Source of the DNA: an uncultured Phycisphaerales bacterium
GTDB lineage: Bacteria > Planctomycetota > Phycisphaerae > Sedimentisphaerales > Anaerobacaceae
Assembly: GCA_963718665.1 (NCBI GenBank)
Contig: OY970359.1
Coordinates: 1,600,001-1,664,000, forward strand
Direction of reading: 5' to 3'
DNA length: 64,000 nt
A model generated the notes under the pieces. The model did not search any database. It was not told where the DNA came from and saw only the letters and a list, made by a program, of their open reading frames with translations. The first letter of the stretch is position 1. Each line of letters starts with the position of its first letter. The translations under genes were made by a program, and so were the position numbers. Of this stretch, positions 1 through 64,000 are shown piece after piece.

Positions 1-94
1 ACTGGGGAGCGACGACTGCGCTGGGTTTTTGGCAGCCGACGGCTGTAAGAATAATGGCGGTCAACACGGCGTAAAGCAATATCCTGATTTTCAT
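1..94 (-). CDS. Putative lipoprotein, 5' end only (runs off the window)
   Basis: My translation MKIRILLYAVLTAIILTAVGCQKPSAVVAPQ: lipobox-like TAVGC, AAGAAGGA RBS upstream; not in the ORF track. Confidence 0.65.
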   Translation of the reverse strand, partial: MKIRILLYAVLTAIILTAVGCQKPSAVVAPQ

Positions 95-473
95 ACGATT
101 CCTTCTTTGCATAAACGAACAGACCCCCCTTCGTGCCTTTCAAGCGGCACTCGATGGATTCGACTAACAAATCAGGGTCTTATAATTAGTGTGTCGGCGA
201 AGCAGGGAGTGAATCTTTAATGGTATTAGCCAGGTACGAAGAATGGTGAAAATGCGCAAAAAAAAGGAGCATCACTGGGGTCCTACGAGCACCCACACCC
301 AAAATGCCCTGTAAGAGCCGCGCGGCGATACTCCTTATATTGTTGACTGCTGCCACAGAATATAGCAGTCGGAATATCTGTTTATAATGACGTATTATAT
401 CACAGATTTATTGCAAACTGCTATCAGAGCAACCCTGATTTTGATGGCAAAAATACCTGATTGGGTTTTTGGG

Positions 474-1127
474 TCAATCTTCCAGGGAGGTGATGCCCTT
501 GCGGATGGCGTATTTGGTCAGTTCAGCAACATTATGAATATTGAGCTTGCTCATTATCTGCCTGCGGTGCGTTTCGACTGTTTTGACGCTGATATGCAGT
601 TTTAGGGCGATTTGCTTGGTGGAATTGCCCTCCGCTATAAGCTGGACGACCTCTTTTTCCCTGTCAGTGAGGATGTCCGGGCCTGCGAACTCGGTTGTGG
701 CAAGCCGATGGAGATAATCCTCGATGACGACGCCGGATATGGCGGGGCTGAGATAAGTTTTGTCGTCGGCGACGGTTCGTATGGCTCTTGTAAGCTCCTC
801 GAAGGCGCAATCCTTGAGCAGGTATCCGGCTGCGCCGCTTTTGAGCATTTCTGTTACGAAAAGGGCGTCTGAATGCATCGAAAGGGCGATAATTTTAATG
901 TCGGGTGATTTTGCGAGTATTTGCTTTGTGGCTTCGACCCCGTTGAGGTCGGGCATAGTTACGTCCATAATTATGACATCCGGGGCAAGCTCAGCGGCCA
1001 GCCGAACAGCAGCCCGACCATTATCCGCCTCGGCTACAACCTCCATATCTTTTTGTTTTTCGAGCAGTGAACGGAGACCCTGGCGTGTGATTTTGTGGTC
1101 ATCTGCCAACAGGATTCTTGTGCTCAT
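474..1127 (-). CDS. NarL/LuxR-family DNA-binding response regulator
   Basis: REC domain (LLADDH, IIMDVTMP) plus C-terminal LuxR HTH (LTDREKEV...ISVKTVETHR). Confidence 0.95.
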   Translation of the reverse strand: MSTRILLADDHKITRQGLRSLLEKQKDMEVVAEADNGRAAVRLAAELAPDVIIMDVTMPDLNGVEATKQILAKSPDIKIIALSMHSDALFVTEMLKSGAAGYLLKDCAFEELTRAIRTVADDKTYLSPAISGVVIEDYLHRLATTEFAGPDILTDREKEVVQLIAEGNSTKQIALKLHISVKTVETHRRQIMSKLNIHNVAELTKYAIRKGITSLED

Positions 1128-1169
1128 TTTCGTTCTCCTGTCCCGCTGGTTATTTCGACACAGACCGGG

Positions 1170-3584
1170 TTACACGGGTTGTTTTTTCTTTGTCCGCCGC
1201 CGGCCGTTTTTTCCAGAGCGGGCGCCTGAAAAACGGATGCGTGGTATCTTTGGTTTTTCTATTGGGGCAGTCATGATGATTTGCGTGCCTTTTTTTCGCC
1301 CTGACTGTATGATAACACTTCCGCCTATCTGGTCAAGTCGTTCCCGGATATTAAACAGTCCGAAACCCCCTTTTGTAAAGTCCTTGGCAGGATTTAGGGC
1401 CGTGATGTCGAAGCCGACGCCGTTGTCCTCGACAGTAACCTGAATATTGTCATCAACTGCGCGGGCGTAAACTTTCGCCTTTTTGGCTCTGGCGTGCTTG
1501 ACTACGTTGACTAAGAGTTCTCGCACCGCCTGGAACAGCAGCACCCGGATATCAGCGTTAAGTGGTTTTGGTTTTTCGTCGTTTATGAATTCGACATCCA
1601 GGCCGAATCGCTGCCTGGTTTGTCTGGTTAACCAGCCAACGGCTGCCTCGAAACCAAACTCGTAAAGAACGGGCGGGCTTATTTCGAAAGTAAGCGACCT
1701 AGATGCATCGATGGTCTGCGAGATTAGGTTGATTACCTCTTTGAGCGATTTGGCCAGGCTTGGTTTGACGTCGTCTTTCAGCGATTCGAGTTTAATTTTG
1801 GAAATGGCGAGGTTCTGGGCTATGTGGTCGTGGAGCTCGGCGGCGATTCGTCTTCTGAGCCGTTCCTCAGCCAGCGAAAGTTCCGAGGCGAGAGAGCGCA
1901 GTTGCTGCTGATAGAGCATAAGTTTTTCTTCCGCCTCTTTTCGTTGTGTGATGTCCTGGGCCGTGCCTTCGTAATAGAGAATTTTGCCTTTGGCGTCTTT
2001 TACGGCAAAGGCGCTTTCGGAAACGAAAAGCTTTGTGCCGTCGGGTCTGAGCCAGATGGACTCAAGACCGATGACCCTGCCTTCTTTTTTTATGAGTTTT
2101 TTGAATATGGAGCGTGGCGTTGACGGGTCAAATCCCTTTTTTTCAATGTTGAATTTTGCCAGTTGTTTAAATGACCGGCAGCCCATCATTTTGATAAGAG
2201 CGGGGTTGGCAAGCAGTATTTGCCCGTTTGGTGTGGTTCTGTAAAGTCCGACGATTGTGTTTTCAAAGATGCTTCTGAATCGCACTTCGGCGTCTCGCAG
2301 GGACTTTTCGGCGTGTTTGCGCTCGGCGACTTCTTTTTGTAAAGTTTCAACTGCCTTGGCCAGGTCGGCGGTTCTTTGCTTTACTCTTATTTCAAGCTCT
2401 TCGTGTGCTTTTTGAAGCTGTTCTTCTGCCTTTTTGCGTTCAGTGATGTCTTTTATGATTCCCTGCGTTCCGGCGGTTTTGCCGTCCTGTATGATGAGGG
2501 ACGAGCTAAGTTCGATAAATACGCGGGAGCCGTCTTTCTTTTTGGCCTCGAGGTAGAGGACGCCGTGCTTTTTACCCTGCAGTTTTTCGGCGAATTTATT
2601 AACGGCTTTTGGTATTTCAGATTCGACCAGAAAATTTGTGAAGTTTTTACCGACCATTTCTTGCGGCTTGTAACCGAATATCTTTTCGCTGGCAGGCGAC
2701 AGGTATGTTATGAAACCTCTTGTGTCGGTCATAAAAACCATATCGGAGCTTCGTTCGGCAAGACCTCTGAATTTTTCTTCGGACTGCCGCAGGGCATCTT
2801 CGGTGTGTTTGCGTTCGGTTGTGTCGGTGAAAAAGCCGACAAAACAGGCCTTGTTGTTGATGACAATGCGGGTTGCGCTGATATCGGCGTAAAAAACGGT
2901 TCCGTTTTTGCGAAGACACGGTATGTTTTGGGTGAATGCTACTTCACTTCGCATAAGAGCTTCGAATCGGCCCGACACATACCGCAAGTGTTCCTTTGGG
3001 TGTATATCGTTTACGGCCATACGAGTCAGTTCTTCAGCGGTGTAGCCGAACATTTTGCAGATAGCCGGATTGGCGTAAATAAACTGCCTCGTTTCAATAG
3101 TTCCGACTATGATTCCTTCCCTTGCGGATTCGAATATCGCCTTATATCTGGTTTCGGATTCCAGCAGGGCCAGCTCTGCTTTTTTTCGCTCGGTGATATC
3201 CCGGTTTGCGCCGATGATGCCTATTATATTTCCGTTTTTGTCCCGCCAGGGCAATTTTGTGCACAAGCTCCAGTTTTCCTGCCCGTCTTTGCGGCGGGTC
3301 CTGTGCACTTCCTCGTTCATAATTGGCTTGCCGGTTTTTATTATCTCCTGCTCGGCTGTATAGAATGTGCCGGCTAATTCGGGCTCAAATAAATCAAAAT
3401 CACTCTTGCCGGTCGGGTCTCCCGAAAAAGGCAGGTCTGAGTCCTTTTCTACTGCTTTATTGCAGATGACGAATCGGCCTTTCGTGTCCTTTACATAAAG
3501 GCGGTCAGGCAGGGCGTCTATAAGGGTTCGCAGGAGTTCAATTTCCTGGATAAGCTGTTCTTTGGTTTTATCTGAATCGTTCAT
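1170..3584 (-). CDS. Multi-PAS sensor histidine kinase (HisKA_3 type)
   Basis: Four PAS/PAC repeats ending DITERK-like; H-box IAAELHDHIAQ; HATPase ELLVNVVKHA, EDNGVGF, GFGL. Confidence 0.93.
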   Translation of the reverse strand: MNDSDKTKEQLIQEIELLRTLIDALPDRLYVKDTKGRFVICNKAVEKDSDLPFSGDPTGKSDFDLFEPELAGTFYTAEQEIIKTGKPIMNEEVHRTRRKDGQENWSLCTKLPWRDKNGNIIGIIGANRDITERKKAELALLESETRYKAIFESAREGIIVGTIETRQFIYANPAICKMFGYTAEELTRMAVNDIHPKEHLRYVSGRFEALMRSEVAFTQNIPCLRKNGTVFYADISATRIVINNKACFVGFFTDTTERKHTEDALRQSEEKFRGLAERSSDMVFMTDTRGFITYLSPASEKIFGYKPQEMVGKNFTNFLVESEIPKAVNKFAEKLQGKKHGVLYLEAKKKDGSRVFIELSSSLIIQDGKTAGTQGIIKDITERKKAEEQLQKAHEELEIRVKQRTADLAKAVETLQKEVAERKHAEKSLRDAEVRFRSIFENTIVGLYRTTPNGQILLANPALIKMMGCRSFKQLAKFNIEKKGFDPSTPRSIFKKLIKKEGRVIGLESIWLRPDGTKLFVSESAFAVKDAKGKILYYEGTAQDITQRKEAEEKLMLYQQQLRSLASELSLAEERLRRRIAAELHDHIAQNLAISKIKLESLKDDVKPSLAKSLKEVINLISQTIDASRSLTFEISPPVLYEFGFEAAVGWLTRQTRQRFGLDVEFINDEKPKPLNADIRVLLFQAVRELLVNVVKHARAKKAKVYARAVDDNIQVTVEDNGVGFDITALNPAKDFTKGGFGLFNIRERLDQIGGSVIIQSGRKKGTQIIMTAPIEKPKIPRIRFSGARSGKNGRRRTKKKQPV

Positions 3585-4078
3585 TGTTTAGTCCGCGGAT
3601 GCTGGCGGTCAAGACCGAAGGTCCTGAGCCAGAGTTCGGTTTCACTTTCTGTCAGGCCCGTGCGTTTGGCGGCCGGTTCTTTGCCTCGTTTTTGTTTGCT
3701 GAGCCGTTTTGTTACTATGGCCCAGAATTCATCGGATTTGATGGAGGTTGCTTTTCGTGCGGAAGCAGCGTCTCGAATTTTACGGTCGGTGCTGACGATA
3801 GTCAGGTGTGCGGGGGCGGTGCTGTCGAGTATTCTCTGTTCAATAATGGTGTCGCAATCGGTATTGCGGCCGGAGAAGGTGATTTCCAGATTGCTTAAAT
3901 TGTTGAATCCGGTTTTGTCGGGCGGGCCTATGCCGTCGAAGATGATTTCGGCTTTGTCGCGTGTAATGCCGAAGTATGTATCGAGGGCCTGACACATCGC
4001 GACATCGGTTACGGATGTGTCTTCATCGGGGTTTTGAATGGCCCACAGCAGATTGTGTCCGTCGATAATAACCGGCAT
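3581..4078 (-). CDS. NYN/YacP-like PIN-fold RNase domain protein
   Basis: IIDGHNL, IIFDG, DCDTII, VSTDRKI motifs. Confidence 0.8.
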   Translation of the reverse strand: MPVIIDGHNLLWAIQNPDEDTSVTDVAMCQALDTYFGITRDKAEIIFDGIGPPDKTGFNNLSNLEITFSGRNTDCDTIIEQRILDSTAPAHLTIVSTDRKIRDAASARKATSIKSDEFWAIVTKRLSKQKRGKEPAAKRTGLTESETELWLRTFGLDRQHPRTKQ

Positions 4079-4096
4079 CGTTCAACACCGCCTTGC

Positions 4097-5422
4097 TTAC
4101 GGCGGACAGGATTTCGCAGAAAACCTTATTTCTCCGCCGACGATTGTTTTTTCAACCCTGCCCTTAACGATCCAGCCGTTATATGGGCAGTTTTTGCTTT
4201 TTGAGCGGAATGTGTTTACGTCGATTTTGTATTCGGCGTTGGGGTCGATGATTGTTACGTCGGCCTGTTTGCCTTTTGACATTGTTCCCTTGTCCACGCC
4301 GATGATTTTCGCGGGCTTTTCCGCCATCAGCCGAATTAGTCCGGGCCAGTCGAGGATTCCCGGCTCAATCAGCGCCTTGATATACAGAGGCAAAGCGCAC
4401 TCCAGCCCGATGAGTCCGAACGGCGCCGCCAGAAACTCAAGCTCCTTTTCGCTTTGCAGGTGCGGGGCGTGGTCGGTAACTAATGCGTCAACCAGCCCGT
4501 TGGCAATCGCTTCTTTCAGGGCCTCGATGTCCTTTTCGGTTCGCAAGGGCGGGTTTACCTTGTAGTTGGTGTCGTATTCGGCGCAGCATTTTTCAGTCAG
4601 CAGCAGGTGATGAGGTGTTACCTCGCAGGTTACAGGCAGGCCCAGTTTTTTTGCTGCTCGAATCAGCTCGACGGAGCCGGCGGTCGAGATATGCTGTGCG
4701 TGATAGCGAACCGTTCCCGCCTTTATTTTTTTGACGAGCTGAATATCGCGCCAGAGCATCGCTTCTTCGGCAAGCGGGTCAAGACCCGGCAGGCCGAGGA
4801 TTGTTGAGTAATAGCCGGAGTTCATCACGCCTTTGCCGGCGATTTTATCATCCTGGCAGTGCTGGGCGATGACGATGTTAAACATCTGGGCATACTTGAG
4901 CGCACGCAGCATTACCGAGGCGTCCTGAACGCCTGAGCCGTCGTCTGTGAAACCGACTGCTCCGGCCTGGGACATAAAGCCCATCTCGGCAAGCTCAACG
5001 CCTTCTCTTCCTTTAGTTATGGAACCCATTGTGTAAACGTGCGTTTTCCTGGCTTTTCTCGCTTTTCGATGGACGTATTCGACGTCTGTTTCATCTTCTA
5101 TTGGAGGGGTTGTATTGGGCATACAAACAACCGATGTGAATCCCCCCGCGACCGCGGCGGCTGAACCGCTGGCGATTGTTTCTTCTTCTTCATCGCCGGG
5201 TTCGCGGAAATGAACGTGTATATCAATAAGGCCCGGCACGACGAGTTTGCCCGTCGCGTCGATAACATTTGCGACGGGTTTCCTGACGCGTCCGACCTCG
5301 ACAAATTTTTCGTCGGCAATCAGCACGTCGCATTTTCTGTTGATTCTGTTTGCCGGGTCGATTACGTGACCGTTTTTTATAAGCAGCTCATCGCCCATAA
5401 GTTTTTTTGCTTTATTAACCAT
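4097..5422 (-). CDS. pyrC: Dihydroorotase
   Basis: DIHVHFREPG, MPNT, KVNPPLR, TDHAPH; in pyr operon. Confidence 0.95.
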   Translation of the reverse strand: MVNKAKKLMGDELLIKNGHVIDPANRINRKCDVLIADEKFVEVGRVRKPVANVIDATGKLVVPGLIDIHVHFREPGDEEEETIASGSAAAVAGGFTSVVCMPNTTPPIEDETDVEYVHRKARKARKTHVYTMGSITKGREGVELAEMGFMSQAGAVGFTDDGSGVQDASVMLRALKYAQMFNIVIAQHCQDDKIAGKGVMNSGYYSTILGLPGLDPLAEEAMLWRDIQLVKKIKAGTVRYHAQHISTAGSVELIRAAKKLGLPVTCEVTPHHLLLTEKCCAEYDTNYKVNPPLRTEKDIEALKEAIANGLVDALVTDHAPHLQSEKELEFLAAPFGLIGLECALPLYIKALIEPGILDWPGLIRLMAEKPAKIIGVDKGTMSKGKQADVTIIDPNAEYKIDVNTFRSKSKNCPYNGWIVKGRVEKTIVGGEIRFSAKSCPP

Positions 5423-6392
5423 TTTGTACTTGTGCCTGTTTTTCAGCCGCGGCCTGGTTCACCAGGAACAGCACAGCCATTCTTACGGTGACGCCGTTGG
5501 TTACCTGCTGGAGTATGACACTGTTTTTACCGTCGGCGACTTCACTTTCTATTTCGAGTCCCCTGTTGATTGGGCCGGGGTGCATAACGAGTATGTCGGA
5601 CTTTGCCCTTTTCATTCTCTCCACGGTCAGGCCGAAGTAGTGAGAGTATTCGCGTACCGAAGGGAACGGGTTGCCGCCTAAGCGTTCAAACTGGATTCGG
5701 AGCATATTTATTACGTCAACTTTTTCGATAACGTCATCGAGCGAGTAGCTGATTTTGACGGGCAGCTGCTCGACTTTGGGCGGCATCAGCGTCGGAGGCC
5801 CGACGAATGTTACCTCGGCCCCGAGTTTTGTCATTGCCCACATATCACTGCGGGCAACCCGTGAATGCGATATATCGCCTACGATTGCGATTTTTAGTCC
5901 CTTGAGCGAACCTTTGCGTTTGCGGATAGTGAAGACGTCTAGCAGGCCCTGGGTGGGGTGTTCGCAGTAGCCGTCGCCGGCGTTGACGACGCAGGCGTTG
6001 ATATATTTGCTGAGAAGCGTAGGCGCGCCGCCCGCGTTGTGACGGATGACAACGATATCGATGCCCATCGCTTCGAGGTTACGTGCGGTGTCGAGAAGCG
6101 TCTCGCCCTTGCTGACGGAGCTGTCTTTTTTGGTGAATTCGACGACATCGGCACTTAGCCGATTGGCGGCCAGGGCGAAGCTGTTTCGTGTGCGGGTGCT
6201 GTCCTCGAAGAAGAGATTGACCACGAGCTTGCCTCGCAGGGGCGGGGCTTTTTTTACCGCTCTTGCGCTTATTTCCTCGAAGCCCTGCGCGGTGTCGAGG
6301 ATGTAAGTAATTTCCTGGGCGGTTAATTCTCTAAGGCCGAGCAGATGTTTACGCTGCCATTTAAATTCCTTTATTTTGCCCTTTTCAGCCAT
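5415..6392 (-). CDS. pyrB: Aspartate carbamoyltransferase catalytic subunit
   Basis: FFEDSTRT, HPTQGLLD, MHPGPINRG. Confidence 0.96.
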   Translation of the reverse strand: MAEKGKIKEFKWQRKHLLGLRELTAQEITYILDTAQGFEEISARAVKKAPPLRGKLVVNLFFEDSTRTRNSFALAANRLSADVVEFTKKDSSVSKGETLLDTARNLEAMGIDIVVIRHNAGGAPTLLSKYINACVVNAGDGYCEHPTQGLLDVFTIRKRKGSLKGLKIAIVGDISHSRVARSDMWAMTKLGAEVTFVGPPTLMPPKVEQLPVKISYSLDDVIEKVDVINMLRIQFERLGGNPFPSVREYSHYFGLTVERMKRAKSDILVMHPGPINRGLEIESEVADGKNSVILQQVTNGVTVRMAVLFLVNQAAAEKQAQVQNG

Positions 6393-6427
6393 ACCTGGCG
6401 ACCGCCTTAACTTAATTTTTAATCAGG

Positions 6428-6955
6428 TTATTCGACTATGACCTGTTCTTTGTTGTCCGATTCTTTCAAAAGCACCTGGACCAATTTTCCCGGTTTTGCG
6501 TCCGTCTTGTAGCCGGCGTAGTCGGCCTGGACGGGAAATTCTCTCCCGGCCCTGTCAACGAGCACCGCCAGACGAATTGCCTTTGGTCTGCCCAGGTCAA
6601 TCAGCGCGTCCATCGCCGCCCTGGCTGACCTGCCCGTATGCAGAACGTCATCGACCAGGATTATGATTTTGTCGTCGATATCGAAGCGAATTTCCGTGGT
6701 GCGGACCCGCGGTTGCGAGCCGCTTTTTGGCGAATTTAGGTCGTCGCGGTAGAGAGTGATATCGAGCGTCCCGCAAGGTATGTCGCTGCCGATTTTTTCG
6801 GAGAGCCGTTTTGCTAATCGTTGCGCGACGATTTCGCCTCTGCTGCGAATTCCTATTACGGCTATTTCAACGCCCTCGGGAATATCAGCGACAATTTGGC
6901 TTGTCAGCTTGTTGAGGATACTGACGATTTGTTTGGCGTTCAGCAATACCTTCAT
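6428..6955 (-). CDS. pyrR: Bifunctional pyr operon regulator / uracil phosphoribosyltransferase
   Basis: LDITLYRDD, LVDDVLHTGRS, LVDRAGREFP. Confidence 0.95.
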   Translation of the reverse strand: MKVLLNAKQIVSILNKLTSQIVADIPEGVEIAVIGIRSRGEIVAQRLAKRLSEKIGSDIPCGTLDITLYRDDLNSPKSGSQPRVRTTEIRFDIDDKIIILVDDVLHTGRSARAAMDALIDLGRPKAIRLAVLVDRAGREFPVQADYAGYKTDAKPGKLVQVLLKESDNKEQVIVE

Positions 6956-7089
6956 TTGTCGCTATTGGCCCTCTTTTGGAACATGCTTAAGTTTGAAAAA
7001 TTATATCAATTCCGGGTTTGAAAAGCAAGACCAGATAGCAACTGTTTTTTCATTTTCTATCCAACGGCTTTGAAGGTATAATTGATTTT

Positions 7090-7278
7090 ATGATTCGTAA
7101 AACCGTGCAAAAACATCGCTTGGACAAAGATTCTGAAATCAGGAAGAACTTGGAGTATTGGCTTAGCAGGACGCCTGAAGAACGTCTTTCGGCTGTGGAG
7201 ATATTAAGACGGCAGGTATATGGAGATTCACAAGGACTTCAAAGAGTTGTTAGAGTTGTTAAACTCTCACAAAGTTGA
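7090..7278 (+). CDS. Small protein, putative antitoxin partner of the downstream nucleotidyltransferase
   Basis: 62 aa, YWLSRTPEERL motif; overlaps the next gene; TATAAT just upstream. Confidence 0.6.
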   Translation: MIRKTVQKHRLDKDSEIRKNLEYWLSRTPEERLSAVEILRRQVYGDSQGLQRVVRVVKLSQS

Positions 7279-7666
7279 GTATCTTGTCGTGGGCGGATAC
7301 GCGTTGGCATTTCACGGTGCTCCCCGCTTTACCGGTGATATCGACCTTTTTGTTAAGCCGGAGGATGCGAATGCGAAGCGTATTTTATCGGTGCTCGACG
7401 AATTCGGTTTCGGCTCACTGAATTTTTCGGAGTCGGACTTTACGTCGCCGGATAATGTTGTGCAGCTTGGGGTGTCTCCTGTGCGTGTTGATATTATGAC
7501 TTCACTTACCGGCGTATCATGGGAGAAGGCACAAGCAGGCAAAATTCGTGGCAGTTACGGCACGACAGTCGTTTCCTTCATAAGCAAGGAAGATTTAATC
7601 GCCAATAAAAAGGCGCTCGGCAGGAACAAAGACCTGGCTGATATCGAGGCGCTGGGCGACAAATAA
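7220..7666 (+). CDS. Predicted nucleotidyltransferase (minimal NTase, TA-like)
   Basis: VVGGYALAFHG...RFTGDIDL and KKALGRNKDLAD motifs. Confidence 0.8.
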   Translation: MEIHKDFKELLELLNSHKVEYLVVGGYALAFHGAPRFTGDIDLFVKPEDANAKRILSVLDEFGFGSLNFSESDFTSPDNVVQLGVSPVRVDIMTSLTGVSWEKAQAGKIRGSYGTTVVSFISKEDLIANKKALGRNKDLADIEALGDK

Positions 7667-7725
7667 TCCACGTTTATTCAGCAGTGCAGTTAATAGGATG
7701 CCTCTGCCGAAAAGCGGCAGAAATG

Positions 7726-7752
7726 AAAAAGCCCCGTGGAGAGGGGGCTTTT
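7726..7752. terminator. Bidirectional intrinsic terminator
   Basis: AAAAAGCCCC-gtggagag-GGGGCTTTT between convergent genes. Confidence 0.75.
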
Positions 7753-7787
7753 GTAATCAGGTTAGCAAATATACACTTGTGGCGTAA

Positions 7788-9290
7788 TTAATCTTTCGGA
7801 ATTGTCAGGACGACGAATATACTGCTTTTTTCGTATCTGACACGGAGCATTACTTTTCCTTCTTTAGCAGCCGCTTCTACCGCTTCTTTGAATTCCCTGA
7901 CGTTTTCAACCGGCTTACGGTTCACTTCCTGGATTAAGCTTCCGGGCTGAATACCCGCCATTGCTGCCGGAGAGTCGGATTCCACGTCGGTAACGAGGAC
8001 TCCTTTTTGTCCAACGAACCCAAACTGTTTGGCTAAATCGTCGGTGAGATTCTGGACGGTGATACCGAGTTTTTCTGATGCCTGCTCTTTTGTAGTATTT
8101 GCGGCAATTTGCTCATCGGATGGTCTTTCTTCGAGTTTGGCGGTAAGCGTCTGCTTTTTGCCATCCCGCAGGATGGTGATTTCAACTTCGCTGCCCGGTT
8201 TTTTCATTGCTACGCGTCTTTGGAATTCCGCTGCTTTTTCGACCGGCTGGCCGTCAAACGCAGTGATGATGTCTCCGGCTTTGAGACCCGCCCTGGCTGC
8301 CGCGGAATCAGGTGAAACATCGGGAACAATGACGCCCTTGGTGTCCTTTAGTTTGAACGATTCCGCCAGGTCGGGCGTGATGTCCTGGATGGTAACGCCA
8401 AGGAATCCACGAACGACTTTTCCTTTTTGGACAAGCTGGTCGTAAACGGACTTTGCCATATTTATCGGGATAGCCAGACCAATGCCTATGTTAATGTTTG
8501 CCCCGACTATGGCGGTGTTGATGCCGACGACTTTTCCGTCGAGGTCAATCAGCGGGCCGCCTGAGTTGCCGGGGTTGATTGCCGCGTCGGTTTGTATAAA
8601 GTCCTCGTATGTTGAAAGCCCCAGGCCGCTTCTGCCTTTTGCGCTGACGATGCCGACTGTAACTGTGTGGCTAAGCCCGAAGGGATTGCCTATGGCGATT
8701 ACCCACTCGCCAACTTCAATTGTGTCGGAGTCGGCCATTTCAAGGGTGTGCAGGTCGTTGGCGTCAATTTTGATGACCGCTACTTCGGTGGACGGGTCTG
8801 TGCCGACGAGTTTCGCCTGCAATTCCCGGCCGTCGAGCAATGTTACCGTGATTTTCTCGGCGTCTTCGACGACGTGATTATTTGTGAGGATGTAGCCGTC
8901 CTTTGAGACGATAAAGCCGGAGCCCTGAACGGGCCTGATGATTTTTCTTTGCTGTGGTTGTCGTTGCTGTTGTTGTGGTTGTTGCCGGCGGAACTGCCTG
9001 CCAAAAAATTGCTGGAAGAATTCATCGTCAAAAGGCGAATCGCCAAAGGGCCCGGAATATGTCTGGGTTATGGCCTGGTTTGCTTTGATACTTACTACGG
9101 CTGGCGAATCCTTTTCCGCGATTGAGGCAAACGCCTTACCAAGCTGGCGAAGAGTATCGATACTTTTTGAATCCTCAGCAAGGGCTGATAATGGCGAAAT
9201 TAGCGAAAAAACGATGAGAACGAAGCTGATACGAGATAGTGTTTTGTGTTTAGACGGTTTTACTATAGTAGTCATTTTCCTGGTCTCCAA
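7788..9290 (-). CDS. HtrA/DegP-DegQ family serine protease with two PDZ domains
   Basis: Signal peptide, GSGF, TNNHV, TDAAINPGNSGGPL, two PDZ domains. Confidence 0.95.
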   Translation of the reverse strand: METRKMTTIVKPSKHKTLSRISFVLIVFSLISPLSALAEDSKSIDTLRQLGKAFASIAEKDSPAVVSIKANQAITQTYSGPFGDSPFDDEFFQQFFGRQFRRQQPQQQQRQPQQRKIIRPVQGSGFIVSKDGYILTNNHVVEDAEKITVTLLDGRELQAKLVGTDPSTEVAVIKIDANDLHTLEMADSDTIEVGEWVIAIGNPFGLSHTVTVGIVSAKGRSGLGLSTYEDFIQTDAAINPGNSGGPLIDLDGKVVGINTAIVGANINIGIGLAIPINMAKSVYDQLVQKGKVVRGFLGVTIQDITPDLAESFKLKDTKGVIVPDVSPDSAAARAGLKAGDIITAFDGQPVEKAAEFQRRVAMKKPGSEVEITILRDGKKQTLTAKLEERPSDEQIAANTTKEQASEKLGITVQNLTDDLAKQFGFVGQKGVLVTDVESDSPAAMAGIQPGSLIQEVNRKPVENVREFKEAVEAAAKEGKVMLRVRYEKSSIFVVLTIPKD

Positions 9291-9488
9291 ATAATCGATG
9301 TTTAGAAATACACGCCCAAAACCTCTTTATACCACCGGGGTTACATGGCTTTAATACGATTTTATCGACCTTGTGTTCGGCTGGTCTAAAGCTTTTTTGG
9401 AAAGGGGGTTGACAGGATGCCGGGACGAGGTTAGAAGCAGTAATAAGGCGATAGTGTTAAATAAAAGAAGATTTTTGGGAGGTCAGAT

Positions 9489-9953
9489 ATGCTGGTGCTG
9501 GAGTATCTAAAGAAATCGGGGGTAAAATACGAATCAAGGGAGCACAAGCCGACGTTCAGCGCACAGCAAATGGCGGCTGTTGAGCATGAGCCGGGCAGGT
9601 TTGTTGTCAAACCGGTTGTGGTCAAGGTTGACGGCAAATACGTAATGTGTGTGCTCGCGGCCTGCTGTAAAGTGGATTTGGGGGCGCTGAAAAAGCAGCT
9701 TGGGGCCAAATCGGTGGAGCTTGCCGAAGAAGAAGAGATTGGACGTCTCTTCGGCAATTGCGAGCTTGGCGCCGAACCGCCTTTCGGAAATTTGTATGAC
9801 ATCCCCACGATTATGGATAAGGCGCTTGAAGGCGACGACCATATAATGTTCCAGGCGGGTGTGCACGACAAGGCAATCCTGATGAAGATGGACGACTACC
9901 GCAAGCTGGTCAAGCCGAAGATTCTGGAATTCAGCTACCACCTCGGCTCGTGA
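9489..9953 (+). CDS. YbaK/EbsC aminoacyl-tRNA deacylase family protein
   Basis: VVKPVVV, CELGAEPPFG motifs. Confidence 0.85.
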   Translation: MLVLEYLKKSGVKYESREHKPTFSAQQMAAVEHEPGRFVVKPVVVKVDGKYVMCVLAACCKVDLGALKKQLGAKSVELAEEEEIGRLFGNCELGAEPPFGNLYDIPTIMDKALEGDDHIMFQAGVHDKAILMKMDDYRKLVKPKILEFSYHLGS

Positions 9954-9969
9954 ATTAGTAGGCGTGAAC

Positions 9970-10001
9970 AAAAAAAGACCCCCGATGAATCGGGGGTCTT
10001 T
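9970..10001. terminator. Bidirectional intrinsic terminator
   Basis: AAAAAAAGACCCCCGAT-ga-ATCGGGGGTCTTT between convergent genes. Confidence 0.8.
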
Positions 10002-10043
10002 ATAATGAATCATTGTAGCACGGCCATCTTGGCCGTGCTTTCA

Positions 10044-11132
10044 CTATTTCAGTTCTGCGTCAATCCAGCCGGTCAGTTCCTTGATATCTTTCAGAGTGAT
10101 ATCGCCCATGTGAGCGATTCTGAAGGTTACCTCTTTGAGCTTGTTGTAGCCGTTGCCGAAGGCGGTCTGGTGCTTTTCCTGAACCGCTTTGATGATGTCG
10201 GCGACGACGACGCCCCTTGTGTTCTTGACGGTTGTCAGCGTGTTGGAGGCGTATTTCTCTTCGCAGAACAGCCCGAACTTCTGCTTTGCCCAGGTCCTTG
10301 TGTAATCGCCCATTTCCTTGTGGCGTTTCCAGACGTTTTCCATACCTTCTTTCAGCAGCTTGGTGCATTGATAATGCAGCCCGAAGATATGCGGTATGCT
10401 CGGGGTAGTCGGCGTCTGATTTTTCTCATTGGATTTGACAAATGGCGCGAAGTCGAAGTAGTAACCCCTCTGCGGGACCTTTTTGCATTTTTCCATAGCG
10501 CGATTGCTGATAGCCGCGACAGTGAAGCCGGGCGGGAGAGCAAACGCCTTCTGGACGGACGCAAATACGACGTCCCAGCCGAGCTGGTCGAAGTGCGTCG
10601 GCAGACCTACCAGTCCGCTTACGGCGTCAACAAGGACCAGCACATCGGGATATTTCTTCTTCATCATTTCGCTGACTTCATAGAGCGGGTTTGTAAGCCC
10701 GGTGCTTGTCTCGTTATAGACCAGCGTGACGGCGGCGTATTTGCCGGACGCCAGTTTCTTATCAATCATTTCCGCGGTAACGGCCTGACCCCATTCGACC
10801 TTTAGCTCGTCGCAGTTTCTTCCGCAGCTTTTCACGACATCAGCCCATTTATCGCTGAAGGCGCCGCAGCAGGTGGCCAGAACGTTTTCATTGAAATCGA
10901 CGCAGTTACGGATGGAGGCCTCCCACATTCCTGACGCTGATGAAGTAACAAGGAAGACATGCTGATTGGTGAAAAGGACTTTCTTGAGCATGTCAATCAC
11001 TTCACCATGCAGTTGTGCGTACTCTTTGCCGCGATGTCCCAGCGTCGGCCGAGCCAGTTGCTGAAGGACATCTTCCTTGACCAGCACAGGTCCAGGAATG
11101 AACAATCTTGGGGGTTTTCTCCAGTCAGCCAT
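10044..11132 (-). CDS. Class V PLP aminotransferase (serine-pyruvate / phosphoserine type)
   Basis: LFIPGP, YNETSTG, VDAVS, SVQKAFALPPG, FRIAHMG. Confidence 0.9.
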   Translation of the reverse strand: MADWRKPPRLFIPGPVLVKEDVLQQLARPTLGHRGKEYAQLHGEVIDMLKKVLFTNQHVFLVTSSASGMWEASIRNCVDFNENVLATCCGAFSDKWADVVKSCGRNCDELKVEWGQAVTAEMIDKKLASGKYAAVTLVYNETSTGLTNPLYEVSEMMKKKYPDVLVLVDAVSGLVGLPTHFDQLGWDVVFASVQKAFALPPGFTVAAISNRAMEKCKKVPQRGYYFDFAPFVKSNEKNQTPTTPSIPHIFGLHYQCTKLLKEGMENVWKRHKEMGDYTRTWAKQKFGLFCEEKYASNTLTTVKNTRGVVVADIIKAVQEKHQTAFGNGYNKLKEVTFRIAHMGDITLKDIKELTGWIDAELK

Positions 11133-11154
11133 AAACTTCTCCTCTTATAAAACG

Positions 11155-12465
11155 TTAGTGTTTATTTATCACCAGCCCGGTATAGACCTTCGGATAAAAG
11201 AAAGTCGATTTCTGAGGCATCCTTTCGCCGGTTGCGGTGACCATTTCAATTTGTTTCATTTTTGTCGGATTCATAAATAAGGCGGCCTGTTTGGCGCCTT
11301 CGTCAACCTGTTTTATGGAATCGTCTATTCCTTCACCGGTATCTTTTACATATTCGATATTGGCGCCTTCGGCGAGTCCTTTTTCGTCGATGCCAAGATG
11401 CTTTTCGATAATGAGCTTATGGAGCACGGCCACGTCTAAGGATTTCCAGTGTTCGCTTTTGTCCGGCGCGACGGCATCCATAAGATGCTTGTCTTTCAGC
11501 ACGGCCACGTAAAATGCTCCGTCAGCCGTGTATATGCCGAAGGCGTTTTTGTCTGCATCGAATTCGGCCTTCATTTTGTCCGACATTTTTTGCCTGGCCT
11601 GCTGTTTGGCCTTTTCATCGCTGAAGGCGAATGTTGTCAGGTCGAAGTCCTTTTTCAGTGCAGCGAGGAACTTTTTGCTGTCGTAGGTCTTGACATTTTG
11701 TATAAGCCGATGTGTTGCCAGTATAAGCAAGCCCTTCTGCCGCGTATTGACGAAGGCGGTCAGGACATATTGAGCCGATGGCTCGCCGGTTTCCTTATAA
11801 TAATTGAGAGCGGTTTCGTATCTGTGATGGCCGTCGGCTATGACGCAGGTCTGCGTGCTCATCATTTTTGTGATTGCGTCGATATCATTATTGTCCGTAA
11901 CGGCGAACAGCCGATGGCGGACGTTCTGCTCATCAACGAAATCGATAAGCGGTTTTTGCTTCATTGCTTTTTTGATGGTTTTGTCCGCGATGTTTTTGGC
12001 GTCTTGGTAGAGCATAAAAATAAGGCCGAAGCTGGCCTTGGTTGCCCTTCGCAGGTTCAGGCGGTCCGCTTTGGGCCCGGTAAGCGTGTATTCGTGGGGC
12101 TTGATGTTTTTGCCAAGCTCTTCGAGCTTTGCGAGCGCGATGAAACTCAGCCGTTGCGCCTTTATGCCTGCAATTTCGAAATCCTGGACATATCCGTAAA
12201 CGCTGTCATTGGTGTCGCGTTTGAGTGCCCCCGTCTGAAACCAGTCGTTAATCAGTTTGGCTGCTCGCGTATATTGATTATTGTCCGGGCTGTCGGATGG
12301 GGTTGTTTTGCCTTTGGTAATCCGGGCGATGTTGAATTTGTTTTTTTTGTAGAGCCGGTCCTGAAGGTCGGCGTCTATGACGTCATAAGGAGGCGCAATA
12401 CAACTCCCGACGTCGCCTACGACCGCCTCGTTAAACCTGTACGCTTTGAATGCTTTAATTTCCAT
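11155..12465 (-). CDS. DUF1015 family protein
   Basis: IAPPYDVI, PHEYT, IADGHHRYETA, MPQKSTFFYPK; start placed at MEIKAF (ATG 12465). Confidence 0.9.
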   Translation of the reverse strand: MEIKAFKAYRFNEAVVGDVGSCIAPPYDVIDADLQDRLYKKNKFNIARITKGKTTPSDSPDNNQYTRAAKLINDWFQTGALKRDTNDSVYGYVQDFEIAGIKAQRLSFIALAKLEELGKNIKPHEYTLTGPKADRLNLRRATKASFGLIFMLYQDAKNIADKTIKKAMKQKPLIDFVDEQNVRHRLFAVTDNNDIDAITKMMSTQTCVIADGHHRYETALNYYKETGEPSAQYVLTAFVNTRQKGLLILATHRLIQNVKTYDSKKFLAALKKDFDLTTFAFSDEKAKQQARQKMSDKMKAEFDADKNAFGIYTADGAFYVAVLKDKHLMDAVAPDKSEHWKSLDVAVLHKLIIEKHLGIDEKGLAEGANIEYVKDTGEGIDDSIKQVDEGAKQAALFMNPTKMKQIEMVTATGERMPQKSTFFYPKVYTGLVINKH

Positions 12466-13068
12466 TTTCACACGCAGGATACCGCTATAACTTTGGGTTG
12501 TAACTACTGGTAAACCCCACAGTGCTGAGCGATTCAAATTGTCATGCTAAGCAGAAAGAATACCAGATTGAGATGCGGTTTGTCAATCGACAGGAAATGT
12601 TTTTTTGATTACACAAATGACTCTCAGACGATATCGACCAGGATGAATCTCTGCTCTTTTTAGAAGACGATATGGCTGCATTTGCCGCAACTTTGAGCGC
12701 GAGGCGGATGTCCCAATGTCTCAGTTATGCGGCTTAGGTTCCACAACTTTCTGGTTTGCGGTCTGATGGCCGTTGGGCCATTGCCCGCACCGTGTGTATC
12801 GCCCCGTTAATTTTCTCCATACATATCTCATCGCCGCCAATCCTCCAAAAGGCAGCTAACTAATCGTGGATTATATAGGAATAAACCCAAAATTAGGGCA
12901 GAAAACGCGGAGATTCTGGGACTTTGGCGGAATTTACGGCGAGGGGAAGAAGAATTTATAAGGCAGAGAATAGATGCGGAGCAGATGTAATCATTGAAAA
13001 TTACCCCGACGCTTAATATACTGCCCTGTTGAGATGATTTTATCTTTTGAGCAGAAAGGGCGGTTAAT

Positions 13069-14388
13069 ATGCTTGCTAAGTTCCTGAATTTCATCCGAAC
13101 GGATATCTGGCGAATGCGTTTGCGGGACCACTCACCCGGCAAATCCCTCGTTATCAGGTTTCTGCGGATAGTAGCTCTTGCTGTCCGCGGCTTTAATGAG
13201 AATAAGTGCAAATTCAGAGCGTCTGCGCTGACTTTCTTCTCGTTGCTTTCGATTGTGCCGGTTATTGCCTTGATGTTCGGAATTGCCAAGGGATTCGGTC
13301 TGCAGGAGCGCGTAGCAGCGCAGATTCTCGAAAAGATGAAAGGTCAGGAAGAAGTTGCTAATAATGTTATTGCTTTTGCAAATTCACTCCTCGACAAAAC
13401 AAGCGGCGGCGTTATCGCCGGAGTGGGTGTGGTATTTCTGTTCTGGACTATCATCAGTTTGCTGGGCAATGTCGAAGGTTCCTTCAATGATATATGGGGC
13501 GTAGTTAAGCCCAGAACTTTTGGCAGGAAATTCAGCGATTACCTGGTAACGATGCTTGTGTGTCCGATTCTGCTGGCCATAGCCGGCGGGGCAACAATTT
13601 TTCTCAGCGGCCAGATTCAAACTTTAACCGAAAAATTTCCCGTGTTGAAAGATTTGGGGCCGGCGTTCTGGCTGGTAATGAAACTGCTGCCTTATTTTAC
13701 AATCTGGGTTTCATTCACGTTTATTTTCATTTTTATGCCTAACACAAAGGTAAGGTTTATTTCCGGCCTGATAGCCGGAATAGTCGCCGGTACTTTATTC
13801 CAGCTAATTCAGTGGGCATACGTGAATTTCCAGGTTCAGATTACCACAAGATACGCCATATACGGCAGTTTCGCCGCGATGCCTCTGTTTTTGCTCTGGC
13901 TTCAGATAAGCTGGCTTATTATTTTGTTCGGCGCGGAGGTCTCGTTTGCGCATCAGAACGTCGAGATATACGAGTTTGAGCCGGATTGCCTTTCGGCGAG
14001 CCATTCGTTCAAGACACTGCTTTCTATTCTTATTACTCAACGGCTTGTGCACAGATTTTGCGCCGGCGAAAAACCCAGTAACGCTTCCGGGCTCTCGCAT
14101 GAGCTGGAAATTCCTGTCCGGCTGGTCAGGCAGCTTTTGTATGACCTGTCGGAATCCGGTATTTTGTCGGAGGTCAAAAAAGGAGAAGACAAAGAGCTTG
14201 CGTATCAGCCCGCCACCGACGCTGATAAAATTACCGTGAAATTTGTCATCGACCGGCTTGAGCAGCGGGGCACTTCCAGCATACCGGTGCTTCGGTCCGC
14301 TGAAATGGACAAGCTTTCCGATTGTCTGCGGCAACTCGATGCGACCATCGAAAAATCGCCGGCAAATATGCTTTTGAAAAACCTGTAA
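13069..14388 (+). CDS. YihY/BrkB family membrane protein with C-terminal HTH
   Basis: ASALTFFSLLSIVP, FNDIW, YGSFAAMPLFLLW. Confidence 0.9.
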   Translation: MLAKFLNFIRTDIWRMRLRDHSPGKSLVIRFLRIVALAVRGFNENKCKFRASALTFFSLLSIVPVIALMFGIAKGFGLQERVAAQILEKMKGQEEVANNVIAFANSLLDKTSGGVIAGVGVVFLFWTIISLLGNVEGSFNDIWGVVKPRTFGRKFSDYLVTMLVCPILLAIAGGATIFLSGQIQTLTEKFPVLKDLGPAFWLVMKLLPYFTIWVSFTFIFIFMPNTKVRFISGLIAGIVAGTLFQLIQWAYVNFQVQITTRYAIYGSFAAMPLFLLWLQISWLIILFGAEVSFAHQNVEIYEFEPDCLSASHSFKTLLSILITQRLVHRFCAGEKPSNASGLSHELEIPVRLVRQLLYDLSESGILSEVKKGEDKELAYQPATDADKITVKFVIDRLEQRGTSSIPVLRSAEMDKLSDCLRQLDATIEKSPANMLLKNL

Positions 14389-14432
14389 TCTGCCGGTTTA
14401 TGTCTGCCTAACCAACTGGTCTCAGGGCACAG

Positions 14433-15226
14433 TTATTTTTTGCCGCCGAATATTCCTTTGACGCCTTCGACGACGTTCTTGCCCGCTTCGGTAGTAGTTT
14501 TCACGGCGCCTTTGCCGAATTCGGCGGTTTTGCCGAGCGTCGAGCCGATGCTTTTAACCATATCATCGGGCAATACCCCCGCACCCTGCTTGGCGACGCC
14601 GGCAGCCAGTGCGCCCATAACCTTCGACACAAGCGTGGCTACGCTGAGTTTTTTGTCCGTGCCGAGATTTTCCATTACTATCGGGTCAAGCTTCAAGCTG
14701 ACGGTATCGCTTTTTCCGGGGATAGGCAGCAGTTTTACCCTGACGTTGGTGTTAGTTACTTCCAGCTTGTTAACGGTCAGGTTTTTGCCCGGTTTTTCGG
14801 TTTTTGGCGTTGCCGATTTTTCTTCTTTGGGCATCTTGTCCAATATTTCGTTGAGGTTGTTCGTCAGTCCTTTTTGCTCAATCGTTAGCTTCGTATCGTT
14901 GAGCTTAATCAGTTGTATTTTTATTGTGTCGCGCATTAGTGAGCCGATATCGAGATTTATCACTCCATCGCCAAGCTCCAGCAGCGTCTCATTGGCGTAA
15001 CCGGGCGGATTTTTGACCACAAGGCCTTTAATCTTGACCTGCCCGCGCATAATCGACAAGCTGATGTCCTTAACTGTAACCTGGACGCCGAGGGTGCTGC
15101 TGGCCACTTTTTCGACTTCGGCTTTAATCATTCCTGCACCGAACAAATAGATGCTGACAATCAGGACAAGCAGGATTACCGCAATCGACACAACTACATA
15201 GGTAGCGTTTTTTTTGCCGATTTCAT
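14433..15226 (-). CDS. AsmA-like protein; apparent frameshift in an A8 run just after the start
   Basis: N-terminal TM then LGVQV...GLVVKNPPGY; GGAGG-ATG at 15226 is out of frame unless one A is added at 15208-15215. Confidence 0.7.
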
Positions 15227-15305
15227 TTTGTTGCCCTCCAAAAGGTTTAAATTGGTTGCCGAGTTTAGGTATCATAAATTTTATCCACATCGTTATCATA
15301 GTATT

Positions 15306-16070
15306 TTAGAACCTGTACATTATGCCGGCAAGGATAGATATTGTGTAATCCTTATCGACTATCGGGCTGTTGCGAATGTTACTGTCTAACCAGTAATAAG
15401 TTATGCTTGTAAGCAGAGTCCAGTTGTCATTGAGTTGGTAGTTTGCGTCAAGTCCGACAAACCAGTTGACGGATGCGCCCGGGTTGTATGCGGGTCTGCC
15501 CGGCCGTGCCTCGTCATTGCGGACGCCGTAGTAATAATCGGCGAGATTACTGCTGAGCAGGGCAAAGCCGACGGACGGCGATATATTTGATTTTTCAAAT
15601 TTGAATGGTTTGGCGTATGTTACCCGAAACTCCTGGCCGTCGTGCTGGCCTAGGGCATCGGTAAGGATTCTTGTATGCAGGTTGCCCCAGTCGCCGGAGA
15701 TTCCAAATTCGCCGCCGACGTCAACGGTCATATTCCGGTTGTGCATACCATCTAATTTTTCACTATCCTCGCCGTTGTAACCATCGAGCCGCAGTTTGCC
15801 TATAACGTCAAACGTCATATTGGAGTCGGAGAACAGTCGGCAGCCCGCGGTATCGATAGCGAAATAAAATGGTGCGCTGACAGCCGTGATAACGGGTATT
15901 GGATATATAGTCGGATTCATTCCCTTGTATGGCTTGATGGTAATCAGCGTGCCGGGGCCTACCAAAAGCATTGAGTTAGGGTCCTTCTGTGAGATTTGGT
16001 TGTTACCTTCAGCCAGGCCGGCTGAGCAAATAAACAGCGTCAGGAAAATTATCAGTTCCTTATTTGCCAT
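15306..16070 (-). CDS. MipA/OmpV family outer membrane protein
   Basis: PYKG, DYYYGV, RPAYNP, SPIV, C-terminal YRF. Confidence 0.88.
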   Translation of the reverse strand: MANKELIIFLTLFICSAGLAEGNNQISQKDPNSMLLVGPGTLITIKPYKGMNPTIYPIPVITAVSAPFYFAIDTAGCRLFSDSNMTFDVIGKLRLDGYNGEDSEKLDGMHNRNMTVDVGGEFGISGDWGNLHTRILTDALGQHDGQEFRVTYAKPFKFEKSNISPSVGFALLSSNLADYYYGVRNDEARPGRPAYNPGASVNWFVGLDANYQLNDNWTLLTSITYYWLDSNIRNSPIVDKDYTISILAGIMYRF

Positions 16071-16148
16071 CTATAAGCATCCTTTCAAGTTCGCTGATTT
16101 TCCGGACGTACCCATCGGCATTCAATTACACCTTATTCATATTTATCG

Positions 16149-17120
16149 TCATCCACCGATATTTATCTTGCCCGCATTTTTTATCGAAATTTCCCGTTGC
16201 GGGAATGGTATTGTTATGCCGTTGTTTTCCAGGGTGGTTTTAAGTTTGGCGGTAGTGTCGAAGTAAACATCCCAGTAATCCGCTGATTTTACCCACGGGC
16301 GAACAACAAACTTTACGGAGCTGTCGGCAAGTTCCGAGACAGCAACCGTTGGGGCCGGGGTTTTGAGTATTCTTGCGTCAGCGGTGAGGACGCCTTCGAT
16401 GACCTGTTTGGCTTTTTTGATGTCGTCGCCATACGATACGCCAACCGTCAAATCGATTCTTCTTGTAGCGTTGGTGGTATAATTGCTGATAGTGCTTCCG
16501 GTTATCTGGGCGTTGGGAATTATGATGCGGACGTTGTCGAGGGAGTCGAGCACCGTATTGAGAATCTGAATTTCCCGAACTGTTCCCTGGATTCCTGCCA
16601 CTGTCACATAATCCCCGATTTTGAAGGGCTTGAAAATCACCATAAGTATGCCGGCGGCAAAATTAGACAGCGAACCCTGCAGGGCGAACGCGACCGCCAA
16701 TGCCGCGGCGCCGAGCACAGCGATTGCCGCCGTTAGCTTTATGCCAATCTGGTCAAGTGCCGCGATAATCACGAACGCAAGCAGGCCGAAGTAGCACAAA
16801 TGCTGCACGAAGGTAACAAGGATTTGCTCAACATGTGCCTTGGTCATTGCCTTGCCGACAAGCGTAGAAATCCACTTTGCCAGCCAGCGGCCGATTGCGA
16901 AGATAAGAATCGCTGCCAGAAGGTCAACAGCGAAAGCGGTCCCTTTTGTAATCAGGAAATTTTTTATTATTTCGGCTACATTTTGCGGCCCGGCCTTGGC
17001 GGCATCGGCGATGGTTTGAGCGGCGTTTACATCCTGTGCCATCACGGGGATAACGCTTACGAGCAGGATTACCAATATGACCAGGTAATAAATGCTCATC
17101 TTTTTGATTTGAAGTTTCAT
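16149..17120 (-). CDS. mscS: Small-conductance mechanosensitive channel
   Basis: AFALQGSLSNFAAG, KPFKIGD, IPFPQ. Confidence 0.92.
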   Translation of the reverse strand: MKLQIKKMSIYYLVILVILLVSVIPVMAQDVNAAQTIADAAKAGPQNVAEIIKNFLITKGTAFAVDLLAAILIFAIGRWLAKWISTLVGKAMTKAHVEQILVTFVQHLCYFGLLAFVIIAALDQIGIKLTAAIAVLGAAALAVAFALQGSLSNFAAGILMVIFKPFKIGDYVTVAGIQGTVREIQILNTVLDSLDNVRIIIPNAQITGSTISNYTTNATRRIDLTVGVSYGDDIKKAKQVIEGVLTADARILKTPAPTVAVSELADSSVKFVVRPWVKSADYWDVYFDTTAKLKTTLENNGITIPFPQREISIKNAGKINIGG

Positions 17121-17299
17121 TTGGTACCCTCAAGAAACATGTTCGAGCTTATCCTTTCCCAAAATCATCGGGAAGGCAACATAATTTGGTTCTGTGCGTA
17201 ACAATAACTGCCGATGAATCAATCCCTGCGCCGAACTATTGGCGTAAAATCTACCCGCTCCGGCCAATAACGCAAGCAAAAAAACGGCCTGTCGGATTC

Positions 17300-17710
17300 T
17301 CATTGGCTCTTACGCAGAATGTCGCGGATATCGGTCAGCAGTATAACCTCAACCGACGGGAGAGCTGGCTCCGATGGCTTTGCTGCTTCATTTCTTTTCA
17401 GGGTGTTGATCGCCTTGACAACCATAAAAATCGCGAAGGCGATGATAACGAAATCAACGACTGTCTGGATAAAATTGCCGTAATTGAGCGTTACCGCGGC
17501 GGTTTTCTCCGTTGCCTCCTTCAGCGTTATGACCCGCTTGCTGAAGTCGATTCCGCCTATAACCAGCCCTATCGGCGGCATTATCACATCGGCCACGAAA
17601 GATGACACGATTTTCCCGAATGCCGCGCCTATCACGATACCAACCGCCATATCTACCACGTTACCCCTGACTGCGAACGTCTTGAATTCCTGTAACCATT
17701 TCATAGCCAT
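17300..17710 (-). CDS. mscL: Large-conductance mechanosensitive channel
   Basis: [26 protein letters not shown]. Confidence 0.97.
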
Positions 17711-17872
17711 CTCCTTTTAATTGATTCGCTTGATATTAAATCACCCGCCGTTTGTTGCGACGTTGAAATGCCGTGGGTAAAGTTTGCTGTTTTTACCGAA
17801 GTTTGTCAATGGCTTTGAGGATAGAACAGGAAAGGTCTTTTGATTATGGCTCAACGGAGGCCGTTGGCTGTG

Positions 17873-19267
17873 TTACTTTTTGCTTTCGAGGACTTTTAAC
17901 ATGTCGGGGTCGATTGCTTTGCCCAACCGTTCAGCGATTTTTATGTGCTTCAGGGCCAGGTCGTAATCCGCTGTTTTGTAATAGGCAAGCCCCAGTGCGT
18001 AATGAGCGTCAGCCATTTTCGGCGCAAGCGCCACGGTTTTCAGATGGCTTTTGATGGCATTCGCGTAGTCGCCTTTCTGGAAATATGCGACGCCAAGCTG
18101 GTAATGAATTTCGGCGTTATCCGGTTTTACGCGGGCGGCCCTGCTGTATTGCTCAATGGCGGCGTCGAAATCGCCTTTGTTGAAATAAACATTGCCGAGA
18201 TTCGCCATCGCCTCGTACATATTCGGATTAACCGCCAGCGCCTTGAGATACGCGTCGATTTCGTTTTCCGGCTGGTTGAGTTTATTGTAGCAGGTGCCCA
18301 TCCCAAGGTATGCCTCGGCGACATTGGAATCAAACCGTATTGCGGCGGTGTATTCGTTTATCGCGTCATTAAACCATTCGCGTCTTTGATATGCGTTGCC
18401 GAGGTTGTAGTGGGATTCTGCATCGTCGGGGCTGATTCTTGTCGCGGCCTGATACTCAGTTATCGCGTCATCCACGCGGTTCTTCAGTAGGTAGATATTG
18501 CCGAGATTCATTCGTGATTCCGCCAGCGACGGGTTGATATAAACGGCCCACTGCATTGAGGCCATCGCCTGGTTGACGTTGTTGATATCTTTGTAAACGT
18601 TGCCGAGGTTATTGAAGAAACAGCCCAGCGCCTGGCGCTTATTCAGGTTGGTCATATAAATAGTGTTGGTTTTGGGGACATTGAACTGCTCAAGATAGTA
18701 GCTGTCGGGGGCGCTGTTGCCCTGGTGTGTGGCCTCGATATTGAATCGTATTTTGCCGTCGTCGTATCTTACGAAGAAATGCCCCGGCACAACTACGCCG
18801 TAGAGAGGCAAACCAAGCCGTTCACCGATAGCCAGGTATAGAACGGACAAGCTCAGGCAATAACCCTGGCGCCTGTCCATAACCGAGTGCAGAAACAGGT
18901 CGTATGGGTCGGTGGCTTTACTGATTGTTTTGAAATTCAATTCATTGAACAGGTAATCGTTGATAATGGGGATTGCCGCAATGCCCATCGGTGCGTTTTT
19001 TGCTTTGAGCCGGCTGCGGATTTCCGTCGCGATATCGTCAAGCTGCTGCTGGTAACGCCTGCCCGCCACCATATCGCTCCACGCCTCGGAGACAATCAAA
19101 GCCGCTGTCCCCAGGTCAATCTGCTCAGGCGGCAGCCGTAACACCTCCTCGATTGATTTGGCGTACAGCCCGTCGAGATTCGCGTTTGCCAATGGCTCAT
19201 CTGCAAGGCAGGGCGTAACGACCAGAACAACAGTCAAACCAATTATTGAAAGCAAAAGCATTTTCAT
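17873..19267 (-). CDS. Secreted SirB1/transglutaminase-like domain + TPR protein
   Basis: GYCLSLSVLY, VPGHFFVRY, then about seven TPR repeats. Confidence 0.8.
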   Translation of the reverse strand: MKMLLLSIIGLTVVLVVTPCLADEPLANANLDGLYAKSIEEVLRLPPEQIDLGTAALIVSEAWSDMVAGRRYQQQLDDIATEIRSRLKAKNAPMGIAAIPIINDYLFNELNFKTISKATDPYDLFLHSVMDRRQGYCLSLSVLYLAIGERLGLPLYGVVVPGHFFVRYDDGKIRFNIEATHQGNSAPDSYYLEQFNVPKTNTIYMTNLNKRQALGCFFNNLGNVYKDINNVNQAMASMQWAVYINPSLAESRMNLGNIYLLKNRVDDAITEYQAATRISPDDAESHYNLGNAYQRREWFNDAINEYTAAIRFDSNVAEAYLGMGTCYNKLNQPENEIDAYLKALAVNPNMYEAMANLGNVYFNKGDFDAAIEQYSRAARVKPDNAEIHYQLGVAYFQKGDYANAIKSHLKTVALAPKMADAHYALGLAYYKTADYDLALKHIKIAERLGKAIDPDMLKVLESKK

Positions 19268-19466
19268 AAATCACCATTATAATTTATCTTCGGCTGCCCA
19301 CAACCGCATAAATGTCCTGCTTAACAAAAATTGGCCGGCGAGACCATTATCCGGTCAACGAATTGCAGAAGCGTAAAAGAAATTGTGGTAATGACAATCG
19401 GCCCCGCTAACCTGAGTATAAACCTTAGCGATGTCTCATCAACAACAAATGGCTTGGTTGGGGTGT

Positions 19467-19781
19467 TCATTTACAAAAGCAGTTTAGTTTATCTAACAGG
19501 TGTCCCGTCGAACTGCCTGTGATTTGGATTGTTTTGACAGGTGAGGTATGGCCGGAGGTTATTGTTATCGTATTTTTTTTGACACCAAGCACATCGGCTA
19601 AAAATTCCACAAGCGATTCGTTGGCTTTACCTTTTTCCGGTGCTGCCGCGAGTTTAACTTTAAGCATACCCCCTAATATGCCTGCTGCTGCGGTTTTGCT
19701 CGAACGGGGAACGACTTTGACTGAGAAGATGACCGCGTTAGCCGATTGTTGTATTTTCAATTGCTCCATATATCGCGGCAC
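19467..19781 (-). CDS. DUF167/YggU family protein
   Basis: VKVVPRSS, APEKGKAN, SGHTSPVK. Confidence 0.88.
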   Translation of the reverse strand: MPRYMEQLKIQQSANAVIFSVKVVPRSSKTAAAGILGGMLKVKLAAAPEKGKANESLVEFLADVLGVKKNTITITSGHTSPVKTIQITGSSTGHLLDKLNCFCK

Positions 19782-20090
19782 TCAGGACATGTCCGTTCGT
19801 TCGCGGAGATTTGCGCCGATGGCAAGCTGGACGTATTTTTCAATCTGTTCGGCTAATTCATTAAGCGACGGCAACTGGAAATCCTCGAAATGCCCCGGCA
19901 CAAATTCGCCGTTGAGGGCTTTTTTGAAGACGCGCACGCGAATGACCGACGGCTGTGAGCTGGCCCTGGTGTAATCGCTGTCTTTGTGCTCGGTCAGCTC
20001 GACCCGCCAGTCCTCACTTATAAATACCAGGCACTTGCCCGTATAAACGGCCGTCGGGAAATACTCATATAACGATTTCAGCGTTTCCAT
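19782..20090 (-). CDS. Hypothetical protein
   Basis: 102-aa ORF abutting the DUF167 gene; no recognisable motif. Confidence 0.65.
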   Translation of the reverse strand: METLKSLYEYFPTAVYTGKCLVFISEDWRVELTEHKDSDYTRASSQPSVIRVRVFKKALNGEFVPGHFEDFQLPSLNELAEQIEKYVQLAIGANLRERTDMS

Positions 20091-20215
20091 CGTCAGCTAT
20101 TATACACCGGCCGGTAACAATAGCAAATCACACTTGTCCGCTGAAGATTGAAAGATTATATTGCCCATGCCGGGCCACAGGATTAGTGGAATTGGCAAAA
20201 AACAGGAGGTCTTAA

Positions 20216-20839
20216 ATGAAAAGGTTGATAGCGCTTGCTGTTATAATGCTGGTTATAACCTCGTGTGCAACGAATCGGGCGAAAGAATCGGGCAAGGAGA
20301 ATATACCTTCCCTTGAGCCGCCGAAAGCCCTTGATGATGACTGGAGCAGATGGCTTGTCGGCAACTGGCAGGGCACAGCTAAATCGGACTTCGGCGAGCA
20401 CAAGGACTGGGCAAAAGGCAAATGTCGGCTGAATATCGAATTGGTCTTGAATGGTCAGTTTCTTGTCCGTAAAGGTCAGTCCCAGATAGTCAGTTTATCC
20501 GACGAATATGTAAAGCAACTTAAAGGGCAGCACCTGTCCGATTCGGACATTGAAAAGATACGCAATTCAACCTTCGAGAGCATGGAAGTTTACACCATAG
20601 ACCCTAAAACAGGGGAGATTACCGGCTACCTTTTTGACAGTTTGCGTTGTGTCGCCAAAGGAACAGGCAAACGGCAAGGCAATAAAGAAATTATTAGCTG
20701 GGTCTGGCCGGGTCAGGGGCAGGGTTCGAGCACGCGTGTCACCGAAAAAATAAGCGACGACAAGTTTATATCCACCGAAAAATATACGATGCCCGACGGC
20801 AGCGCAATGGAGGATAAAGCGGAAATGACCCGCAATTAA
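20216..20839 (+). CDS. Putative lipoprotein (beta-barrel, DUF1579-like)
   Basis: AGGAGG RBS, lipobox ITSC, WLVGNW motif. Confidence 0.65.
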   Translation: MKRLIALAVIMLVITSCATNRAKESGKENIPSLEPPKALDDDWSRWLVGNWQGTAKSDFGEHKDWAKGKCRLNIELVLNGQFLVRKGQSQIVSLSDEYVKQLKGQHLSDSDIEKIRNSTFESMEVYTIDPKTGEITGYLFDSLRCVAKGTGKRQGNKEIISWVWPGQGQGSSTRVTEKISDDKFISTEKYTMPDGSAMEDKAEMTRN

Positions 20840-20874
20840 AATACGCCGGACCTGGGACGCAGAAGCAAATCGTA

Positions 20875-21342
20875 TCAGCTTGTCTGGTTGGACAGATACT
20901 GAGGCAGACCCATCTGCTTAATCTGGTCCTGCTGTGCCTCGATTTCATCGACGTGGGCGTCCTCGTCCTTCAAAATTGAATCAAGAAGTTCTTTAGTGGC
21001 GTTATCGTTGACATCTGCCGCAAGCTTGATGGCCGCGTTGTAAGATTTGACCGCGCCAATTTCCGCGGCATGGTCATTTTCGAACTGCTTGGGGACGTCG
21101 GCACCGATATGAATGTCGCTGAGCTTACTGACTATTGGCGTGCCTTCGAGGAATAGGATACGTCCGATGAGCTTCTCGGCGTGCTTCATCTCCGTAACCG
21201 CCCGTCCCTGTATCATTTTCCCAAGCTTTTCATAGCCCCAGTTTTCGACCATTTCCGCGTGAACCATGTACTGGTTGATTGCGCCCAGCTCATCGGCGAG
21301 CAAGCCGTTGAGTGCCTTAAGTAATTGTGCGTTTCCTTTCAT
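20875..21342 (-). CDS. bfr: Bacterioferritin
   Basis: MKG...ELGAINQY..H, EMKHA..LIGRILFLEG, DEDAH. Confidence 0.95.
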   Translation of the reverse strand: MKGNAQLLKALNGLLADELGAINQYMVHAEMVENWGYEKLGKMIQGRAVTEMKHAEKLIGRILFLEGTPIVSKLSDIHIGADVPKQFENDHAAEIGAVKSYNAAIKLAADVNDNATKELLDSILKDEDAHVDEIEAQQDQIKQMGLPQYLSNQTS

Positions 21343-21490
21343 TTTAGTAACCCCTTTCCTGAATCAAAAAGTAGTATCTCGCTTTCCTGCCTCACAGCAG
21401 CATTCTAAAAAGAACAGCTTTCATCCGTTAGGTTAACGTTCTGTCACTCATTCGTCAAGACGAAAAGTAAGCAAAAATGCCGATTGACAT

Positions 21491-22519
21491 TTATCGTTTT
21501 TGGGGCGGTATCAACGCTTCCAGTAACGGCTTGCGGAACGACCTGGTGCTAAGGTCATACACGCCGAAGTATTCACTGCAAAAGTCCCAGTATGCGAAAC
21601 TAAAGCCCCGCTCAATCGCGGTATCGGCGACGAATTTGGTCCATAGAACGCGGGAGTCCATATCTGCCTTGCTGTTTGCGCCGAACTCGCCTATGAAAAT
21701 CGGGCGGTTGTTCTTTTTCGCCCAGGCCGCGGCATCGTCAAAGTCCTTTGTTATCATTTGCTTTTCCGAATCCGTCCCTGTCCATTTTGTTCCTAACCAT
21801 GCGTTTGAGTCGGCCGCCCAGTGAGCCCCCTGATGAGTAAATTCGTATGGCAGATAATAGTGTGCGGTAACGATTATGTTGGGGTCGTTTTTGGGCAGCT
21901 CCAGGGTGTTGAGCATGCGGATATCGTTGTAGTTGGCCGGGCCGAAAATAACCGTCCTTTTCGGGTTTGACTTGCGGATAACAGCAAGAACGTCTTTGAG
22001 GAGTTTATTCCACTTGTCGGCATTCAGATTATCGTGCGGTTCATTGAGAGGTTCAAAGAGGACAGAAAGGTGGTAATCCTTGTAGTGCTCCGCAATCTGT
22101 TTCCATATTGCGAGGAACCTTTCTTTTTGGCCCGCCGGGTCTTTATAAAGCTCGTTATAGTGATGCATAGTGACTATCACAATTACTTCCCGCTGCATTG
22201 CCTGGGAGATGACCCAGTCCATTCTTGTGAAGAAATTAGGGTCTATGGTGTAGGGTTTTTCCTTCAGTGCGTGGGCGGACCAGCAGACGGGGAAGCGGAA
22301 TGAAGTAAACCAAGCTTCTCTTGCGATGTTAAAATATTCCACTTTGATGGGGGGGCCCCAGTCGCCTTCTTTCGGCGCCTCGAGGGCATTGCCGAAGTTG
22401 ATTCCGCGATAGATGTATTTGTTGATTCCAAAAGAGTTCGGCTCCTGGTAGGCATTGCAGGCGGACTCAAACACAACTATTACCATTAAACATACGGCAA
22501 AAAATACTCGTTTCGACAT
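21491..22519 (-). CDS. Glycoside hydrolase family 5 (endoglucanase-like), copy 1
   Basis: RGINFGNALEAP, NEP acid/base, GEFG nucleophile, signal peptide. Confidence 0.92.
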   Translation of the reverse strand: MSKRVFFAVCLMVIVVFESACNAYQEPNSFGINKYIYRGINFGNALEAPKEGDWGPPIKVEYFNIAREAWFTSFRFPVCWSAHALKEKPYTIDPNFFTRMDWVISQAMQREVIVIVTMHHYNELYKDPAGQKERFLAIWKQIAEHYKDYHLSVLFEPLNEPHDNLNADKWNKLLKDVLAVIRKSNPKRTVIFGPANYNDIRMLNTLELPKNDPNIIVTAHYYLPYEFTHQGAHWAADSNAWLGTKWTGTDSEKQMITKDFDDAAAWAKKNNRPIFIGEFGANSKADMDSRVLWTKFVADTAIERGFSFAYWDFCSEYFGVYDLSTRSFRKPLLEALIPPQKR

Positions 22520-22565
22520 AATCTGTTACTCCAATAATGCCAATAAATGTCCTGACAAATCAGCG

Positions 22566-23621
22566 TTATTGTTTCGGCAAAATCAACGCTTCCAGCAGCG
22601 GTTTTATCCATGTATTGGTCTTGGTGTCGTAAACCGCGAAATCGGAGTCGAACTGCCAATAATCAAAGCTGAATCCCCGTTCGATTGCGGCGTCGGCGAA
22701 AAATTTAGTGTAACGTGCCCGCGAGTCCATATCGGCTTTGTTGTAAGAGCCGAACTCGCCGAGGTTAATCGGGCGGTTATTCTGCTTTGCCCAGGCGACG
22801 GCCTTATCGAATTGGCTTACTATGGCCTTCTTTTCGTTGTCGGCCCCTGTCCATTTTGTACCCAACCAGGCATTGGAGTCCCTGTCGGTTATCCAGAAGG
22901 CGCCCTGATGAGTGAATTCAAGCGGGTCGTAACAATGAATCGAGACGATAATGTTGCGGTCATCTTTGGGTATTTGGAGAGAATTGAGGTTTCCAATGGT
23001 ATTGGACCAGGCGGGACCTATGGCAAGTATCCTGTCGGGATTGGACTTGCGAATGACGGCAATGGCCTGTTTAAGCAGTGAGTTCCATTCGCTGACACCG
23101 AGTTTACCCTGCGGTTCATTGAGCGGCTCGAGGATAAGCGTATTGGGATAGCCCTTGTAGTGCTCTGCAATCTGCTGCCATATCGCCAGGAACCTTTCCC
23201 TGTGACCGGCCGGGTCGCTGAGAAGTTCGAGGTAATGATGAACGTTGAGCATTACAGGCATATTGCGAGATAGCGCGCAGTTAACCGCCCAGTCCACCCT
23301 TTTCAAAAAGTTGGGGTCGATGGTGTAAGGCGGTTCGGCCAGTGCATGGGCCGACCAGCGGACCGGTATGCGCACAGAATTGAAGCCGGCGTCTTTGGCC
23401 GCCTGAAAATATTTCTCTTCGAGAGTGAACCCCCACGCGCCTTCCTCCGGCGCATCAAGGGCGTTACCCATATTGACGCCCCTGCCTAAAAGTTGGTTCA
23501 TTTTGAAGGGGTCCATTTTTGCCTGTTGCGTGTTCGGTTCAGCAGCCATAACAGGATTAAGTCCAAATGTTACAGTAAATGCCATTGTAATAAACACGAT
23601 TGTTGCCACTGTCTTCAACAT
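22566..23621 (-). CDS. Glycoside hydrolase family 5, copy 2
   Basis: RGVNMGNALDAP, LNEP, GEFG. Confidence 0.92.
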   Translation of the reverse strand: MLKTVATIVFITMAFTVTFGLNPVMAAEPNTQQAKMDPFKMNQLLGRGVNMGNALDAPEEGAWGFTLEEKYFQAAKDAGFNSVRIPVRWSAHALAEPPYTIDPNFLKRVDWAVNCALSRNMPVMLNVHHYLELLSDPAGHRERFLAIWQQIAEHYKGYPNTLILEPLNEPQGKLGVSEWNSLLKQAIAVIRKSNPDRILAIGPAWSNTIGNLNSLQIPKDDRNIIVSIHCYDPLEFTHQGAFWITDRDSNAWLGTKWTGADNEKKAIVSQFDKAVAWAKQNNRPINLGEFGSYNKADMDSRARYTKFFADAAIERGFSFDYWQFDSDFAVYDTKTNTWIKPLLEALILPKQ

Positions 23622-23663
23622 AATTTTTCACTCCAATAATAAAAACAGGACACATAGTTTACC

Positions 23664-24689
23664 CTACTTTTTCGGCGGAATCAACGCTTCGAGCAGTTCC
23701 TTGCGCCAGGATTTGGTTTGCAGGTCATACATTCCGAAAACCGAGCAGAATTCCCAGTATGATATACTGAATCCGCGTGCTGTCGCCGCATCAGCTACGC
23801 GCTTGGTCCAGCGGACGCGGGAATCCATATCCGCTTTTTCATAAGTGCCGAACTCATTTAAGTAAATAGGCCGGTTGTTCTTTTTTGACCACTCGGCAAC
23901 GATATCGAAATCCTTTGCTATTCGTTGTTTCTCATCTTCCGACCCGACCCATTTTGTGCCCAGCCAGGCCTTGGCCTCTGGCAGCCAACTTGCACCCTGT
24001 TGGGTGAATTCCTGCGGCGAGTAATAAAAAATGCTGACAATTATGTTGCGGTCGTTCTTGGGCAGTTCAAGGAGGGAAAGGTTCTCAATGCAGGAAAGCC
24101 CGGCGGCACAGATGACAATCGTCCTTTTTGGATTGGACTTGCGAACAGTAGCAATCGTCTCCTTCAGGAGTGAATTCCATTTATCGGCGTCGAGGTTTCC
24201 GGTTGCCTCCATAAGAGGGTCGAAGATAAGGATATCGGGATAATCCTTGTATCGCTCCGCGATTTGCTTCCACATGGCCACGAACTTGTCTTTTTGTCCG
24301 TCGGGGTCGCTGTAAAGCTCATCGTAGTGATGAGTGGTAAGCACAACGGGGATATTTCGCGACAGGCAGTTGTTGATTGCCCAGTCGATTCTTTTGAAAA
24401 AGTTCGGGTCTATTGTGTAAGGCGGTTTATCCTCGGCGTGGGCGTTCCAGCGGACAGGCAGCCGAATCGAATTAAACCCGGCGTCTTTAATAATCTGGAA
24501 ATATTCGTCCTGGAGAGTAACGCCCCATTCGCCTTCTGTTTTGGGAGTATCAAGCGCGCCGCCGATATTGATGCCCCGACCAATGAGTTTGTTCATTGTA
24601 AATGCGTTTGGTTCTACTGCCGCCACACAGGCAGACGTTAGCAAAGTTATTACCAACAGGACTATAACAGGCAATGCTGGCTTAGACAT
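23664..24689 (-). CDS. Glycoside hydrolase family 5, copy 3 (divergent active site)
   Basis: RGINIGGALD, LMEA in place of LNEP, NEFG. Confidence 0.88.
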   Translation of the reverse strand: MSKPALPVIVLLVITLLTSACVAAVEPNAFTMNKLIGRGINIGGALDTPKTEGEWGVTLQDEYFQIIKDAGFNSIRLPVRWNAHAEDKPPYTIDPNFFKRIDWAINNCLSRNIPVVLTTHHYDELYSDPDGQKDKFVAMWKQIAERYKDYPDILIFDPLMEATGNLDADKWNSLLKETIATVRKSNPKRTIVICAAGLSCIENLSLLELPKNDRNIIVSIFYYSPQEFTQQGASWLPEAKAWLGTKWVGSEDEKQRIAKDFDIVAEWSKKNNRPIYLNEFGTYEKADMDSRVRWTKRVADAATARGFSISYWEFCSVFGMYDLQTKSWRKELLEALIPPKK

Positions 24690-25069
24690 AATTTTTCACT
24701 CCATCCAATTCTTGAAATACGTAATCCGGTTCAAAATTGCGCCCCAGCGCCGTTCCCAAAAGGGTAGTGTAACATTTTGGCGTTTCCGTGAAACTGGTAA
24801 AATCGAAAATCCGTCTGCGGGATTGACGACTATTTTTGCTCGTCGTGCCAGATTTTTTTTGACAAAATCACTTTCGGCTGTTACACTCTTTCCTGATTTA
24901 CTCACGGATGGTCATCATACAATTGCAGAGGGTGATAAAAGGTTTTCGGCTTGCGGTGAGCTTGTCGAAGCCGCTGTTTCAATAACATGGACGTTATTTG
25001 CAACGGGTAACCTTTGTTTATAGTGGCATCGTTTTTTCCGCCATTGGCGGATTTATAAAGGAGTGCGTC

Positions 25070-26388
25070 TTGGCCGGCGGTGAAGTTGAAAATATCTTCG
25101 CTGAAATACTCGACCGAGCAAGGACTCTGGATCCTGTCAACACCCGTAAGTGGTTTGACAATCTTCATCTCGTGCGGTTGACGGGCGGGTCGCTCGAGGT
25201 TGGCTGCCCGGATGAGGCGTGTGCCCAGTTTTTGCAGAGTAAATGCAGAAGCGCCTTTACCGCGCCGCGCAGCAGATAACGGGCCATCTTGTCAGCGTGC
25301 AGTTTTCCACAAATGGCCAGGTCAAACAGCAACCCTCCGAACAAGAGCAAAAAGACAGGCCCGCCCTTCACCCGGATTATACCTTTGAGAATTTCGTCGT
25401 CGGTCCTTGCAACCGGCTCGCCCACGCAAGCTGCATAGCAGTAAGCCAGTCGCCGGGCGATACTTATAATCCATTGTTTATCTATGGGAATTCCGGCTTA
25501 GGCAAAACCCATCTGCTTCAGGCCGTCTGCCACGAGGTCAAGCGAAAATCCGCCTCGGCGGTCATTCAATTGTTAAGTTGCGAAGAGTTCGTCAATCGTT
25601 TCATCCAGGCAATCGAAAAGGGCGATTTGCCCGGCTTCCAGAACCGCTTTCGCACCGTTGATACCCTTATTATCGACGACGTGCAGTTTTTGCGGGAACG
25701 CGAGCAGAGCCAGGAGGAATTTTTCCACACCTTCAACGCCCTCTACAGCAACGGCAAACAAATCATCCTCAGCGCTGACAGCCCGCCCGGCGAAATACCC
25801 TCTCTCGAAGAGCGACTCATCAGCAGGTTCAACTGGGGTTTGGTTACCCGAATCGACCCGCCGAGTTACGAGACGCGAATTGCCATCGTGCAGAAAAAGG
25901 CGCATCTTCGCGGCCTTGACGTCAGCGAAGAGGTCGCCGGCTACATTGCCCAAAAAGTGCACGCCAATATCAGGGAGCTTGAAGGCGCATTGACGACGAT
26001 ATACGCGGTATCAATGACGACGGGCGAAAAAATCACCCTCGATATGGCGCAAACCGCACTGGATGGTCAGGTTGACCTCGGCACAAGACACATAAGAATC
26101 AGCGATATTATCGATACCGTCTCACGCCATTTTAACGTCCGCTTAGCCGACCTTCAGAGCCAAAAGCGCAGCCAGAGCATCGCCGAACCGCGACAGATTT
26201 GTATGTATCTTGCAAGGCAGCTCACAAAGCACAGCTTGGAGGAAATCGGCGGCCACCTCGGCGGCAGGGACCATACAACCGTTATGCACGCCTATGCCAA
26301 AATCGAAGACCTCCGCAAACAAGACCCCAAGATGCATGCCACCCTCGACCAGTTAGCAGGACAAATCACTCAATCCGCAAGAGCGTAA
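25070..26388 (+). CDS. dnaA: Chromosomal replication initiator; apparent 1-nt frameshift near 25260
   Basis: YTFENFVVG, YNPLFIYGNSGLGKTHL, GRDHTTV; domain I starts at AAGGAG-TTG 25070 in another frame. Confidence 0.95.
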
Positions 26389-26575
26389 TTTTTAATTTCC
26401 GATTGTCGATTGTCGATTTGGGATGCGGACTCTTAAAAACTTGCTTTTATTTACAGTTTAACGATATACTGCTTCTTTAGGGCCGGAAGAGATTCGCACC
26501 TTTGCCCGTCAGCTTTGCCGTTTGCTTCGACCCGGTTTATACAGAATATATAATCATTGTTAGGAGGCAACCTAT

Positions 26576-27091
26576 ATGAAACCACTCTCTTTGCATGCGC
26601 TAGAAGAAAGTATTGCCGATCAATGTTGGAAAGTTACATCACTCGTTCTAGCCCGGTACGATTTTTCTGAGTTGTCACACCCATGGCAGGAGTACTGGTG
26701 TCCATTCATTGACTTCTGTAATAAGTTCGATGCTTTTTTCATAAAATCAGTGCTTGAATTAGCCGCCATCGCGAGAGTAAACCTCGATGTTGAAGACGTT
26801 GGCACAGCAAATTTAATAGTTGGGACACTCACTCAAAACAACGAGACAAAAGATCTGACGTTTCGGGAGGCATGCAATAAGCTCATTCACGCAATGCAAT
26901 ACGAGATACTTTTCGATTGGGAAACAAAACATCCCTTGGATAATGGTACGAACGGCTATTTCGAGACAAAATTAGAACGATTCAAAAATCCGAAGATTCG
27001 CACCACAGGCAAGTATCAGTCAGATAATTGGGAAGCAGTAATCCGGTTTCTTCCATTTATCACCGAACTGAAGGATACGTTCGGTTCTTGA
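26576..27091 (+). CDS. Hypothetical protein, possible HEPN-like nuclease
   Basis: AT-rich, AGGAGG RBS, REACNKLIHA motif. Confidence 0.6.
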   Translation: MKPLSLHALEESIADQCWKVTSLVLARYDFSELSHPWQEYWCPFIDFCNKFDAFFIKSVLELAAIARVNLDVEDVGTANLIVGTLTQNNETKDLTFREACNKLIHAMQYEILFDWETKHPLDNGTNGYFETKLERFKNPKIRTTGKYQSDNWEAVIRFLPFITELKDTFGS

Positions 27092-27169
27092 GTGTGAGGA
27101 CCGTGTAACACGATGATACTACCTAATAAATCGGCGAATTGGACCCCGCTTATGTAAATTGTATAATCA

Positions 27170-27982
27170 TTGATGGGCACAAATATGAGAATAGAACATA
27201 AGAATTGCCTACAGAGCTATTTGGGTGAGTGGCTTCAGATCATGGATGTTAAAGCTCGTGCGGAGGGAAAGCCCAATTCGGGATTGAGAGTCCCACAACC
27301 GGTGCAATCTCTAATGCGTCACGAGCTAAATTTGTGTCTTATGCTTGAGCTTTTTGACGAACGCCTAACACGTTTTGAGAGATCGTTAAATGGCAAGAAG
27401 GAAGATTGCGATTTTGGTGCATATTCCGAAGCTATATGTTTTCTTGATGCAATATATTTTTTTTCAAGAATGCTTTTGGACAGTACGGCGGGAATTATAG
27501 GGTATTTCTACAAATACAATAATAAAGGCCATGAGCTTCCCGATAGCTTTAACGGCATATTGGAGAAAGCGCGCAAAGGGGAATTGCTTAATAATCTCAA
27601 TACAATAATCTTAGGGTGCGAGACATGGTTTCCTCAGTTAAGAGATCGGAGAGATGATATAGTTCATCGCTATGAGACATACTTCATTGTCTTCGGCCAG
27701 AACTCTGAGGGTGAGAAAACAGCCCAACAGTTCTCACCTCGAAAAAACGCTCCTACAAAAGGTGATGAAGATTTGCGTTCATATATTGGTATGGTGATGG
27801 CTGGATATCAGTGCTTCATAGATAGACTGCTCGACTACTGGGATGAAATGTTCATAGGTTGGTACAACGTTAGTGTCTTTCGCCATTCAACTCATCTCTT
27901 GGGCCGGAGAGCAAATATTCTTTGGTGGGCTTATCAGTATGGCGGATACAGGAGCGATAACATGGTTGTTAGTGAATCATAG
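27170..27982 (+). CDS. Hypothetical protein with HEPN-type RxxxxH motif
   Basis: AT-rich, predicted helical, LRDRRDDIVH; start may be ATG 27185. Confidence 0.6.
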   Translation: MMGTNMRIEHKNCLQSYLGEWLQIMDVKARAEGKPNSGLRVPQPVQSLMRHELNLCLMLELFDERLTRFERSLNGKKEDCDFGAYSEAICFLDAIYFFSRMLLDSTAGIIGYFYKYNNKGHELPDSFNGILEKARKGELLNNLNTIILGCETWFPQLRDRRDDIVHRYETYFIVFGQNSEGEKTAQQFSPRKNAPTKGDEDLRSYIGMVMAGYQCFIDRLLDYWDEMFIGWYNVSVFRHSTHLLGRRANILWWAYQYGGYRSDNMVVSES

Positions 27983-28023
27983 GTAGTTCCGGTAAATTCT
28001 GAATAGTGGTCTCCGCATGGATT

Positions 28024-28605
28024 TTAAACCAAATCGCAGGCGTCGGGTGGCATCCAGTGGGCGTCTTTGCCATCCCATTTTACATTGCAGCCAATCGGGT
28101 TGGTCATCGGCGTAGTTACCTTTTTGCCCGCGAGAATTTCCGTAAGTGCGTTTTCGAGGTCATTTACAGTCATCCTGGCGGTTTCACGGGGATTGTCAAC
28201 GCCTCGGCCGGTATAAACGAGCTTTCGTTTTTCATCGAAGACAAAAAAGTGAGGCGTGCGCAGCGCGCCGTAAGCCCGTGCGATATCCTGGGTATCATCA
28301 TAAAGATACTTCCAGGGAAATTTGTGCTCATTCATTCGTTTGACCATATTATCAAACGAGTCCTCCGCGTAGGTATTGGGGCTGTTCGAGTTTATGCCGA
28401 CAAACTTCACGCCTTTGGGCTCGAACTTCTTCGCGGTCTGTCTTGTTACTTCATCCGACCCGATTACGAATGGACAGTGATTGCAGGTGAAAAAGACGAC
28501 TAAGGTTTTGGCGTTCGAGAAATCTTTGAGTGAATACGTCTTGCCGTCGGTGGCCCGAAGCGAAAATTTCGGAGCCCCTGAACCAATTGCTAAGGTAAAG
28601 GCCAT
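28024..28605 (-). CDS. Thioredoxin / AhpC-TSA family redoxin
   Basis: [24 protein letters not shown]. Confidence 0.9.
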
Positions 28606-28769
28606 ATTACCTCCTGCTATTTAATAAGTTTTCTTGTTTTTTTAGTATAAGCCATTCTCACTTTACGGCTGCTCACATTCTATTGTTCAGCCGATTTAAT
28701 TAACAGCCCAAATTCGGAAAAGTTTGCCCACCCAAGGCATAGCGCACAGCGGGCAGCGTATAGTGTTTA

Positions 28770-29151
28770 GGGGACATTAAAAAACTGCCGCAACTTCAGT
28801 TTTTATAAGTAGTTACAAATCCGTGTCATCTGTGAAATCTGTGGTTGAGACCTTGTTTTTTGTGCATTTTTGTGGCCTAAAAACCACTCTTTTTTCGTGA
28901 CAATTTTTGCTGTAACCTCTTTCCTTATAACGGCTTAAATTCTGGATATGAACAGTCGTATAAAACAAATGTATCAAACAGTTGTATGATACAACTGTTA
29001 TCCATTTTCGCGCAAGTCGAAAACCCTTAGATTCAAAAATTTCAAAATTTTTTTACTCCTTACGCAGTAAGGACTTATCAATTTTGGCCCCATCAGGAAA
29101 TCCCTTAGTTTTCGTCAAAAGCGCGAAGTTCGCGCCATAGGATAGAGGGAC
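28770..29151 (+). promoter_or_regulatory. Conserved ~382-bp non-coding element, copy 1 (upstream of HNH-AP2 gene)
   Basis: Aligns by eye with 59643-60024 from GGGGACATTAAAAAA to TAGAGGGAC; function inferred. Confidence 0.8.
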
Positions 29152-29332
29152 CTTGTGGGTAACTCAGGCGGGCAGGCACAACTGATATTAAAAATCAAAA
29201 AGTAAAAGGCAAAAAGACAACGCAAAGCTCAAAAAGGTCTGTGCCGTTCGGCTGGCGAAAGTGTCTACCGAAATGTTTCCGCATTTTTGCTTTTTTATAT
29301 TTAATTTTTGATTTAAGAAGGGGGAGGATATT

Positions 29333-29935
29333 ATGGCAAGTATCACAATCAAAGTTCCAAACTGGTTAGACCGTATCTGCACCTGGCCTGTGATGTTTTA
29401 TCGCAGGCGTAAGTATGGTTACGACTTTCGCAGGATATACCTCGGCGAAGGGGAATGGACGATAGTTGACGCCGATGTCTATTATCGCCTCGGAAATATC
29501 AAATGGTGTTTAAAAGGGCACAAGACAAAACTATACGCCATTGGAGGCGTCAGGAACGAATGCGGAAAAGGAATAGAAATGGTACATTTGCACAGGAAGG
29601 TTGCCAATGCGCCAAAGGGGCAGATTGTTGACCATATAAACGGCGATTCCCTCGACAATCGAAGGGCCAATCTCCGTTTGGCAACACGGTCTCAAAATTG
29701 CCAGAATGCGAAAAAAAGAAAAAATACCTCATCGCGATTCATTGGCGTTAGTTTTCAGAAATCGCATAAAAAATGGTGGGCATATATTAGCTTTGAGAGA
29801 AAAAGAACGCATTTGGGCTATTTTGACAATGAAATCGAAGCTGCCCGCGCTTATGACGCAGCCGCCAGGAAGTATTACGGCGAATTCGCAAGGTTGAATT
29901 TTCCGGAGGAAAATTCACTATCCGCTACTCGCTGA
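29333..29935 (+). CDS. HNH endonuclease with C-terminal AP2 DNA-binding domain
   Basis: [17 protein letters not shown] (HNH_3); SSRFIGVS...WWAYI...[15 protein letters not shown]...NFP (AP2). Confidence 0.93.
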
Positions 29936-30058
29936 ACGCTGTCCGCTGTATATATCATGGCGAAGCCGTTATCCGGCTGACAAAACAGCGTAAATCGGCG
30001 TTAATCTGCGTTAATCTGCGTCTAAATAATCCCTCCGGCTCTGGGGAGAATAAACGGT

Positions 30059-30087
30059 TTGCAAAAGGGGGGGAAATTCGTTAAATT
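30059..30087 (+). promoter_or_regulatory. Sigma70-type promoter for the tRNA
   Basis: TTGCAA-N17-TAAATT about 130 bp upstream of the tRNA. Confidence 0.5.
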
Positions 30088-30107
30088 AACACAGCAGAGC
30101 AAAGATT

Positions 30108-30212
30108 CACCGCTGAGCACGCGGAAACCGCTGAGACACGGAGCGATAGTGACGAGCCCGCTTCGGAAAAGAATATAAAGTAAACTCTGCGTCCTCTGCG
30201 ATCTTTGCGGTG
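30108..30212. repeat. REP-like long inverted repeat (ACCGCnGAGnnCGCnGAG family) upstream of the tRNA
   Basis: CACCGCTGAGCACGCGGAAACCGCTGAG pairs imperfectly with CTCTGCGTCCTCTGCGATCTTTGCGGTG. Confidence 0.65.
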
Positions 30213-30219
30213 AAAAACC

Positions 30220-30302
30220 GGCTGAGTGGCGGAATGGCAGACGCTGGGGACTTAAAATCCCCTGTCCTCACGGACGTATGGGTTCGACTCCCATCTCGGC
30301 CA
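30220..30302 (+). tRNA. tRNA-Leu (anticodon TAA)
   Basis: Acceptor GGCTGAG/CTCGGCC-A; anticodon arm GGGGA-CTTAAAA-TCCCC; long variable arm; GGTTCGACTCC; CCA not encoded. Confidence 0.97.
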
Positions 30303-30307
30303 ATTTT

Positions 30308-30376
30308 ACCGCGGAGTTCGCAGAGACCGCGGAGAAAAAATAAAATAACCTCTGCGCTCTCCGCGTGCTCTGCGGT
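30308..30376. repeat. REP-like long inverted repeat downstream of the tRNA
   Basis: ACCGCGGAGTTCGCAGAGACCGCGGAG ... CTCTGCGCTCTCCGCGTGCTCTGCGGT. Confidence 0.7.
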
Positions 30377-30405
30377 GAGATTGAATAATGTGAGGTGTTA
30401 AGAAT

Positions 30406-31734
30406 ATGGCGAAAAAGGTTTTCAAACTGGCTGACGTGGCAGAGCCGAATCTGTACCGGGAAGTGTTCCCTTATACCGAATTTCCTATTACGAAATTCGA
30501 GAAGCGGGGCGTGCCTTATGAACTGCCCGAGCAGATATGGATAACGGACACGACTTTCCGCGACGGCCAGCAGGCAAGGCCGCCATATACGCCTGAGCAG
30601 GTTTTGAGGATATACGACCTGCTGCACGAGATAGACGGCGATACCGGTCTGATTCGGCAGTGCGAGTTCTTTTTGTATTCGGACCGCGACCGCAAGGCGG
30701 TTGAGCTTTGCAAGGCACGCGGCTACAAGTATCCGGAAATCACCGGCTGGATTCGTGCGGTCGCGGAGGATTTCAAGTTAGTCAAGCAGATGGGGCTTGC
30801 GGAGACGGGAATTCTGACGAGCGTGAGCGATTATCACATATTCCTGAAACTTCGAAAGACCCGTGCACAAGCGCTGGCAGGATATTTGGATATTGTGAAG
30901 GCGGCTTTGGACCAGGGTGTTTTGCCGAGATGCCATTATGAGGATGTAACGCGGGCGGATTATGATGGATTTATACTGCCGTTTTCCGCGGAGCTGATGA
31001 AGCTGGGCGAGGAGTATAAAAAGCCCATTAAAATTCGGCTGTGCGATACGCTTGGTTTTGGATTGCCCTGGGCGGGTTCTGCGCTGCCGAGAAGCGTGCC
31101 GAAACTTGTTGCGGGGCTTCGCAAGATTGGTGTGCCGGGTGAGCAGCTGGAATGGCACGGGCATAATGATTTGCACAAGGTGGAGGTAAATGCCGCGACG
31201 GCGTGGCTGTACGGGTGCTGTGCGGCGAATAGTGCGATATTCGGCGTCGGCGAGCGGACGGGCAACCCGCCTCTGGAAGCGATGATTATCGAACATGCGC
31301 AAATCAAGGGGATGATGAAAGGCGTTAATTACGCGGCGATAACCGAGCTTGCCCAGTATGCCGCAAAAGAGCTTGGTTTCGATATAGCCAGCAATTATCC
31401 GCTTGTGGGCAGGGACTTTAATGTAACCCGCGCGGGTATTCACGCGGACGGCCTGCTGAAAAACGAGGAGATATATAACTGCTTCGATACCGATAAACTG
31501 CTGAACAGGCCCGTTGAGGTCGCGATTACGGACAAGACGGGTGCGGCAGGGATAAAGCACTGGATTGAATCAAGGTTCCAAATGGAAATTATGAAGCATG
31601 ACCCGCGAGTGATAAAGATAAGAGACCGGATAGCGGCGGAATACGCTTCGGACAGGTCGTCGGCCATATCGGACGACGAGATGTTTAAGTGGATAAAAGA
31701 GGCGTTCGGGGACGAGATGCCTCCTTTGAGGTGA
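30406..31734 (+). CDS. DRE-TIM acyltransferase, Re-citrate synthase-like
   Basis: ITDTTFRDGQQ, IRQCEFFLY, EWHGHND, GERTGN; no LeuA regulatory domain. Confidence 0.8.
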   Translation: MAKKVFKLADVAEPNLYREVFPYTEFPITKFEKRGVPYELPEQIWITDTTFRDGQQARPPYTPEQVLRIYDLLHEIDGDTGLIRQCEFFLYSDRDRKAVELCKARGYKYPEITGWIRAVAEDFKLVKQMGLAETGILTSVSDYHIFLKLRKTRAQALAGYLDIVKAALDQGVLPRCHYEDVTRADYDGFILPFSAELMKLGEEYKKPIKIRLCDTLGFGLPWAGSALPRSVPKLVAGLRKIGVPGEQLEWHGHNDLHKVEVNAATAWLYGCCAANSAIFGVGERTGNPPLEAMIIEHAQIKGMMKGVNYAAITELAQYAAKELGFDIASNYPLVGRDFNVTRAGIHADGLLKNEEIYNCFDTDKLLNRPVEVAITDKTGAAGIKHWIESRFQMEIMKHDPRVIKIRDRIAAEYASDRSSAISDDEMFKWIKEAFGDEMPPLR

Positions 31735-31777
31735 TAAAATTAAACCACAGATTTCACAGATTACTCAGATAAGAGCG

Positions 31778-32569
31778 GTGGTGTTTGACCTGGGCGAGAC
31801 CCTGCTGAATTTCGGCAAGTTGGAGACGATGCAGATCTTTAGGCAAAGCGCGAGGTTGACTTACGATTACCTGAAGAGCCACGGTCAGCCCGCGGGTAGT
31901 TTCTGGTGGTATTTTATTCGCAACATTGCTGCAATCCAGGTGAGGACTTTGTGGGGGAATATTACGGGCAGAGATTTCGATGCTTTATCGCTTTTGAAAA
32001 GGTTCGGCATCAGACGCGGCTACACGCTAAATGAGGAACAGTGGCGGGAGGTTGGGTGGCTGTGGTATGAGCCGTTGAGCAGGATTGTGAAGGTCGAGCC
32101 GGATATAAAGGAAACGCTGGGTAAACTGAAGGGCATGGGGCTTAAATTAGGCATATTGAGCAATACATTTGTAAGCGCGGGGTCGTTAGACAGGCAGCTT
32201 GAGCAGCTTGGTATGCTGGAGTTTTTTCCGTATCGACTTTATTCTTACCAGTATGAGTTTCGCAAGCCGGACAGGCGGATATTTGAGGCGGCGATAGCGA
32301 AGGTGGGTGAGCTGGCGGAGAACATCCTTTTTGTTGGCGACAGGATATACACGGACATCAGGCCGGCGTTGAAAGCAGGAGTGCGGGCGGCATTGAAGTC
32401 GGCTTACACGAATAAGGGCAAAAAAGTGCCGGCTGGCGTCTGGAGAATAGATAAAATAAATGAATTGCCGATGATTATCGAAAAGGTTAACGGTATGAAA
32501 TCTGCGGATGGTGATGAGCTGCCAGCTGAAATTCCGGTTGCTGGTTGTGACGTATGCAAGAGGTGTTGA
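31778..32569 (+). CDS. HAD-superfamily hydrolase
   Basis: VFDLGETL, LSNT, RKPD, FVGD; true start may be GTG 31731 if one A is missing at 31736-31739. Confidence 0.88.
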   Translation: MVFDLGETLLNFGKLETMQIFRQSARLTYDYLKSHGQPAGSFWWYFIRNIAAIQVRTLWGNITGRDFDALSLLKRFGIRRGYTLNEEQWREVGWLWYEPLSRIVKVEPDIKETLGKLKGMGLKLGILSNTFVSAGSLDRQLEQLGMLEFFPYRLYSYQYEFRKPDRRIFEAAIAKVGELAENILFVGDRIYTDIRPALKAGVRAALKSAYTNKGKKVPAGVWRIDKINELPMIIEKVNGMKSADGDELPAEIPVAGCDVCKRC

Positions 32570-33913
32570 ATGGGTAAGCAGGTTGTTTTTCAAAGGTGTA
32601 TAAACCCTGATTGTGCGGCGGAGTATGACGTCAGCGAAGTGATATTCAAGTGCCCGAAGTGCGGGGACCTTTTGGACGCACAATACAACTGGGACCAAGT
32701 AGATATCCCGAAGAAGCTGGCTGATTTCGGCAAACGCTGGGCGAACAGGAACAATCGGCTGGATTTGTCGGGGGTGTGGCGGTTCAGGGAGCTTTTGAAT
32801 TTCTGCGATGATAAATACAAGATAACAATCGCGGAAGGGCAGACGATTTTGCAGGCCAGCGACGAGGTCGGCAAATATGCGGGGATGAAGGCGGGGCGAT
32901 TATTTTTGCAGTATGAGGGATTGAATCCGTCGGGGTCATTCAAGGATAACGGGATGACGGCGGCGTTCAGCCACGCAAAAATGGTGGGGGCGAAATCTTG
33001 CGCTTGTGCATCGACGGGCAACACGTCGGCGTCGGTTGCTCTTTACGCGCACAGCTGCGGGATGAAATGCACGGTCTTTATCGGGTCGGGAAGAATCGCT
33101 TTCGGGAAATTATCGCAGGCGATGGATTACGGCGCACAGACGATACAGATAAAGGGCGACTTCGATGATTGTATGAAGCAGGTGCAGGACGTCTGCACGA
33201 AACTCGGGTTATATCTGCTCAACTCGCTCAATCCATTCCGCTTGGAAGGGCAAAAGACGATAATGCTGCGGATTATCGAGGGGCTTGGGTGGGAAGTGCC
33301 TGACTGGATAGTTGTGCCGGGGGGCAATTTGGGCAATTCGAGCGCGTTCGGCAAGGCATTTTACGAATTGAAGCAGTTAGGTTTGATTAAACGTGTGCCG
33401 CGGCTGGCGATTATCAACGCGACGGGCGCGGATACGCTGACGGATATGGTGAACAACAAGAAATTGGTGTGGAACAACGGCAATGTGAATAACAAGGTCA
33501 TCGCCGATTACTACGCGGACCTTACGGCGAGGAAGTTTTCGCCTCATACGTGCGCATCGGCGATTGAAATTTCGCGGCCCGTGAATCTGAAGAAGTGTCT
33601 GCGTGCGATAGACGTTTGCAATGGCGTTGTGCGGGCGGTGAGCGATGAGGCGATTTGCGACGCCAAGGCGGTGATAGGCAAATACGGTCTTGGCTGTGAG
33701 CCGGCGTCGGCGGCATCAGTTGCGGGTCTGAAACTATTGCGAGACGAGGGCGTCATCGGGGCGGATGAGCGAATCGCGTGTGTGCTTACGGGGCATGCGC
33801 TTAAGGACCCGAATGTTACGGTGAATTATCACAAGGAAAAACAGGGGCTGTTCAGTAACCCGCCGATTGAGGCGCCGAACGATTTTAACGAGATATTGAA
33901 ACTTATAAAGTAG
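32570..33913 (+). CDS. thrC: Threonine synthase
   Basis: N-terminal Cys motif, [33 protein letters not shown]. Confidence 0.93.
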
Positions 33914-34016
33914 CAAAGGAAGAGACAGATATAGATTTGCCTTTGCCTGTCCGCTCGCCTGTGATGCAAGCAATTGTTTAACCGATATTTGAGGCCGGCA
34001 GGGCCTGAGTCGTTTG

Positions 34017-36494
34017 CTAAAAACTCAGGTCGTCTGTCTCGTTGAACGCAGCGAAGCTCAAGCCGAACTTCGCATCGCCCGACGCAACACCAAGGTCCGA
34101 CTTGATTATCGACACCGTAAATGTGCAGTTGTCGAGGTCTATACTTGCCGTTACCAGGGTGTTAATATTTTCGGCAGGAGTGATAACAGGATTGATTTTG
34201 CCGCAATTGTATAAATGTCCTTTCTTAGAGGCTTTAAAGCTGCCTTGGGGGATTGTGAAGGTCTGGGTGTTTGTATCATTCACGTCGCTTAAGGTAATGA
34301 CGACTTCTTTTGTGACCAGATTCGGTTCGTTGGTGTCGAGGTTCATATCCGCCACAGCAATGTCACCTTTTACGGACAACGAATCAGACGATGCTTTGGT
34401 GACGTTTTTGACCTTTGCCTTAGTGACAATAAGCGTGTCTTTATACAATCTCATAAGGCGGGCAGGTATCGACTGTTTGCTGCCGTTGACAACCGTTTCC
34501 CCGGCATTACCCGACACTTGATAGCCGCCCATAGTGAATCCGAGTTGAACCGGGCAAGCCAGGCCGGTCAGGTCGAGGTTATTGGCCTTTATCGCAAAGG
34601 TTCTTTTATGGAAATCCAGCGTCAGGGAAGTAATTTTTCCCGGCTGGCCCTTATAAACTTTGGCCAGGTGCGTGTACTTTCCTTTGCTATTGACCAGTGT
34701 CGGGTTGAAATCGCTTAGAGTTTCGGTGTAAACGACCTTGCCATCAGTTACAGAGGTGATATTAACTTCTACTGAATTTATATCGCTATAGTCACTTGGC
34801 AGCGTAATGGTTCCAGAGGCCTCGAAAGTATCTTTCATATCATTGTAGTCAGCGTTGTTATGATACTGGGTTTTGCCAGCCGCAACCTTACATTTGGTGA
34901 TTGTCAGAGAAGTTCCCGTCTGAAGCACTATATGACAAACAGTCAGAGGCGGGATGGTATATGTGAATGTGTTGTTTGTTATATCGGTGATTGCGGCGGT
35001 CTCCGTGATAGCGGGGCTGCTGCTGTCAAATCGCCACACTCTGCCTGATGTGAAATTTTGCGGGCTGGTAATATTGAAGGTTCCGGTGATGGCATTATTC
35101 ATGTTCTTATTAATGACTATCAGATGCATCTCGCAGGTATAGCCGTTGAACACAGAGGCATAAATGGAGCTGTCAACCTTGTCGGACATTGTCGAATAAA
35201 CTTCCGTATCTCCGAATGTGGATTTGTTGTTGTCGTAGTTTGTGTACATTTCGATTGCGGCATCAACATAGTTACCGTCACCCCAGTAACTCGCAAGGTA
35301 AACTCCGTATTTGCCGAAGATACCAAGGACATCCGCGGTGGCAATGCCGCCTGACCAGTGGGTTTCTCCGCCGTAAGCATACTCGGTTATCGTGAGATTG
35401 GTGTCAGGATAATAGGTATTTATTGAGCTCTGTAACCTGGGAATTATTGGCAGGTAACTGCTGTACCATTCCCCAATCCAGCTATTTTCAATATAACCCT
35501 GGTCCCACAGAGTTCTCGGCGCCTGCATACGGGCATCCCAGTTTGCGCTGTAATTCATAAAGTTTGTAATTCTGACGTCATTCACGTCCATCGCTTCCGG
35601 ATACCAGTGGACATCGAGAGCATCTAATAGTCGTTTGCCGGCGGCGACTGAATTTGCTTCCATCTTGTTTAAATAATAACTGAGGAACCAGTCATATCCA
35701 CTTCCTACGGTGCCCCAGTCGGGTGCGCCTTGGAAAGTCAGATAGCCGTTGAAACCATAGCTGACAGGGCCAAGCATCTGGGCATTGGGGTCAACATTTT
35801 TTACGGCTAAGGATATCGCCACGCTTTTATCTTTATATTCCGCACAGCCGGTCGCAGCAGGGTGAACTTCAGGGTGAGTGCTGTCCCAGAGGTCGGGTTC
35901 GTTGTCCATATCGTAGAATTTGACACCGTTCGGGTCGCCAGCGTGACCGTATTTGCTCACAAGAAAATTGACAAATTCATCCATATAGACATTGGGGTCA
36001 TTTCCGTCGGGATTGCCAGCAGGGCTGCAGAAGGGAGCGCCTTTGGCGAAAACGGCCTGCTTGAATCTTGATGATGGCGCTGTTTGAGTGGTTAGATCGA
36101 CATCGCCGCTGCCGTCAGCCGAGACATAGCCGGCCATTTGCACTGTTACGATAGAGTCCTGTTTGTTCGTAACACAGGAATTACGAAAATCGGTTACATA
36201 TTGGCCCGGAGTAGTGCTGCTGCAAAGATAATTATCGTTGCTGTAATACCAGTCGTTGCCGGCGTTTGAGTAGTTGTTTTCCCAGTTGTAAGCGGTTAGT
36301 CGATTTCCGCCACTTCTTACGACGGTGTAATTTGAGTTGCCTGTATCGTTTGTGCCGTAGACGTATTTGCTGATAGGCGTCCTGTTGACGTCAGTTTTGA
36401 TGTTATAAGTTACATTTATATTGGCTGCTGATGCAATTGGGCTATACGACAGATAGAAAACCAACGCGAGGGTGAGTAAGGTCGTTGCTTTCAT
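34017..36494 (-). CDS. Secreted glycoside hydrolase family 44 with a long C-terminal beta-rich extension
   Basis: RSGGNRLTAYNWENN, MDNEPDLW, DVHWYPEA, ITEY. Confidence 0.88.
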   Translation of the reverse strand: MKATTLLTLALVFYLSYSPIASAANINVTYNIKTDVNRTPISKYVYGTNDTGNSNYTVVRSGGNRLTAYNWENNYSNAGNDWYYSNDNYLCSSTTPGQYVTDFRNSCVTNKQDSIVTVQMAGYVSADGSGDVDLTTQTAPSSRFKQAVFAKGAPFCSPAGNPDGNDPNVYMDEFVNFLVSKYGHAGDPNGVKFYDMDNEPDLWDSTHPEVHPAATGCAEYKDKSVAISLAVKNVDPNAQMLGPVSYGFNGYLTFQGAPDWGTVGSGYDWFLSYYLNKMEANSVAAGKRLLDALDVHWYPEAMDVNDVRITNFMNYSANWDARMQAPRTLWDQGYIENSWIGEWYSSYLPIIPRLQSSINTYYPDTNLTITEYAYGGETHWSGGIATADVLGIFGKYGVYLASYWGDGNYVDAAIEMYTNYDNNKSTFGDTEVYSTMSDKVDSSIYASVFNGYTCEMHLIVINKNMNNAITGTFNITSPQNFTSGRVWRFDSSSPAITETAAITDITNNTFTYTIPPLTVCHIVLQTGTSLTITKCKVAAGKTQYHNNADYNDMKDTFEASGTITLPSDYSDINSVEVNITSVTDGKVVYTETLSDFNPTLVNSKGKYTHLAKVYKGQPGKITSLTLDFHKRTFAIKANNLDLTGLACPVQLGFTMGGYQVSGNAGETVVNGSKQSIPARLMRLYKDTLIVTKAKVKNVTKASSDSLSVKGDIAVADMNLDTNEPNLVTKEVVITLSDVNDTNTQTFTIPQGSFKASKKGHLYNCGKINPVITPAENINTLVTASIDLDNCTFTVSIIKSDLGVASGDAKFGLSFAAFNETDDLSF

Positions 36495-36816
36495 TTTGCT
36501 TTTCCTGACTTCGCTATCCTGCCCGCCGGAGCCCCAAAAACGACTCTAACCCGGCAGGGAAGCGGATTTTGAGTATGGCTTTATTATCATCTGACATTTC
36601 CCATATATACACCTTAATAACATCGGTATGTCTTCTGATTGCCATAAGTTTTTCACAAGCAATTTGGTCTGAAGATACGCAGAAAGACCGATATGATTGT
36701 GATTTTGCGTTCGCTGTTTTCGGAAATATCTTGATGGGAGTTTGTAAAACAACATAATATGGTGCGATTTGAAGCCGGTTAAATTCTTCGGGTAACTACA
36801 TTTGGGTCAGGAAAGA

Positions 36817-38482
36817 ATGGATTTGAATATTAGTCGCGGCAAGGTGTTTTGGATTACAGGGGCGTTGCTATTATCTGCGATGCTCGCCGGGTGGAAGCTT
36901 TCGGCGGTCCCGCTCGATGACCACGAGAGTTATGTGTCGGTTACTGCGCGAGATGCTGGGAGGCGGCAGTTGGATTGAGCCGACATTCAATGGTGAACCA
37001 CGACTGCAAAAGACACCCCTTTCATACTGGCTTGTGGCGAGTATTGCCAGGGTTACGGGTAAGGTTGATGAGTTTGCGGCGCGGCTGCCGAGCGCGGTTT
37101 TCGCATTTTTGTCCGCCGGGGCGGTGCTGTATTTCGTGAATCGATGGCTGTCGCTGCGAATCGCGTTGATAGCGACGGCTGTTTGGGCAACATCGATTGC
37201 ATACGTTCACTGGTCACATTCAGCGAGGCCTGAGATGGGGCTGGTTTTTTTTGTGACGCTGTGCCTTTTGTCTTTTTACTCAGCGATAACCAGTGGAGAC
37301 CGCCGGAGTCGTGTTGTTTTTATGTTTATCTTCTGGGGAAGTTTCGCGCTGGGTAATCTTGCGAAGGGACCAGCGCCGGTTGTTTATGTTTTACTGCCTG
37401 TGGGTTTATATATTGCGGTCAGGAGGGAATGGCGTGTAATTCCGAAATTGCTGCCGGTCTGGGGGATAATCATTTGTCTTGCTGTTGTATTGCCCTGGCC
37501 TTTGGCGGCGGCGTATAAAGCAAACTGGGACGTGATGATATGGAAGCGTGAGTTTTTCGACCGGTTGTTCGGCGAGTACGCGGCAGGCAATTATCCGTGG
37601 TATTATTACTTTGGGATGGTGTTCAAATACACAGCGCCGTGGTGCATTTTTCTTCCGATTGCCCTTGTTGCGCCTTTCTACAAGTCGTGGGGCGAAAAAC
37701 GGCCGGTTATGCAGTTTTTATGGTTGTGGTTTGCGGCAGATTATGTGTTTCTGATGCTGTCAGGAGGCAAGCGTCAGCATTATCTTCTGCCGCTGATTCC
37801 TGCGATGTCGATACTAACCGCTATACTGATAGATGAGATGGCGTTTGTGCGTCAGGTGTTTACGCTCAGATATGCGGCAAATATATTGCGGGGTCACGTA
37901 TTATTTTTCGTTTTGGTTTCGATAGCGGTTCCTGTTTATTTCGCCAAGGCGAAGATTCCAGAATTGGCATCCGCGACGGCGTGGGTATATGTGATTAGCT
38001 TTTCTGTGATTTTGATTGTGACGACCATAGTTGTTGCAATTCTTTTTGTTAAACGGTATTCGAGCATTGCCTGCGTTACGCTTTTTTGCGGAATCACCGT
38101 TTTAATGGCGCATCATTATACAGGTTTGTTAAGTATTATCAGTCCGGACAGGGCGGTGAAGGAATTTGCTCTAAAGGTTGCGGATATTGTGCCGGTGACC
38201 GACAAGATGGTTTCATACGGGCCTGTGCCATCCAATTTCATACATTACTTTGGCAGGGACGTGAAAAGAATCCAGGACGAAGCCGAATTGAACAATCTCT
38301 ATCAACAGAATTGCTGGGTTGTTTCATTCGGCAAGGGGATGGATGAGCTGTTGAGCACAGGGCGATACAAACTTGTGTATATGGATACGAACGCCAAGAG
38401 GCGCGGGGAAAACATATCTGCCGGAGGGTTGTTTCATAATTTTTCCTCTTCTGTTAGCGTGCCTTCGATAAGCAGCCAATAA
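36817..38482 (+). CDS. ArnT/PMT-family (GT-C) glycosyltransferase; apparent frameshift near 36950
   Basis: PTFNGEPRLQKTPL, ARLPSA, LAKGP; N-terminus with DDHE motif begins at ATG 36817 in another frame. Confidence 0.85.
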
Positions 38483-38504
38483 TTTATATCGGGGAGATAA
38501 GTGA

Positions 38505-40091
38505 ATGGATTTGATTGGTAGTCGCTGTAAGTTGTTTTTGATTCTGCTGTTTGCCTGGGCGGTAATATACCTGCCCGGGCTTGGCAGACAAGGGCTTAGG
38601 GGTGAGGAGGGGCGGCGGGTTCTGCCAGCGGTCGAAATGCTGAAGACGGGCAACTGGGTGCTGCCTCGCATTGCAGACATGGATTACTATAACAAACCGC
38701 CTGGGATAAACTGGCTTGTGGCCGCCTCATTTGTGCTGACAGGCGAGCAATCGGAGCTGACGGCGCGGCTGCCTTCGGTGGTGTTCGCTCTGATTTTCGT
38801 GGTGTTTTTAATCTGGATGCCGATCCCCTGGCTGGACCTCGAAGCCCGTTTGATTGGCGCGATAATTTTTCTGACCACCAGCGTCATTATAGAAAAAGGC
38901 CGGCTGATTGAAATTGAGACGGTTTACACGGCTCTTACCGGCATAGCGATACTTTTGTGGCTGAGCATCTGGTCAAGGAATGGTTCAAACCGGCTGCTGT
39001 GGCTTGCGCCATCAATAGTGCTTGCTTTTGGGATGCTGGTTAAGGGGCCGTTTATTCTCCTGTTCTTTTACAGTGTCGTGATTTCGGTATTGTATTACTC
39101 AAAGAAGCTGAAGAGTTTGTTTTCGATTTGGCATTTTGTCGGATGTGTGATTATTTTACTTCCGTTCTGCATATGGCTCCTGCTTGCGTTTCAGCAGACG
39201 TCCGCGTCCAAAATTTCATCTCAAATGACCAATCAATTGCTCATTAGAATCATCGATAAGATAGATATACTGTACTGGGGGCATAATTTTATTATGGAAT
39301 TCATGAATTTTCTGCCCTGGTTAGTTTTTTTACCGATGCTGTGGAGGGAGAAATTGACGGAAAGAATTGCCCCGCAATACCAGTCGCTGTTTCGCGGCAG
39401 CCGGCTCGGAATAGTGATTGGTTTTATTATAATTTCTCTGATGCCAAAAATGGAGTCGAGATACACCATACCTGTTATTCCGCTGGTATCTGTTTTGCTG
39501 GGCTGGACGCTTTCGCTTGAAAAGGAAATTGTTTCGACGGACCGCCTATGGAAAAGCGTACTGCTGGCGGGTTTCGCTGTGTCCTGCGTGACCGCAGCGG
39601 CAGGATTGGTATTTGTATCCGTATCGGCCGGGACGATTATTACGCTGGGGGCGACAATTTGCGCAACAGTTTTTATTTTTCTGAAACGCGGTAAGATTCA
39701 AGGCAAACCGGCACTTTCGCTTGCTACAATGCTGCTGGTTGTGATTGCAACGCTGCAGTATTCTACTTCTTTTCTCGATATTTCGGTGCCGATGGAAAAC
39801 CGTGCGTCGATGGGGACGGATATCAACAGAATTGTACCGGAGGGCGAGACAATAAATCTGTTTAGGCCGGGCACATTTATTTACCCGGCGATTTTCCGCT
39901 TTAGGATACCCACCAGATATATCTACGACGTCAACAATATCGACGAACAGGTTCATTATATGCTTATAAAACGGAAGGATTGGGATGTTCTAAGGACAGA
40001 GGGGAAAATCTCCGCCCGTTCTCCGCGGGTGATCCAGAAATTTGTCAACCCAGTACCCAACGAATACTGGTTAGTGCGGCTGGATCAATAA
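38505..40091 (+). CDS. ArnT/PMT-family (GT-C) glycosyltransferase
   Basis: GEEGRR, YYNKPP, ARLPS, LVKGP; many TM helices. Confidence 0.88.
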   Translation: MDLIGSRCKLFLILLFAWAVIYLPGLGRQGLRGEEGRRVLPAVEMLKTGNWVLPRIADMDYYNKPPGINWLVAASFVLTGEQSELTARLPSVVFALIFVVFLIWMPIPWLDLEARLIGAIIFLTTSVIIEKGRLIEIETVYTALTGIAILLWLSIWSRNGSNRLLWLAPSIVLAFGMLVKGPFILLFFYSVVISVLYYSKKLKSLFSIWHFVGCVIILLPFCIWLLLAFQQTSASKISSQMTNQLLIRIIDKIDILYWGHNFIMEFMNFLPWLVFLPMLWREKLTERIAPQYQSLFRGSRLGIVIGFIIISLMPKMESRYTIPVIPLVSVLLGWTLSLEKEIVSTDRLWKSVLLAGFAVSCVTAAAGLVFVSVSAGTIITLGATICATVFIFLKRGKIQGKPALSLATMLLVVIATLQYSTSFLDISVPMENRASMGTDINRIVPEGETINLFRPGTFIYPAIFRFRIPTRYIYDVNNIDEQVHYMLIKRKDWDVLRTEGKISARSPRVIQKFVNPVPNEYWLVRLDQ

Positions 40092-40111
40092 AACCTGTTG
40101 TGTTCTAAGAA

Positions 40112-40762
40112 TTAGTTCCGGGGTATTTGCGGCAGCGGATTGGGTATTTCCTCTATAACTCCTGCCTGGTTGAGCCGTATTGCGAATTCAGCCATATTAT
40201 TATTGAGGAATGGGCGCAGGGAACGTTTGTTGTCGTGGATGGGGTATCCGTGTTTTTCCATTTCATCTTCGACGATATTGGGGTTTATTTTCTGCACCAA
40301 AAGCTGGTATGTTGCGATGACGCCGCCGGTTCTTGCTGCTCCGGCGGCACAATGCACAAGCACAGGCAGGTTTTGTTTTTCCGCGTTGGCTATCGCGATG
40401 ACTGCACTGGTGTAATCATTTACATCCCCGGTGCCGTTGCCGCGCATAGGGAAACTTAATACTTTAATTTTCAGCTCGGCTGCGGCCTGTTTCTCGGCTT
40501 GCTTGTCGTGGTTATTGAGGTCGGCGGAGGTAAGGTCAACAATGATGCGGATGTTGTATTTAGTCAGTGTTTTTTTTATCAGGGAGGCGGATATTTGCCC
40601 GCTGCGATAAACATGTCCCGGAACCACCACGCCGAAATTTCTCGGGATGATGTGGTATCTGATGAAACCAAACCAGGCCCATGTCGCCAATCCAATAATG
40701 ATTACCGGCACTACGACAAACACCCATTTGTGCTTGGCCCTGGATGAAGCATTAAGATTCAT
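40112..40762 (-). CDS. Membrane-anchored PTP/dual-specificity phosphatase
   Basis: N-terminal TM, YRSGQ, VLVHCAAGAARTG. Confidence 0.87.
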   Translation of the reverse strand: MNLNASSRAKHKWVFVVVPVIIIGLATWAWFGFIRYHIIPRNFGVVVPGHVYRSGQISASLIKKTLTKYNIRIIVDLTSADLNNHDKQAEKQAAAELKIKVLSFPMRGNGTGDVNDYTSAVIAIANAEKQNLPVLVHCAAGAARTGGVIATYQLLVQKINPNIVEDEMEKHGYPIHDNKRSLRPFLNNNMAEFAIRLNQAGVIEEIPNPLPQIPRN

Positions 40763-40869
40763 TTGGCAGTCCTTTCAGCATTGCGGTTTATTTTAATAAA
40801 CCGCGGATAAAGTTTATTTCCTGTTTGGTAAGTTGTCCGCCTTTAATTTTTATGGTGCCAGAGAAAGGA

Positions 40870-41526
40870 TTAGTCCCTCGGTATTTGGGGAATCGTTGCG
40901 GGGATTTCGTCAATAATTCCGGCCCGTTTGAGCCGGGTAGCCAACTCAGCCATATTATCGTTTAGAAATGAACGAAGAACCGGCCTGTCGTCGATGGCGC
41001 ATCCGTATTTTTCAATTTCATCTTCAACAATATTTGGGTCAATTTTTTGCACCAGAAGCCGGTATGTTGCGATGACGCCGCCTGTTCTTTGGGCTCCTGC
41101 GGTGCAATGCACAAGGACAGGCAGGTTTTGTTTTTCCGCGTTGGCTATCGCGATGACTGCACTGGCGTAATCATTTATATCGCCGGTGCCATTACCGCTC
41201 ATAGTAAACCTTAATACTTTGATGTTTAGTTCGGCTGCGGCCTGTTTTTCGGCCTGCTTGTCGGGGTTGTTGGGGTCGGCGGAGGTAAGGTCAACAATAA
41301 TGCGAATGTTGTATTTAGTCAGGGTTTTTTTTATCAGAGAGGCAGAAATTTGTCCGCTTCGATAAATATGTCCCGGCACTACGACGCCGAACCTTTTGGG
41401 GACAAAGCGATATTTGATGAAGCTAAACCAGACCCATACCGCTAATCCAATCACGATTGCCGACACGGCGACAAAGAGCCATTTATGCCCGGCCCCGGAA
41501 TATACTTGTGAAGCGTTAAGATTCAT
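40870..41526 (-). CDS. Membrane-anchored PTP/dual-specificity phosphatase (paralog)
   Basis: YRSGQ, VLVHCTAGAQRTG; near-identical core to 40112-40762. Confidence 0.87.
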   Translation of the reverse strand: MNLNASQVYSGAGHKWLFVAVSAIVIGLAVWVWFSFIKYRFVPKRFGVVVPGHIYRSGQISASLIKKTLTKYNIRIIVDLTSADPNNPDKQAEKQAAAELNIKVLRFTMSGNGTGDINDYASAVIAIANAEKQNLPVLVHCTAGAQRTGGVIATYRLLVQKIDPNIVEDEIEKYGCAIDDRPVLRSFLNDNMAELATRLKRAGIIDEIPATIPQIPRD

Positions 41527-41551
41527 TGAGCAACCCTGTCAGCATTGTGGT

Positions 41552-42103
41552 TTATTTGAATAAACCGCGGATAAAGTTTTTCTCCTGCTCGGTAAGCTGT
41601 CCACATTTAATTTTTGCGGCTTCGGCGAGAACCTGTTCGAGGGTATTCTGCCGATTTTTGGCGAGCCATACGGCGGCAAGTACCGCGACACGGCCTTCGC
41701 CTTTGCCATCATGGACCAACACGGGAAGGTTTTCCTTGTCAGCTATTATATCGAGGAATTTTTGCTGCATATTCGCGTCGGGGAAATGAGCAGGGTCGTT
41801 TACGTTTCTTTCCAGCGGCATCTCGAAGTATTTGACGCTGTTGCTTCGGACCCAGGTCATTTCCTCACTGTACCAGTTTTGTTCGCGATGTTCAGCGGGC
41901 GAGCGGAGGTTGATGATTGTGCCGATGTGATACTTGTAAAGCAATCGGGTGTAGTCCATACCTCTGGGCTGGCCGCTTGTATAAAGGATACCCGGGCTTA
42001 TACAATTTAAGTCGGCAATCCAGAAGTTTTCGACAAGCATCACGATTGCGCCGACGATAATTGCTATTGTTATAATGGTTCGCAAGGGACTTTTCTTTTT
42101 CAC
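41552..42103 (-). CDS. PTP-fold protein with Asp in place of the catalytic Cys
   Basis: YTSGQP, IINLR, VLVHDGKGEGR. Confidence 0.75.
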   Translation of the reverse strand: MKKKSPLRTIITIAIIVGAIVMLVENFWIADLNCISPGILYTSGQPRGMDYTRLLYKYHIGTIINLRSPAEHREQNWYSEEMTWVRSNSVKYFEMPLERNVNDPAHFPDANMQQKFLDIIADKENLPVLVHDGKGEGRVAVLAAVWLAKNRQNTLEQVLAEAAKIKCGQLTEQEKNFIRGLFK

Positions 42104-42108
42104 CTTTT

Positions 42109-43119
42109 TTACTCCGAGCCAAGCGTCTGGCGAGTGTAAATTTTTTTGACCGAATAAATTTTTCTGTCTGTGGATTCAAAATAAACCCTGCTGACCATTT
42201 CGCCAATGAGTCCGGTGGCGATAAAGACGGTTCCTACCATAAGCAGGACCGCGGCAAGACCTGCCATTGGGCCGTGCGCGACGAAGACAGGAACTTTGTA
42301 GTATAGTTTATCGAAGAGGATATAGCCGGCCATAAGGATACTTGCGAGGACGCAATAGAATGCGGCTCTGCCGAAGAAATGCAGGGGTTTTGTGAGGTAG
42401 CCGAGGAGGAAGCGAAGGGTAATTAAATCAAAGACGACCCTGAAGGTTCTGCCGATTCCATAGTTGCTTGAGCCGGATGGCCTTACGATATTAGTAATTG
42501 GTATTTCGATTATTTTTGCACCGCTTTGGCTGAGCAGCGCGGGGATGAAGCGGTGCATTTCGCCGTAGAGGTGGAGTTGCTCTATTATTTCGCGGCGGTA
42601 TGCCTTGAAGGTTGTGCCAAAGTCGTGGATGTCAACGCCGGAGATTTTTGAAGCAAGCCAGTTTGCGGCCCTTGAGGGGATTTTTCGCATAACGAGGTTA
42701 TCGACTCGGTTTTTTCGCCAGCCGCTGACGACATCGTAACCCTCGTTGAGCTTTTCGAGGAAAATTGGTATTTCTTCGGGCAGGTGCTGGAGGTCGCCAT
42801 CCATTGAGATGATGATTTGTCCCCGCGCGATATCGAAGCCGGCGGCGAGGGCGGGCGTCTGGCCAAAGTTGCGTCGAAGCTCTACGGCGAGAACTTTGCT
42901 GTCTTTGGAGGCGATTGCTTTAAGGAGCTGAAGCGTGTTGTCCGAACTGCCGTCGTCGATAAAGATAAGCTCGTAGTAAAGACCTGTCGCGGTGAGCGTT
43001 TTGGTCAGGCGGTCGTAAAGCTCCTGCACGACGGCTGATTCGTTGTAGAGCGGCACTACGACAGAGCAATCGATAGTCGGGTTCCTTGAGGATTGCGGTT
43101 GTTTTTCAAAGTTGGCCAT
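42109..43119 (-). CDS. GT2 polyprenyl-phosphate glycosyltransferase (ArnC/GtrB-like)
   Basis: VVPLYNE, IDDGSSD, RRNFGQ, MDGDLQ, YGEMHRFIP, two C-terminal TMs. Confidence 0.9.
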   Translation of the reverse strand: MANFEKQPQSSRNPTIDCSVVVPLYNESAVVQELYDRLTKTLTATGLYYELIFIDDGSSDNTLQLLKAIASKDSKVLAVELRRNFGQTPALAAGFDIARGQIIISMDGDLQHLPEEIPIFLEKLNEGYDVVSGWRKNRVDNLVMRKIPSRAANWLASKISGVDIHDFGTTFKAYRREIIEQLHLYGEMHRFIPALLSQSGAKIIEIPITNIVRPSGSSNYGIGRTFRVVFDLITLRFLLGYLTKPLHFFGRAAFYCVLASILMAGYILFDKLYYKVPVFVAHGPMAGLAAVLLMVGTVFIATGLIGEMVSRVYFESTDRKIYSVKKIYTRQTLGSE

Positions 43120-43963
43120 AGTTTATCAGTTTTATACCTGCTTCATTGAAAGATTGTTTTGTTTTTTCACTGCAAAGGGCCTCAATCTCGATTTCACGCT
43201 GTTTGACCAAACGGGTCCGGGTTGCGTCAAGGTCATAGGTATATCCCGGGTGCGTCATTACTTCTGCTGTCGAGGCGATATTATACAGTGAAACAGCCCG
43301 CATAAAAGCGGTATTTATTTTTCCGACGTGGTTGACGCCTAAGAGCCAATCGGTTTTGAAGAACGCGGAATTTTGGAAGCGGTTGATTTTTGCCATTGTT
43401 CGTATGAGCGACGCTCGTTTTCTGCTTTCGCGGTCGGTTAAGGGCCAGGGTAATTGGCTCACCTGTTTCGGTTCGAAGGTATAGCGAATCGCGGGAATGC
43501 TAAAGCGTTTTGCCAATCGGCAGACAATCGGGAATATGGAGGGGAAGGAATGAATATGTTTATGCGAATCGAGGTGTGTTGGTTTTATGCCTTTGTCGAT
43601 TAGCCACTGAATCTGGGAGGCCAGCTCGGTTTCGATGGCGGTTCGGACTTTGCCGGTTATGAGGGACGCGAGCGTCAACTTACCCGGCGATAAAGCGAAA
43701 CATCCCTGCGAGTCGAGGATTAGTTTTACGGTGTTATCCCGGCAGAGGGGTTTTCCTGCGGTGAGGTTAAGATGGACGCCGAGGCCGAGGGTTGGCAGAT
43801 TTTTGGCTAATTCGACGGCCTGTTCGGCGGCGGGCATATTGGCCATAATGGTTGTGCTTGTCAGGACACCTTTGGTGTGTGCCTCGACAATTCCTTTGTT
43901 GACGCTTTCGCAAAACCCGAAGTCGTCAGCGTTTATTATTAGTCGTCGTTCCATTGCGGGCAA
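43106..43963 (-). CDS. YdjC/ChbG/HpnK-family deacetylase
   Basis: LIINADDFG, GVHLNLT, HLDSHKH, EVMTHPG. Confidence 0.92.
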   Translation of the reverse strand: MPAMERRLIINADDFGFCESVNKGIVEAHTKGVLTSTTIMANMPAAEQAVELAKNLPTLGLGVHLNLTAGKPLCRDNTVKLILDSQGCFALSPGKLTLASLITGKVRTAIETELASQIQWLIDKGIKPTHLDSHKHIHSFPSIFPIVCRLAKRFSIPAIRYTFEPKQVSQLPWPLTDRESRKRASLIRTMAKINRFQNSAFFKTDWLLGVNHVGKINTAFMRAVSLYNIASTAEVMTHPGYTYDLDATRTRLVKQREIEIEALCSEKTKQSFNEAGIKLINYGQL

Positions 43964-43992
43964 GTTTAAGGTGGCTTCGTATCGTCGTCAAC

Positions 43993-44940
43993 TTATTTGG
44001 CGAAGTAGAAGCGACTGATGATGAAGCCGATGGCGAGGGCGAGACAGCCGATGAAATGGAGGAGAATGGTAATTGCGCAGGCGCGATGCTGGGTAGGGCC
44101 TGGGGTGGAGATGTTGTGAACATTGACGAAGTTTATAGCGGCTACAGAGGCGGGCAGGCCAAAGAGGAAATACAGAAGCAAAGGCCAGGTCATAACTCTG
44201 CCGACAAAGACGCCCGCGACCATAATCACAAACGTGCTTATCACGGCGATTCGGTAAATCTGCACGCCGACGGGGATGCTGAGGAGGACGACGAGGGTTT
44301 TCTTATTGACGGCGGCATCGGCGGGCAGGTCAGGAAATTCATTTATGAGAATTATGAGGAGAATCAGGATGCCGACGACACAGGCGGCGGGCAGTGGTGT
44401 AATGCTGATTAAACCGGTTTGGAGATAGTAAGAGCCATAGACGGGGAAGATACCGAAGAGAAAGGCGATAGCGATTTCGCCGACACCACGATAGCCGAGT
44501 TTGACCGGCGGCGCGGTGTAGAAAAATCCGCCGAGCAGGCCTATGAGGCCGAGGATTAAAATGAACCAGCTGCGAGTCATATACAGGATGACCAAGCCGA
44601 GCGATACGCCGAGGGCGAGGCAAAAAATTGATGCGGCCAGCGTTGCCTTCGGCGAGAGGATATTTTGCTGGATGAATTGTCTGCCGCCTGAGAATGGAGT
44701 GACGTTTTTGTTGAGCCAGTCGTTGCCGGAAAGGGAGTCGAAGTAGTCGTTGGCGATATTTGCGCCAGCGTGCAGGGCCATCATGCTGAATAATGCCAGC
44801 AGAAACAGGGGCCAGTGGAATGTGCCCATAACCGCGAAGCCGAGAGCCGAGCCGACGGGAACGGGGCTGATGCTCGCGGTGAGAAACTGCGGCCTCGATG
44901 CGAGAAATAAAATTGTCAGATTTTTCCGGTTAAGAGCCAT
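43993..44940 (-). CDS. menA: UbiA-family prenyltransferase (MenA-like)
   Basis: NIANDYFD, FSGG, YTAPP.KLGYRG, NEFPD...D...KKTL. Confidence 0.8.
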   Translation of the reverse strand: MALNRKNLTILFLASRPQFLTASISPVPVGSALGFAVMGTFHWPLFLLALFSMMALHAGANIANDYFDSLSGNDWLNKNVTPFSGGRQFIQQNILSPKATLAASIFCLALGVSLGLVILYMTRSWFILILGLIGLLGGFFYTAPPVKLGYRGVGEIAIAFLFGIFPVYGSYYLQTGLISITPLPAACVVGILILLIILINEFPDLPADAAVNKKTLVVLLSIPVGVQIYRIAVISTFVIMVAGVFVGRVMTWPLLLYFLFGLPASVAAINFVNVHNISTPGPTQHRACAITILLHFIGCLALAIGFIISRFYFAK

Positions 44941-45157
44941 AAGATTGAATGGTTTACTTTAAATAACAGTTTTGCGGGTTAATTATGCTGATTAGCGGCG
45001 TTTTTACAAGATTATTGGCGTGATGGATATTTTGAATTTTAATCAAATTTTAAGCGGGTGCTAATCTGCCGGTAACGCAAAATGTTTAAACACGTTATCG
45101 GTGAAAGTCACAATAGGTTGGTCTTGTTGACGAACCTGTAATAATAAGACGTCAATA

Positions 45158-45295
45158 GCTCTTCCTGGGGTGGCAGCTGGCGCTAAGACTCCTAAGTCCG
45201 GCGCACTGGATTCGGAAGATGCTTTGCGAATGGCGGCGCTGAAAAGTGCTCGTCGGCCGGTTGAAGACGTATAAGGCCGCGAGCCGGAGGGTGAT
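45158..45295 (+). ncRNA. Candidate structured non-coding RNA (long hairpin with internal bubbles, 6S-like)
   Basis: GC-rich island in an AT-rich gap; nested pairings found by eye; hairpin follows; family and strand not confirmed. Confidence 0.35.
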
Positions 45296-45296
45296 A

Positions 45297-45330
45297 GGGC
45301 GATACGGCCCTGAATGTGCCGTATCGCCCA
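45297..45330. terminator. Stem-loop downstream of miaA and of the candidate ncRNA
   Basis: GGGCGATACGGC-N9-GCCGTATCGCCC; no clear U-tract. Confidence 0.55.
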
Positions 45331-45346
45331 TAGCCGCCACGCATTT

Positions 45347-46273
45347 CTATGTTATTTTCAATATCTCTTTTGCGCGGGTGAGTACAGAATCAACGGTTTC
45401 ATCGGTGGCGAGGTCGAGGGAGTGGACGTTTTTGAAGGTTTTAAACCATGTTCGCTGCGCCTTGGCGAGTTTTCGGGTGTTTTTCTTGATTAGTTCAATT
45501 GCATCGTCGAGAGTTATTTGGCCTGCGAGGTGGTTTATTATTTCAGCGTAGCCGATGGCGGAGCGGGCCTGTTTGCTGAGCGGTTTTGGTTCAGCGAGGA
45601 GCTGTTTAACCTCATCGACTAGGCTGGCGTCAATCATCTTTTTTACTCTTGTGTTGATGCGTTTGTTTTCCTCGGATTTTTCCCTTCGTAAGCCGATGAT
45701 TATCCAGTCCTGCGAAGCGTTTGTGTCCCACTGCTGCTGAAAGGCAGAGATGGGTTTGCCGGTTAGTTTATACACCTCAATGGCACGGATGATGCGTCTT
45801 GGGTCGTTGGCGCTGATTTTGGCGGCGGCAGCGGGGTCGATTTTTTGAAGCTGGGCGTAAAGTTTGCCGAGGCCTTCGGCTTGTGCCTGTGCTTTGAGTT
45901 CCTCGCGGATTTGTTCATCGGCACCGGGGCCTTCAAACAGGCCGTAGAGGAGCGATTTGATGTAGAGGGCTGTGCCGCCAACCGCGACGACGGGTTTGCC
46001 ACGTTTTTTTATGTCGTCGATAGATTCTATAGCCAGTTCGAGGAATCGAGCGACACTGAATGAGTCGCCGGGTTCGACGACGTCGATGAGATGATAGGGA
46101 ATCTGGTCGAGGTTTTCTTTTGGGGGTTTGGCGGTGCCGATATCCATTCGGCGATAGACCTTCATCGAGTCGATGCTGATAATTTCAGCGCCGAGAGATT
46201 TTGCCAGGGCGAAGGCGAGTTTGCCTTTGCCTGAAGCGGTGACGCCAAGAATAAGAATCATTTTGGGGTTCAT
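45347..46273 (-). CDS. miaA: tRNA dimethylallyltransferase
   Basis: GVTASGK, DSMKVYRRMDIGTAKP, VGGTALY, AIGY. Confidence 0.96.
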   Translation of the reverse strand: MNPKMILILGVTASGKGKLAFALAKSLGAEIISIDSMKVYRRMDIGTAKPPKENLDQIPYHLIDVVEPGDSFSVARFLELAIESIDDIKKRGKPVVAVGGTALYIKSLLYGLFEGPGADEQIREELKAQAQAEGLGKLYAQLQKIDPAAAAKISANDPRRIIRAIEVYKLTGKPISAFQQQWDTNASQDWIIIGLRREKSEENKRINTRVKKMIDASLVDEVKQLLAEPKPLSKQARSAIGYAEIINHLAGQITLDDAIELIKKNTRKLAKAQRTWFKTFKNVHSLDLATDETVDSVLTRAKEILKIT

Positions 46274-46353
46274 AATTTTTTATCGAAGCCCCGCGGGGCG
46301 AGTGTATAATACGGTTTTTGGGATTGTAACGCAACGTTTCCGGGGCTGGTGTT

Positions 46354-47259
46354 ATGAAGTCAGACAGTGAAATGCAAAGACGGTTTGAGAGGGACCTGGA
46401 GCGCAAGGTCAAGTTGGTTAATAGGACGCTTGGCTGGATTTTGTCGCGGAGGGATTTAATCAGCAAAGAGCTTAGGGGGCCGGTTCGTTACGCGTTAATG
46501 GGACCGGGCAAGCGCATACGCTCTGCGATAGTGTTGTGGTGCTGCGAAATGATAAGCGGGAAGGTTAATCGCGACGCGGAGATAGCTGCGGCGGCGATAG
46601 AGATGGTTCATACGTATTCGCTGATACACGATGATTTGCCGGCGATGGATGACGATGATTATCGACGGGGTCGGCTGACGTGTCATAAGAAATTTGACGA
46701 GGCGACGGCGATACTTGCGGGGGACGGGTTGCTGACGCTGGCGTTTGAGGTGCTGGCGAAGGAAATAAAAAATCCTGCGACGGCTGCGCGGCTGGTTGGC
46801 GAGCTTGCGGAGACGGCGGGGTCTGCGGGAATGGTGGCGGGACAAATGGCGGACCTTGATTTTGAAAACAAAAGCGTTGATGAGAAGATGCTGCGATACA
46901 TTCACACCAACAAGACGGCAAAGATGTTCCGCTGTGCCGCTGTTATGGGTGGGATATGTGGAGGGGCCAACGAGAAACAATTGAAGCGGCTGCGGGAATA
47001 CGGATTAAAGATAGGACTTGGGTTCCAGATAGCAGACGACATACTTGACGTGTGCGGGACGAGCAAACAATTGGGCAAGACCAGCGGCAAAGACGCAAGG
47101 CAGGGAAAGCAAACGTATCCTGCGGTGGTGGGGCTTGAGAAGTCGAGAAAATTGGCTGAGAAGATTGCCGATGAGGCGGTTGCTGCGTTAAAGCCCTTTG
47201 GTGAAAAAGCGGAGACGCTTCGCCGGCTTGTTGAGACGCTTTTGAACAGGACGAAATAA
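46354..47259 (+). CDS. ispA: Short-chain polyprenyl (farnesyl) diphosphate synthase
   Basis: GKRIR, SLIHDDLPAMDDDDYRRG, FQIADD, LGKTSGKD. Confidence 0.9.
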   Translation: MKSDSEMQRRFERDLERKVKLVNRTLGWILSRRDLISKELRGPVRYALMGPGKRIRSAIVLWCCEMISGKVNRDAEIAAAAIEMVHTYSLIHDDLPAMDDDDYRRGRLTCHKKFDEATAILAGDGLLTLAFEVLAKEIKNPATAARLVGELAETAGSAGMVAGQMADLDFENKSVDEKMLRYIHTNKTAKMFRCAAVMGGICGGANEKQLKRLREYGLKIGLGFQIADDILDVCGTSKQLGKTSGKDARQGKQTYPAVVGLEKSRKLAEKIADEAVAALKPFGEKAETLRRLVETLLNRTK

Positions 47260-47785
47260 AAACTCCAAACACCAAATCCTAAATCCGCCTTCGCCGATGC
47301 TCCGGCGGACAAGTCCCAAACCCTCCCCAAGGCGAGGTCTCGCCCGCCTCGACTCGCCTCAGCGAGGCCGGGCTGAAGGCGGACAAGCACCAATTAATAA
47401 AATTCAAATCTCAAACGGCTGACGCCTGGGGGAACAGCATTATCGATACTGATAACGGGGTTGGGGGATAAGGTTTTTCGGCAATTTTGGGTGAGGGATT
47501 TTGACTCATAAAAAATTAAAGGAGTTGTCGATGAGACAAACAGAACTATGGGAGCTTGATTATGGAAGTGCTGATGTCGCCTATAGGGCTGGTAATGGTG
47601 GTTATAAACCTCTCGCTACCGGCGGGTTTGGCTGGCGGGAAGGTAGTTTTTGAATATACAGAAGATTCACAGGTTTTTTGGAATTTTTATGGAGCGAGTC
47701 ATTTGGTTTACAGAATACGACCTCCGCCGAGGCCTCCTTAGGTAAGTTGAACTCGTAAGTTTAAAGCTGTTTTTGCGAACAAACG

Positions 47786-47826
47786 GGCCATCCTTCGAAG
47801 TAAATCAGGGTGGCCTTTTTATTTTG
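47786..47826 (+). terminator. Intrinsic terminator
   Basis: GGCCATCCT...AGGGTGGCC followed by TTTTTATTTT. Confidence 0.6.
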
Positions 47827-47898
47827 TCACAAATCAGAGGACAGATGACAGAAGACAGAGGGCAGGCCATATCCGTCCCTGGTTTTCTGTCTTCAGTT

Positions 47899-49736
47899 TT
47901 AGTCGGTGCTGTAGTCGTGCCAGCCGGCGGGAGCGGGGATATATTTGCCGGATAACCAGATATCGCCCGGCAGTATGCCCGACATCAGCCGGGTATCGAT
48001 GTAATATTGTTTAATATAACCATCAGAGCCGAGGTGGCCTACGACGCCTCTAACGACTTCAGTGATACTGCCGTGGACGACGAGATAATCCTGCGGGCTG
48101 GAGTAAACCCTTCTGCCGTTTGATGTATTAACGTTTTCCGCACCCCATCCGCCGCCGCCAACTGTCATTGCGGCCTCGACGATGGTTGGGTCGGAAAGAT
48201 ATCGGCCTGTGTACCCTGGTTTTTTGATTCCAATTGGCCGATAAGTGTATCCAGCGTAGCTTGGAGGTGTAGCAGGTGCCTGTCCCGGGTCAACGACTTT
48301 TATTACGCCCTGAGCGATAAGGCCGAGGACGTTAGTATTTGTCGCGCTGGGAATGCCGTTTGGGTCGAGGCTGGTGTCGTGAGGTCCATCAACTTTTATC
48401 GAATCGGCTATCCAAATATTACCTGTGGCGACGACGGTCATTGTGCCATTGACGACCATATTATTGATGTCGGTAAAGTTCGCGTCTTCGCCACCACCGA
48501 TTACGACGTTGCCATTGACGTAGATTTGACCGCCGGGGCGCTTGTATAACCGCCGATGGTCTGGGTAACATAAGTATTCGTGATGGGAACAACAATACAG
48601 GGGTCGGAGGTTTTTTTATAGTGATAGGCATAAATACTGTATTGATGGAAACTCATTGGGTTGCTGCCTGAGACGATATTGTAATCTGAAGGTCCCGCGT
48701 TGGCTAATTGTACTATGCAGTTTGGGTCGATGCGAACCATTCCGATGCCGTTCTTGACGTAGAATTCGAGCTGGACGGCCGAGCATCTAGGATTTGAGAG
48801 GCCGCTGGGAGCGGTAGCATTGGGCGTAAATTGGTAGGCGGGGAGGGTGCTGTTTTTGAATCGAGTAACTTTGTCCTGGACGGCTGTCGCATCAGTGATG
48901 CGGACAGTTGGCTGGTCGAAAACTATTCCGCTTTGAAAGCATGACATAATGCCGGAGTATTTGTCGGTGCCGCCGGAGGTGTATCTGTCTTCGCCCATTT
49001 CGACTTGTTGCAGGAATGTCGGGGTGCCGCTTATGAAAATATCGGCAACGTCCGGGTTGTCGTTAGCTTTATTTATATGCAGAGGCATATCGATTACCTC
49101 ACCGCTGCCGAAGTACACCGGAGTCGTGGAGGATGACCCGGATGGGACCACGCAGGAGCCCATAGCCCAGCCACAGGTTTCCTGAACTACGTTTACGTCA
49201 ACGATTCTGGTGAATGAAGGTCTGCCGCTTATTCCTGTGGACTTTACTTCGAAGACAGGTTTCTGGCCGAGCCAGCCCTGGAAGTTAATCGTATAGCTGC
49301 AGGTTGCACTTCCGAAATTGAGGGAGCCGTTTTCGCTTCCTGCCTGGATAGCACCGAGGATATCTTCCTGCTGGCCCATCCAGAAGATAGCGCTTTCATA
49401 GCCGGCTTCAGCGGCGAGCATAGCTTCGGTCTCGGATTTGGTCAGGACGGCCTGGAGGCGGACTTGATAGTCGGACATATTGGAGCCAATAATGAGCGCC
49501 ATAAGAATCACGACGGCCATAAGGACCAGAAGCAGGACAAATCCTCCTTCTCTAAAGCTTCCGATTTTGTTCCGATACGCTACATTGGGACTATGCCGGA
49601 TGAATCGGAGGACAGGTCCATTACTTGTCGCTCGCCGCTCGTCGCTCGCAGAGGTCGAGTTACGGGTTGCGAGTTGCGTATTACGAATATGAAGTTTTAA
49701 GTATTGAGTATTCATAATTTGGCTCCTGTACCACAC
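47899..49736 (-). CDS. PilX-like minor pilin/pseudopilin-associated protein; apparent frameshift at 48535-48538
   Basis: GFVLLLVL TM, AMLAAEAG; adding one C joins GGYTSAP to GGQIYVNGNVVIGG and the 47899-48459 ORF. Confidence 0.72.
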
Positions 49737-50401
49737 TACTGTGGCCAGATGTTTCGGAGATAAGTCGCCGCGAGGAAAGTGTCTATTTTATTGTTTAGCG
49801 TATCATTAATGACCAAATTCATTCTGACACAGCCATTTCCATCACCGGCCAAATCTGTTGCGGTATGGCTAAATGCGACGCTTGTAACGTTATGGGCGAG
49901 GATGACGGTTGTTACGCCGTTTCCGGTTACCCTGTGTCCTGCGGCGTTGATGGCGCCACCAGTTGGGCCGCCGGTCGATGTGCCAAAGTCGACATTGAGC
50001 TGGCCGTTGTTGAGATAGAAGAAGGCATAACTGTCCGCGACGCTGGTTGGAGCCAGCATAGCGGAGGTAAGGTAGGTACTCCAGTATCTAAATTCAACGG
50101 CTTGGCCCGTCAGGGTTTCATCGGGTAGGGAGGCCGGTACGACCCGGGTGTAGGTTGTGTTGGAGCCACTGCCGGCGACGCTGTAAACATAGTAGTCCTT
50201 TTGATTGGATTTTCGTCCGAATGAGCCGAATGTGGTAATTGTGCCAATAGAATCGAGCCGGGAATTGGCGTCGGCGATATTGTAAGTTCTGTTCCAGCTT
50301 TGATACCCGCTTTGGACGAGCATCGCGACGGAGAGCATAACAATACAACTGACAACTGTTGCTGTCATGAGTTCAATCAGCGTAAATCCGTTTCTTTTCA
50401 T
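49736..50401 (-). CDS. Prepilin-type N-terminal cleavage/methylation protein (PilW-like)
   Basis: MKRNG-FTLIEL. Confidence 0.85.
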   Translation of the reverse strand: MKRNGFTLIELMTATVVSCIVMLSVAMLVQSGYQSWNRTYNIADANSRLDSIGTITTFGSFGRKSNQKDYYVYSVAGSGSNTTYTRVVPASLPDETLTGQAVEFRYWSTYLTSAMLAPTSVADSYAFFYLNNGQLNVDFGTSTGGPTGGAINAAGHRVTGNGVTTVILAHNVTSVAFSHTATDLAGDGNGCVRMNLVINDTLNNKIDTFLAATYLRNIWPQ

Positions 50402-50428
50402 AAATTTTTACTGATGACTCGGGACGAG

Positions 50429-50965
50429 TTATGCATCGAGCCTCACAAAAGTGGTAAAGGTCAGAGTAGGGTCTGAACTGCTGACAGTGCCAGGACTATA
50501 ATCTTTTCGCCAGCTTACAGTTATACTTAGTTGCTGAAGCGTTACCCCCGCAACCGTGTCGGGATTGGAGCCGCTGCTGACAGGGGCCAGTTGCTGGGCC
50601 AGTTGAATATAGAATGTCTGGTAGTCAATGGTGATTGTATAGTTTCCTTGAGTTACGAGCGTAAAACCCAGCCCCAGGGTATTAGGGTCGTAGGCGGAAT
50701 TGCCACCGGTGCTTTTCCAGTCCTCAAGCAGTAATTGGCCGAGACGAGTGGCGGCGGTCTGTGCTTCTGCCTGGCGGGCAGGGCTTGCACCGTTGTACTG
50801 AAAGTACATTGTACCCACGGCGACTATTATAACAATAGCCATAGAGAGCATTACTTCCACAATAGTGAATCCGTGGAGTCGTGAATTTTTGCGAGGGTTA
50901 TTCATCATAGTATTCATTGGTCGGCCTAAAAAATCTGGTGGTAACTGGCGTGTAAAACTACACAA
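50429..50965 (-). CDS. Prepilin-type N-terminal cleavage/methylation protein (PilV-like)
   Basis: HG-FTIVEVM; true start probably near 50905-50917. Confidence 0.83.
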   Translation of the reverse strand: MCSFTRQLPPDFLGRPMNTMMNNPRKNSRLHGFTIVEVMLSMAIVIIVAVGTMYFQYNGASPARQAEAQTAATRLGQLLLEDWKSTGGNSAYDPNTLGLGFTLVTQGNYTITIDYQTFYIQLAQQLAPVSSGSNPDTVAGVTLQQLSITVSWRKDYSPGTVSSSDPTLTFTTFVRLDA

Positions 50966-51324
50966 CCAGATTCTCCCAATCTAAAGTATTGCAGATATTT
51001 ATGTTATATCCAAGATACCTATGCAGTTTTACGCCGTATAAATCGGCATTTCTTATTGATGAGTTGATATAGGAAGCGTTTTGTTTGTCTTGCTGTTGGC
51101 TGTGCGATAAACGCTGATATTATAGGGTGTAATGCTGGTTTTTGGGAAAAGACCAAACAATATGAGGCATTTCGGGGTATATAGGCGAGTTAGGGGGATT
51201 TTTGTATAAGAGAAGGGATTTGCGAAGTAATTGGGGGGTGTTATAGCCGCAAAGATGGTCTGGGTTTGGTTGAAGTATTAGATAGAATGGTGTATAATCA
51301 AAGGTTTGTCTGAAATTGGGTTAA

Positions 51325-53379
51325 GTGATGCAAAATTCAAAAGAAGCATATCAGGAATTTGGTGTCAGGAGGCCGGCGGAAGTGCTGCGTCCGGCATCGA
51401 CGAGTCCGGCCAGCGTGGACCCTCTGAAGAAAAATGAAGGGGTTGGCGACGAGGGCTGGGGGGGGTATCCTCTGCTTAGGGGGATAAACGGACCTGCGGA
51501 TGTGAAAAAGCTTTCGGTAGCCCAGTTGAGCCAATTAGCCGATGAGATACGCCAATTCATAATCGAGACGGTGGGCATGACCGGAGGGCACCTGGCGAGC
51601 AGCTTAGGGGTTGTTGAGATAACGCTTGCACTGCATTATGTGTTCGATTTTGAGCAGGATAAACTGGTCTGGGACGTGGGGCATCAGTGCTATGCGCATA
51701 AGATAGTTACGGGGAGGAAAGAGGAGTTCAGGAATCTTCGTCGAGCCGGGGGGGTGAGCGGATTTCCGAATCCTGAGGAAAGTACTTATGACCAGTTCGC
51801 GGTGGGGCATGCGGGGACGTCGATAGGCACAGCTATCGGGCTTGCGCTTGGTGAGATGAAACAGGCAAGGCAGAATAAGATTGTAGCTCTTGTCGGGGAC
51901 GGTAGTATCGTCAATGGGGCGAGCTTCGAGTCACTGAACAACCTTGGCCTGGTCAAGCGACAGACGCTGATTGTGCTGAATGATAACTCGATGGCGATAG
52001 ACGCGACGCAGGGTGCGGTGGCGAAGTATTTTTCGAAGATTCGATTGAGCCAGACATACGAGGATTTGCGAAGGACGACGAGCGACATACTGGAACATAC
52101 GCCTGTGATTGGCAAAACGGTGGAGGAAGCGATAGAGCGAATCAAGAAGAGCATTCGTATGGTACTTCCCGGCGGCCGGCTGTTTGAGAGTTTGAATGTG
52201 CCGTATTTCGGGCCTGTGGATGGTCATGATATAGGGGCTTTGGTGCAGTTATTCAGGGCTTTGAAGCAGATTGACCACCCGGTGCTTTTGCATTGTCATA
52301 CCAAAAAAGGGATGGGATTTACGCCCGCGGACAATCATCCGAGCAAGTATCATTCGACCGGGCCATTCAAGATGAACGGCGACGTGGTTGAGCCGGCGAC
52401 GGAGAAGCAGGGGCGAAGCTTTACGGACGTTTTCGGCGACGAGTTAGTAAGATTGGCTGAGAAGGACAAGAAGGTTATCGCGATAAGCAGCGCGATGTGC
52501 GAGGGGACGGGGCTGAAAAAGTTCCGCGAGAAGTATCCCGACAGATTTTATGACGTTGGAATAGCTGAAAGCGCGGCGGTTGAGATAGCGGCGGGTCTCG
52601 CGAAGAGCGGATTGCGGCCTGTGGTGTGCATATATTCGACTTTTTTGCAGAGGAGTTTCGACCAGATATTCCAGGAGGTTTCGCTGCAGAAACTGCCTGT
52701 GGTATTTTGCATAGACAGGGCGGGAGTGGTAGGGGCGGACGGGCCGACGCATCATGGTCTTATGGATATCGGGTATTTGCGAATGATGCCGAATCTTGCA
52801 CTTGTTTCGCCTGCGGACGCGGTTGAGATGGGGGGCGTTTTGGAATTCGCGTTGAGCGCGGACAGGGCCGTGTGCGTGAGGTATCCGAAAGAAATAGTTG
52901 CCAGCGAGCGGATAGTCGAGTCGAGCGATGAGCCGTTTGTTCTGGGTAAAAGCGTGGTTGCCAGAAGCAGCGACAGGTCTGCTGCGGTGATAGTAAGTTA
53001 CGGAAGCGTTCTTATTGAAGCGATAGCAGCCGCAAGGGCGCTGGCGGAGGAAGGCATAGAGGTTGACGTGATAAACGCGAGGTTTGCGGCACCGATTGAC
53101 AGCAGGATAGTTGAGCTTATGGGAGCGGGCAAGCCGGTGATTACGGTTGAGGATCACGGGGTGGCTTGCGGGTTTGGTTCGGCGATAATGGAGGCGGCGG
53201 GTCAGCACAGCGGCGGATTTGTGCCCCGGCGGGACGGGGGAGCGATTCGGATTTTAGGGGCGTCGAAGCGATTTATCAGGCACGATTCACGGAGCAACCA
53301 GCTTATGGAGGCGGGGATAAATGCCGATAAAATAGCGGAAGCGGTGTATCAGATACTAAATAGACGTGAGAATCAATGA
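51325..53379 (+). CDS. dxs: 1-deoxy-D-xylulose-5-phosphate synthase
   Basis: GGHLASSLG, WDVGHQCYAHK, GDG..LNDN, DVGIAE, YSTFLQR, DGPTHHG. Confidence 0.96.
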   Translation: MMQNSKEAYQEFGVRRPAEVLRPASTSPASVDPLKKNEGVGDEGWGGYPLLRGINGPADVKKLSVAQLSQLADEIRQFIIETVGMTGGHLASSLGVVEITLALHYVFDFEQDKLVWDVGHQCYAHKIVTGRKEEFRNLRRAGGVSGFPNPEESTYDQFAVGHAGTSIGTAIGLALGEMKQARQNKIVALVGDGSIVNGASFESLNNLGLVKRQTLIVLNDNSMAIDATQGAVAKYFSKIRLSQTYEDLRRTTSDILEHTPVIGKTVEEAIERIKKSIRMVLPGGRLFESLNVPYFGPVDGHDIGALVQLFRALKQIDHPVLLHCHTKKGMGFTPADNHPSKYHSTGPFKMNGDVVEPATEKQGRSFTDVFGDELVRLAEKDKKVIAISSAMCEGTGLKKFREKYPDRFYDVGIAESAAVEIAAGLAKSGLRPVVCIYSTFLQRSFDQIFQEVSLQKLPVVFCIDRAGVVGADGPTHHGLMDIGYLRMMPNLALVSPADAVEMGGVLEFALSADRAVCVRYPKEIVASERIVESSDEPFVLGKSVVARSSDRSAAVIVSYGSVLIEAIAAARALAEEGIEVDVINARFAAPIDSRIVELMGAGKPVITVEDHGVACGFGSAIMEAAGQHSGGFVPRRDGGAIRILGASKRFIRHDSRSNQLMEAGINADKIAEAVYQILNRRENQ

Positions 53380-54320
53380 CAAAATCGAGCCGAGCCAGAA
53401 CGTTGAGATTGGCGATTTTCGGAGACCGCAGAAAAGGGCACGTCGCGGAGGCGATAGCGGATTTTGCGGATTTTGTAAAAGGCAAGCCCCTCGACTCTGC
53501 TCCCCTCGACAAAGCTCGGGGCAGGCAGGGCAGGGTTCGGACGGTGGTTAATTGCGGGATTGATGAGTGCACACCTGATAATTTGCAGGAGGCGGATTAC
53601 GCGATAGTTTTTGGCGGGGACGGGAGTATCATCGCGGCGGCGAGGCGATTAAGCCGAAGCGACGACAAAACGGGGATTCCAGTCATAGGTGTTAATCTCG
53701 GCAAGCTCGGATACTTGGCGGAGTTCAGCGTTGAGGAGTTGAAAAAGTTTTTCCCGGAGCTGATGAAGGGCAAGGCGATAATTGAGAAGCGAATGATGCT
53801 TCTTTGCCAGGTGCTAAGGAAGGGCAGGGAGCGTTTTTGTTCGACGGCAGTGAACGACGTATTCATAACGGCGGGGCCGCCGTTTCGGATGATAGACCTG
53901 AAGATGTTCGTTGACGGACAGCATTTGGGTGATTGCGTCAGTGACGGGCTGGTGGTATCGACGCCGACTGGCTCTACGGCGTATGGATTGTCTGCGGGGG
54001 GGCCGATTCTGTCGCAGAAGATGGAAGGGATAGTAATTACGCCGATATGCCCGCACAGTTTAAGTTTCAGACCTATTGTTATAAGAGCGGACAGTGTTGT
54101 TGAGCTTCGCGGGGAGCGTTTGAATGAGGGGACGACGGTTTCGATAGACGGACAAGTGTCGCTGGAGCTGGAAATTGATGATGTGGTGCAGATAAAGCGG
54201 CACAAGAGGGATTTTCTTGTTGTGAATAATCCGCTTCGGTGCGAGTGGGATACGCTGGCGACGAAATTAGGCTGGGCGGAAAAGCCGAAGTATCAGGGCG
54301 TTGAGAAGAATAATCGATAA
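53376..54320 (+). CDS. nadK: NAD+ kinase
   Basis: GGDG, NLGKLGYL, DGLVVSTPTGSTAY.LSAGGP. Confidence 0.95.
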   Translation: MTKSSRARTLRLAIFGDRRKGHVAEAIADFADFVKGKPLDSAPLDKARGRQGRVRTVVNCGIDECTPDNLQEADYAIVFGGDGSIIAAARRLSRSDDKTGIPVIGVNLGKLGYLAEFSVEELKKFFPELMKGKAIIEKRMMLLCQVLRKGRERFCSTAVNDVFITAGPPFRMIDLKMFVDGQHLGDCVSDGLVVSTPTGSTAYGLSAGGPILSQKMEGIVITPICPHSLSFRPIVIRADSVVELRGERLNEGTTVSIDGQVSLELEIDDVVQIKRHKRDFLVVNNPLRCEWDTLATKLGWAEKPKYQGVEKNNR

Positions 54321-54354
54321 TCGATTATTTTGACCACGGTTTACGAATTGCAAC

Positions 54355-55875
54355 GTGGATTTATATGCGAACAGGATGAATTTGCCCGGGGTAGCAGTTA
54401 ATATGAGAAGCATAAGGTTGGTGTATGTATTGGTGTTTACTTTGGTTGCTTTTGGGGGGGTGGGTCTATCATTGGAAAATCCATCGATTGGCAACCCTGT
54501 GGGGTCCGGAACTGTTCCGCCGACGGCGTATCAGCCGGGATTAGTCCATAGCCCAAACCCGATCGATATGAGCGGTAATCTTGTGATTACGGGCAACGTT
54601 GCCAACGGTATGCAGTTCAGGGGTGTTGTGCCGTATAACAGTCCGACGAGTTTTTACGCGCCGGCGGGTTCGCTTTGGCGTACATCGGCTGGGCTGGATT
54701 CATTTTTGAGGGATACCGCGGGTTCGCAGAATTTCGGGCCGAGCAGCGGTGGTTTGACGCCTTATTATTCACCAACGTGGACGGTAACGACAACGCAGCC
54801 GGGCGTGCAAGGAGTGGTTACGACCGGCGGTTCGGGGGCAAATTCATTTGCAGGCACAAATTTACCGAATGCCCAGACAGGATATTACCTACCCGGGTAT
54901 AACTCTCAGATTAACAAACGGCCGTTGTCGCTGAGCCAGGAGGACTTGGAGAAACTTGTCGAAACGGATGTTACGAAATATCCTAAGGGAAGCGAGGCGG
55001 ATTCGCAATTGCAGGACCAGTTCTGGCGTGATATGGGAGTAAAGATTGAGCGCAAAGAGGAAGCGGCTGATATCACGGATAAGACGGGGCCGGGGCAGGC
55101 GACGAGCAGTGAGCCGAGTTTGGAGGAACTGCTTGGCGGGAATACTCAGGGATTACAGAGGTCGAAGGACAAGCAACGGGTTGATAAAGAAAGATTGGCG
55201 GGTCAGCCAGGCGAAACACCGAAGACGGAGCAGGTGGCTGATATATATGAACAAATGAAGGGGCGGCTGGGCAAGACGATTGAATTGCCCAAGGGTGAGG
55301 GCATATCTGCGACAAAACAGGCGGAGGCGAATGAATCGACAGTATCAAAGCCGGGCGTTACGCCGGCGGAGTTCGCGAAGGCGTATAAGAGTTTTGCCGT
55401 TTTAAGCGATGACAGGTTCAATCAGCATATGAGGGCGGCAGAAGGTTTTATGAAGCAGGGGAGATTTTACAGAGCCGCGGATGCATACACTCTTGCTTCG
55501 ATATATAAGCCAAATGACCCGCTGGGTTACGCGGGCAAGAGCGTGGCGTTGTTCGCGTCGGGAGAGTATCTGAGCAGCTCGCTGTTTTTGGCCAGGGCAT
55601 TGGAAATTTTCCCGGAATACGCGAAGGTCAAGATTGATCTTGTGGGAATGATAGGCGACAAAGATACGGTTGAGAACAGGATACTCGAAGCTCGTGATTG
55701 GATGGACAAGAGTGATTCCGGTGAGCTGGAATTTCTGCTAAGCTACATTTATTATCAGATGGACCGGCTGGAGTTTGCGAGGCAGTCGATAGAGGCGGCG
55801 GCGAAGAAGATGCCGGATTCGCCGGCGGTCGCGGCGATGAAGAAGGCGATAGACGAGCGCCTTGCAAAACCTTAA
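54355..55875 (+). CDS. Secreted hypothetical protein with C-terminal TPR repeats
   Basis: Signal-like N-terminus (start perhaps ATG 54403), low-complexity middle, TPR-like helices. Confidence 0.7.
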   Translation: MDLYANRMNLPGVAVNMRSIRLVYVLVFTLVAFGGVGLSLENPSIGNPVGSGTVPPTAYQPGLVHSPNPIDMSGNLVITGNVANGMQFRGVVPYNSPTSFYAPAGSLWRTSAGLDSFLRDTAGSQNFGPSSGGLTPYYSPTWTVTTTQPGVQGVVTTGGSGANSFAGTNLPNAQTGYYLPGYNSQINKRPLSLSQEDLEKLVETDVTKYPKGSEADSQLQDQFWRDMGVKIERKEEAADITDKTGPGQATSSEPSLEELLGGNTQGLQRSKDKQRVDKERLAGQPGETPKTEQVADIYEQMKGRLGKTIELPKGEGISATKQAEANESTVSKPGVTPAEFAKAYKSFAVLSDDRFNQHMRAAEGFMKQGRFYRAADAYTLASIYKPNDPLGYAGKSVALFASGEYLSSSLFLARALEIFPEYAKVKIDLVGMIGDKDTVENRILEARDWMDKSDSGELEFLLSYIYYQMDRLEFARQSIEAAAKKMPDSPAVAAMKKAIDERLAKP

Positions 55876-55927
55876 CGCATATCGTATATCGTATTTCGTA
55901 TATCGAACCACGAGCGACGAAATACGA

Positions 55928-57964
55928 ATGACTAACGACGAAATACAAAGCACGGCTTTGAATATAGATGATTTTTTTGCGCCTGGAGGGGCGATAGGCC
56001 GGGCATTTGAGGGATACGAACGGCGTCAGCAGCAGGTCGATATGGCCAGGGCGGTGCAAAAGTCGCTATCGACGAAGCGGCATTTGGCGACGGAGGCGGG
56101 GACAGGCGTCGGGAAGAGTTTGGCATATCTTGTGCCTGCGATAGAAAAGGCAATTCTTGGGGCAAATCGAGTAGTCATCAGCACATTCACAATCGCTTTG
56201 CAGGAGCAGTTAATTAATAAGGATATTCCCTGTTTGAACCGGTGTCTGCCGTGGGGGTTCAAGGCGGCGCTGGCAAAGGGTAAATCGAATTATATTTGTA
56301 AACGCCGGCTGGAGTTTGCGATTCGAAGACAGATGGGCTTGTTCGACCAGTTCAGTGATACTCTTGCGGAGATAAATAACTGGGCAACGAGAACGGCGGA
56401 CGGGTCGCTGAGCGATTTGCCTTTTATACCGGATGGTCGGGTTTGGGACGCGGTGAAGGCGGAACACGGCAATTGCAAAGGCAGGAAGTGCGGACATTTT
56501 ACGAGCTGCTTTTGCCAGCGTGCGAAGAGGGAGCTTGAGAACGCGAATGTTATTGTGACGAATCACGCGTTATTATTCAGCGACCTTGCGCTGCGGGAAG
56601 AAGAGTTTTCGATACTGCCAGATTATAAGTGGGTGATTATCGATGAGGCGCATAACATTGAGCGAGTGGCGGAGGAACATTTCGGGATAGAGATAAGCAG
56701 CGGGTCGGTGCGGTTTTTGCTGGACGGGCTTTATAATCCGCGAACACACAAGGGGCTGCTGGTTTATACGGAAGCCGGAAAATTGACGGACATGGTTGTC
56801 AAGGCATCAGAGGCGGCGAAAGAATTTTTCAAAAGCATTCGGCAGTGGGATGAGCGGCACAAGACACAAACTAATGGACGATGCTACAAGAATTTCGTTG
56901 AGGATAAGTTATCTGCGCAGATTAAGGAATTGCGGGCGGGGTTGTCTGGTTTGGCAAAGCAGGCGAAAGACGAGGATGAGCGATTTGAATTGACGCGGTA
57001 TGTCGATAAATGCACAGGGCTGTTGCAGGATTTGGAGGCATTTTTGCCACAGGCCAAACAGGATTATGTTTATTGGGTTGAGGTTAGTGAGAATAAACGT
57101 GAGGCGGTTTACCTGAAAAGTGCGCCGTTAAACGTCGGAGCGGATGTGAAAAGGAGTTTGTTCGATAAGTTTGAGTCGGTGATAATGACGAGCGCGACGT
57201 TAAGCAGTGGTTCGACCCCTTCGACAAGCTCAGGGCAGACAAGCTCACCACGAGTGGGGGGAGAAAAGGGAAAGGGCGGATTCGAGTTTTTCGCGGGGAG
57301 GGTTGGCTTGGGGGATTATGACGCGGTGAAATTAGGTTCGCCATTTGATTATCAAAGGCAGGTAACGATTTATGTCGAGAGCGAATTGCCTGAGCCGAAT
57401 GATGAGAAGTTTGTTGAGTCGGCGTGCGAGGCGGTGAAGAAATATGTGCTGCGAACACAGGGGCGGGCGTTTGTGCTTTTCACGAGTTATAAGATGCTGG
57501 GGGATTTCGCGGAACAATTGGCGGAGTGGTTTAGAGAGAACAATATAGAATTGCTTCAGCAGGGGGTGGGGTTAGACAGGACATCGCTATTGAGACGATT
57601 CAAGATGGACGGGCGATTTGTGTTGTTCGGGACAGATAGTTTCTGGCAGGGGGTGGATGTTGCGGGCGAGGCGTTATCGAACGTGATAATTGTGCGGCTG
57701 CCTTTCGCGATGCCTGATACGCCTTTGTTGGCGGGGCGGTTAGATAAAATCAAAGAAGAAGGCGGCAATCCTTTTGCGGAGTATCAGTTGCCTTTGGCGA
57801 TAATAAAGTTCAAGCAGGGCTTTGGCCGACTGATTCGGACGAAGACGGATACAGGCATTGTTGTTATTTTGGATTCCCGCATATTGAGCAAATCATACGG
57901 CAAGAATTTTTTGGTGGCGATACCGAAATGTAAGACCGAAATAGTTGCTCGCGGCAGGCAGTAA
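55928..57964 (+). CDS. DinG/YoaA-family Fe-S DNA helicase
   Basis: EAGTGVGKS, four Cys, IIDEAH, SATL, FWQGVD, KQGFGRLIR; start placed at ATG 55928. Confidence 0.93.
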   Translation: MTNDEIQSTALNIDDFFAPGGAIGRAFEGYERRQQQVDMARAVQKSLSTKRHLATEAGTGVGKSLAYLVPAIEKAILGANRVVISTFTIALQEQLINKDIPCLNRCLPWGFKAALAKGKSNYICKRRLEFAIRRQMGLFDQFSDTLAEINNWATRTADGSLSDLPFIPDGRVWDAVKAEHGNCKGRKCGHFTSCFCQRAKRELENANVIVTNHALLFSDLALREEEFSILPDYKWVIIDEAHNIERVAEEHFGIEISSGSVRFLLDGLYNPRTHKGLLVYTEAGKLTDMVVKASEAAKEFFKSIRQWDERHKTQTNGRCYKNFVEDKLSAQIKELRAGLSGLAKQAKDEDERFELTRYVDKCTGLLQDLEAFLPQAKQDYVYWVEVSENKREAVYLKSAPLNVGADVKRSLFDKFESVIMTSATLSSGSTPSTSSGQTSSPRVGGEKGKGGFEFFAGRVGLGDYDAVKLGSPFDYQRQVTIYVESELPEPNDEKFVESACEAVKKYVLRTQGRAFVLFTSYKMLGDFAEQLAEWFRENNIELLQQGVGLDRTSLLRRFKMDGRFVLFGTDSFWQGVDVAGEALSNVIIVRLPFAMPDTPLLAGRLDKIKEEGGNPFAEYQLPLAIIKFKQGFGRLIRTKTDTGIVVILDSRILSKSYGKNFLVAIPKCKTEIVARGRQ

Positions 57965-57968
57965 TCTG

Positions 57969-59264
57969 TCATTTGTCCGCGACGGGGACATTGGCATCAC
58001 AGGGGGAATCGGGAAGTTTTTGTCCTTCAACGTATTCTGTTACAAAGCAGGAACTCTTTACAAGACCTGACTTGCGCAATTCAATATAGGCCAGCGGATT
58101 TGGCGAGGGGATTTTGAGTAATCTGGTTCGATGGGCATTTAGCCAGGTTGATTTAGCGGTGGAATTGCCGAAAGTTTGCCGCAGAGAATCGACAAGCCCT
58201 TTCGTCTTATAACGAGCCACGGCTATGTCTGAGCCGTTCCATTTCAAACGGGATACGACGCAGATGTCGTTGTTTTTAAGAAACTGCCCGCTTTCAATTA
58301 TCTTGTCGAGGTTTTTTATAAAGTCGAGCGGGCCGGTTTGGGGCCAGAAGCTTTTTGTAAACACGCCCCGGTAGTTGGCGGTTTTAACAAGGGTATATTT
58401 TGAATTTGTTCGCAGAGTTTGGCCGAGAGCTCTGCGGATTTTTTCCCCCGTGTTTAATCGCTGGCGTGTTTTTCGGAGCACCGCTTTAATAAGGATTTTT
58501 CCTGTTTTTTTGCCTATTCCAGTCCAGGCACAGTATTCTGTGAAGAATCTCATTCGGTCTGTTCTGCTGAGGAGGCCGCAGGCGCTGATATTGAGCTGCA
58601 CGAGATTTTTGACGCGGAGCCAAAAAGGGAGCAGGATAAATTTTTTTGTTCTGGTGTTGTCGATGAAGAAGAATCGCCAGGAAGCTCTTTCGGGGCTAAG
58701 CAGCACATTGCCGAAGCGCAAGTCGCCGTGAAAGATTCCATTTGCGTGCATTTTGCCGATGGTTCTGCCGAAATTGCGTAACAGGTCTCTGAAGCCGGCC
58801 AATTGTTCAGGGGTCATAATTTCCCATGTTTGGCGAGCAATATCAATAGCTCTTTTTGTGTTTTCGATTCCGAGTGTGACCGAGAAGCTTTCGGAATGAA
58901 AAAGGCCTGAGCAGGACTCTCCAACAGCGACAGTTACAGGGACATCAAAGCCGTTTTGTGCAAGCATCATTTCCGCTTTATGCGAACATTTCGCCAAACT
59001 TCCGAAGATAAGGGATTTAAGGGAGGCGAGACCTGATTTGCGGAAAAACCACTTTATGTAAATATCCCTGTCGGCGCCTTCAAAGGGGATGTTAAATTTG
59101 CAAACGCGGCTGAACTCCGAAGACGGCAGAGTTTTAAGCGGGTATCGTTTTCGCAGGGTTTCTTCGCCTGACAACAGTGCCTGCCCCAGGTCGCTGCTGA
59201 GAAAGTTCTTCCTGATATACAACGTGAGATTATTTTGCTTAATTTTTACAAAATCGGCGTTCAA
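57969..59264 (-). CDS. Kdo/WaaP-family LPS kinase with truncated second kinase domain
   Basis: FHGDLRFGNV, FFIDN, RVKNLVQL, TDRMRF; TTG start 59264 with AAGGA RBS. Confidence 0.8.
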   Translation of the reverse strand: MNADFVKIKQNNLTLYIRKNFLSSDLGQALLSGEETLRKRYPLKTLPSSEFSRVCKFNIPFEGADRDIYIKWFFRKSGLASLKSLIFGSLAKCSHKAEMMLAQNGFDVPVTVAVGESCSGLFHSESFSVTLGIENTKRAIDIARQTWEIMTPEQLAGFRDLLRNFGRTIGKMHANGIFHGDLRFGNVLLSPERASWRFFFIDNTRTKKFILLPFWLRVKNLVQLNISACGLLSRTDRMRFFTEYCAWTGIGKKTGKILIKAVLRKTRQRLNTGEKIRRALGQTLRTNSKYTLVKTANYRGVFTKSFWPQTGPLDFIKNLDKIIESGQFLKNNDICVVSRLKWNGSDIAVARYKTKGLVDSLRQTFGNSTAKSTWLNAHRTRLLKIPSPNPLAYIELRKSGLVKSSCFVTEYVEGQKLPDSPCDANVPVADK

Positions 59265-59492
59265 GGTCTCATCCTTATTATTGCGACGGCTCGCGTGATG
59301 TTTTCCAGCGGTGGAATATAGCGGAATTGGGCGAAAGAAACAAGTTTTTAAGGTGCAGCGTACAGCGTTCAGCGGACAGGCCAAACAGCATAGCGGGCAG
59401 CTATGGCCCCTCGGCCTTGCTCGGGACAGGCGGACAGGTTATGGAAGCGAGAAGTTAGAAGGGAGAAGTAAAAACGGATTTAGGATTTGATT

Positions 59493-59518
59493 GGATTCCC
59501 GCCTGCGCGGGAATGACA
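59493..59518. repeat. dRS3-like palindromic repeat
   Basis: ATTCCC-GCCTGCGC-GGGAAT followed by GACA. Confidence 0.75.
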
Positions 59519-59642
59519 GTTATGAAATGGCTTGCAGTGAAATCCTCCTTCGCTGAAGCTACGGAGGACAGGCCAGTGGAATCCGCCTCCGGCGGACAAG
59601 TATGTGGCGGAGAGGGTTTTCTGCATAAAAAACAGGGGGGAT

Positions 59643-60024
59643 GGGGACATTAAAAAATGATGTAAGGCCAGTTTGTAGAAGTAGTTATAAACAATTGACT
59701 GTCCAAGAAGGGGGGCTTTTTGCACGGTTTTTTGGTCATTTTTGGGGCTGTTTTTTGAGTGTTTTTTAAGTCGCGTTTTTGCTGTAACCACTGCAAATAT
59801 AACTGTTTAAAATCTGGACACGAACAGTCGTATAAAACAAACGTATCAAACGCTTGTATCAAACACTTGTTATCCATTTTCGCGCAGGTCGAAAACCCTT
59901 AGATGGAAAAATTTCAAAAAATTTTATCTCCTTGTGGCACAAGGACTTATCGATTTTGGGCATATCAGGAAATCCCTTAGTTTTCGTCAAAAGCGCGCAA
60001 GTTTGCGCCATAGGGTAGAGGGAC
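59643..60024 (+). promoter_or_regulatory. Conserved ~382-bp non-coding element, copy 2 (upstream of phage head operon)
   Basis: Aligns with 28770-29151; same orientation relative to the downstream gene. Confidence 0.8.
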
Positions 60025-60104
60025 GCGTGAAGCGGTCGCCTCTGTAGTTTTGAGTTTTTAGTGTTTAGTTTTGAGTTGAGGAAGAAGAAAGCGATTGAGA
60101 TTGT

Positions 60105-60130
60105 GGATTCCTGCTTGCGCAGGAATGACA
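60105..60130. repeat. dRS3-like palindromic repeat, second copy
   Basis: ATTCCT-GCTTGCGC-AGGAAT followed by GACA. Confidence 0.7.
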
Positions 60131-60148
60131 AGTGAAAGGGGAAGTGAA

Positions 60149-61666
60149 ATGGGATTTGACGTGAAGATATTTGGGGACGGATTCGATGCGGAGTATCTGG
60201 AATGGTTAGTGGAGCAGCGTTGGCCACAGATACAGGTACACTTCGGGAAGATGTGGGAGTATTACGCGAACCCGATAATGGATTTACATAAGGGAGCTAA
60301 TCATTCCGTCGAGCAGAAGATCAATGAAAGCGGCAAGTGCTATGTTCAGGCGCAGGAGTATGGGCTGCCGGCGAGGATAACCGGACTGGCGCGGTGCGCG
60401 GAGGCGGGGGTGTATGGCGGGAGGCCAGTCGGGGACATACGCCGCAAAGAGGTGGTGATTGAGAATGATATAGCGTGGCGGGTAAACGCTGCTGTGGATT
60501 TTTTGTTTGGGAAACCAATAAGCGTGGTGTCCCGAGCCGCTGATGGCACGAAACGAGCAGAAATCGAAGGGATAATAAAGGCGGTTTTTTCGGCCAACGG
60601 CGGAATCGGGTTTTTGCAGGATATGGCGGTGCTCGGGGGCGTCTATGGGTTCGTCGATTGTATGGTCAGGCCTGGCCGGGAAATCTACGAGCGCATTTCG
60701 GACACTCCTTCAAACCTCAACTGCGAGGTTGTGCTTGAATTGGCACGCGCAATCGGGTTAGAGCTGATAGAGGCGCCTCGGGCACTGCCTGTTCTTGATG
60801 AGAATGATTATCGAAAAGTGGTTTACTATGTTCAGCATTTTCGGCAGGTGAAGAATCAACTGACGGGCGGCGGGGTGTTGCAGCGGCTGTTTGGGCAGGA
60901 GGGGGACAAACGCAGAGTTGTGAGCGTGACGGAGATAACGTCGGCGGAGGCGTGGCAGAGGTATGAGAACAAGGAGCTTGTGGCAGAGGGGAAATTGCCC
61001 TGGGGATTTTTGCCTGTGGTTCACATTCAGAATCTGGCTCAGCCATTTTACTACGAGGGACAGAGCGACGTTGAGCCGTTGATGCCGATACAGGACGAGT
61101 TGAACACGAGGTTATCTGACAGGGCCAGCCGGATAACGATGCAGTCGTTCAAGATGTACCTTGGCAAGGGGATAGAGGGTTTCGCGGAGAAGCCCGTGTC
61201 GCCGGGAGTGATGTGGCATACGGATAATCCGGACGCGGCGATAGAGGAGTTCGGGGGTGACGAGGACCATCCGAGCGAGAGCGCGCACATAGAAGAGATG
61301 CGCGAGGCGATGGATAAAATCAGCGGAATGACGCCTTTGGTGGCGGGGGTGATTCGCACGAAGCTGGGGAATCTGACGAGCGCGGTTGCGCTTAGGTTGA
61401 CGATGATGGGGATGCTGTCAAAAACGGAGCGCAAGAGATTTACATACGGCGAGGGGCTTAAGAGGATTGTGGAGATGGTCCTGGAGATTTTGGACAAGGC
61501 GAACATCTACAAGACAAGTGAGCAGGACAGGGACGTTGAGGTAATTTTCCCGGACCCGCTGCCTGAGAATGAGATGGAAAAGCTTGATGAGGCAAAGGCG
61601 AAGAAAGAGCTTGGCGTGCCTATTGAGCGAGTGTTGAAAGAGCTTGGGTATGAAACAGTTGTGTAA
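60149..61666 (+). CDS. Phage portal protein (SPP1 gp6-like)
   Basis: VNAAVDFLFGKP, FLPVVHIQN, GQSDVEPLMPIQDELN, TSAVALR, VIFPDPLP; RBS before ATG 60149. Confidence 0.85.
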   Translation: MGFDVKIFGDGFDAEYLEWLVEQRWPQIQVHFGKMWEYYANPIMDLHKGANHSVEQKINESGKCYVQAQEYGLPARITGLARCAEAGVYGGRPVGDIRRKEVVIENDIAWRVNAAVDFLFGKPISVVSRAADGTKRAEIEGIIKAVFSANGGIGFLQDMAVLGGVYGFVDCMVRPGREIYERISDTPSNLNCEVVLELARAIGLELIEAPRALPVLDENDYRKVVYYVQHFRQVKNQLTGGGVLQRLFGQEGDKRRVVSVTEITSAEAWQRYENKELVAEGKLPWGFLPVVHIQNLAQPFYYEGQSDVEPLMPIQDELNTRLSDRASRITMQSFKMYLGKGIEGFAEKPVSPGVMWHTDNPDAAIEEFGGDEDHPSESAHIEEMREAMDKISGMTPLVAGVIRTKLGNLTSAVALRLTMMGMLSKTERKRFTYGEGLKRIVEMVLEILDKANIYKTSEQDRDVEVIFPDPLPENEMEKLDEAKAKKELGVPIERVLKELGYETVV

Positions 61667-61714
61667 AAAAGGCAAAAGGAAAAAATAAAAAGGTAAAAGT
61701 TAAAAGGAGGAAGT

Positions 61715-62233
61715 ATGAGTCAAGTTGACGAAGGGGTACTGCCAGGGGCAGAAGAGGGACAAGGCGAGGTTGATGACGTGAAATTTGTTCCTGTGGGTGA
61801 ATCGATAAGGTATCGCAGGCGGGCACAGGGCGCTGAGAAACGGGTTGAGGAGCTTGCGGGAGAGCTGGTTGAGGCGAAAACTGAGGCGACGAGGTTGGCT
61901 GATGAGCTTAAGGCGACGCAGCAGGAACAGGAATTGATGAGACGGCTGGCTTCGGAGGGGACACGTGATTTGGAGGCGGCGATGCTGATAGCTAAGTCAC
62001 GATTAGCCGGGACAGATAAGGCAGATTTGAATGACGTTGTGGAGCAGTTGAAGAAGGAGAAGCAGTATCTGTTTGGCGAAAAGACGTCGGGGAGTGTGGC
62101 TGTGAGGACATCGCCGGCGAAAGAGCAGAGAAGTGGAGCCGGAGCGCTCGAGCGGTCGGCCAAGAGGGCCGCGGGGACAGGCAGCAGGAGTGATTTGCAG
62201 GAGTATATGAGAAAACGGAGAAGCATTGTTTAA
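61715..62233 (+). CDS. Putative capsid scaffolding protein
   Basis: Acidic N-terminus, coiled coil, LKKEKQYLF, basic C-terminus; lies between portal and capsid. Confidence 0.7.
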   Translation: MSQVDEGVLPGAEEGQGEVDDVKFVPVGESIRYRRRAQGAEKRVEELAGELVEAKTEATRLADELKATQQEQELMRRLASEGTRDLEAAMLIAKSRLAGTDKADLNDVVEQLKKEKQYLFGEKTSGSVAVRTSPAKEQRSGAGALERSAKRAAGTGSRSDLQEYMRKRRSIV

Positions 62234-62330
62234 CTGTTGTTGAAATGAAATGTTCATAGTTTGTTGTTCGTAGTTTATTGCAATGAACAATGAACACAGA
62301 ACACCGGACAATTAGGAAGGAGACAAACAC

Positions 62331-63485
62331 ATGGCATTTACAGGAAAAGCGACGTATTCGGCAGGGACGAGTTTGCCGGAATTGGCGGAAGATGTGGCGG
62401 ATTTAATCGGGATAGTATCGCCTTATGAGACGCCATTGCTGGACGCATTAGGCGACCCATTGAGAGAGGCGACAAGCATACATCACGAGTGGCTGGAAGA
62501 TGAGTTGCTACCGAACAAGGACGCGGTGAACGATAGCACGTTTACGGACCCGGATATTGACACGCAATTTGTGGTTGATAACGGGAGCAGGTTCAGGGTT
62601 GGCGACCAGATACAAATTGAGGGAAGCCGAGAACTGATGCTGGTTGTCGGAGTGAACGGCAACACGCTGACGGTGACTCGCGGGTACGGTGGAACATTGC
62701 CCGATAATCTGGCTGACAACCAGGTAATCAACATCCTGGGCAACGCGGCATTGGAAGGTGATGACAAGCCGGGGACAAGGTTTACCAATCGCAGCAGGCG
62801 AGGCAACTATACGCAGATATTCACAGCGACGGTTGAGGTGTCGGGGACGGATATTGCGGCAAGTCATCTTGGACTGGCAGATGAGATGGATTATCAGAAG
62901 CAGGAGCGGTTGCGTGAGCTTATTCGAGACCTTGAGAACACGGTCATCAACGGAGGTCAGCCGACGAGCAGTCCGCAGGGCGGGGACACAGCGAGACGGA
63001 CAATGAAGGGTGTTGTGCAGCATCTTGCGACGAACGTGTTCCGAACAGGCGACAGCGGATTCCCGATGGGAGCGGACCTTGATGAGGCGAAGATTAACTA
63101 CGCGCTTAGGGAAATCTGGGCGAGCAGCAGCGGGAATGTTGACCTGATAGTCGTGGGCGGTTTTCAGAAGCGGAAGATAAACAGTTTTGTGTCGAGCAGC
63201 AGGAGTTACGCGGCAGGGGACACGAAGTTTACCGACCTGGTGAACGTCTATGAGAGCGATTTCGGCGTCTGCCGGATAGTGACGACGCGCTGGCTGCCGC
63301 AGGATACGGTTCTGCTTCTGGATTCGTCGCGGATAGCGGTATTGCCCTTGGCGGGGAGGAGTTTCTACTTCAAACCATTGGCAAGCAGCGGCGATTATGA
63401 ATGCGGGGAGCTGATAGGCGAATACACGGTGGAGCTGAAGAACGAGGCGGCACACGGGATAATTCGAGGACTTAGCGTTAGTTAG
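62331..63485 (+). CDS. Major capsid protein (DUF5309/SU10-like, HK97 fold) with inserted beta domain
   Basis: SPYETPLL, HEWLEDEL, NYTQIF...VSGT, YESDFG, GEYTVELKNEAAHG. Confidence 0.85.
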   Translation: MAFTGKATYSAGTSLPELAEDVADLIGIVSPYETPLLDALGDPLREATSIHHEWLEDELLPNKDAVNDSTFTDPDIDTQFVVDNGSRFRVGDQIQIEGSRELMLVVGVNGNTLTVTRGYGGTLPDNLADNQVINILGNAALEGDDKPGTRFTNRSRRGNYTQIFTATVEVSGTDIAASHLGLADEMDYQKQERLRELIRDLENTVINGGQPTSSPQGGDTARRTMKGVVQHLATNVFRTGDSGFPMGADLDEAKINYALREIWASSSGNVDLIVVGGFQKRKINSFVSSSRSYAAGDTKFTDLVNVYESDFGVCRIVTTRWLPQDTVLLLDSSRIAVLPLAGRSFYFKPLASSGDYECGELIGEYTVELKNEAAHGIIRGLSVS

Positions 63486-63565
63486 CGTTTAGCGGGCAGC
63501 GGATAGCGTATAGGAAACTACCTAACACTATCCGCAAGGCCCGCAGCTAAAGAAGGGAGTGAAAT

Positions 63566-64000
63566 ATGGTCAGGTTGTGTGATGACAGAGACATTTTGAA
63601 GATTGAGCCGGCGTTGTTCGGGGAATTGTATCCTGCTAACCAGGTTATCGCGGCGGGAACGGCAGGTGTGCTTGTTGGGACGACATTTGAGGCGAGTGGG
63701 GCGAATTTTGTGTCGGCTGGGGTCGAGGCGGGAGATTGTGTTTATCTGAGGTCGGCGGACGGAGTTCTCGACGGCGTGTATGAGATTGCGGCGGTGGATT
63801 CAGCGATGCAGTTGTGTGTGTCGGTTTTGCGGGTAGATTCGGAGGCAGACCCGATAGCTCCGCCGACAGTGAGTGATATTTCTTATCGGATAAGCACATT
63901 CAAGCCACAAATTGCGGATGTGAGCTTGAGGTTGATGGAATACCTGTGGATTAAGCCGGGGCAGGTAATCGGAGATGTTTCGGTGGATGAGATTCTCGAT
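63566..64000 (+). CDS. Putative virion structural / head-completion protein, 3' end off window
   Basis: GAAGGGAG RBS; open frame MVRLCDDRDILKIEPALF... for 145 codons to the edge; not in the ORF track. Confidence 0.7.
   Translation, partial: MVRLCDDRDILKIEPALFGELYPANQVIAAGTAGVLVGTTFEASGANFVSAGVEAGDCVYLRSADGVLDGVYEIAAVDSAMQLCVSVLRVDSEADPIAPPTVSDISYRISTFKPQIADVSLRLMEYLWIKPGQVIGDVSVDEILD

What the first reader, a model, noticed from the sequence alone, without database searches (positions are those of the whole stretch)
28770..60024. One ~382-bp non-coding cassette precedes both an HNH-AP2 nuclease gene and a phage head operon 31 kb away
Seen: 28770-29151 and 59643-60024 have the same length and orientation. 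Both start GGGGACATTAAAAAA, end CCATAGG-TAGAGGGAC, and share blocks such as GAACAGTCGTATAAAACAAA, TGTTATCCATTTTCGCGCA, GTCGAAAACCCTTAGAT and ATCAGGAAATCCCTTAGTTTTCGTCAAAAGCGCG, while spacer segments have diverged. They end about 180 and 125 bp before the start codons of two unrelated virus-type genes. No conserved ORF, transposase or terminal inverted repeat lies inside. Inference: block-wise conservation indicates selection, so this may be a promoter/operator module, leader RNA or origin/packaging site linking scattered phage-derived genes into one regulon. I do not recognise it as a described element.
Basis: partly seen in the sequence, partly recalled or inferred. Interest (0 to 1): 0.92.

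Follow-up and report, generated by a model that had tools for sequence, protein, structure and literature searches.

The report
Capsid-operon promoter copied onto scattered nucleases
The repeat looks like the control switch of a bacterium's domesticated virus-head genes; about twenty DNA-cutting genes scattered round the chromosome carry copies of it and may be switched on together with the particle genes.

Summary
The repeat is real (292/382 identical) but not a pair. The genome has 11 copies plus 10 shorter relatives. Twenty of the 21 lead an HNH-AP2 nuclease gene and one leads the portal-scaffold-capsid operon, always in gene orientation; there is no 22nd.

The 3' ~130 bp precedes the portal gene in 55 of 57 further relatives. 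The head operon (43/61 genomes), a distant terminase locus (60/61) and its small sigma-region-4 gene are mostly single-copy, lack a nearby integrase here, and the head genes are under purifying selection: a candidate GTA-like system in Sedimentisphaerales, not found in my literature searches.

In six genomes, all 47 of 79 nuclease leaders that match a portal promoter match their own genus's best, so they track it lineage by lineage. The 5' part holds a candidate CecR/TetR operator. The nucleases are mostly intact (dN/dS 0.06-0.38) and border strain-variable, often defence-gene islands.

Best reading: a late-type promoter captured by free-standing homing-type nucleases. Transcription, particles and cutting are not shown; no tail genes were recognised; some genomes lost the head but kept the cassettes. 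No earlier scan note describes this.

The parts
28770..29151 (+). Class I leader, copy in front of the HNH-AP2 gene
28791..28815 (.). First TAAS-N17-STTA-type palindrome (a genome-wide intergenic motif, not specific to the cassette)
28913..28937 (.). Second TAAS-N17-STTA-type palindrome
28963..29000 (.). Three tandem 13-bp palindromic units, candidate operator of the CecR-like TetR regulator
29023..29151 (+). Order-wide conserved core: A/T tracts, 9+7+9 palindrome (29053-29077), GCGCAAGTT-like box, and end box ATAGGATAGAGGG (29137-29149); inferred promoter
29333..29935 (+). HNH-AP2 endonuclease gene (200 aa), one of 27 paralogues; I-HmuI-like nuclease core plus AP2 domain
26576..27982 (+). Two strain-variable genes left of the cassette (one weak HEPN hit); relatives carry other genes here
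59643..60024 (+). Class I leader, native copy in front of the head operon (homology starts near 59615)
59835..59872 (.). Candidate CecR/TetR operator array of the portal leader
59895..60024 (+). Conserved core of the portal leader: palindrome 59925-59949, GCGCAAGT 59995-60002, end box 60010-60022
60149..61666 (+). Portal protein gene (SPP1-type)
61715..62233 (+). Capsid scaffold gene
62331..63485 (+). SU10-family major capsid protein gene
63566..64000 (+). Start of the conserved 218-aa gene after the capsid gene (no family hit); the operon runs on about 6 kb past the window

Best explanation
The element is the cis-regulatory region of a domesticated phage-head operon that forms, with a separate sigma4-HTH/ABC/GNAT/ParB/terS/terL locus, a split GTA-like system. 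Its 3' core is a bipartite non-sigma70 promoter, probably read with the help of the small sigma4-type protein encoded at the head of the terminase locus; its 5' part adds a CecR/TetR operator. Free-standing HNH-AP2 homing-type nuclease genes have spread through the chromosome and repeatedly take over copies of this promoter by recombination, so most would fire together with the head genes. Cuts or DNA ends at these repeats make them recombination hotspots, which homogenises the leaders, swaps flanks and turns over the adjacent defence genes. SHOWN: copy number, exclusivity, orientation, conservation, lineage tracking, intact nuclease motifs, variable flanks. INFERRED: promoter activity, the activator, TetR binding, particle formation, nuclease activity, the cause of the hotspots.
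For: A core HMM gives exactly 21 hits (E<=9e-22; next E 0.6), 20 before HNH-AP2 genes and 1 before portal, all co-oriented (those 21 trained the model, so only the absence of a 22nd is informative). The element lies upstream of portal in 11 of 11 genus loci that have upstream DNA. The bipartite motif scores >15 bits in 55 of 57 portal upstreams against 1 of 57 shuffles, median 80 nt from the start codon (matrix refined on the same set), and similar boxes are visible by eye in 4 loci of the same class. At 7 other HNH-AP2 genes a sigma70-type TTGAC/TAAAAT leader stands in the same slot. All 47 of 79 leaders scoring >=60 match their own genus's portal promoter best. Leaders are 85% identical while their genes are 64%, and leader types are scattered over the gene tree. 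The tandem 13-bp unit scores high only at the tetR promoter, 9 class I leaders and, more weakly, one class II leader. Capsid 43/61, terL 60/61, sigma4-HTH 53/61 (2 marginal); head-gene dN/dS 0.07-0.22; nearest integrase about 60 kb from the head operon. HNH-AP2 dN/dS 0.06-0.38 in 15 pairs, motif intact in 64 of 64 full-length copies.
Against: No transcript, start site or binding data. Five genomes have lost the head operon at its syntenic site, yet four of them keep 17-25 nuclease genes and at least G019 and G020 keep full class I leaders, so the leader does not depend on the head. The terminase locus lacks the promoter, so packaging genes are not under it. No tail gene was recognised. The sigma4-HTH fold search gave no significant match. 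A short weight matrix alone is not specific in the genome. Own-genus tracking could arise from gene conversion without any selection for co-expression. My control for flank variability was poor.
Confidence: 0.65

Rival explanations
1. The element is mainly a DNA-transaction site (packaging start, nick site or recombination end) rather than a promoter; the HNH-AP2 genes sit beside it because DNA ends form there.
For: Flank swaps and strain-variable DNA concentrate at the cassettes: about 70% unshared sequence 0.5-2 kb left of the gene start against 11-39% on the right. The 9+7+9 palindrome resembles a tyrosine-recombinase core (recalled). The 5' third stays behind after head loss in G007.
Against: Fixed orientation and short distance to a start codon; a sigma70 promoter can replace it in the same slot; it carries a candidate transcription-factor operator; the palindrome type is genome-wide and its spacer varies freely; none lies at terS/terL.
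Confidence: 0.15
2. The HNH-AP2 paralogues are host-domesticated parts of the particle system: a panel of nucleases of different specificity that open the chromosome at many places for packaging.
For: Purifying selection and intact motifs; 27 copies at a median spacing of 68 kb; an HNH-AP2 gene lies inside the terminase operon of G026.
Against: Many genomes with the head operon, including single-contig ones (G031, G037, G038, G054), have no match at E<=1e-20, and copy number ranges from 0 to 30. Cassettes persist after head loss.
Confidence: 0.12
3. The promoter reading holds, but the head operon is not a GTA: it makes tail-less capsids or decoys, and terminase and the sigma4 protein serve another purpose.
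For: No tail, tape-measure or lysin family recognised; terL is kept in 60/61 genomes but the capsid in only 43/61; several genomes have a shortened operon.
Against: Portal, scaffold, capsid, terS and terL are all present, and the head genes are under purifying selection; the unassigned downstream genes are conserved in order and could be a divergent tail.
Confidence: 0.2
4. It is a MITE/REP-like repeat or IS end.
For: Multicopy, on both strands, fairly sharp ends, and limited largely to one genus at full length.
Against: Never found away from an HNH-AP2 or portal gene; no terminal inverted repeat in the window scan; no consistent target duplication in 8 cassettes; core conserved before portal across the order.
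Confidence: 0.03
5. It is a structured leader RNA or small RNA.
For: Some inverted repeats are predicted to pair.
Against: No Rfam family; consensus energy only -20 kcal/mol over 439 columns with an unfavourable covariation term, and 5 of 57 pairs with any double change.
Confidence: 0.03

Closest known systems
Gene transfer agents with multi-locus genomes (RcGTA, CcGTA) and the GafA/GafYZ regulon
   Same: Phage packaging and head genes only, split over distant loci (PMC11841831, passages read). A dedicated activator acts on the main cluster and on about 18 accessory promoters (PMC11150451, passages read).
   Different: Different phylum and capsid family (SU10). No tail recognised. The shared promoter here leads about 20 paralogous nucleases rather than accessory structural genes. 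The candidate activator is a 148-aa double-HTH sigma4-like protein, not shown to be related to Gaf proteins.
Free-standing HNN-AP2 homing-type endonucleases of Xanthomonas phages Xp10, OP1, Xop411
   Same: HNN plus AP2 architecture, no Cys dyads, several dispersed copies per genome (PMC2248197, passages read); I-HmuI is the top fold match.
   Different: That paper reports no conserved flanking sequence and frequent degeneration. Here the genes are chromosomal, mostly intact, under purifying selection, have an extra N-terminal helix, and share a conserved leader that tracks a head-operon promoter.
Phage late activators next to packaging modules (RinA/ArpU/Q type) and packaging HNH proteins (HK97 gp74 type); recalled, not read
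   Same: A small activator gene at the head of the terminase module, and HNH genes under late control.
   Different: The nuclease is HNH_3+AP2 (homing type), multicopy and unlinked to terS/terL. The terminase operon itself has a sigma70-type promoter.
CecR/YbiH TetR regulators of efflux operons (search listing only; function recalled)
   Same: TetR_N + CecR_C protein before OEP and HlyD genes, with a palindromic array over its own promoter.
   Different: The same array is embedded in a phage-head promoter and in nuclease leaders.

Membership tests
Gene transfer agent | Phage head and packaging genes conserved across a host clade, single-copy, under purifying selection | tested here: met
   (dN/dS computed for head-operon genes, not for terL)
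Gene transfer agent | No integrase or replication module linked to the cluster | tested here: inconclusive
   No integrase near either locus in G000 and none among families conserved at 40 head loci; a DUF1376 replication-initiator-like gene remains in the terminase locus of G026
Gene transfer agent | Tail and lysis genes for delivery and release | tested here: inconclusive
   Conserved downstream genes have no PHROG or Pfam tail hit; weak spanin-like and neck hits only
Gene transfer agent | Particles package host DNA and transfer markers | not testable with these tools
   needs culture
Free-standing HNH (I-HmuI-type) homing endonuclease | Intact DH-N-N catalytic motif with a DNA-binding domain | tested here: met
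   D100, H101, N109, N113, N122 invariant in 31 of 31; motif in 64 of 64 full-length copies; fold. Two of the 27 G000 copies are split
Free-standing HNH (I-HmuI-type) homing endonuclease | Optional at a site (filled and empty alleles) | tested here: met
   2 of 40 relatives' loci map to an empty site in G000, though each insertion carries other genes too
Free-standing HNH (I-HmuI-type) homing endonuclease | Cuts the empty allele and homes | not testable with these tools
   needs biochemistry
MITE / IS end | Terminal inverted repeats, target duplication, random context | tested here: not met
Rfam structured RNA | Covariance-model match or covarying structure | tested here: not met
CecR/TetR operator | Palindromic array shared with the regulator's own promoter | tested here: met
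   variants in G018 and G022 look alike at both places by eye
CecR/TetR operator | Bound by the protein | not testable with these tools
   needs a binding assay

The most novel reading that the evidence does not exclude
Phycisphaerae carry an undescribed GTA-like system, and a family of homing-type nucleases has parasitised it by wiring itself to the capsid promoter. When a cell commits to particle production, about 20 nucleases fire and create DNA ends at or near their own loci, biasing packaging and recipient recombination toward themselves and the defence islands beside them: a GTA-coupled gene drive that doubles as a genome-wide shuttle for defence genes.
Probability: 0.25. Interest if true: 0.93.

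Novelty: new variant of a known kind. Interest (0 to 1): 0.8.

Why it matters
It points to a candidate gene transfer agent in a phylum where my searches found none described, with a visible candidate promoter, activator and small-molecule-sensing repressor, that is, a way to try to induce it. It also shows selfish-type nuclease genes tracking that promoter in several host families, which makes two open GTA questions testable: whether selfish elements exploit GTAs, and what creates discrete packaging peaks. The cassettes mark defence-island hotspots and could be used to mine new defence genes.

Tried and rejected
Rfam scan: only a tRNA. Consensus RNA fold: no support. Terminase searches with PF03237, PF04466 and PF03354 found nothing; PF17289 found terL. 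DnaA-box/iteron origin idea: the 13-bp units are better explained as a TetR operator. TAAS-N17-STTA as a cassette-specific recombination site: rejected, 148 sites genome-wide against 61-110 at other spacings. Target-site duplications: none consistent. Viral contigs: no exact match to a leader pattern, one distant HNH-AP2, two capsid relatives without the promoter motif. Class III leader as a copy of the sigma4 gene's promoter: similar sigma70 architecture by eye but no HMM hit in G000, so left open. No RNA holder listed. Fold search of the sigma4-like protein: no match at E<=0.001. Replichore bias of cassettes: none apparent. Control loci for flank variability were themselves variable (0.27-0.71 unshared), so no valid background. 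Literature: searches found no description of this system; subscription papers and bioRxiv supplements were not searchable.
Full report
OBSERVATION. The two stretches are as described: 382 bp each, same strand, 292 identical positions (81/130 in the 5' third, 211/248 in the rest), with every quoted block present twice. They end 181 and 124 nt before an HNH_3+AP2 gene and an SPP1-type portal gene that is followed by scaffold and SU10 capsid genes. Rfam finds only a tRNA in the window. Contigs of independent metagenome runs stack several-fold over the repeat. Close relatives are titled Sedimentisphaerales, Planctomycetota.

COPY NUMBER AND CONTEXT. The 2.61-Mb genome has 11 copies (class I; 9 full, 2 lacking the 5' third and the 13-bp array). 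It also has 27 paralogous HNH-AP2 genes, two of them split. Ten follow class I leaders, ten follow a shorter class II leader that aligns with the 3' 130 bp, and seven follow a sigma70-type leader, one of these interrupted by an IS. An HMM of the 130-bp core gives 21 hits at E<=9e-22 and nothing else below E 0.6: 20 HNH-AP2 genes and the portal gene, all co-oriented. Those 21 trained the model, so the informative result is that no 22nd site exists. The full element is found in 23 of 23 other genomes of the genus and only weakly outside it.

THE NATIVE COPY. The capsid gene is present in 43 of 61 relatives, essentially single-copy (57-96% identity), and in further families of the phylum (28 of 201). 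At 40 fetched loci the order portal-scaffold-capsid is kept, usually followed by conserved unknown genes. The element lies upstream of portal in 11 of 11 genus loci with upstream DNA (12 fetched). Beyond the genus the 3' architecture persists: A/T tracts, a 9+7+9 palindrome, a GYGCARGTT box and, 6-8 nt later, a TAYRGAGG-like box. It scores >15 bits in 55 of 57 portal upstreams (of 80 loci; 23 lacked enough upstream DNA; some repeat genomes seen earlier) against 1 of 57 shuffles, median 80 nt from the start codon (the matrix was refined on the same set). Similar boxes are visible by eye in four loci of the same class.

A SECOND LOCUS. About 680 kb away lie a 148-aa double-HTH sigma-region-4-like gene, an ABC ATPase, a GNAT-like gene (my label; only an ABC-associated PHROG hit), parB, terS and terL. 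terL is found in 60 of 61 relatives and the sigma4-like gene in 53 of 61, two marginal. Parts of this locus lie next to the head operon in three genomes. Portal, scaffold and capsid dN/dS is 0.07-0.22, and no integrase lies near either locus. This is the pattern of a multi-locus GTA as described in PMC11841831 (passages read), which also warns that such calls need experiments. Against it: no tail family was recognised, and five genomes have lost the head operon at its site while keeping terL.

LINEAGE TRACKING. I scored 79 HNH-AP2 leaders from six genomes (G000 27/27, G017 16/16, G050 6/11, G026 6/14, G060 18/20, G056 6/9) against six portal-promoter cores. All 47 that scored >=60 matched their own genus best; in G060 scores reach 285 of 300. 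Four of six leaders of G040, where no capsid gene was found, matched a relative of its family. Class I leaders are 85% identical while their genes are 64%. In a quick, weakly supported tree the genes group by host lineage and leader types are interspersed, and orthologous genes can carry different leader classes. Leaders are therefore copied or converted repeatedly, or co-evolve with a shared factor.

ANATOMY. The three 13-bp units resemble the array over the promoter of a CecR-like tetR gene that heads an OEP/HlyD efflux operon. A tandem matrix built from the tetR units scores 27-36 bits at that promoter and 9 class I leaders, 21 at one class II leader, and 13 or less elsewhere. The N17 palindrome type is genome-wide and intergenic. 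There is no RNA structure signal and no consistent target duplication.

THE NUCLEASES. The catalytic residues are invariant, the model matches I-HmuI and AP2 domains best, though not significantly, and dN/dS is 0.06-0.38 in 15 orthologous pairs. Copy number ranges from 0 to 30, with a match in 36 of 61 genomes, so they are not needed for the head system. Of 40 loci from three relatives, 2 map to empty G000 sites and several join flanks from different G000 loci. 36 of 40 have a gene absent from G000 within 1.5 kb, 29 on the leader side. 30 of 107 such genes, at 20 of 40 loci, hit PADLOC at E<=1e-10 (Gabija, R-M, CBASS, Cas9 and others). Unshared DNA is about 70% at 0.5-2 kb left of the gene start and 11-39% to the right; I had no valid background. 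In Xanthomonas phages the same protein class has no conserved flanks and often degenerates (PMC2248197, passages read).

MECHANISM. Most likely (0.65) the element is the promoter region of the head operon, and HNH-AP2 genes keep capturing it. By analogy with GafY, which activates a main cluster and about 18 accessory promoters (PMC11150451, passages read), and with phage late activators (recalled), the sigma4-like protein is the best candidate reader, with TetR as a modifier in this genus. Co-induction would put many nucleases into a cell that is packaging DNA; ends near the cassettes would explain homogenised leaders, flank swaps and cargo turnover. All of these functional steps are inferred. 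The main facts against: cassettes and leaders persist after head loss (although the sigma4 gene and terL persist too in G002, G005, G019 and G020), terL is not under this promoter, and conversion alone could produce tracking.

NOVELTY. Each part has a known kind (GTA, free-standing HNH endonuclease, TetR operator). The combination, and the system in this order, were not found in nine literature searches; apart from the three papers cited I saw listings only, and subscription papers and bioRxiv supplements could hold a description. The scan's earlier notes hold nothing on this genome or these words and one loosely related defence-island note. Verdict: new variant of a known kind, interest 0.8.

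Noticed in passing
L001:853-4425 (-): An HNH-AP2 gene reads in frame into a GH57/GT5 glycosyl enzyme (1190 aa); long open frames at HNH-AP2 hits also occur in G003, G006 and G019.
   Followed up: no
genome-wide; e.g. window 45073, 59663: TAAS-N17-STTA palindromes are enriched at spacing 17 (148 against 61-110) and mostly intergenic; the binding protein is unknown.
   Followed up: partly
L047 (G006), between 4960 and 6740: An IS1595-like transposase plus a passenger gene split the portal leader just after the 9+7+9 palindrome.
   Followed up: partly
L177:4897-6476: The terminase operon of G026 holds a DUF1376 gene and an HNH-AP2 gene that lacks the N-terminal helix, possibly the ancestral phage arrangement.
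   Followed up: partly
genus-wide: Three of five genus members without a clear sigma4-like gene have 0-3 HNH-AP2 genes, against 15-27 in most others; the other two (13, 30) are fragmented assemblies.
   Followed up: no
L088:3254-4822 (-): terL is kept in 60 of 61 genomes, more often than the capsid; it may have a second role.
   Followed up: no
L225-L234: Related capsid operons (34-52% identity) occur in other families of the phylum with different neighbours; one has terL adjacent.
   Followed up: no
window 29151-29333 and 60024-60149: Spacers between leader and gene are filled with short REP-like and heptamer repeats that differ between copies.
   Followed up: no
window 25243-30302: The window cassette sits between dnaA and a tRNA-Leu; in G017 the close orthologue lies on the other side of the redoxin gene, and G006 has a different paralogue at the G000 position.
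   Followed up: partly
window 21491-24689 and 40112-42103: Tandem triplications of two gene families (about 345-aa genes; dual-specificity phosphatases).
   Followed up: no
L089-L128: 77 of 107 strain-variable genes beside cassettes have no PADLOC hit and are candidates for new defence genes.
   Followed up: no

Follow-up and report, generated by a model that had tools for sequence, protein, structure and literature searches.

A phage-derived head gene cluster and a distant terminase locus in Phycisphaerae, candidate parts of a gene-transfer-agent-like particle system

The window analysed here, a stretch of 64,000 nucleotides from an uncultured Sedimentisphaerales bacterium (Planctomycetota, Phycisphaerae), ends within a run of phage-type head genes. 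Four plus-strand frames of its ORF list (60095/60149-61666, 61715-62233, 62331-63485 and 63566 to beyond 64000) open a cluster of 12 co-directional genes that covers 9.7 kb and ends 5.8 kb past the window among host genes. Positions marked L001 below become window coordinates by adding 55000, so that the end of g4, 64222, is L001:9222.

59937..60032, + strand: conserved element of about 90 nt with the palindrome GCGCAA-GT-TTGCGC (alignment of 12 portal-upstream regions)
60149..61666, + strand: g1, portal protein, SPP1 Gp6-like (PF05133, 2.1e-16, 60.4 bits against a cut-off of 25.5; phrog_64, 5.6e-24)
61666..61708, unstranded: period-7 tandem array, AAAAAGG-like, in the portal-scaffold spacer (TRF)
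61715..62233, + strand: g2, head scaffolding protein (PF06810, 1.6e-7; phrog_194, 1.3e-6)
62251..62296, unstranded: period-14 and period-7 arrays in the scaffold-capsid spacer (TRF)
62331..63485, + strand: g3, major capsid protein of the SU10 type, HK97-fold family (PF17236 SU10_MCP, 7.7e-85; phrog_1328, 1e-75)
63481..63513, unstranded: heptamer-phased repeat xxTAGCG, four times, in the capsid-g4 spacer (by eye)
63566..64222, + strand: g4, 218 aa, running past the window end, head-to-tail adaptor with an inserted beta-barrel (from a structure model)
L001 9247-9615, co-directional: g5
L001 9612-10397, co-directional: g6
L001 10410-10850, co-directional: g7
L001 10872-12053, co-directional: g8, beta-helix spike (PF13229)
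L001 12053-12736, co-directional: g9
L001 12733-13800, co-directional: g10, predicted tail hub (structure matches)
L001 13801/13846-14100, co-directional: g11, membrane helix and coiled coil (read from sequence)
L001 14174/14207-14818, co-directional: g12, lipoprotein (read from sequence)

The portal probably starts at the ATG at 60149, which has a ribosome binding site, rather than at the TTG at 60095 of the listed frame; its orthologues, of about 510 aa, were found in 64 loci. The scaffold match to PF06810 scores 31.9 bits, below the 35-bit cut-off, and 77 loci retain g2 in its place between the portal and the capsid gene. For the capsid, PF17236, which we take to be the former DUF5309, is the only Pfam match. 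No family matched g4 in profile searches, and its AF2 model (pLDDT 91) aligns over residues 1-218 with phage neck and adaptor chains at VIA-align Z 5-7.3, including Mu 5ydn and 9khx, JBD30 8rka, GP4 8jov and the SU10 tail chain 7z47_A (Z 5.1); as modelled, g4 would be a portal-binding head-tail adaptor. Each of the four starts has a Shine-Dalgarno-like sequence ahead of it (AAAGGGGAAGTGAAATG, AAAGGAGGAAGTATG, AGGAAGGAGACAAACACATG and AAGAAGGGAGTGAAATATG). The first-pass annotation had listed a portal, a scaffold, a DUF5309-like capsid and a fourth structural-looking gene, all with good ribosome binding sites, next to core genes (dxs, nadK, DinG and an LPS kinase). The family matches, the g4 model and the start sequences bear this out, and upstream of the head genes lie dxs, nadK, a TPR protein, a DinG-like helicase and, on the minus strand, a Kdo/WaaP-family kinase.

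Beyond the window, structural comparison makes g10 a predicted gp27/Tal-like hub and g5-g10 a predicted short tail tip. The g10 model is of low confidence (pLDDT 55); its 26 top matches are nearly all baseplate-hub, gp27 or Tal-like chains (Z 7.8-11.4), and its leads in the Atlas are YQBQ and Prophage_tail. No tail tube or tape-measure gene was recognised in the cluster. The spike g8 is only 47-53% identical where neighbouring genes are 76-86% identical; Beta_helix and Laminin_G_3 domains occur at orthologous positions, and relatives have lectin-domain proteins. The cluster is closed by two envelope proteins, g12 and g11, the latter with an N-terminal membrane helix followed by a coiled coil; a weak match to phrog_739 (0.0034) hints that they might be a spanin-like pair. 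No endolysin or holin was identified.

The genes that follow are of the host: DUF3788, a split alpha-galactosidase, a DHH phosphoesterase, a PEP-CTERM protein and a response regulator. Within the genus the loci share their flanks, with DinG upstream and DUF3788 or the response regulator downstream. The reported lack of a terminase ahead of the portal, and of an integrase or tRNA, holds: neither integrase nor terminase families occur among the 25 ORFs scanned at the locus, no tRNA or tmRNA lies in 20 kb around the cluster, Rfam gives zero matches around it, and no replication gene was found within it. Inspection of the downstream contig for a complete prophage showed that the cluster stops at the host genes after 12 structural and envelope genes. 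Pseudogenes, also sought there, are absent; all 12 frames are intact and under purifying selection, with dN/dS of 0.07-0.33. The portal (0.10-0.13), scaffold (0.16-0.23) and capsid (0.07-0.11) may be compared with DinG (0.08-0.11), dS being alike for the same pairs (portal 0.44-0.48, DinG 0.43-0.57). In 24 of 25 genomes compared, the capsid shows stronger conservation than dxs, and gene order is colinear in 80/80 related loci.

The spacer repeats had been called host heptamers, a fair description because period 7 is the commonest tandem-repeat class of the genome (339/1334 arrays); the repeat at 63481..63513 is absent from the TRF list at score 30. The related claim that the composition matches the host stands for GC skew, which is like that of neighbouring genes, but fails for strand-symmetric tetranucleotides, in which the cluster lies at the 98.9th percentile of distance from the genome mean (268 windows) and its flanks at the 53rd and 65th; its GC content is 52.3% vs 49.2% for the genome. 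The conserved element at 59937..60032 may serve the head operon as promoter or operator, given its place some 115-210 nt ahead of the portal ATG. By nhmmer it precedes the portal in 19 locus hits representing 14 distinct genomes, family f3 included. The source genome (G000) has 11 copies, and most of the other copies precede HNH_3+AP2 genes.

The terminase genes lie elsewhere, at G000:C1:975256-984635 on the minus strand, 687 kb from the head cluster. PF17289 has one match in the whole 2.61-Mb genome, a 522-aa TerL (phrog_2, 1.8e-20), and PF03237, PF03354, PF04466, PF05876 and PF20441 have zero. The Walker A and Walker B motifs, a four-cysteine cluster and the acidic residues of the nuclease are invariant, or have one exception, across 41 genomes. 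Upstream of TerL are a TerS-like ORF (phrog_2538, 3.2e-7) and a ParB_N ORF, and the locus further contains a sigma-70-region-4-like HTH protein, an ABC-type ATPase, a GNAT-like protein and rpiB. The order HTH-ATPase-GNAT-(ParB_N)-TerS-(rpiB)-TerL is kept in 18 loci of six families, some lacking one or two genes, and by manual count from coordinates, 27 of 34 genomes have the ATPase and TerL on one contig, less than 10 kb apart. Restriction-modification genes occur beside and inside the locus; PADLOC gives no system-level match, the ATPase matching only generic ABC-type models (mad3, 1.1e-14). TerL directly adjoins the portal in G117 (family f14), G048 (f16) and G228, and lies 6 kb from it in G132 (f21). 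The adjoining arrangement is the ancestral layout, and the head and packaging loci are of common descent. The suggestion of a system split over several loci is thus upheld by TerS and TerL in the source genome.

Both loci are inherited vertically within the class Phycisphaerae. Of 41 relatives, 27 have a single capsid gene, as do 117 of 201 class genomes; the gene is full-length in most of the 117 and occurs also in at least 564 species-level records; some class genomes (G163, G221, G217, G228 and G054 among them) give split or partial matches, several at contig ends. Of the 201 genomes, 113 have both capsid and TerL, 4 the capsid only, 12 a strong TerL match only and 72 neither. With host phylogeny proxied by family codes and dxs identity, the capsid tree needs 20 changes of family label (minimum 17, shuffled mean 33.9, 0/200 shuffles as low) and the TerL tree 15 (minimum 15, shuffled mean 28.2, 0/200 as low), while patristic distances on the two trees correlate (Mantel) at r 0.82 over 41 genomes and r 0.64 with one genome for each of 15 families, 0/2000 permutations being as high in either case; such contingency and shuffle statistics overstate significance, because related genomes are not independent. 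Identity to the source genome drops with rank from 96 to 57% for the capsid, 94 to 51% for TerL and 96 to 50% for dxs.

Incongruence with the host had been proposed as a sign against long residence. The trees follow families, but at fine scale the distribution is indeed patchy, the capsid being absent from 11 of 23 congeners. In all four head-less congeners examined (G020, G007, G019 and G002) the slot between DinG and DUF3788 is filled by other genes, so the head locus behaves like a variable island. The packaging locus is kept in head-less congeners, intact in G019 and G020, and may therefore have a function of its own. Two head-less congeners have an in-frame stop in TerL and one more has no TerL match, compared with stops in 0/12 head-bearing ones, although the numbers are small. 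A tail-less form of six genes (portal-scaffold-capsid-g4-g11-g12) is found within the genus, in G017 and L034, as well as in families f2, f7 and f8; the g10 profile has zero matches in G017 and three complete f8 genomes. Such common tail-less forms fit poorly with DNA delivery to recipients.

Phages have related capsids, the best cultured one (Sporosarcina phage Lietuvens) being 31% identical and environmental ones at most 40%. Pattern scans of IMG/VR found only two phages with a lone host-type capsid gene, G466 (62,460 bp, terminal repeats, 100% complete by CheckV) and G467 (41,165 bp, terminal repeats). Each has its own TerL and portal, and G467 also an unrelated major head protein of its own (phrog_334, 2.9e-68). 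The extra genes are 69% (G466) and 65% (G467) identical to the capsid of the source genome, the G467 copy 80% to a family-f9 host copy, and they lie among early genes, in G466 with DnaB, a replication initiator and RuvC, in G467 with RecT, an exonuclease, a resolvase and methylases. In the capsid tree they fall within host clades (SH-aLRT 97 and 99); they match the GC content of their phages (0.46 vs 0.44; 0.60 vs 0.58) and have dN of 0.15-0.23 with saturated dS. The phage-borne copies are host-derived and maintained.

Taken together, it is very probable that this is a domesticated element kept by its host. The reading that we favour, with somewhat better than even confidence, sees here a particle system of phage origin, ancient and passed on vertically, that is most likely GTA-like; the view of a long-resident, domesticated, GTA-like capsid system put forward in the first-pass annotation gains support from vertical descent, selection and the split loci. 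Patchiness within the genus, the packaging locus kept by head-less genomes, the tail-less forms, the failure to identify an endolysin or holin and the unusual tetranucleotides count against it. A decaying prophage or an integrated satellite of the capsid-forming PICI kind, with no host function, would explain why there are phage structural genes and no replication genes, the atypical tetranucleotides, the 11 of 23 congeners without the cluster, and the split or partial capsids. We regard it as very improbable, since the frames are intact under selection, order is colinear, most of the 117 genomes have one full-length capsid gene, which recurs in hundreds of species-level records, the flanks are constant across the genus, neither integrase nor tRNA was found at the locus, and an unlinked TerL co-diverges with the capsid. 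Only a little less doubtful is a DNA-free, encapsulin-like compartment or other structural use of the capsid, to which the distant TerL would be functionally unrelated. Tail-less six-gene forms that persist under selection, the genomes with only one of capsid and TerL, and an intact packaging locus in head-less genomes agree with such a use. However, every form keeps the portal and its adaptor, whose known role is DNA channel and closure, TerL adjoins the portal in several families and has an orthologue in 113 of 117 capsid-bearing genomes, the two trees mirror each other, and no cargo-like gene was recognised.

It is also conceivable, if unlikely, that capsid and terminase form a machine for conflict with phages, which would package or sequester invading DNA or mount an abortive response, and which phages would counter with decoy capsids. 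The lone host-type capsids of G466 and G467 among early replication and recombination genes, their host origin and maintenance, the presence/absence island that the head locus forms in the genus and the restriction-modification genes at the packaging locus all point that way. Yet only two such phages emerged from the scans, their copies could serve otherwise, for example in hijacking host particles, PADLOC recognised no system, and a tail tip with variable receptor-binding proteins has no obvious intracellular use; class-wide vertical descent with a capsid slower than dxs is unlike the usual turnover of defence systems.

Among the closest known systems are the RcGTA-type gene transfer agents of Alphaproteobacteria, viriforms named after that of Rhodobacter capsulatus, in which the terminase heads the main cluster. 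Both they and the element have phage-derived head and tail genes without integrase or replication genes, are chromosomally fixed and vertical over a large clade under purifying selection, have parts spread over more than one locus, and are lost in many sublineages. The planctomycete element differs as an independent domestication in another phylum: its capsid is of the SU10 type (PF17236) and not of the RcGTA family, TerS and TerL stand apart from the head genes in Sedimentisphaerales, the tail is a short tip in which no tube or tape-measure gene is recognised, with tail-less variants, and its DNA transfer is putative. VSH-1 (BhGTA) of Brachyspira is likewise a domesticated phage-like particle locus with terminase and integrase not adjacent, but of a different host phylum and capsid family. 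Tailed phages with SU10 capsids (Escherichia phage SU10, Sporosarcina phage Lietuvens) share PF17236, the order portal-scaffold-capsid-adaptor and, for SU10, the chain 7z47_A with which the g4 model aligns, whereas the element is host-inherited and without replication, lysis-enzyme or integration genes. Phage satellites such as capsid-forming PICIs also combine a few capsid genes with the lack of a whole phage genome. They are mobile, need a helper phage and carry att sites and an integrase, but the element has its own TerS and TerL, and neither integrase nor tRNA was found.

The chance that the element works as a GTA-like DNA-transfer particle seems even or slightly better. We infer particle formation, the DNA packaged, release, delivery and regulation along these lines. 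Under host control, procapsids would assemble on the portal with the scaffold; TerS and TerL would pump in DNA, most likely host DNA, by the headful as in gene transfer agents; g4 would close the portal, and the tail tip would be added where present. Lysis would release the particles, perhaps with g11 and g12 as spanin-like partners, and through the variable spike g8 they may attach to glycans on the surface of kin cells. The element, for which literature searches gave no description, is probably an undescribed gene-transfer-agent-like particle of planctomycetes.

The head genes at the right-hand end of the window (G000:C1:1600001-1664000, part of a single-contig 2.61-Mb genome) are the first four of 12 co-directional genes, g1 to g12, the last of which closes at L001:14818 in the 20 kb fetched around the cluster (locus L001; adding 55,000 to a position gives the window coordinate). 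In window coordinates they are:

60095/60149-61666, + strand, ORF of g1, SPP1-like portal (PF05133, 60.4 bits)
61715-62233, + strand, g2, scaffold (PF06810 below cut-off; phrog_194, 1.3e-6)
62331-63485, + strand, g3, major capsid protein, SU10-type (PF17236, 7.7e-85)
63566->64000, + strand, g4, running on past the window end

The PF17236 match to g3 scores 285.4 bits against a curated cut-off of 24.1 and covers profile positions 11-291 of 292, by which g3 is identified as a predicted SU10-type major capsid protein. All four starts are preceded by a Shine-Dalgarno-like sequence. The 12 structural or envelope genes are flanked on both sides by host genes, with dxs, nadK, a TPR protein, a DinG-like helicase and a Kdo/WaaP-family kinase to the left, and DUF3788, a split alpha-galactosidase, a DHH phosphoesterase, a PEP-CTERM protein and a response regulator directly after the cluster end. 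The first-pass annotation had described a head operon that starts at the portal with no terminase or integrase and no tRNA at its boundary. This observation was confirmed: family searches of the 20 kb around the cluster found no integrase, replication or terminase families, the tRNA search of the same 20 kb was empty, and Rfam gave no match there. Two side observations concern the same region. The alpha-galactosidase (Melibiase_2) just past the cluster is broken into two ORFs on the minus strand (L001:15462-16301 and 16365-16793) and is probably a pseudogene. A stop-free antisense frame of 315 aa lies over the capsid gene (window 62508-63455, minus strand), with comparable frames over the capsid regions of four relatives; the G-richness of the coding strand probably accounts for it.

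A search of the whole G000 genome with six Pfam terminase families gave a single match, to PF17289, in a distant operon (locus B):

975256-984635 of G000:C1 (L031:10253-19635), - strand, locus B operon
975256-976821, - strand, TerL, 522-aa ORF 687 kb from the head genes (phrog_2, 1.8e-20)

The PF17289 score is 32.5-35.6 bits against a cut-off of 22.6, and the phrog_2 match spans residues 112-510. The GGxKT (Walker A) motif, the CDE Walker B motif, a four-Cys cluster and the acidic nuclease residues are strictly or almost strictly conserved in 41 genomes, and with both the ATPase and the RNaseH-like nuclease recognizable the ORF is assigned, from its sequence, as a large terminase. On the same strand 5' of TerL lie rpiB, a small ORF, a TerS-like ORF (phrog_2538, 3.2e-7) and a ParB_N protein; beyond the last two come an inserted restriction-modification methylase and an SPL-like gene and, farther upstream, a GNAT-like protein, an ABC-type ATPase and a sigma-70-region-4-like HTH protein. 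Eighteen loci of six family codes were compared, and all follow the order HTH-ATPase-GNAT-(ParB_N)-TerS-(rpiB)-TerL, some of these loci lacking one or two of the genes; locus B is contiguous in f2, f3 and f6. In f1 and f8, and not in f2, f3 or f6, the housekeeping gene rpiB separates TerS from TerL; the Eco57I-like methylase and the SPL-like radical-SAM gene interrupt the operon in G000 and G006 only. Generic ABC-ATPase models aside, PADLOC gave no defence-system match.

The distance between TerL and the portal varies from adjoining in some families to 687 kb in others. In G117 (f14), TerL, a 67-aa ORF, portal, capsid and g4 form one run, G048 (f16) and G228 are similar, and in G132 (f21) ParB_N, a TerS-sized ORF and TerL lie 6 kb ahead of the portal. 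Co-distribution was scored in 201 genomes of the class with completeness of at least 90%, taking E <= 1e-30 as a strong TerL match. The capsid is present in 117 and a strong TerL match in 125; 113 genomes have both, 4 the capsid only, 12 TerL only and 72 neither, counts in which kinship makes the genomes non-independent, so that a Fisher value for them is no true probability. Per family code, the two genes are both near-universal or both absent, as seen from the numbers with the capsid and with any TerL match in f7 (20/21 and 21/21), f19 (11/11 and 11/11), f20 (0/8 and 0/8) and f23 (0/11 and 0/11). Overall, at least 564 species-level genomes carry the capsid.

The capsid occurs as a single copy in 27 of 41 relatives, of which 40 carry TerL. 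Identity to G000 declines with taxonomic rank in step with dxs, and in 24 of 25 genomes the capsid equals or exceeds dxs in conservation (for instance, 80% vs 59% in G039). Trees of the capsid (48 rows) and TerL (42 rows) were built by a quick method under LG+G4, their deep branches being weakly supported, and host phylogeny was represented in these tests by family codes and dxs identity. Family labels must change 20 times in the capsid tree, where 17 is the minimum (shuffled mean 33.9), and 15 times, which is the minimum, in the TerL tree (shuffled mean 28.2); for neither gene did any of 200 shuffles go as low. The order forms a clade in the capsid tree (SH-aLRT 99), with out-of-class sequences basal. 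Patristic distances in the two trees are correlated with r 0.82 over 41 genomes and r 0.64 over 15 genomes, one per family, values reached in none of 2000 permutations for either set. Outside the class, a sample of 251 genomes of the phylum gave 12 matches at E <= 1e-20, 6 of them from one family code.

Within the genus the cluster occupies one shared slot, bounded upstream by DinG and on the other side by DUF3788 or the response regulator, and gene order is colinear in all 80 loci compared. Against five congeners, NG86 dN/dS is 0.07-0.33 over all 12 genes, lowest for capsid and portal and highest for g9 and g10; the comparison genes give 0.08-0.11 (DinG) and 0.07-0.13 (response regulator), and dS of the cluster genes is similar in size to that of DinG in the same genome pairs. 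As judged from these sequence comparisons, the system shows the vertical inheritance and purifying selection expected of gene transfer agents, despite loss of the capsid in 11 of 23 congeners. The DinG...DUF3788 slot was filled by other genes in all four head-less congeners examined. The three head-less congeners nearest to G000 by dxs (95% identity) retain TerL, and the head-less G019 and G020 keep the whole of locus B. Two of the 11 head-less congeners have a TerL interrupted by an in-frame stop, and in one TerL was not found; no stop occurs in the 12 head-bearing congeners. In tetranucleotide make-up the head cluster is atypical for the genome (98.9th percentile) and locus B is typical (52nd percentile).

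Downstream flank of at least 9 kb is available for 44 loci; the cluster is of the long form, with tail genes, in 42 of these and of the short form, portal-scaffold-capsid-g4-g11-g12, in two. The short form occurs in G017 and L034, of the same genus as G000, and in f2, f7 and f8. The g10 profile found nothing in the tail-less G017, G037, G152 or G031, three of them complete f8 genomes, and in G038 it gave one distant match, 209 kb from the head genes.

The genes beyond the capsid are less familiar: Pfam, PHROGs and NCBIfam hold no family for g4, g5, g6, g7, g9, g10 or g12, and PDB profile searches with g4, g12, g10 and g6 gave no useful E-value. The AlphaFold model of g4 (pLDDT 91), with an inserted beta-barrel, aligns over its full length with many phage neck and adaptor chains, among them Mu 5ydn and 9khx, JBD30 8rka, GP4 8jov and SU10 7z47_A, at Z 5-7.3, which is under the trust level advised for the tool; Foldseek against the PDB gave no match at E <= 0.001. 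With moderate confidence, we propose from this model that g4 may be a head-tail adaptor. The g8 product is a right-handed beta-helix (PF13229), and beta-helix and ConA-like lectin domains occur in longer orthologues of g7 and g9. A hub-like identity for g10 is a lead from its model, which has low confidence (pLDDT 54.8): the 26 top VIA rows are nearly all baseplate-hub, gp27, Mu gp44 or Tal chains (Z 7.8-11.4). The Atlas leads YQBQ and Prophage_tail support it. Genes for a tube, sheath or tape measure were not recognized in the cluster.

The last two genes encode a protein of 84-99 aa that combines a single N-terminal membrane helix with a coiled coil (g11) and a protein with a signal peptide, a lipobox Cys and a Gly-rich hydrophobic segment (g12). 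Features of a spanin pair were weighed for them: the phrog_739 match is only 0.0034, and the mature part of g12 has about 175 residues, o-spanins being far shorter. A complex predicted between the g11 coiled coil and mature g12 scored 0.00, below the mark, in a run without controls. In several relatives, but not in G000, the g11-g12 gap holds variable ORFs, 290-333 aa long and without a family match. The ORFs inserted between g11 and g12 are:

L016:14254-15126
L018:13754-15667
L017:9390-10388, - strand
L029:15436-16353

The portal is preceded by a conserved element, a further copy of which lies in the same window:

59937-60032, element of about 90 nt with the palindrome GCGCAA-GT-TTGCGC, about 115-210 nt before the portal ATG
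29067-29159, further copy, with a gene at 29333-29935

The block is conserved in an alignment of the portal-upstream regions of 12 relatives, and nhmmer found it before the portal in 19 locus hits representing 14 distinct genomes, including G026 (f3). In G000 nhmmer gave 11 sites, one of them before the portal. Eight of the ten other copies precede an ORF of about 195-220 aa or longer with one shared N-terminal pattern (by eye); of the remaining two, one stands before a 121-aa HNH-like remnant and one before no such ORF. One paralogue of this family was scanned and has HNH_3 and AP2 domains (PF13392, 1.9e-10; PF00847, 2.1e-8). Since most other copies precede its members, the 5' element of the head operon is also that of a dispersed HNH-AP2 family. 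The element had no hit in the locus B loci, and no 9- to 11-mer occurred in at least 60% of both the portal-upstream and the locus-B-upstream sets. Folding of the portal leader as RNA gave z 0.18, so that a structured-RNA reading of it is unsupported. A REP-like hairpin, TTCCYGCYTGCGCRGGAA, has seven copies in the genome, two of which flank the portal leader (window 59494-59517 and 60107-60130). Heptamer arrays in the spacers had been taken for host repeats on first reading, and they are indeed real and of the commonest tandem-repeat class of the genome (period 7, 339 of 1334 TRF arrays). Such arrays occupy intergenic spacers, their unit sequence differing by site. The short arrays near the cluster are:

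window 61666-61708
window 62251-62296
window 63481-63513
L001:14819-14870

Capsids of ordinary phages are distant from this one: the closest from a cultured phage has 31% identity, and those from ordinary phage contigs in IMG/VR at most 40%. Three IMG/VR contigs reach 65-80%, one of which (L124) is a host fragment with the whole cluster. Two phage genomes carry a close copy:

L122:5970-7124, capsid copy in G466 (62,460 bp, terminal repeats, rated complete), 69% identity to G000
L123:7023-8183, capsid copy in G467 (41,165 bp, terminal repeats), 65% identity to G000

Each phage encodes a TerL and a portal of its own, joined in G467 by a separate, unrelated major head protein; in the structural module of G466 no PHROG capsid match was obtained. 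The host-type gene stands alone in each, among early genes after DnaB, a replication initiator and RuvC in G466, and between an exonuclease and a resolvase, beside RecT and methylases, in G467. The G467 copy nests in f9 (SH-aLRT 97; 80% identity to G127) and the G466 copy in the Sedimentisphaerales clade (SH-aLRT 99). Both have the GC content of their phage, with dN 0.15-0.23 and saturated dS. We read the two sequences as apparent phage captures of the host gene, kept under selection. Two further IMG/VR pattern scans gave no additional close copies. A decoy or hijack role for these copies is a matter of speculation.

Taken together, the data support a host-kept, phage-derived particle system of Phycisphaerae that is split into a structural and a packaging locus. 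The first-pass suggestion of a GTA-like or domesticated system is supported by vertical descent, by the dN/dS range of the 12 genes and by the separation of structural from packaging genes. A GTA-like function is the best-supported mechanism predicted from the sequence. As in gene transfer agents, the structural genes are phage-derived, reside in the chromosome of the host and have no integration or replication genes with them. One particle could not carry the whole system, because its two loci are 687 kb apart. The sigma-70-region-4-like HTH gene that heads locus B and the conserved portal-upstream element hint at possible host regulation, and the variable spike and lectin domains at possible delivery to recipient cells.

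Other readings of the same genes were considered. The portal, scaffold and capsid could be those of a functional temperate prophage; this was rejected, as family and tRNA searches of the 20 kb turned up no integrase, att sites, replication or lysogeny genes or lysis enzyme, and the terminase is 687 kb away. A capsid kept by the host might likewise be an encapsulin, which was rejected on the retention of portal and adaptor in all forms and the co-inheritance of TerL. With respect to the RcGTA family (Rhodogtaviriformidae), the capsid described here matches only PF17236 (SU10 type) in Pfam, and the RcGTA capsid presumably belongs to another Pfam family. A rather improbable alternative to a classical GTA is a class-wide, tail-independent machine, composed of portal, scaffold, capsid, adaptor, membrane coiled-coil protein and lipoprotein together with the separate regulator-ATPase-GNAT-ParB-TerS-TerL operon, whose capsid gene would be repeatedly stolen by phages as an early-expressed decoy; the particle would then take part in the conflict between phage and host or be an organelle for DNA handling docked at the membrane. 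For the predicted GTA-like system, 20 sequencing runs were listed, all of them DNA metagenomes and none RNA, and two of the 20 contain at least half of the sampled words.

In the abstract openings returned by full-text searches on planctomycete and Phycisphaerae gene transfer agents, capsids and terminases, no published description of the element was found. A Rhodobacteraceae GTA is the subject of PMC13055281. Natural tail-less variants of the system described here allow a test of the core function of the particle. The passage of TerL from beside the portal to as far as 687 kb away, together with rpiB between TerS and TerL, provides a dated history of dispersal, and the host-type capsid genes carried by phages suggest that an arms race surrounds a domesticated virus. 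The gene transfer agents known so far trace back to a handful of independent domestications, mostly in Proteobacteria and spirochaetes, and the Phycisphaerae that carry this system are abundant bacteria of sediment, peat and soil. If true, the finding would add a gene transfer agent domestication spanning a whole class of Planctomycetota.
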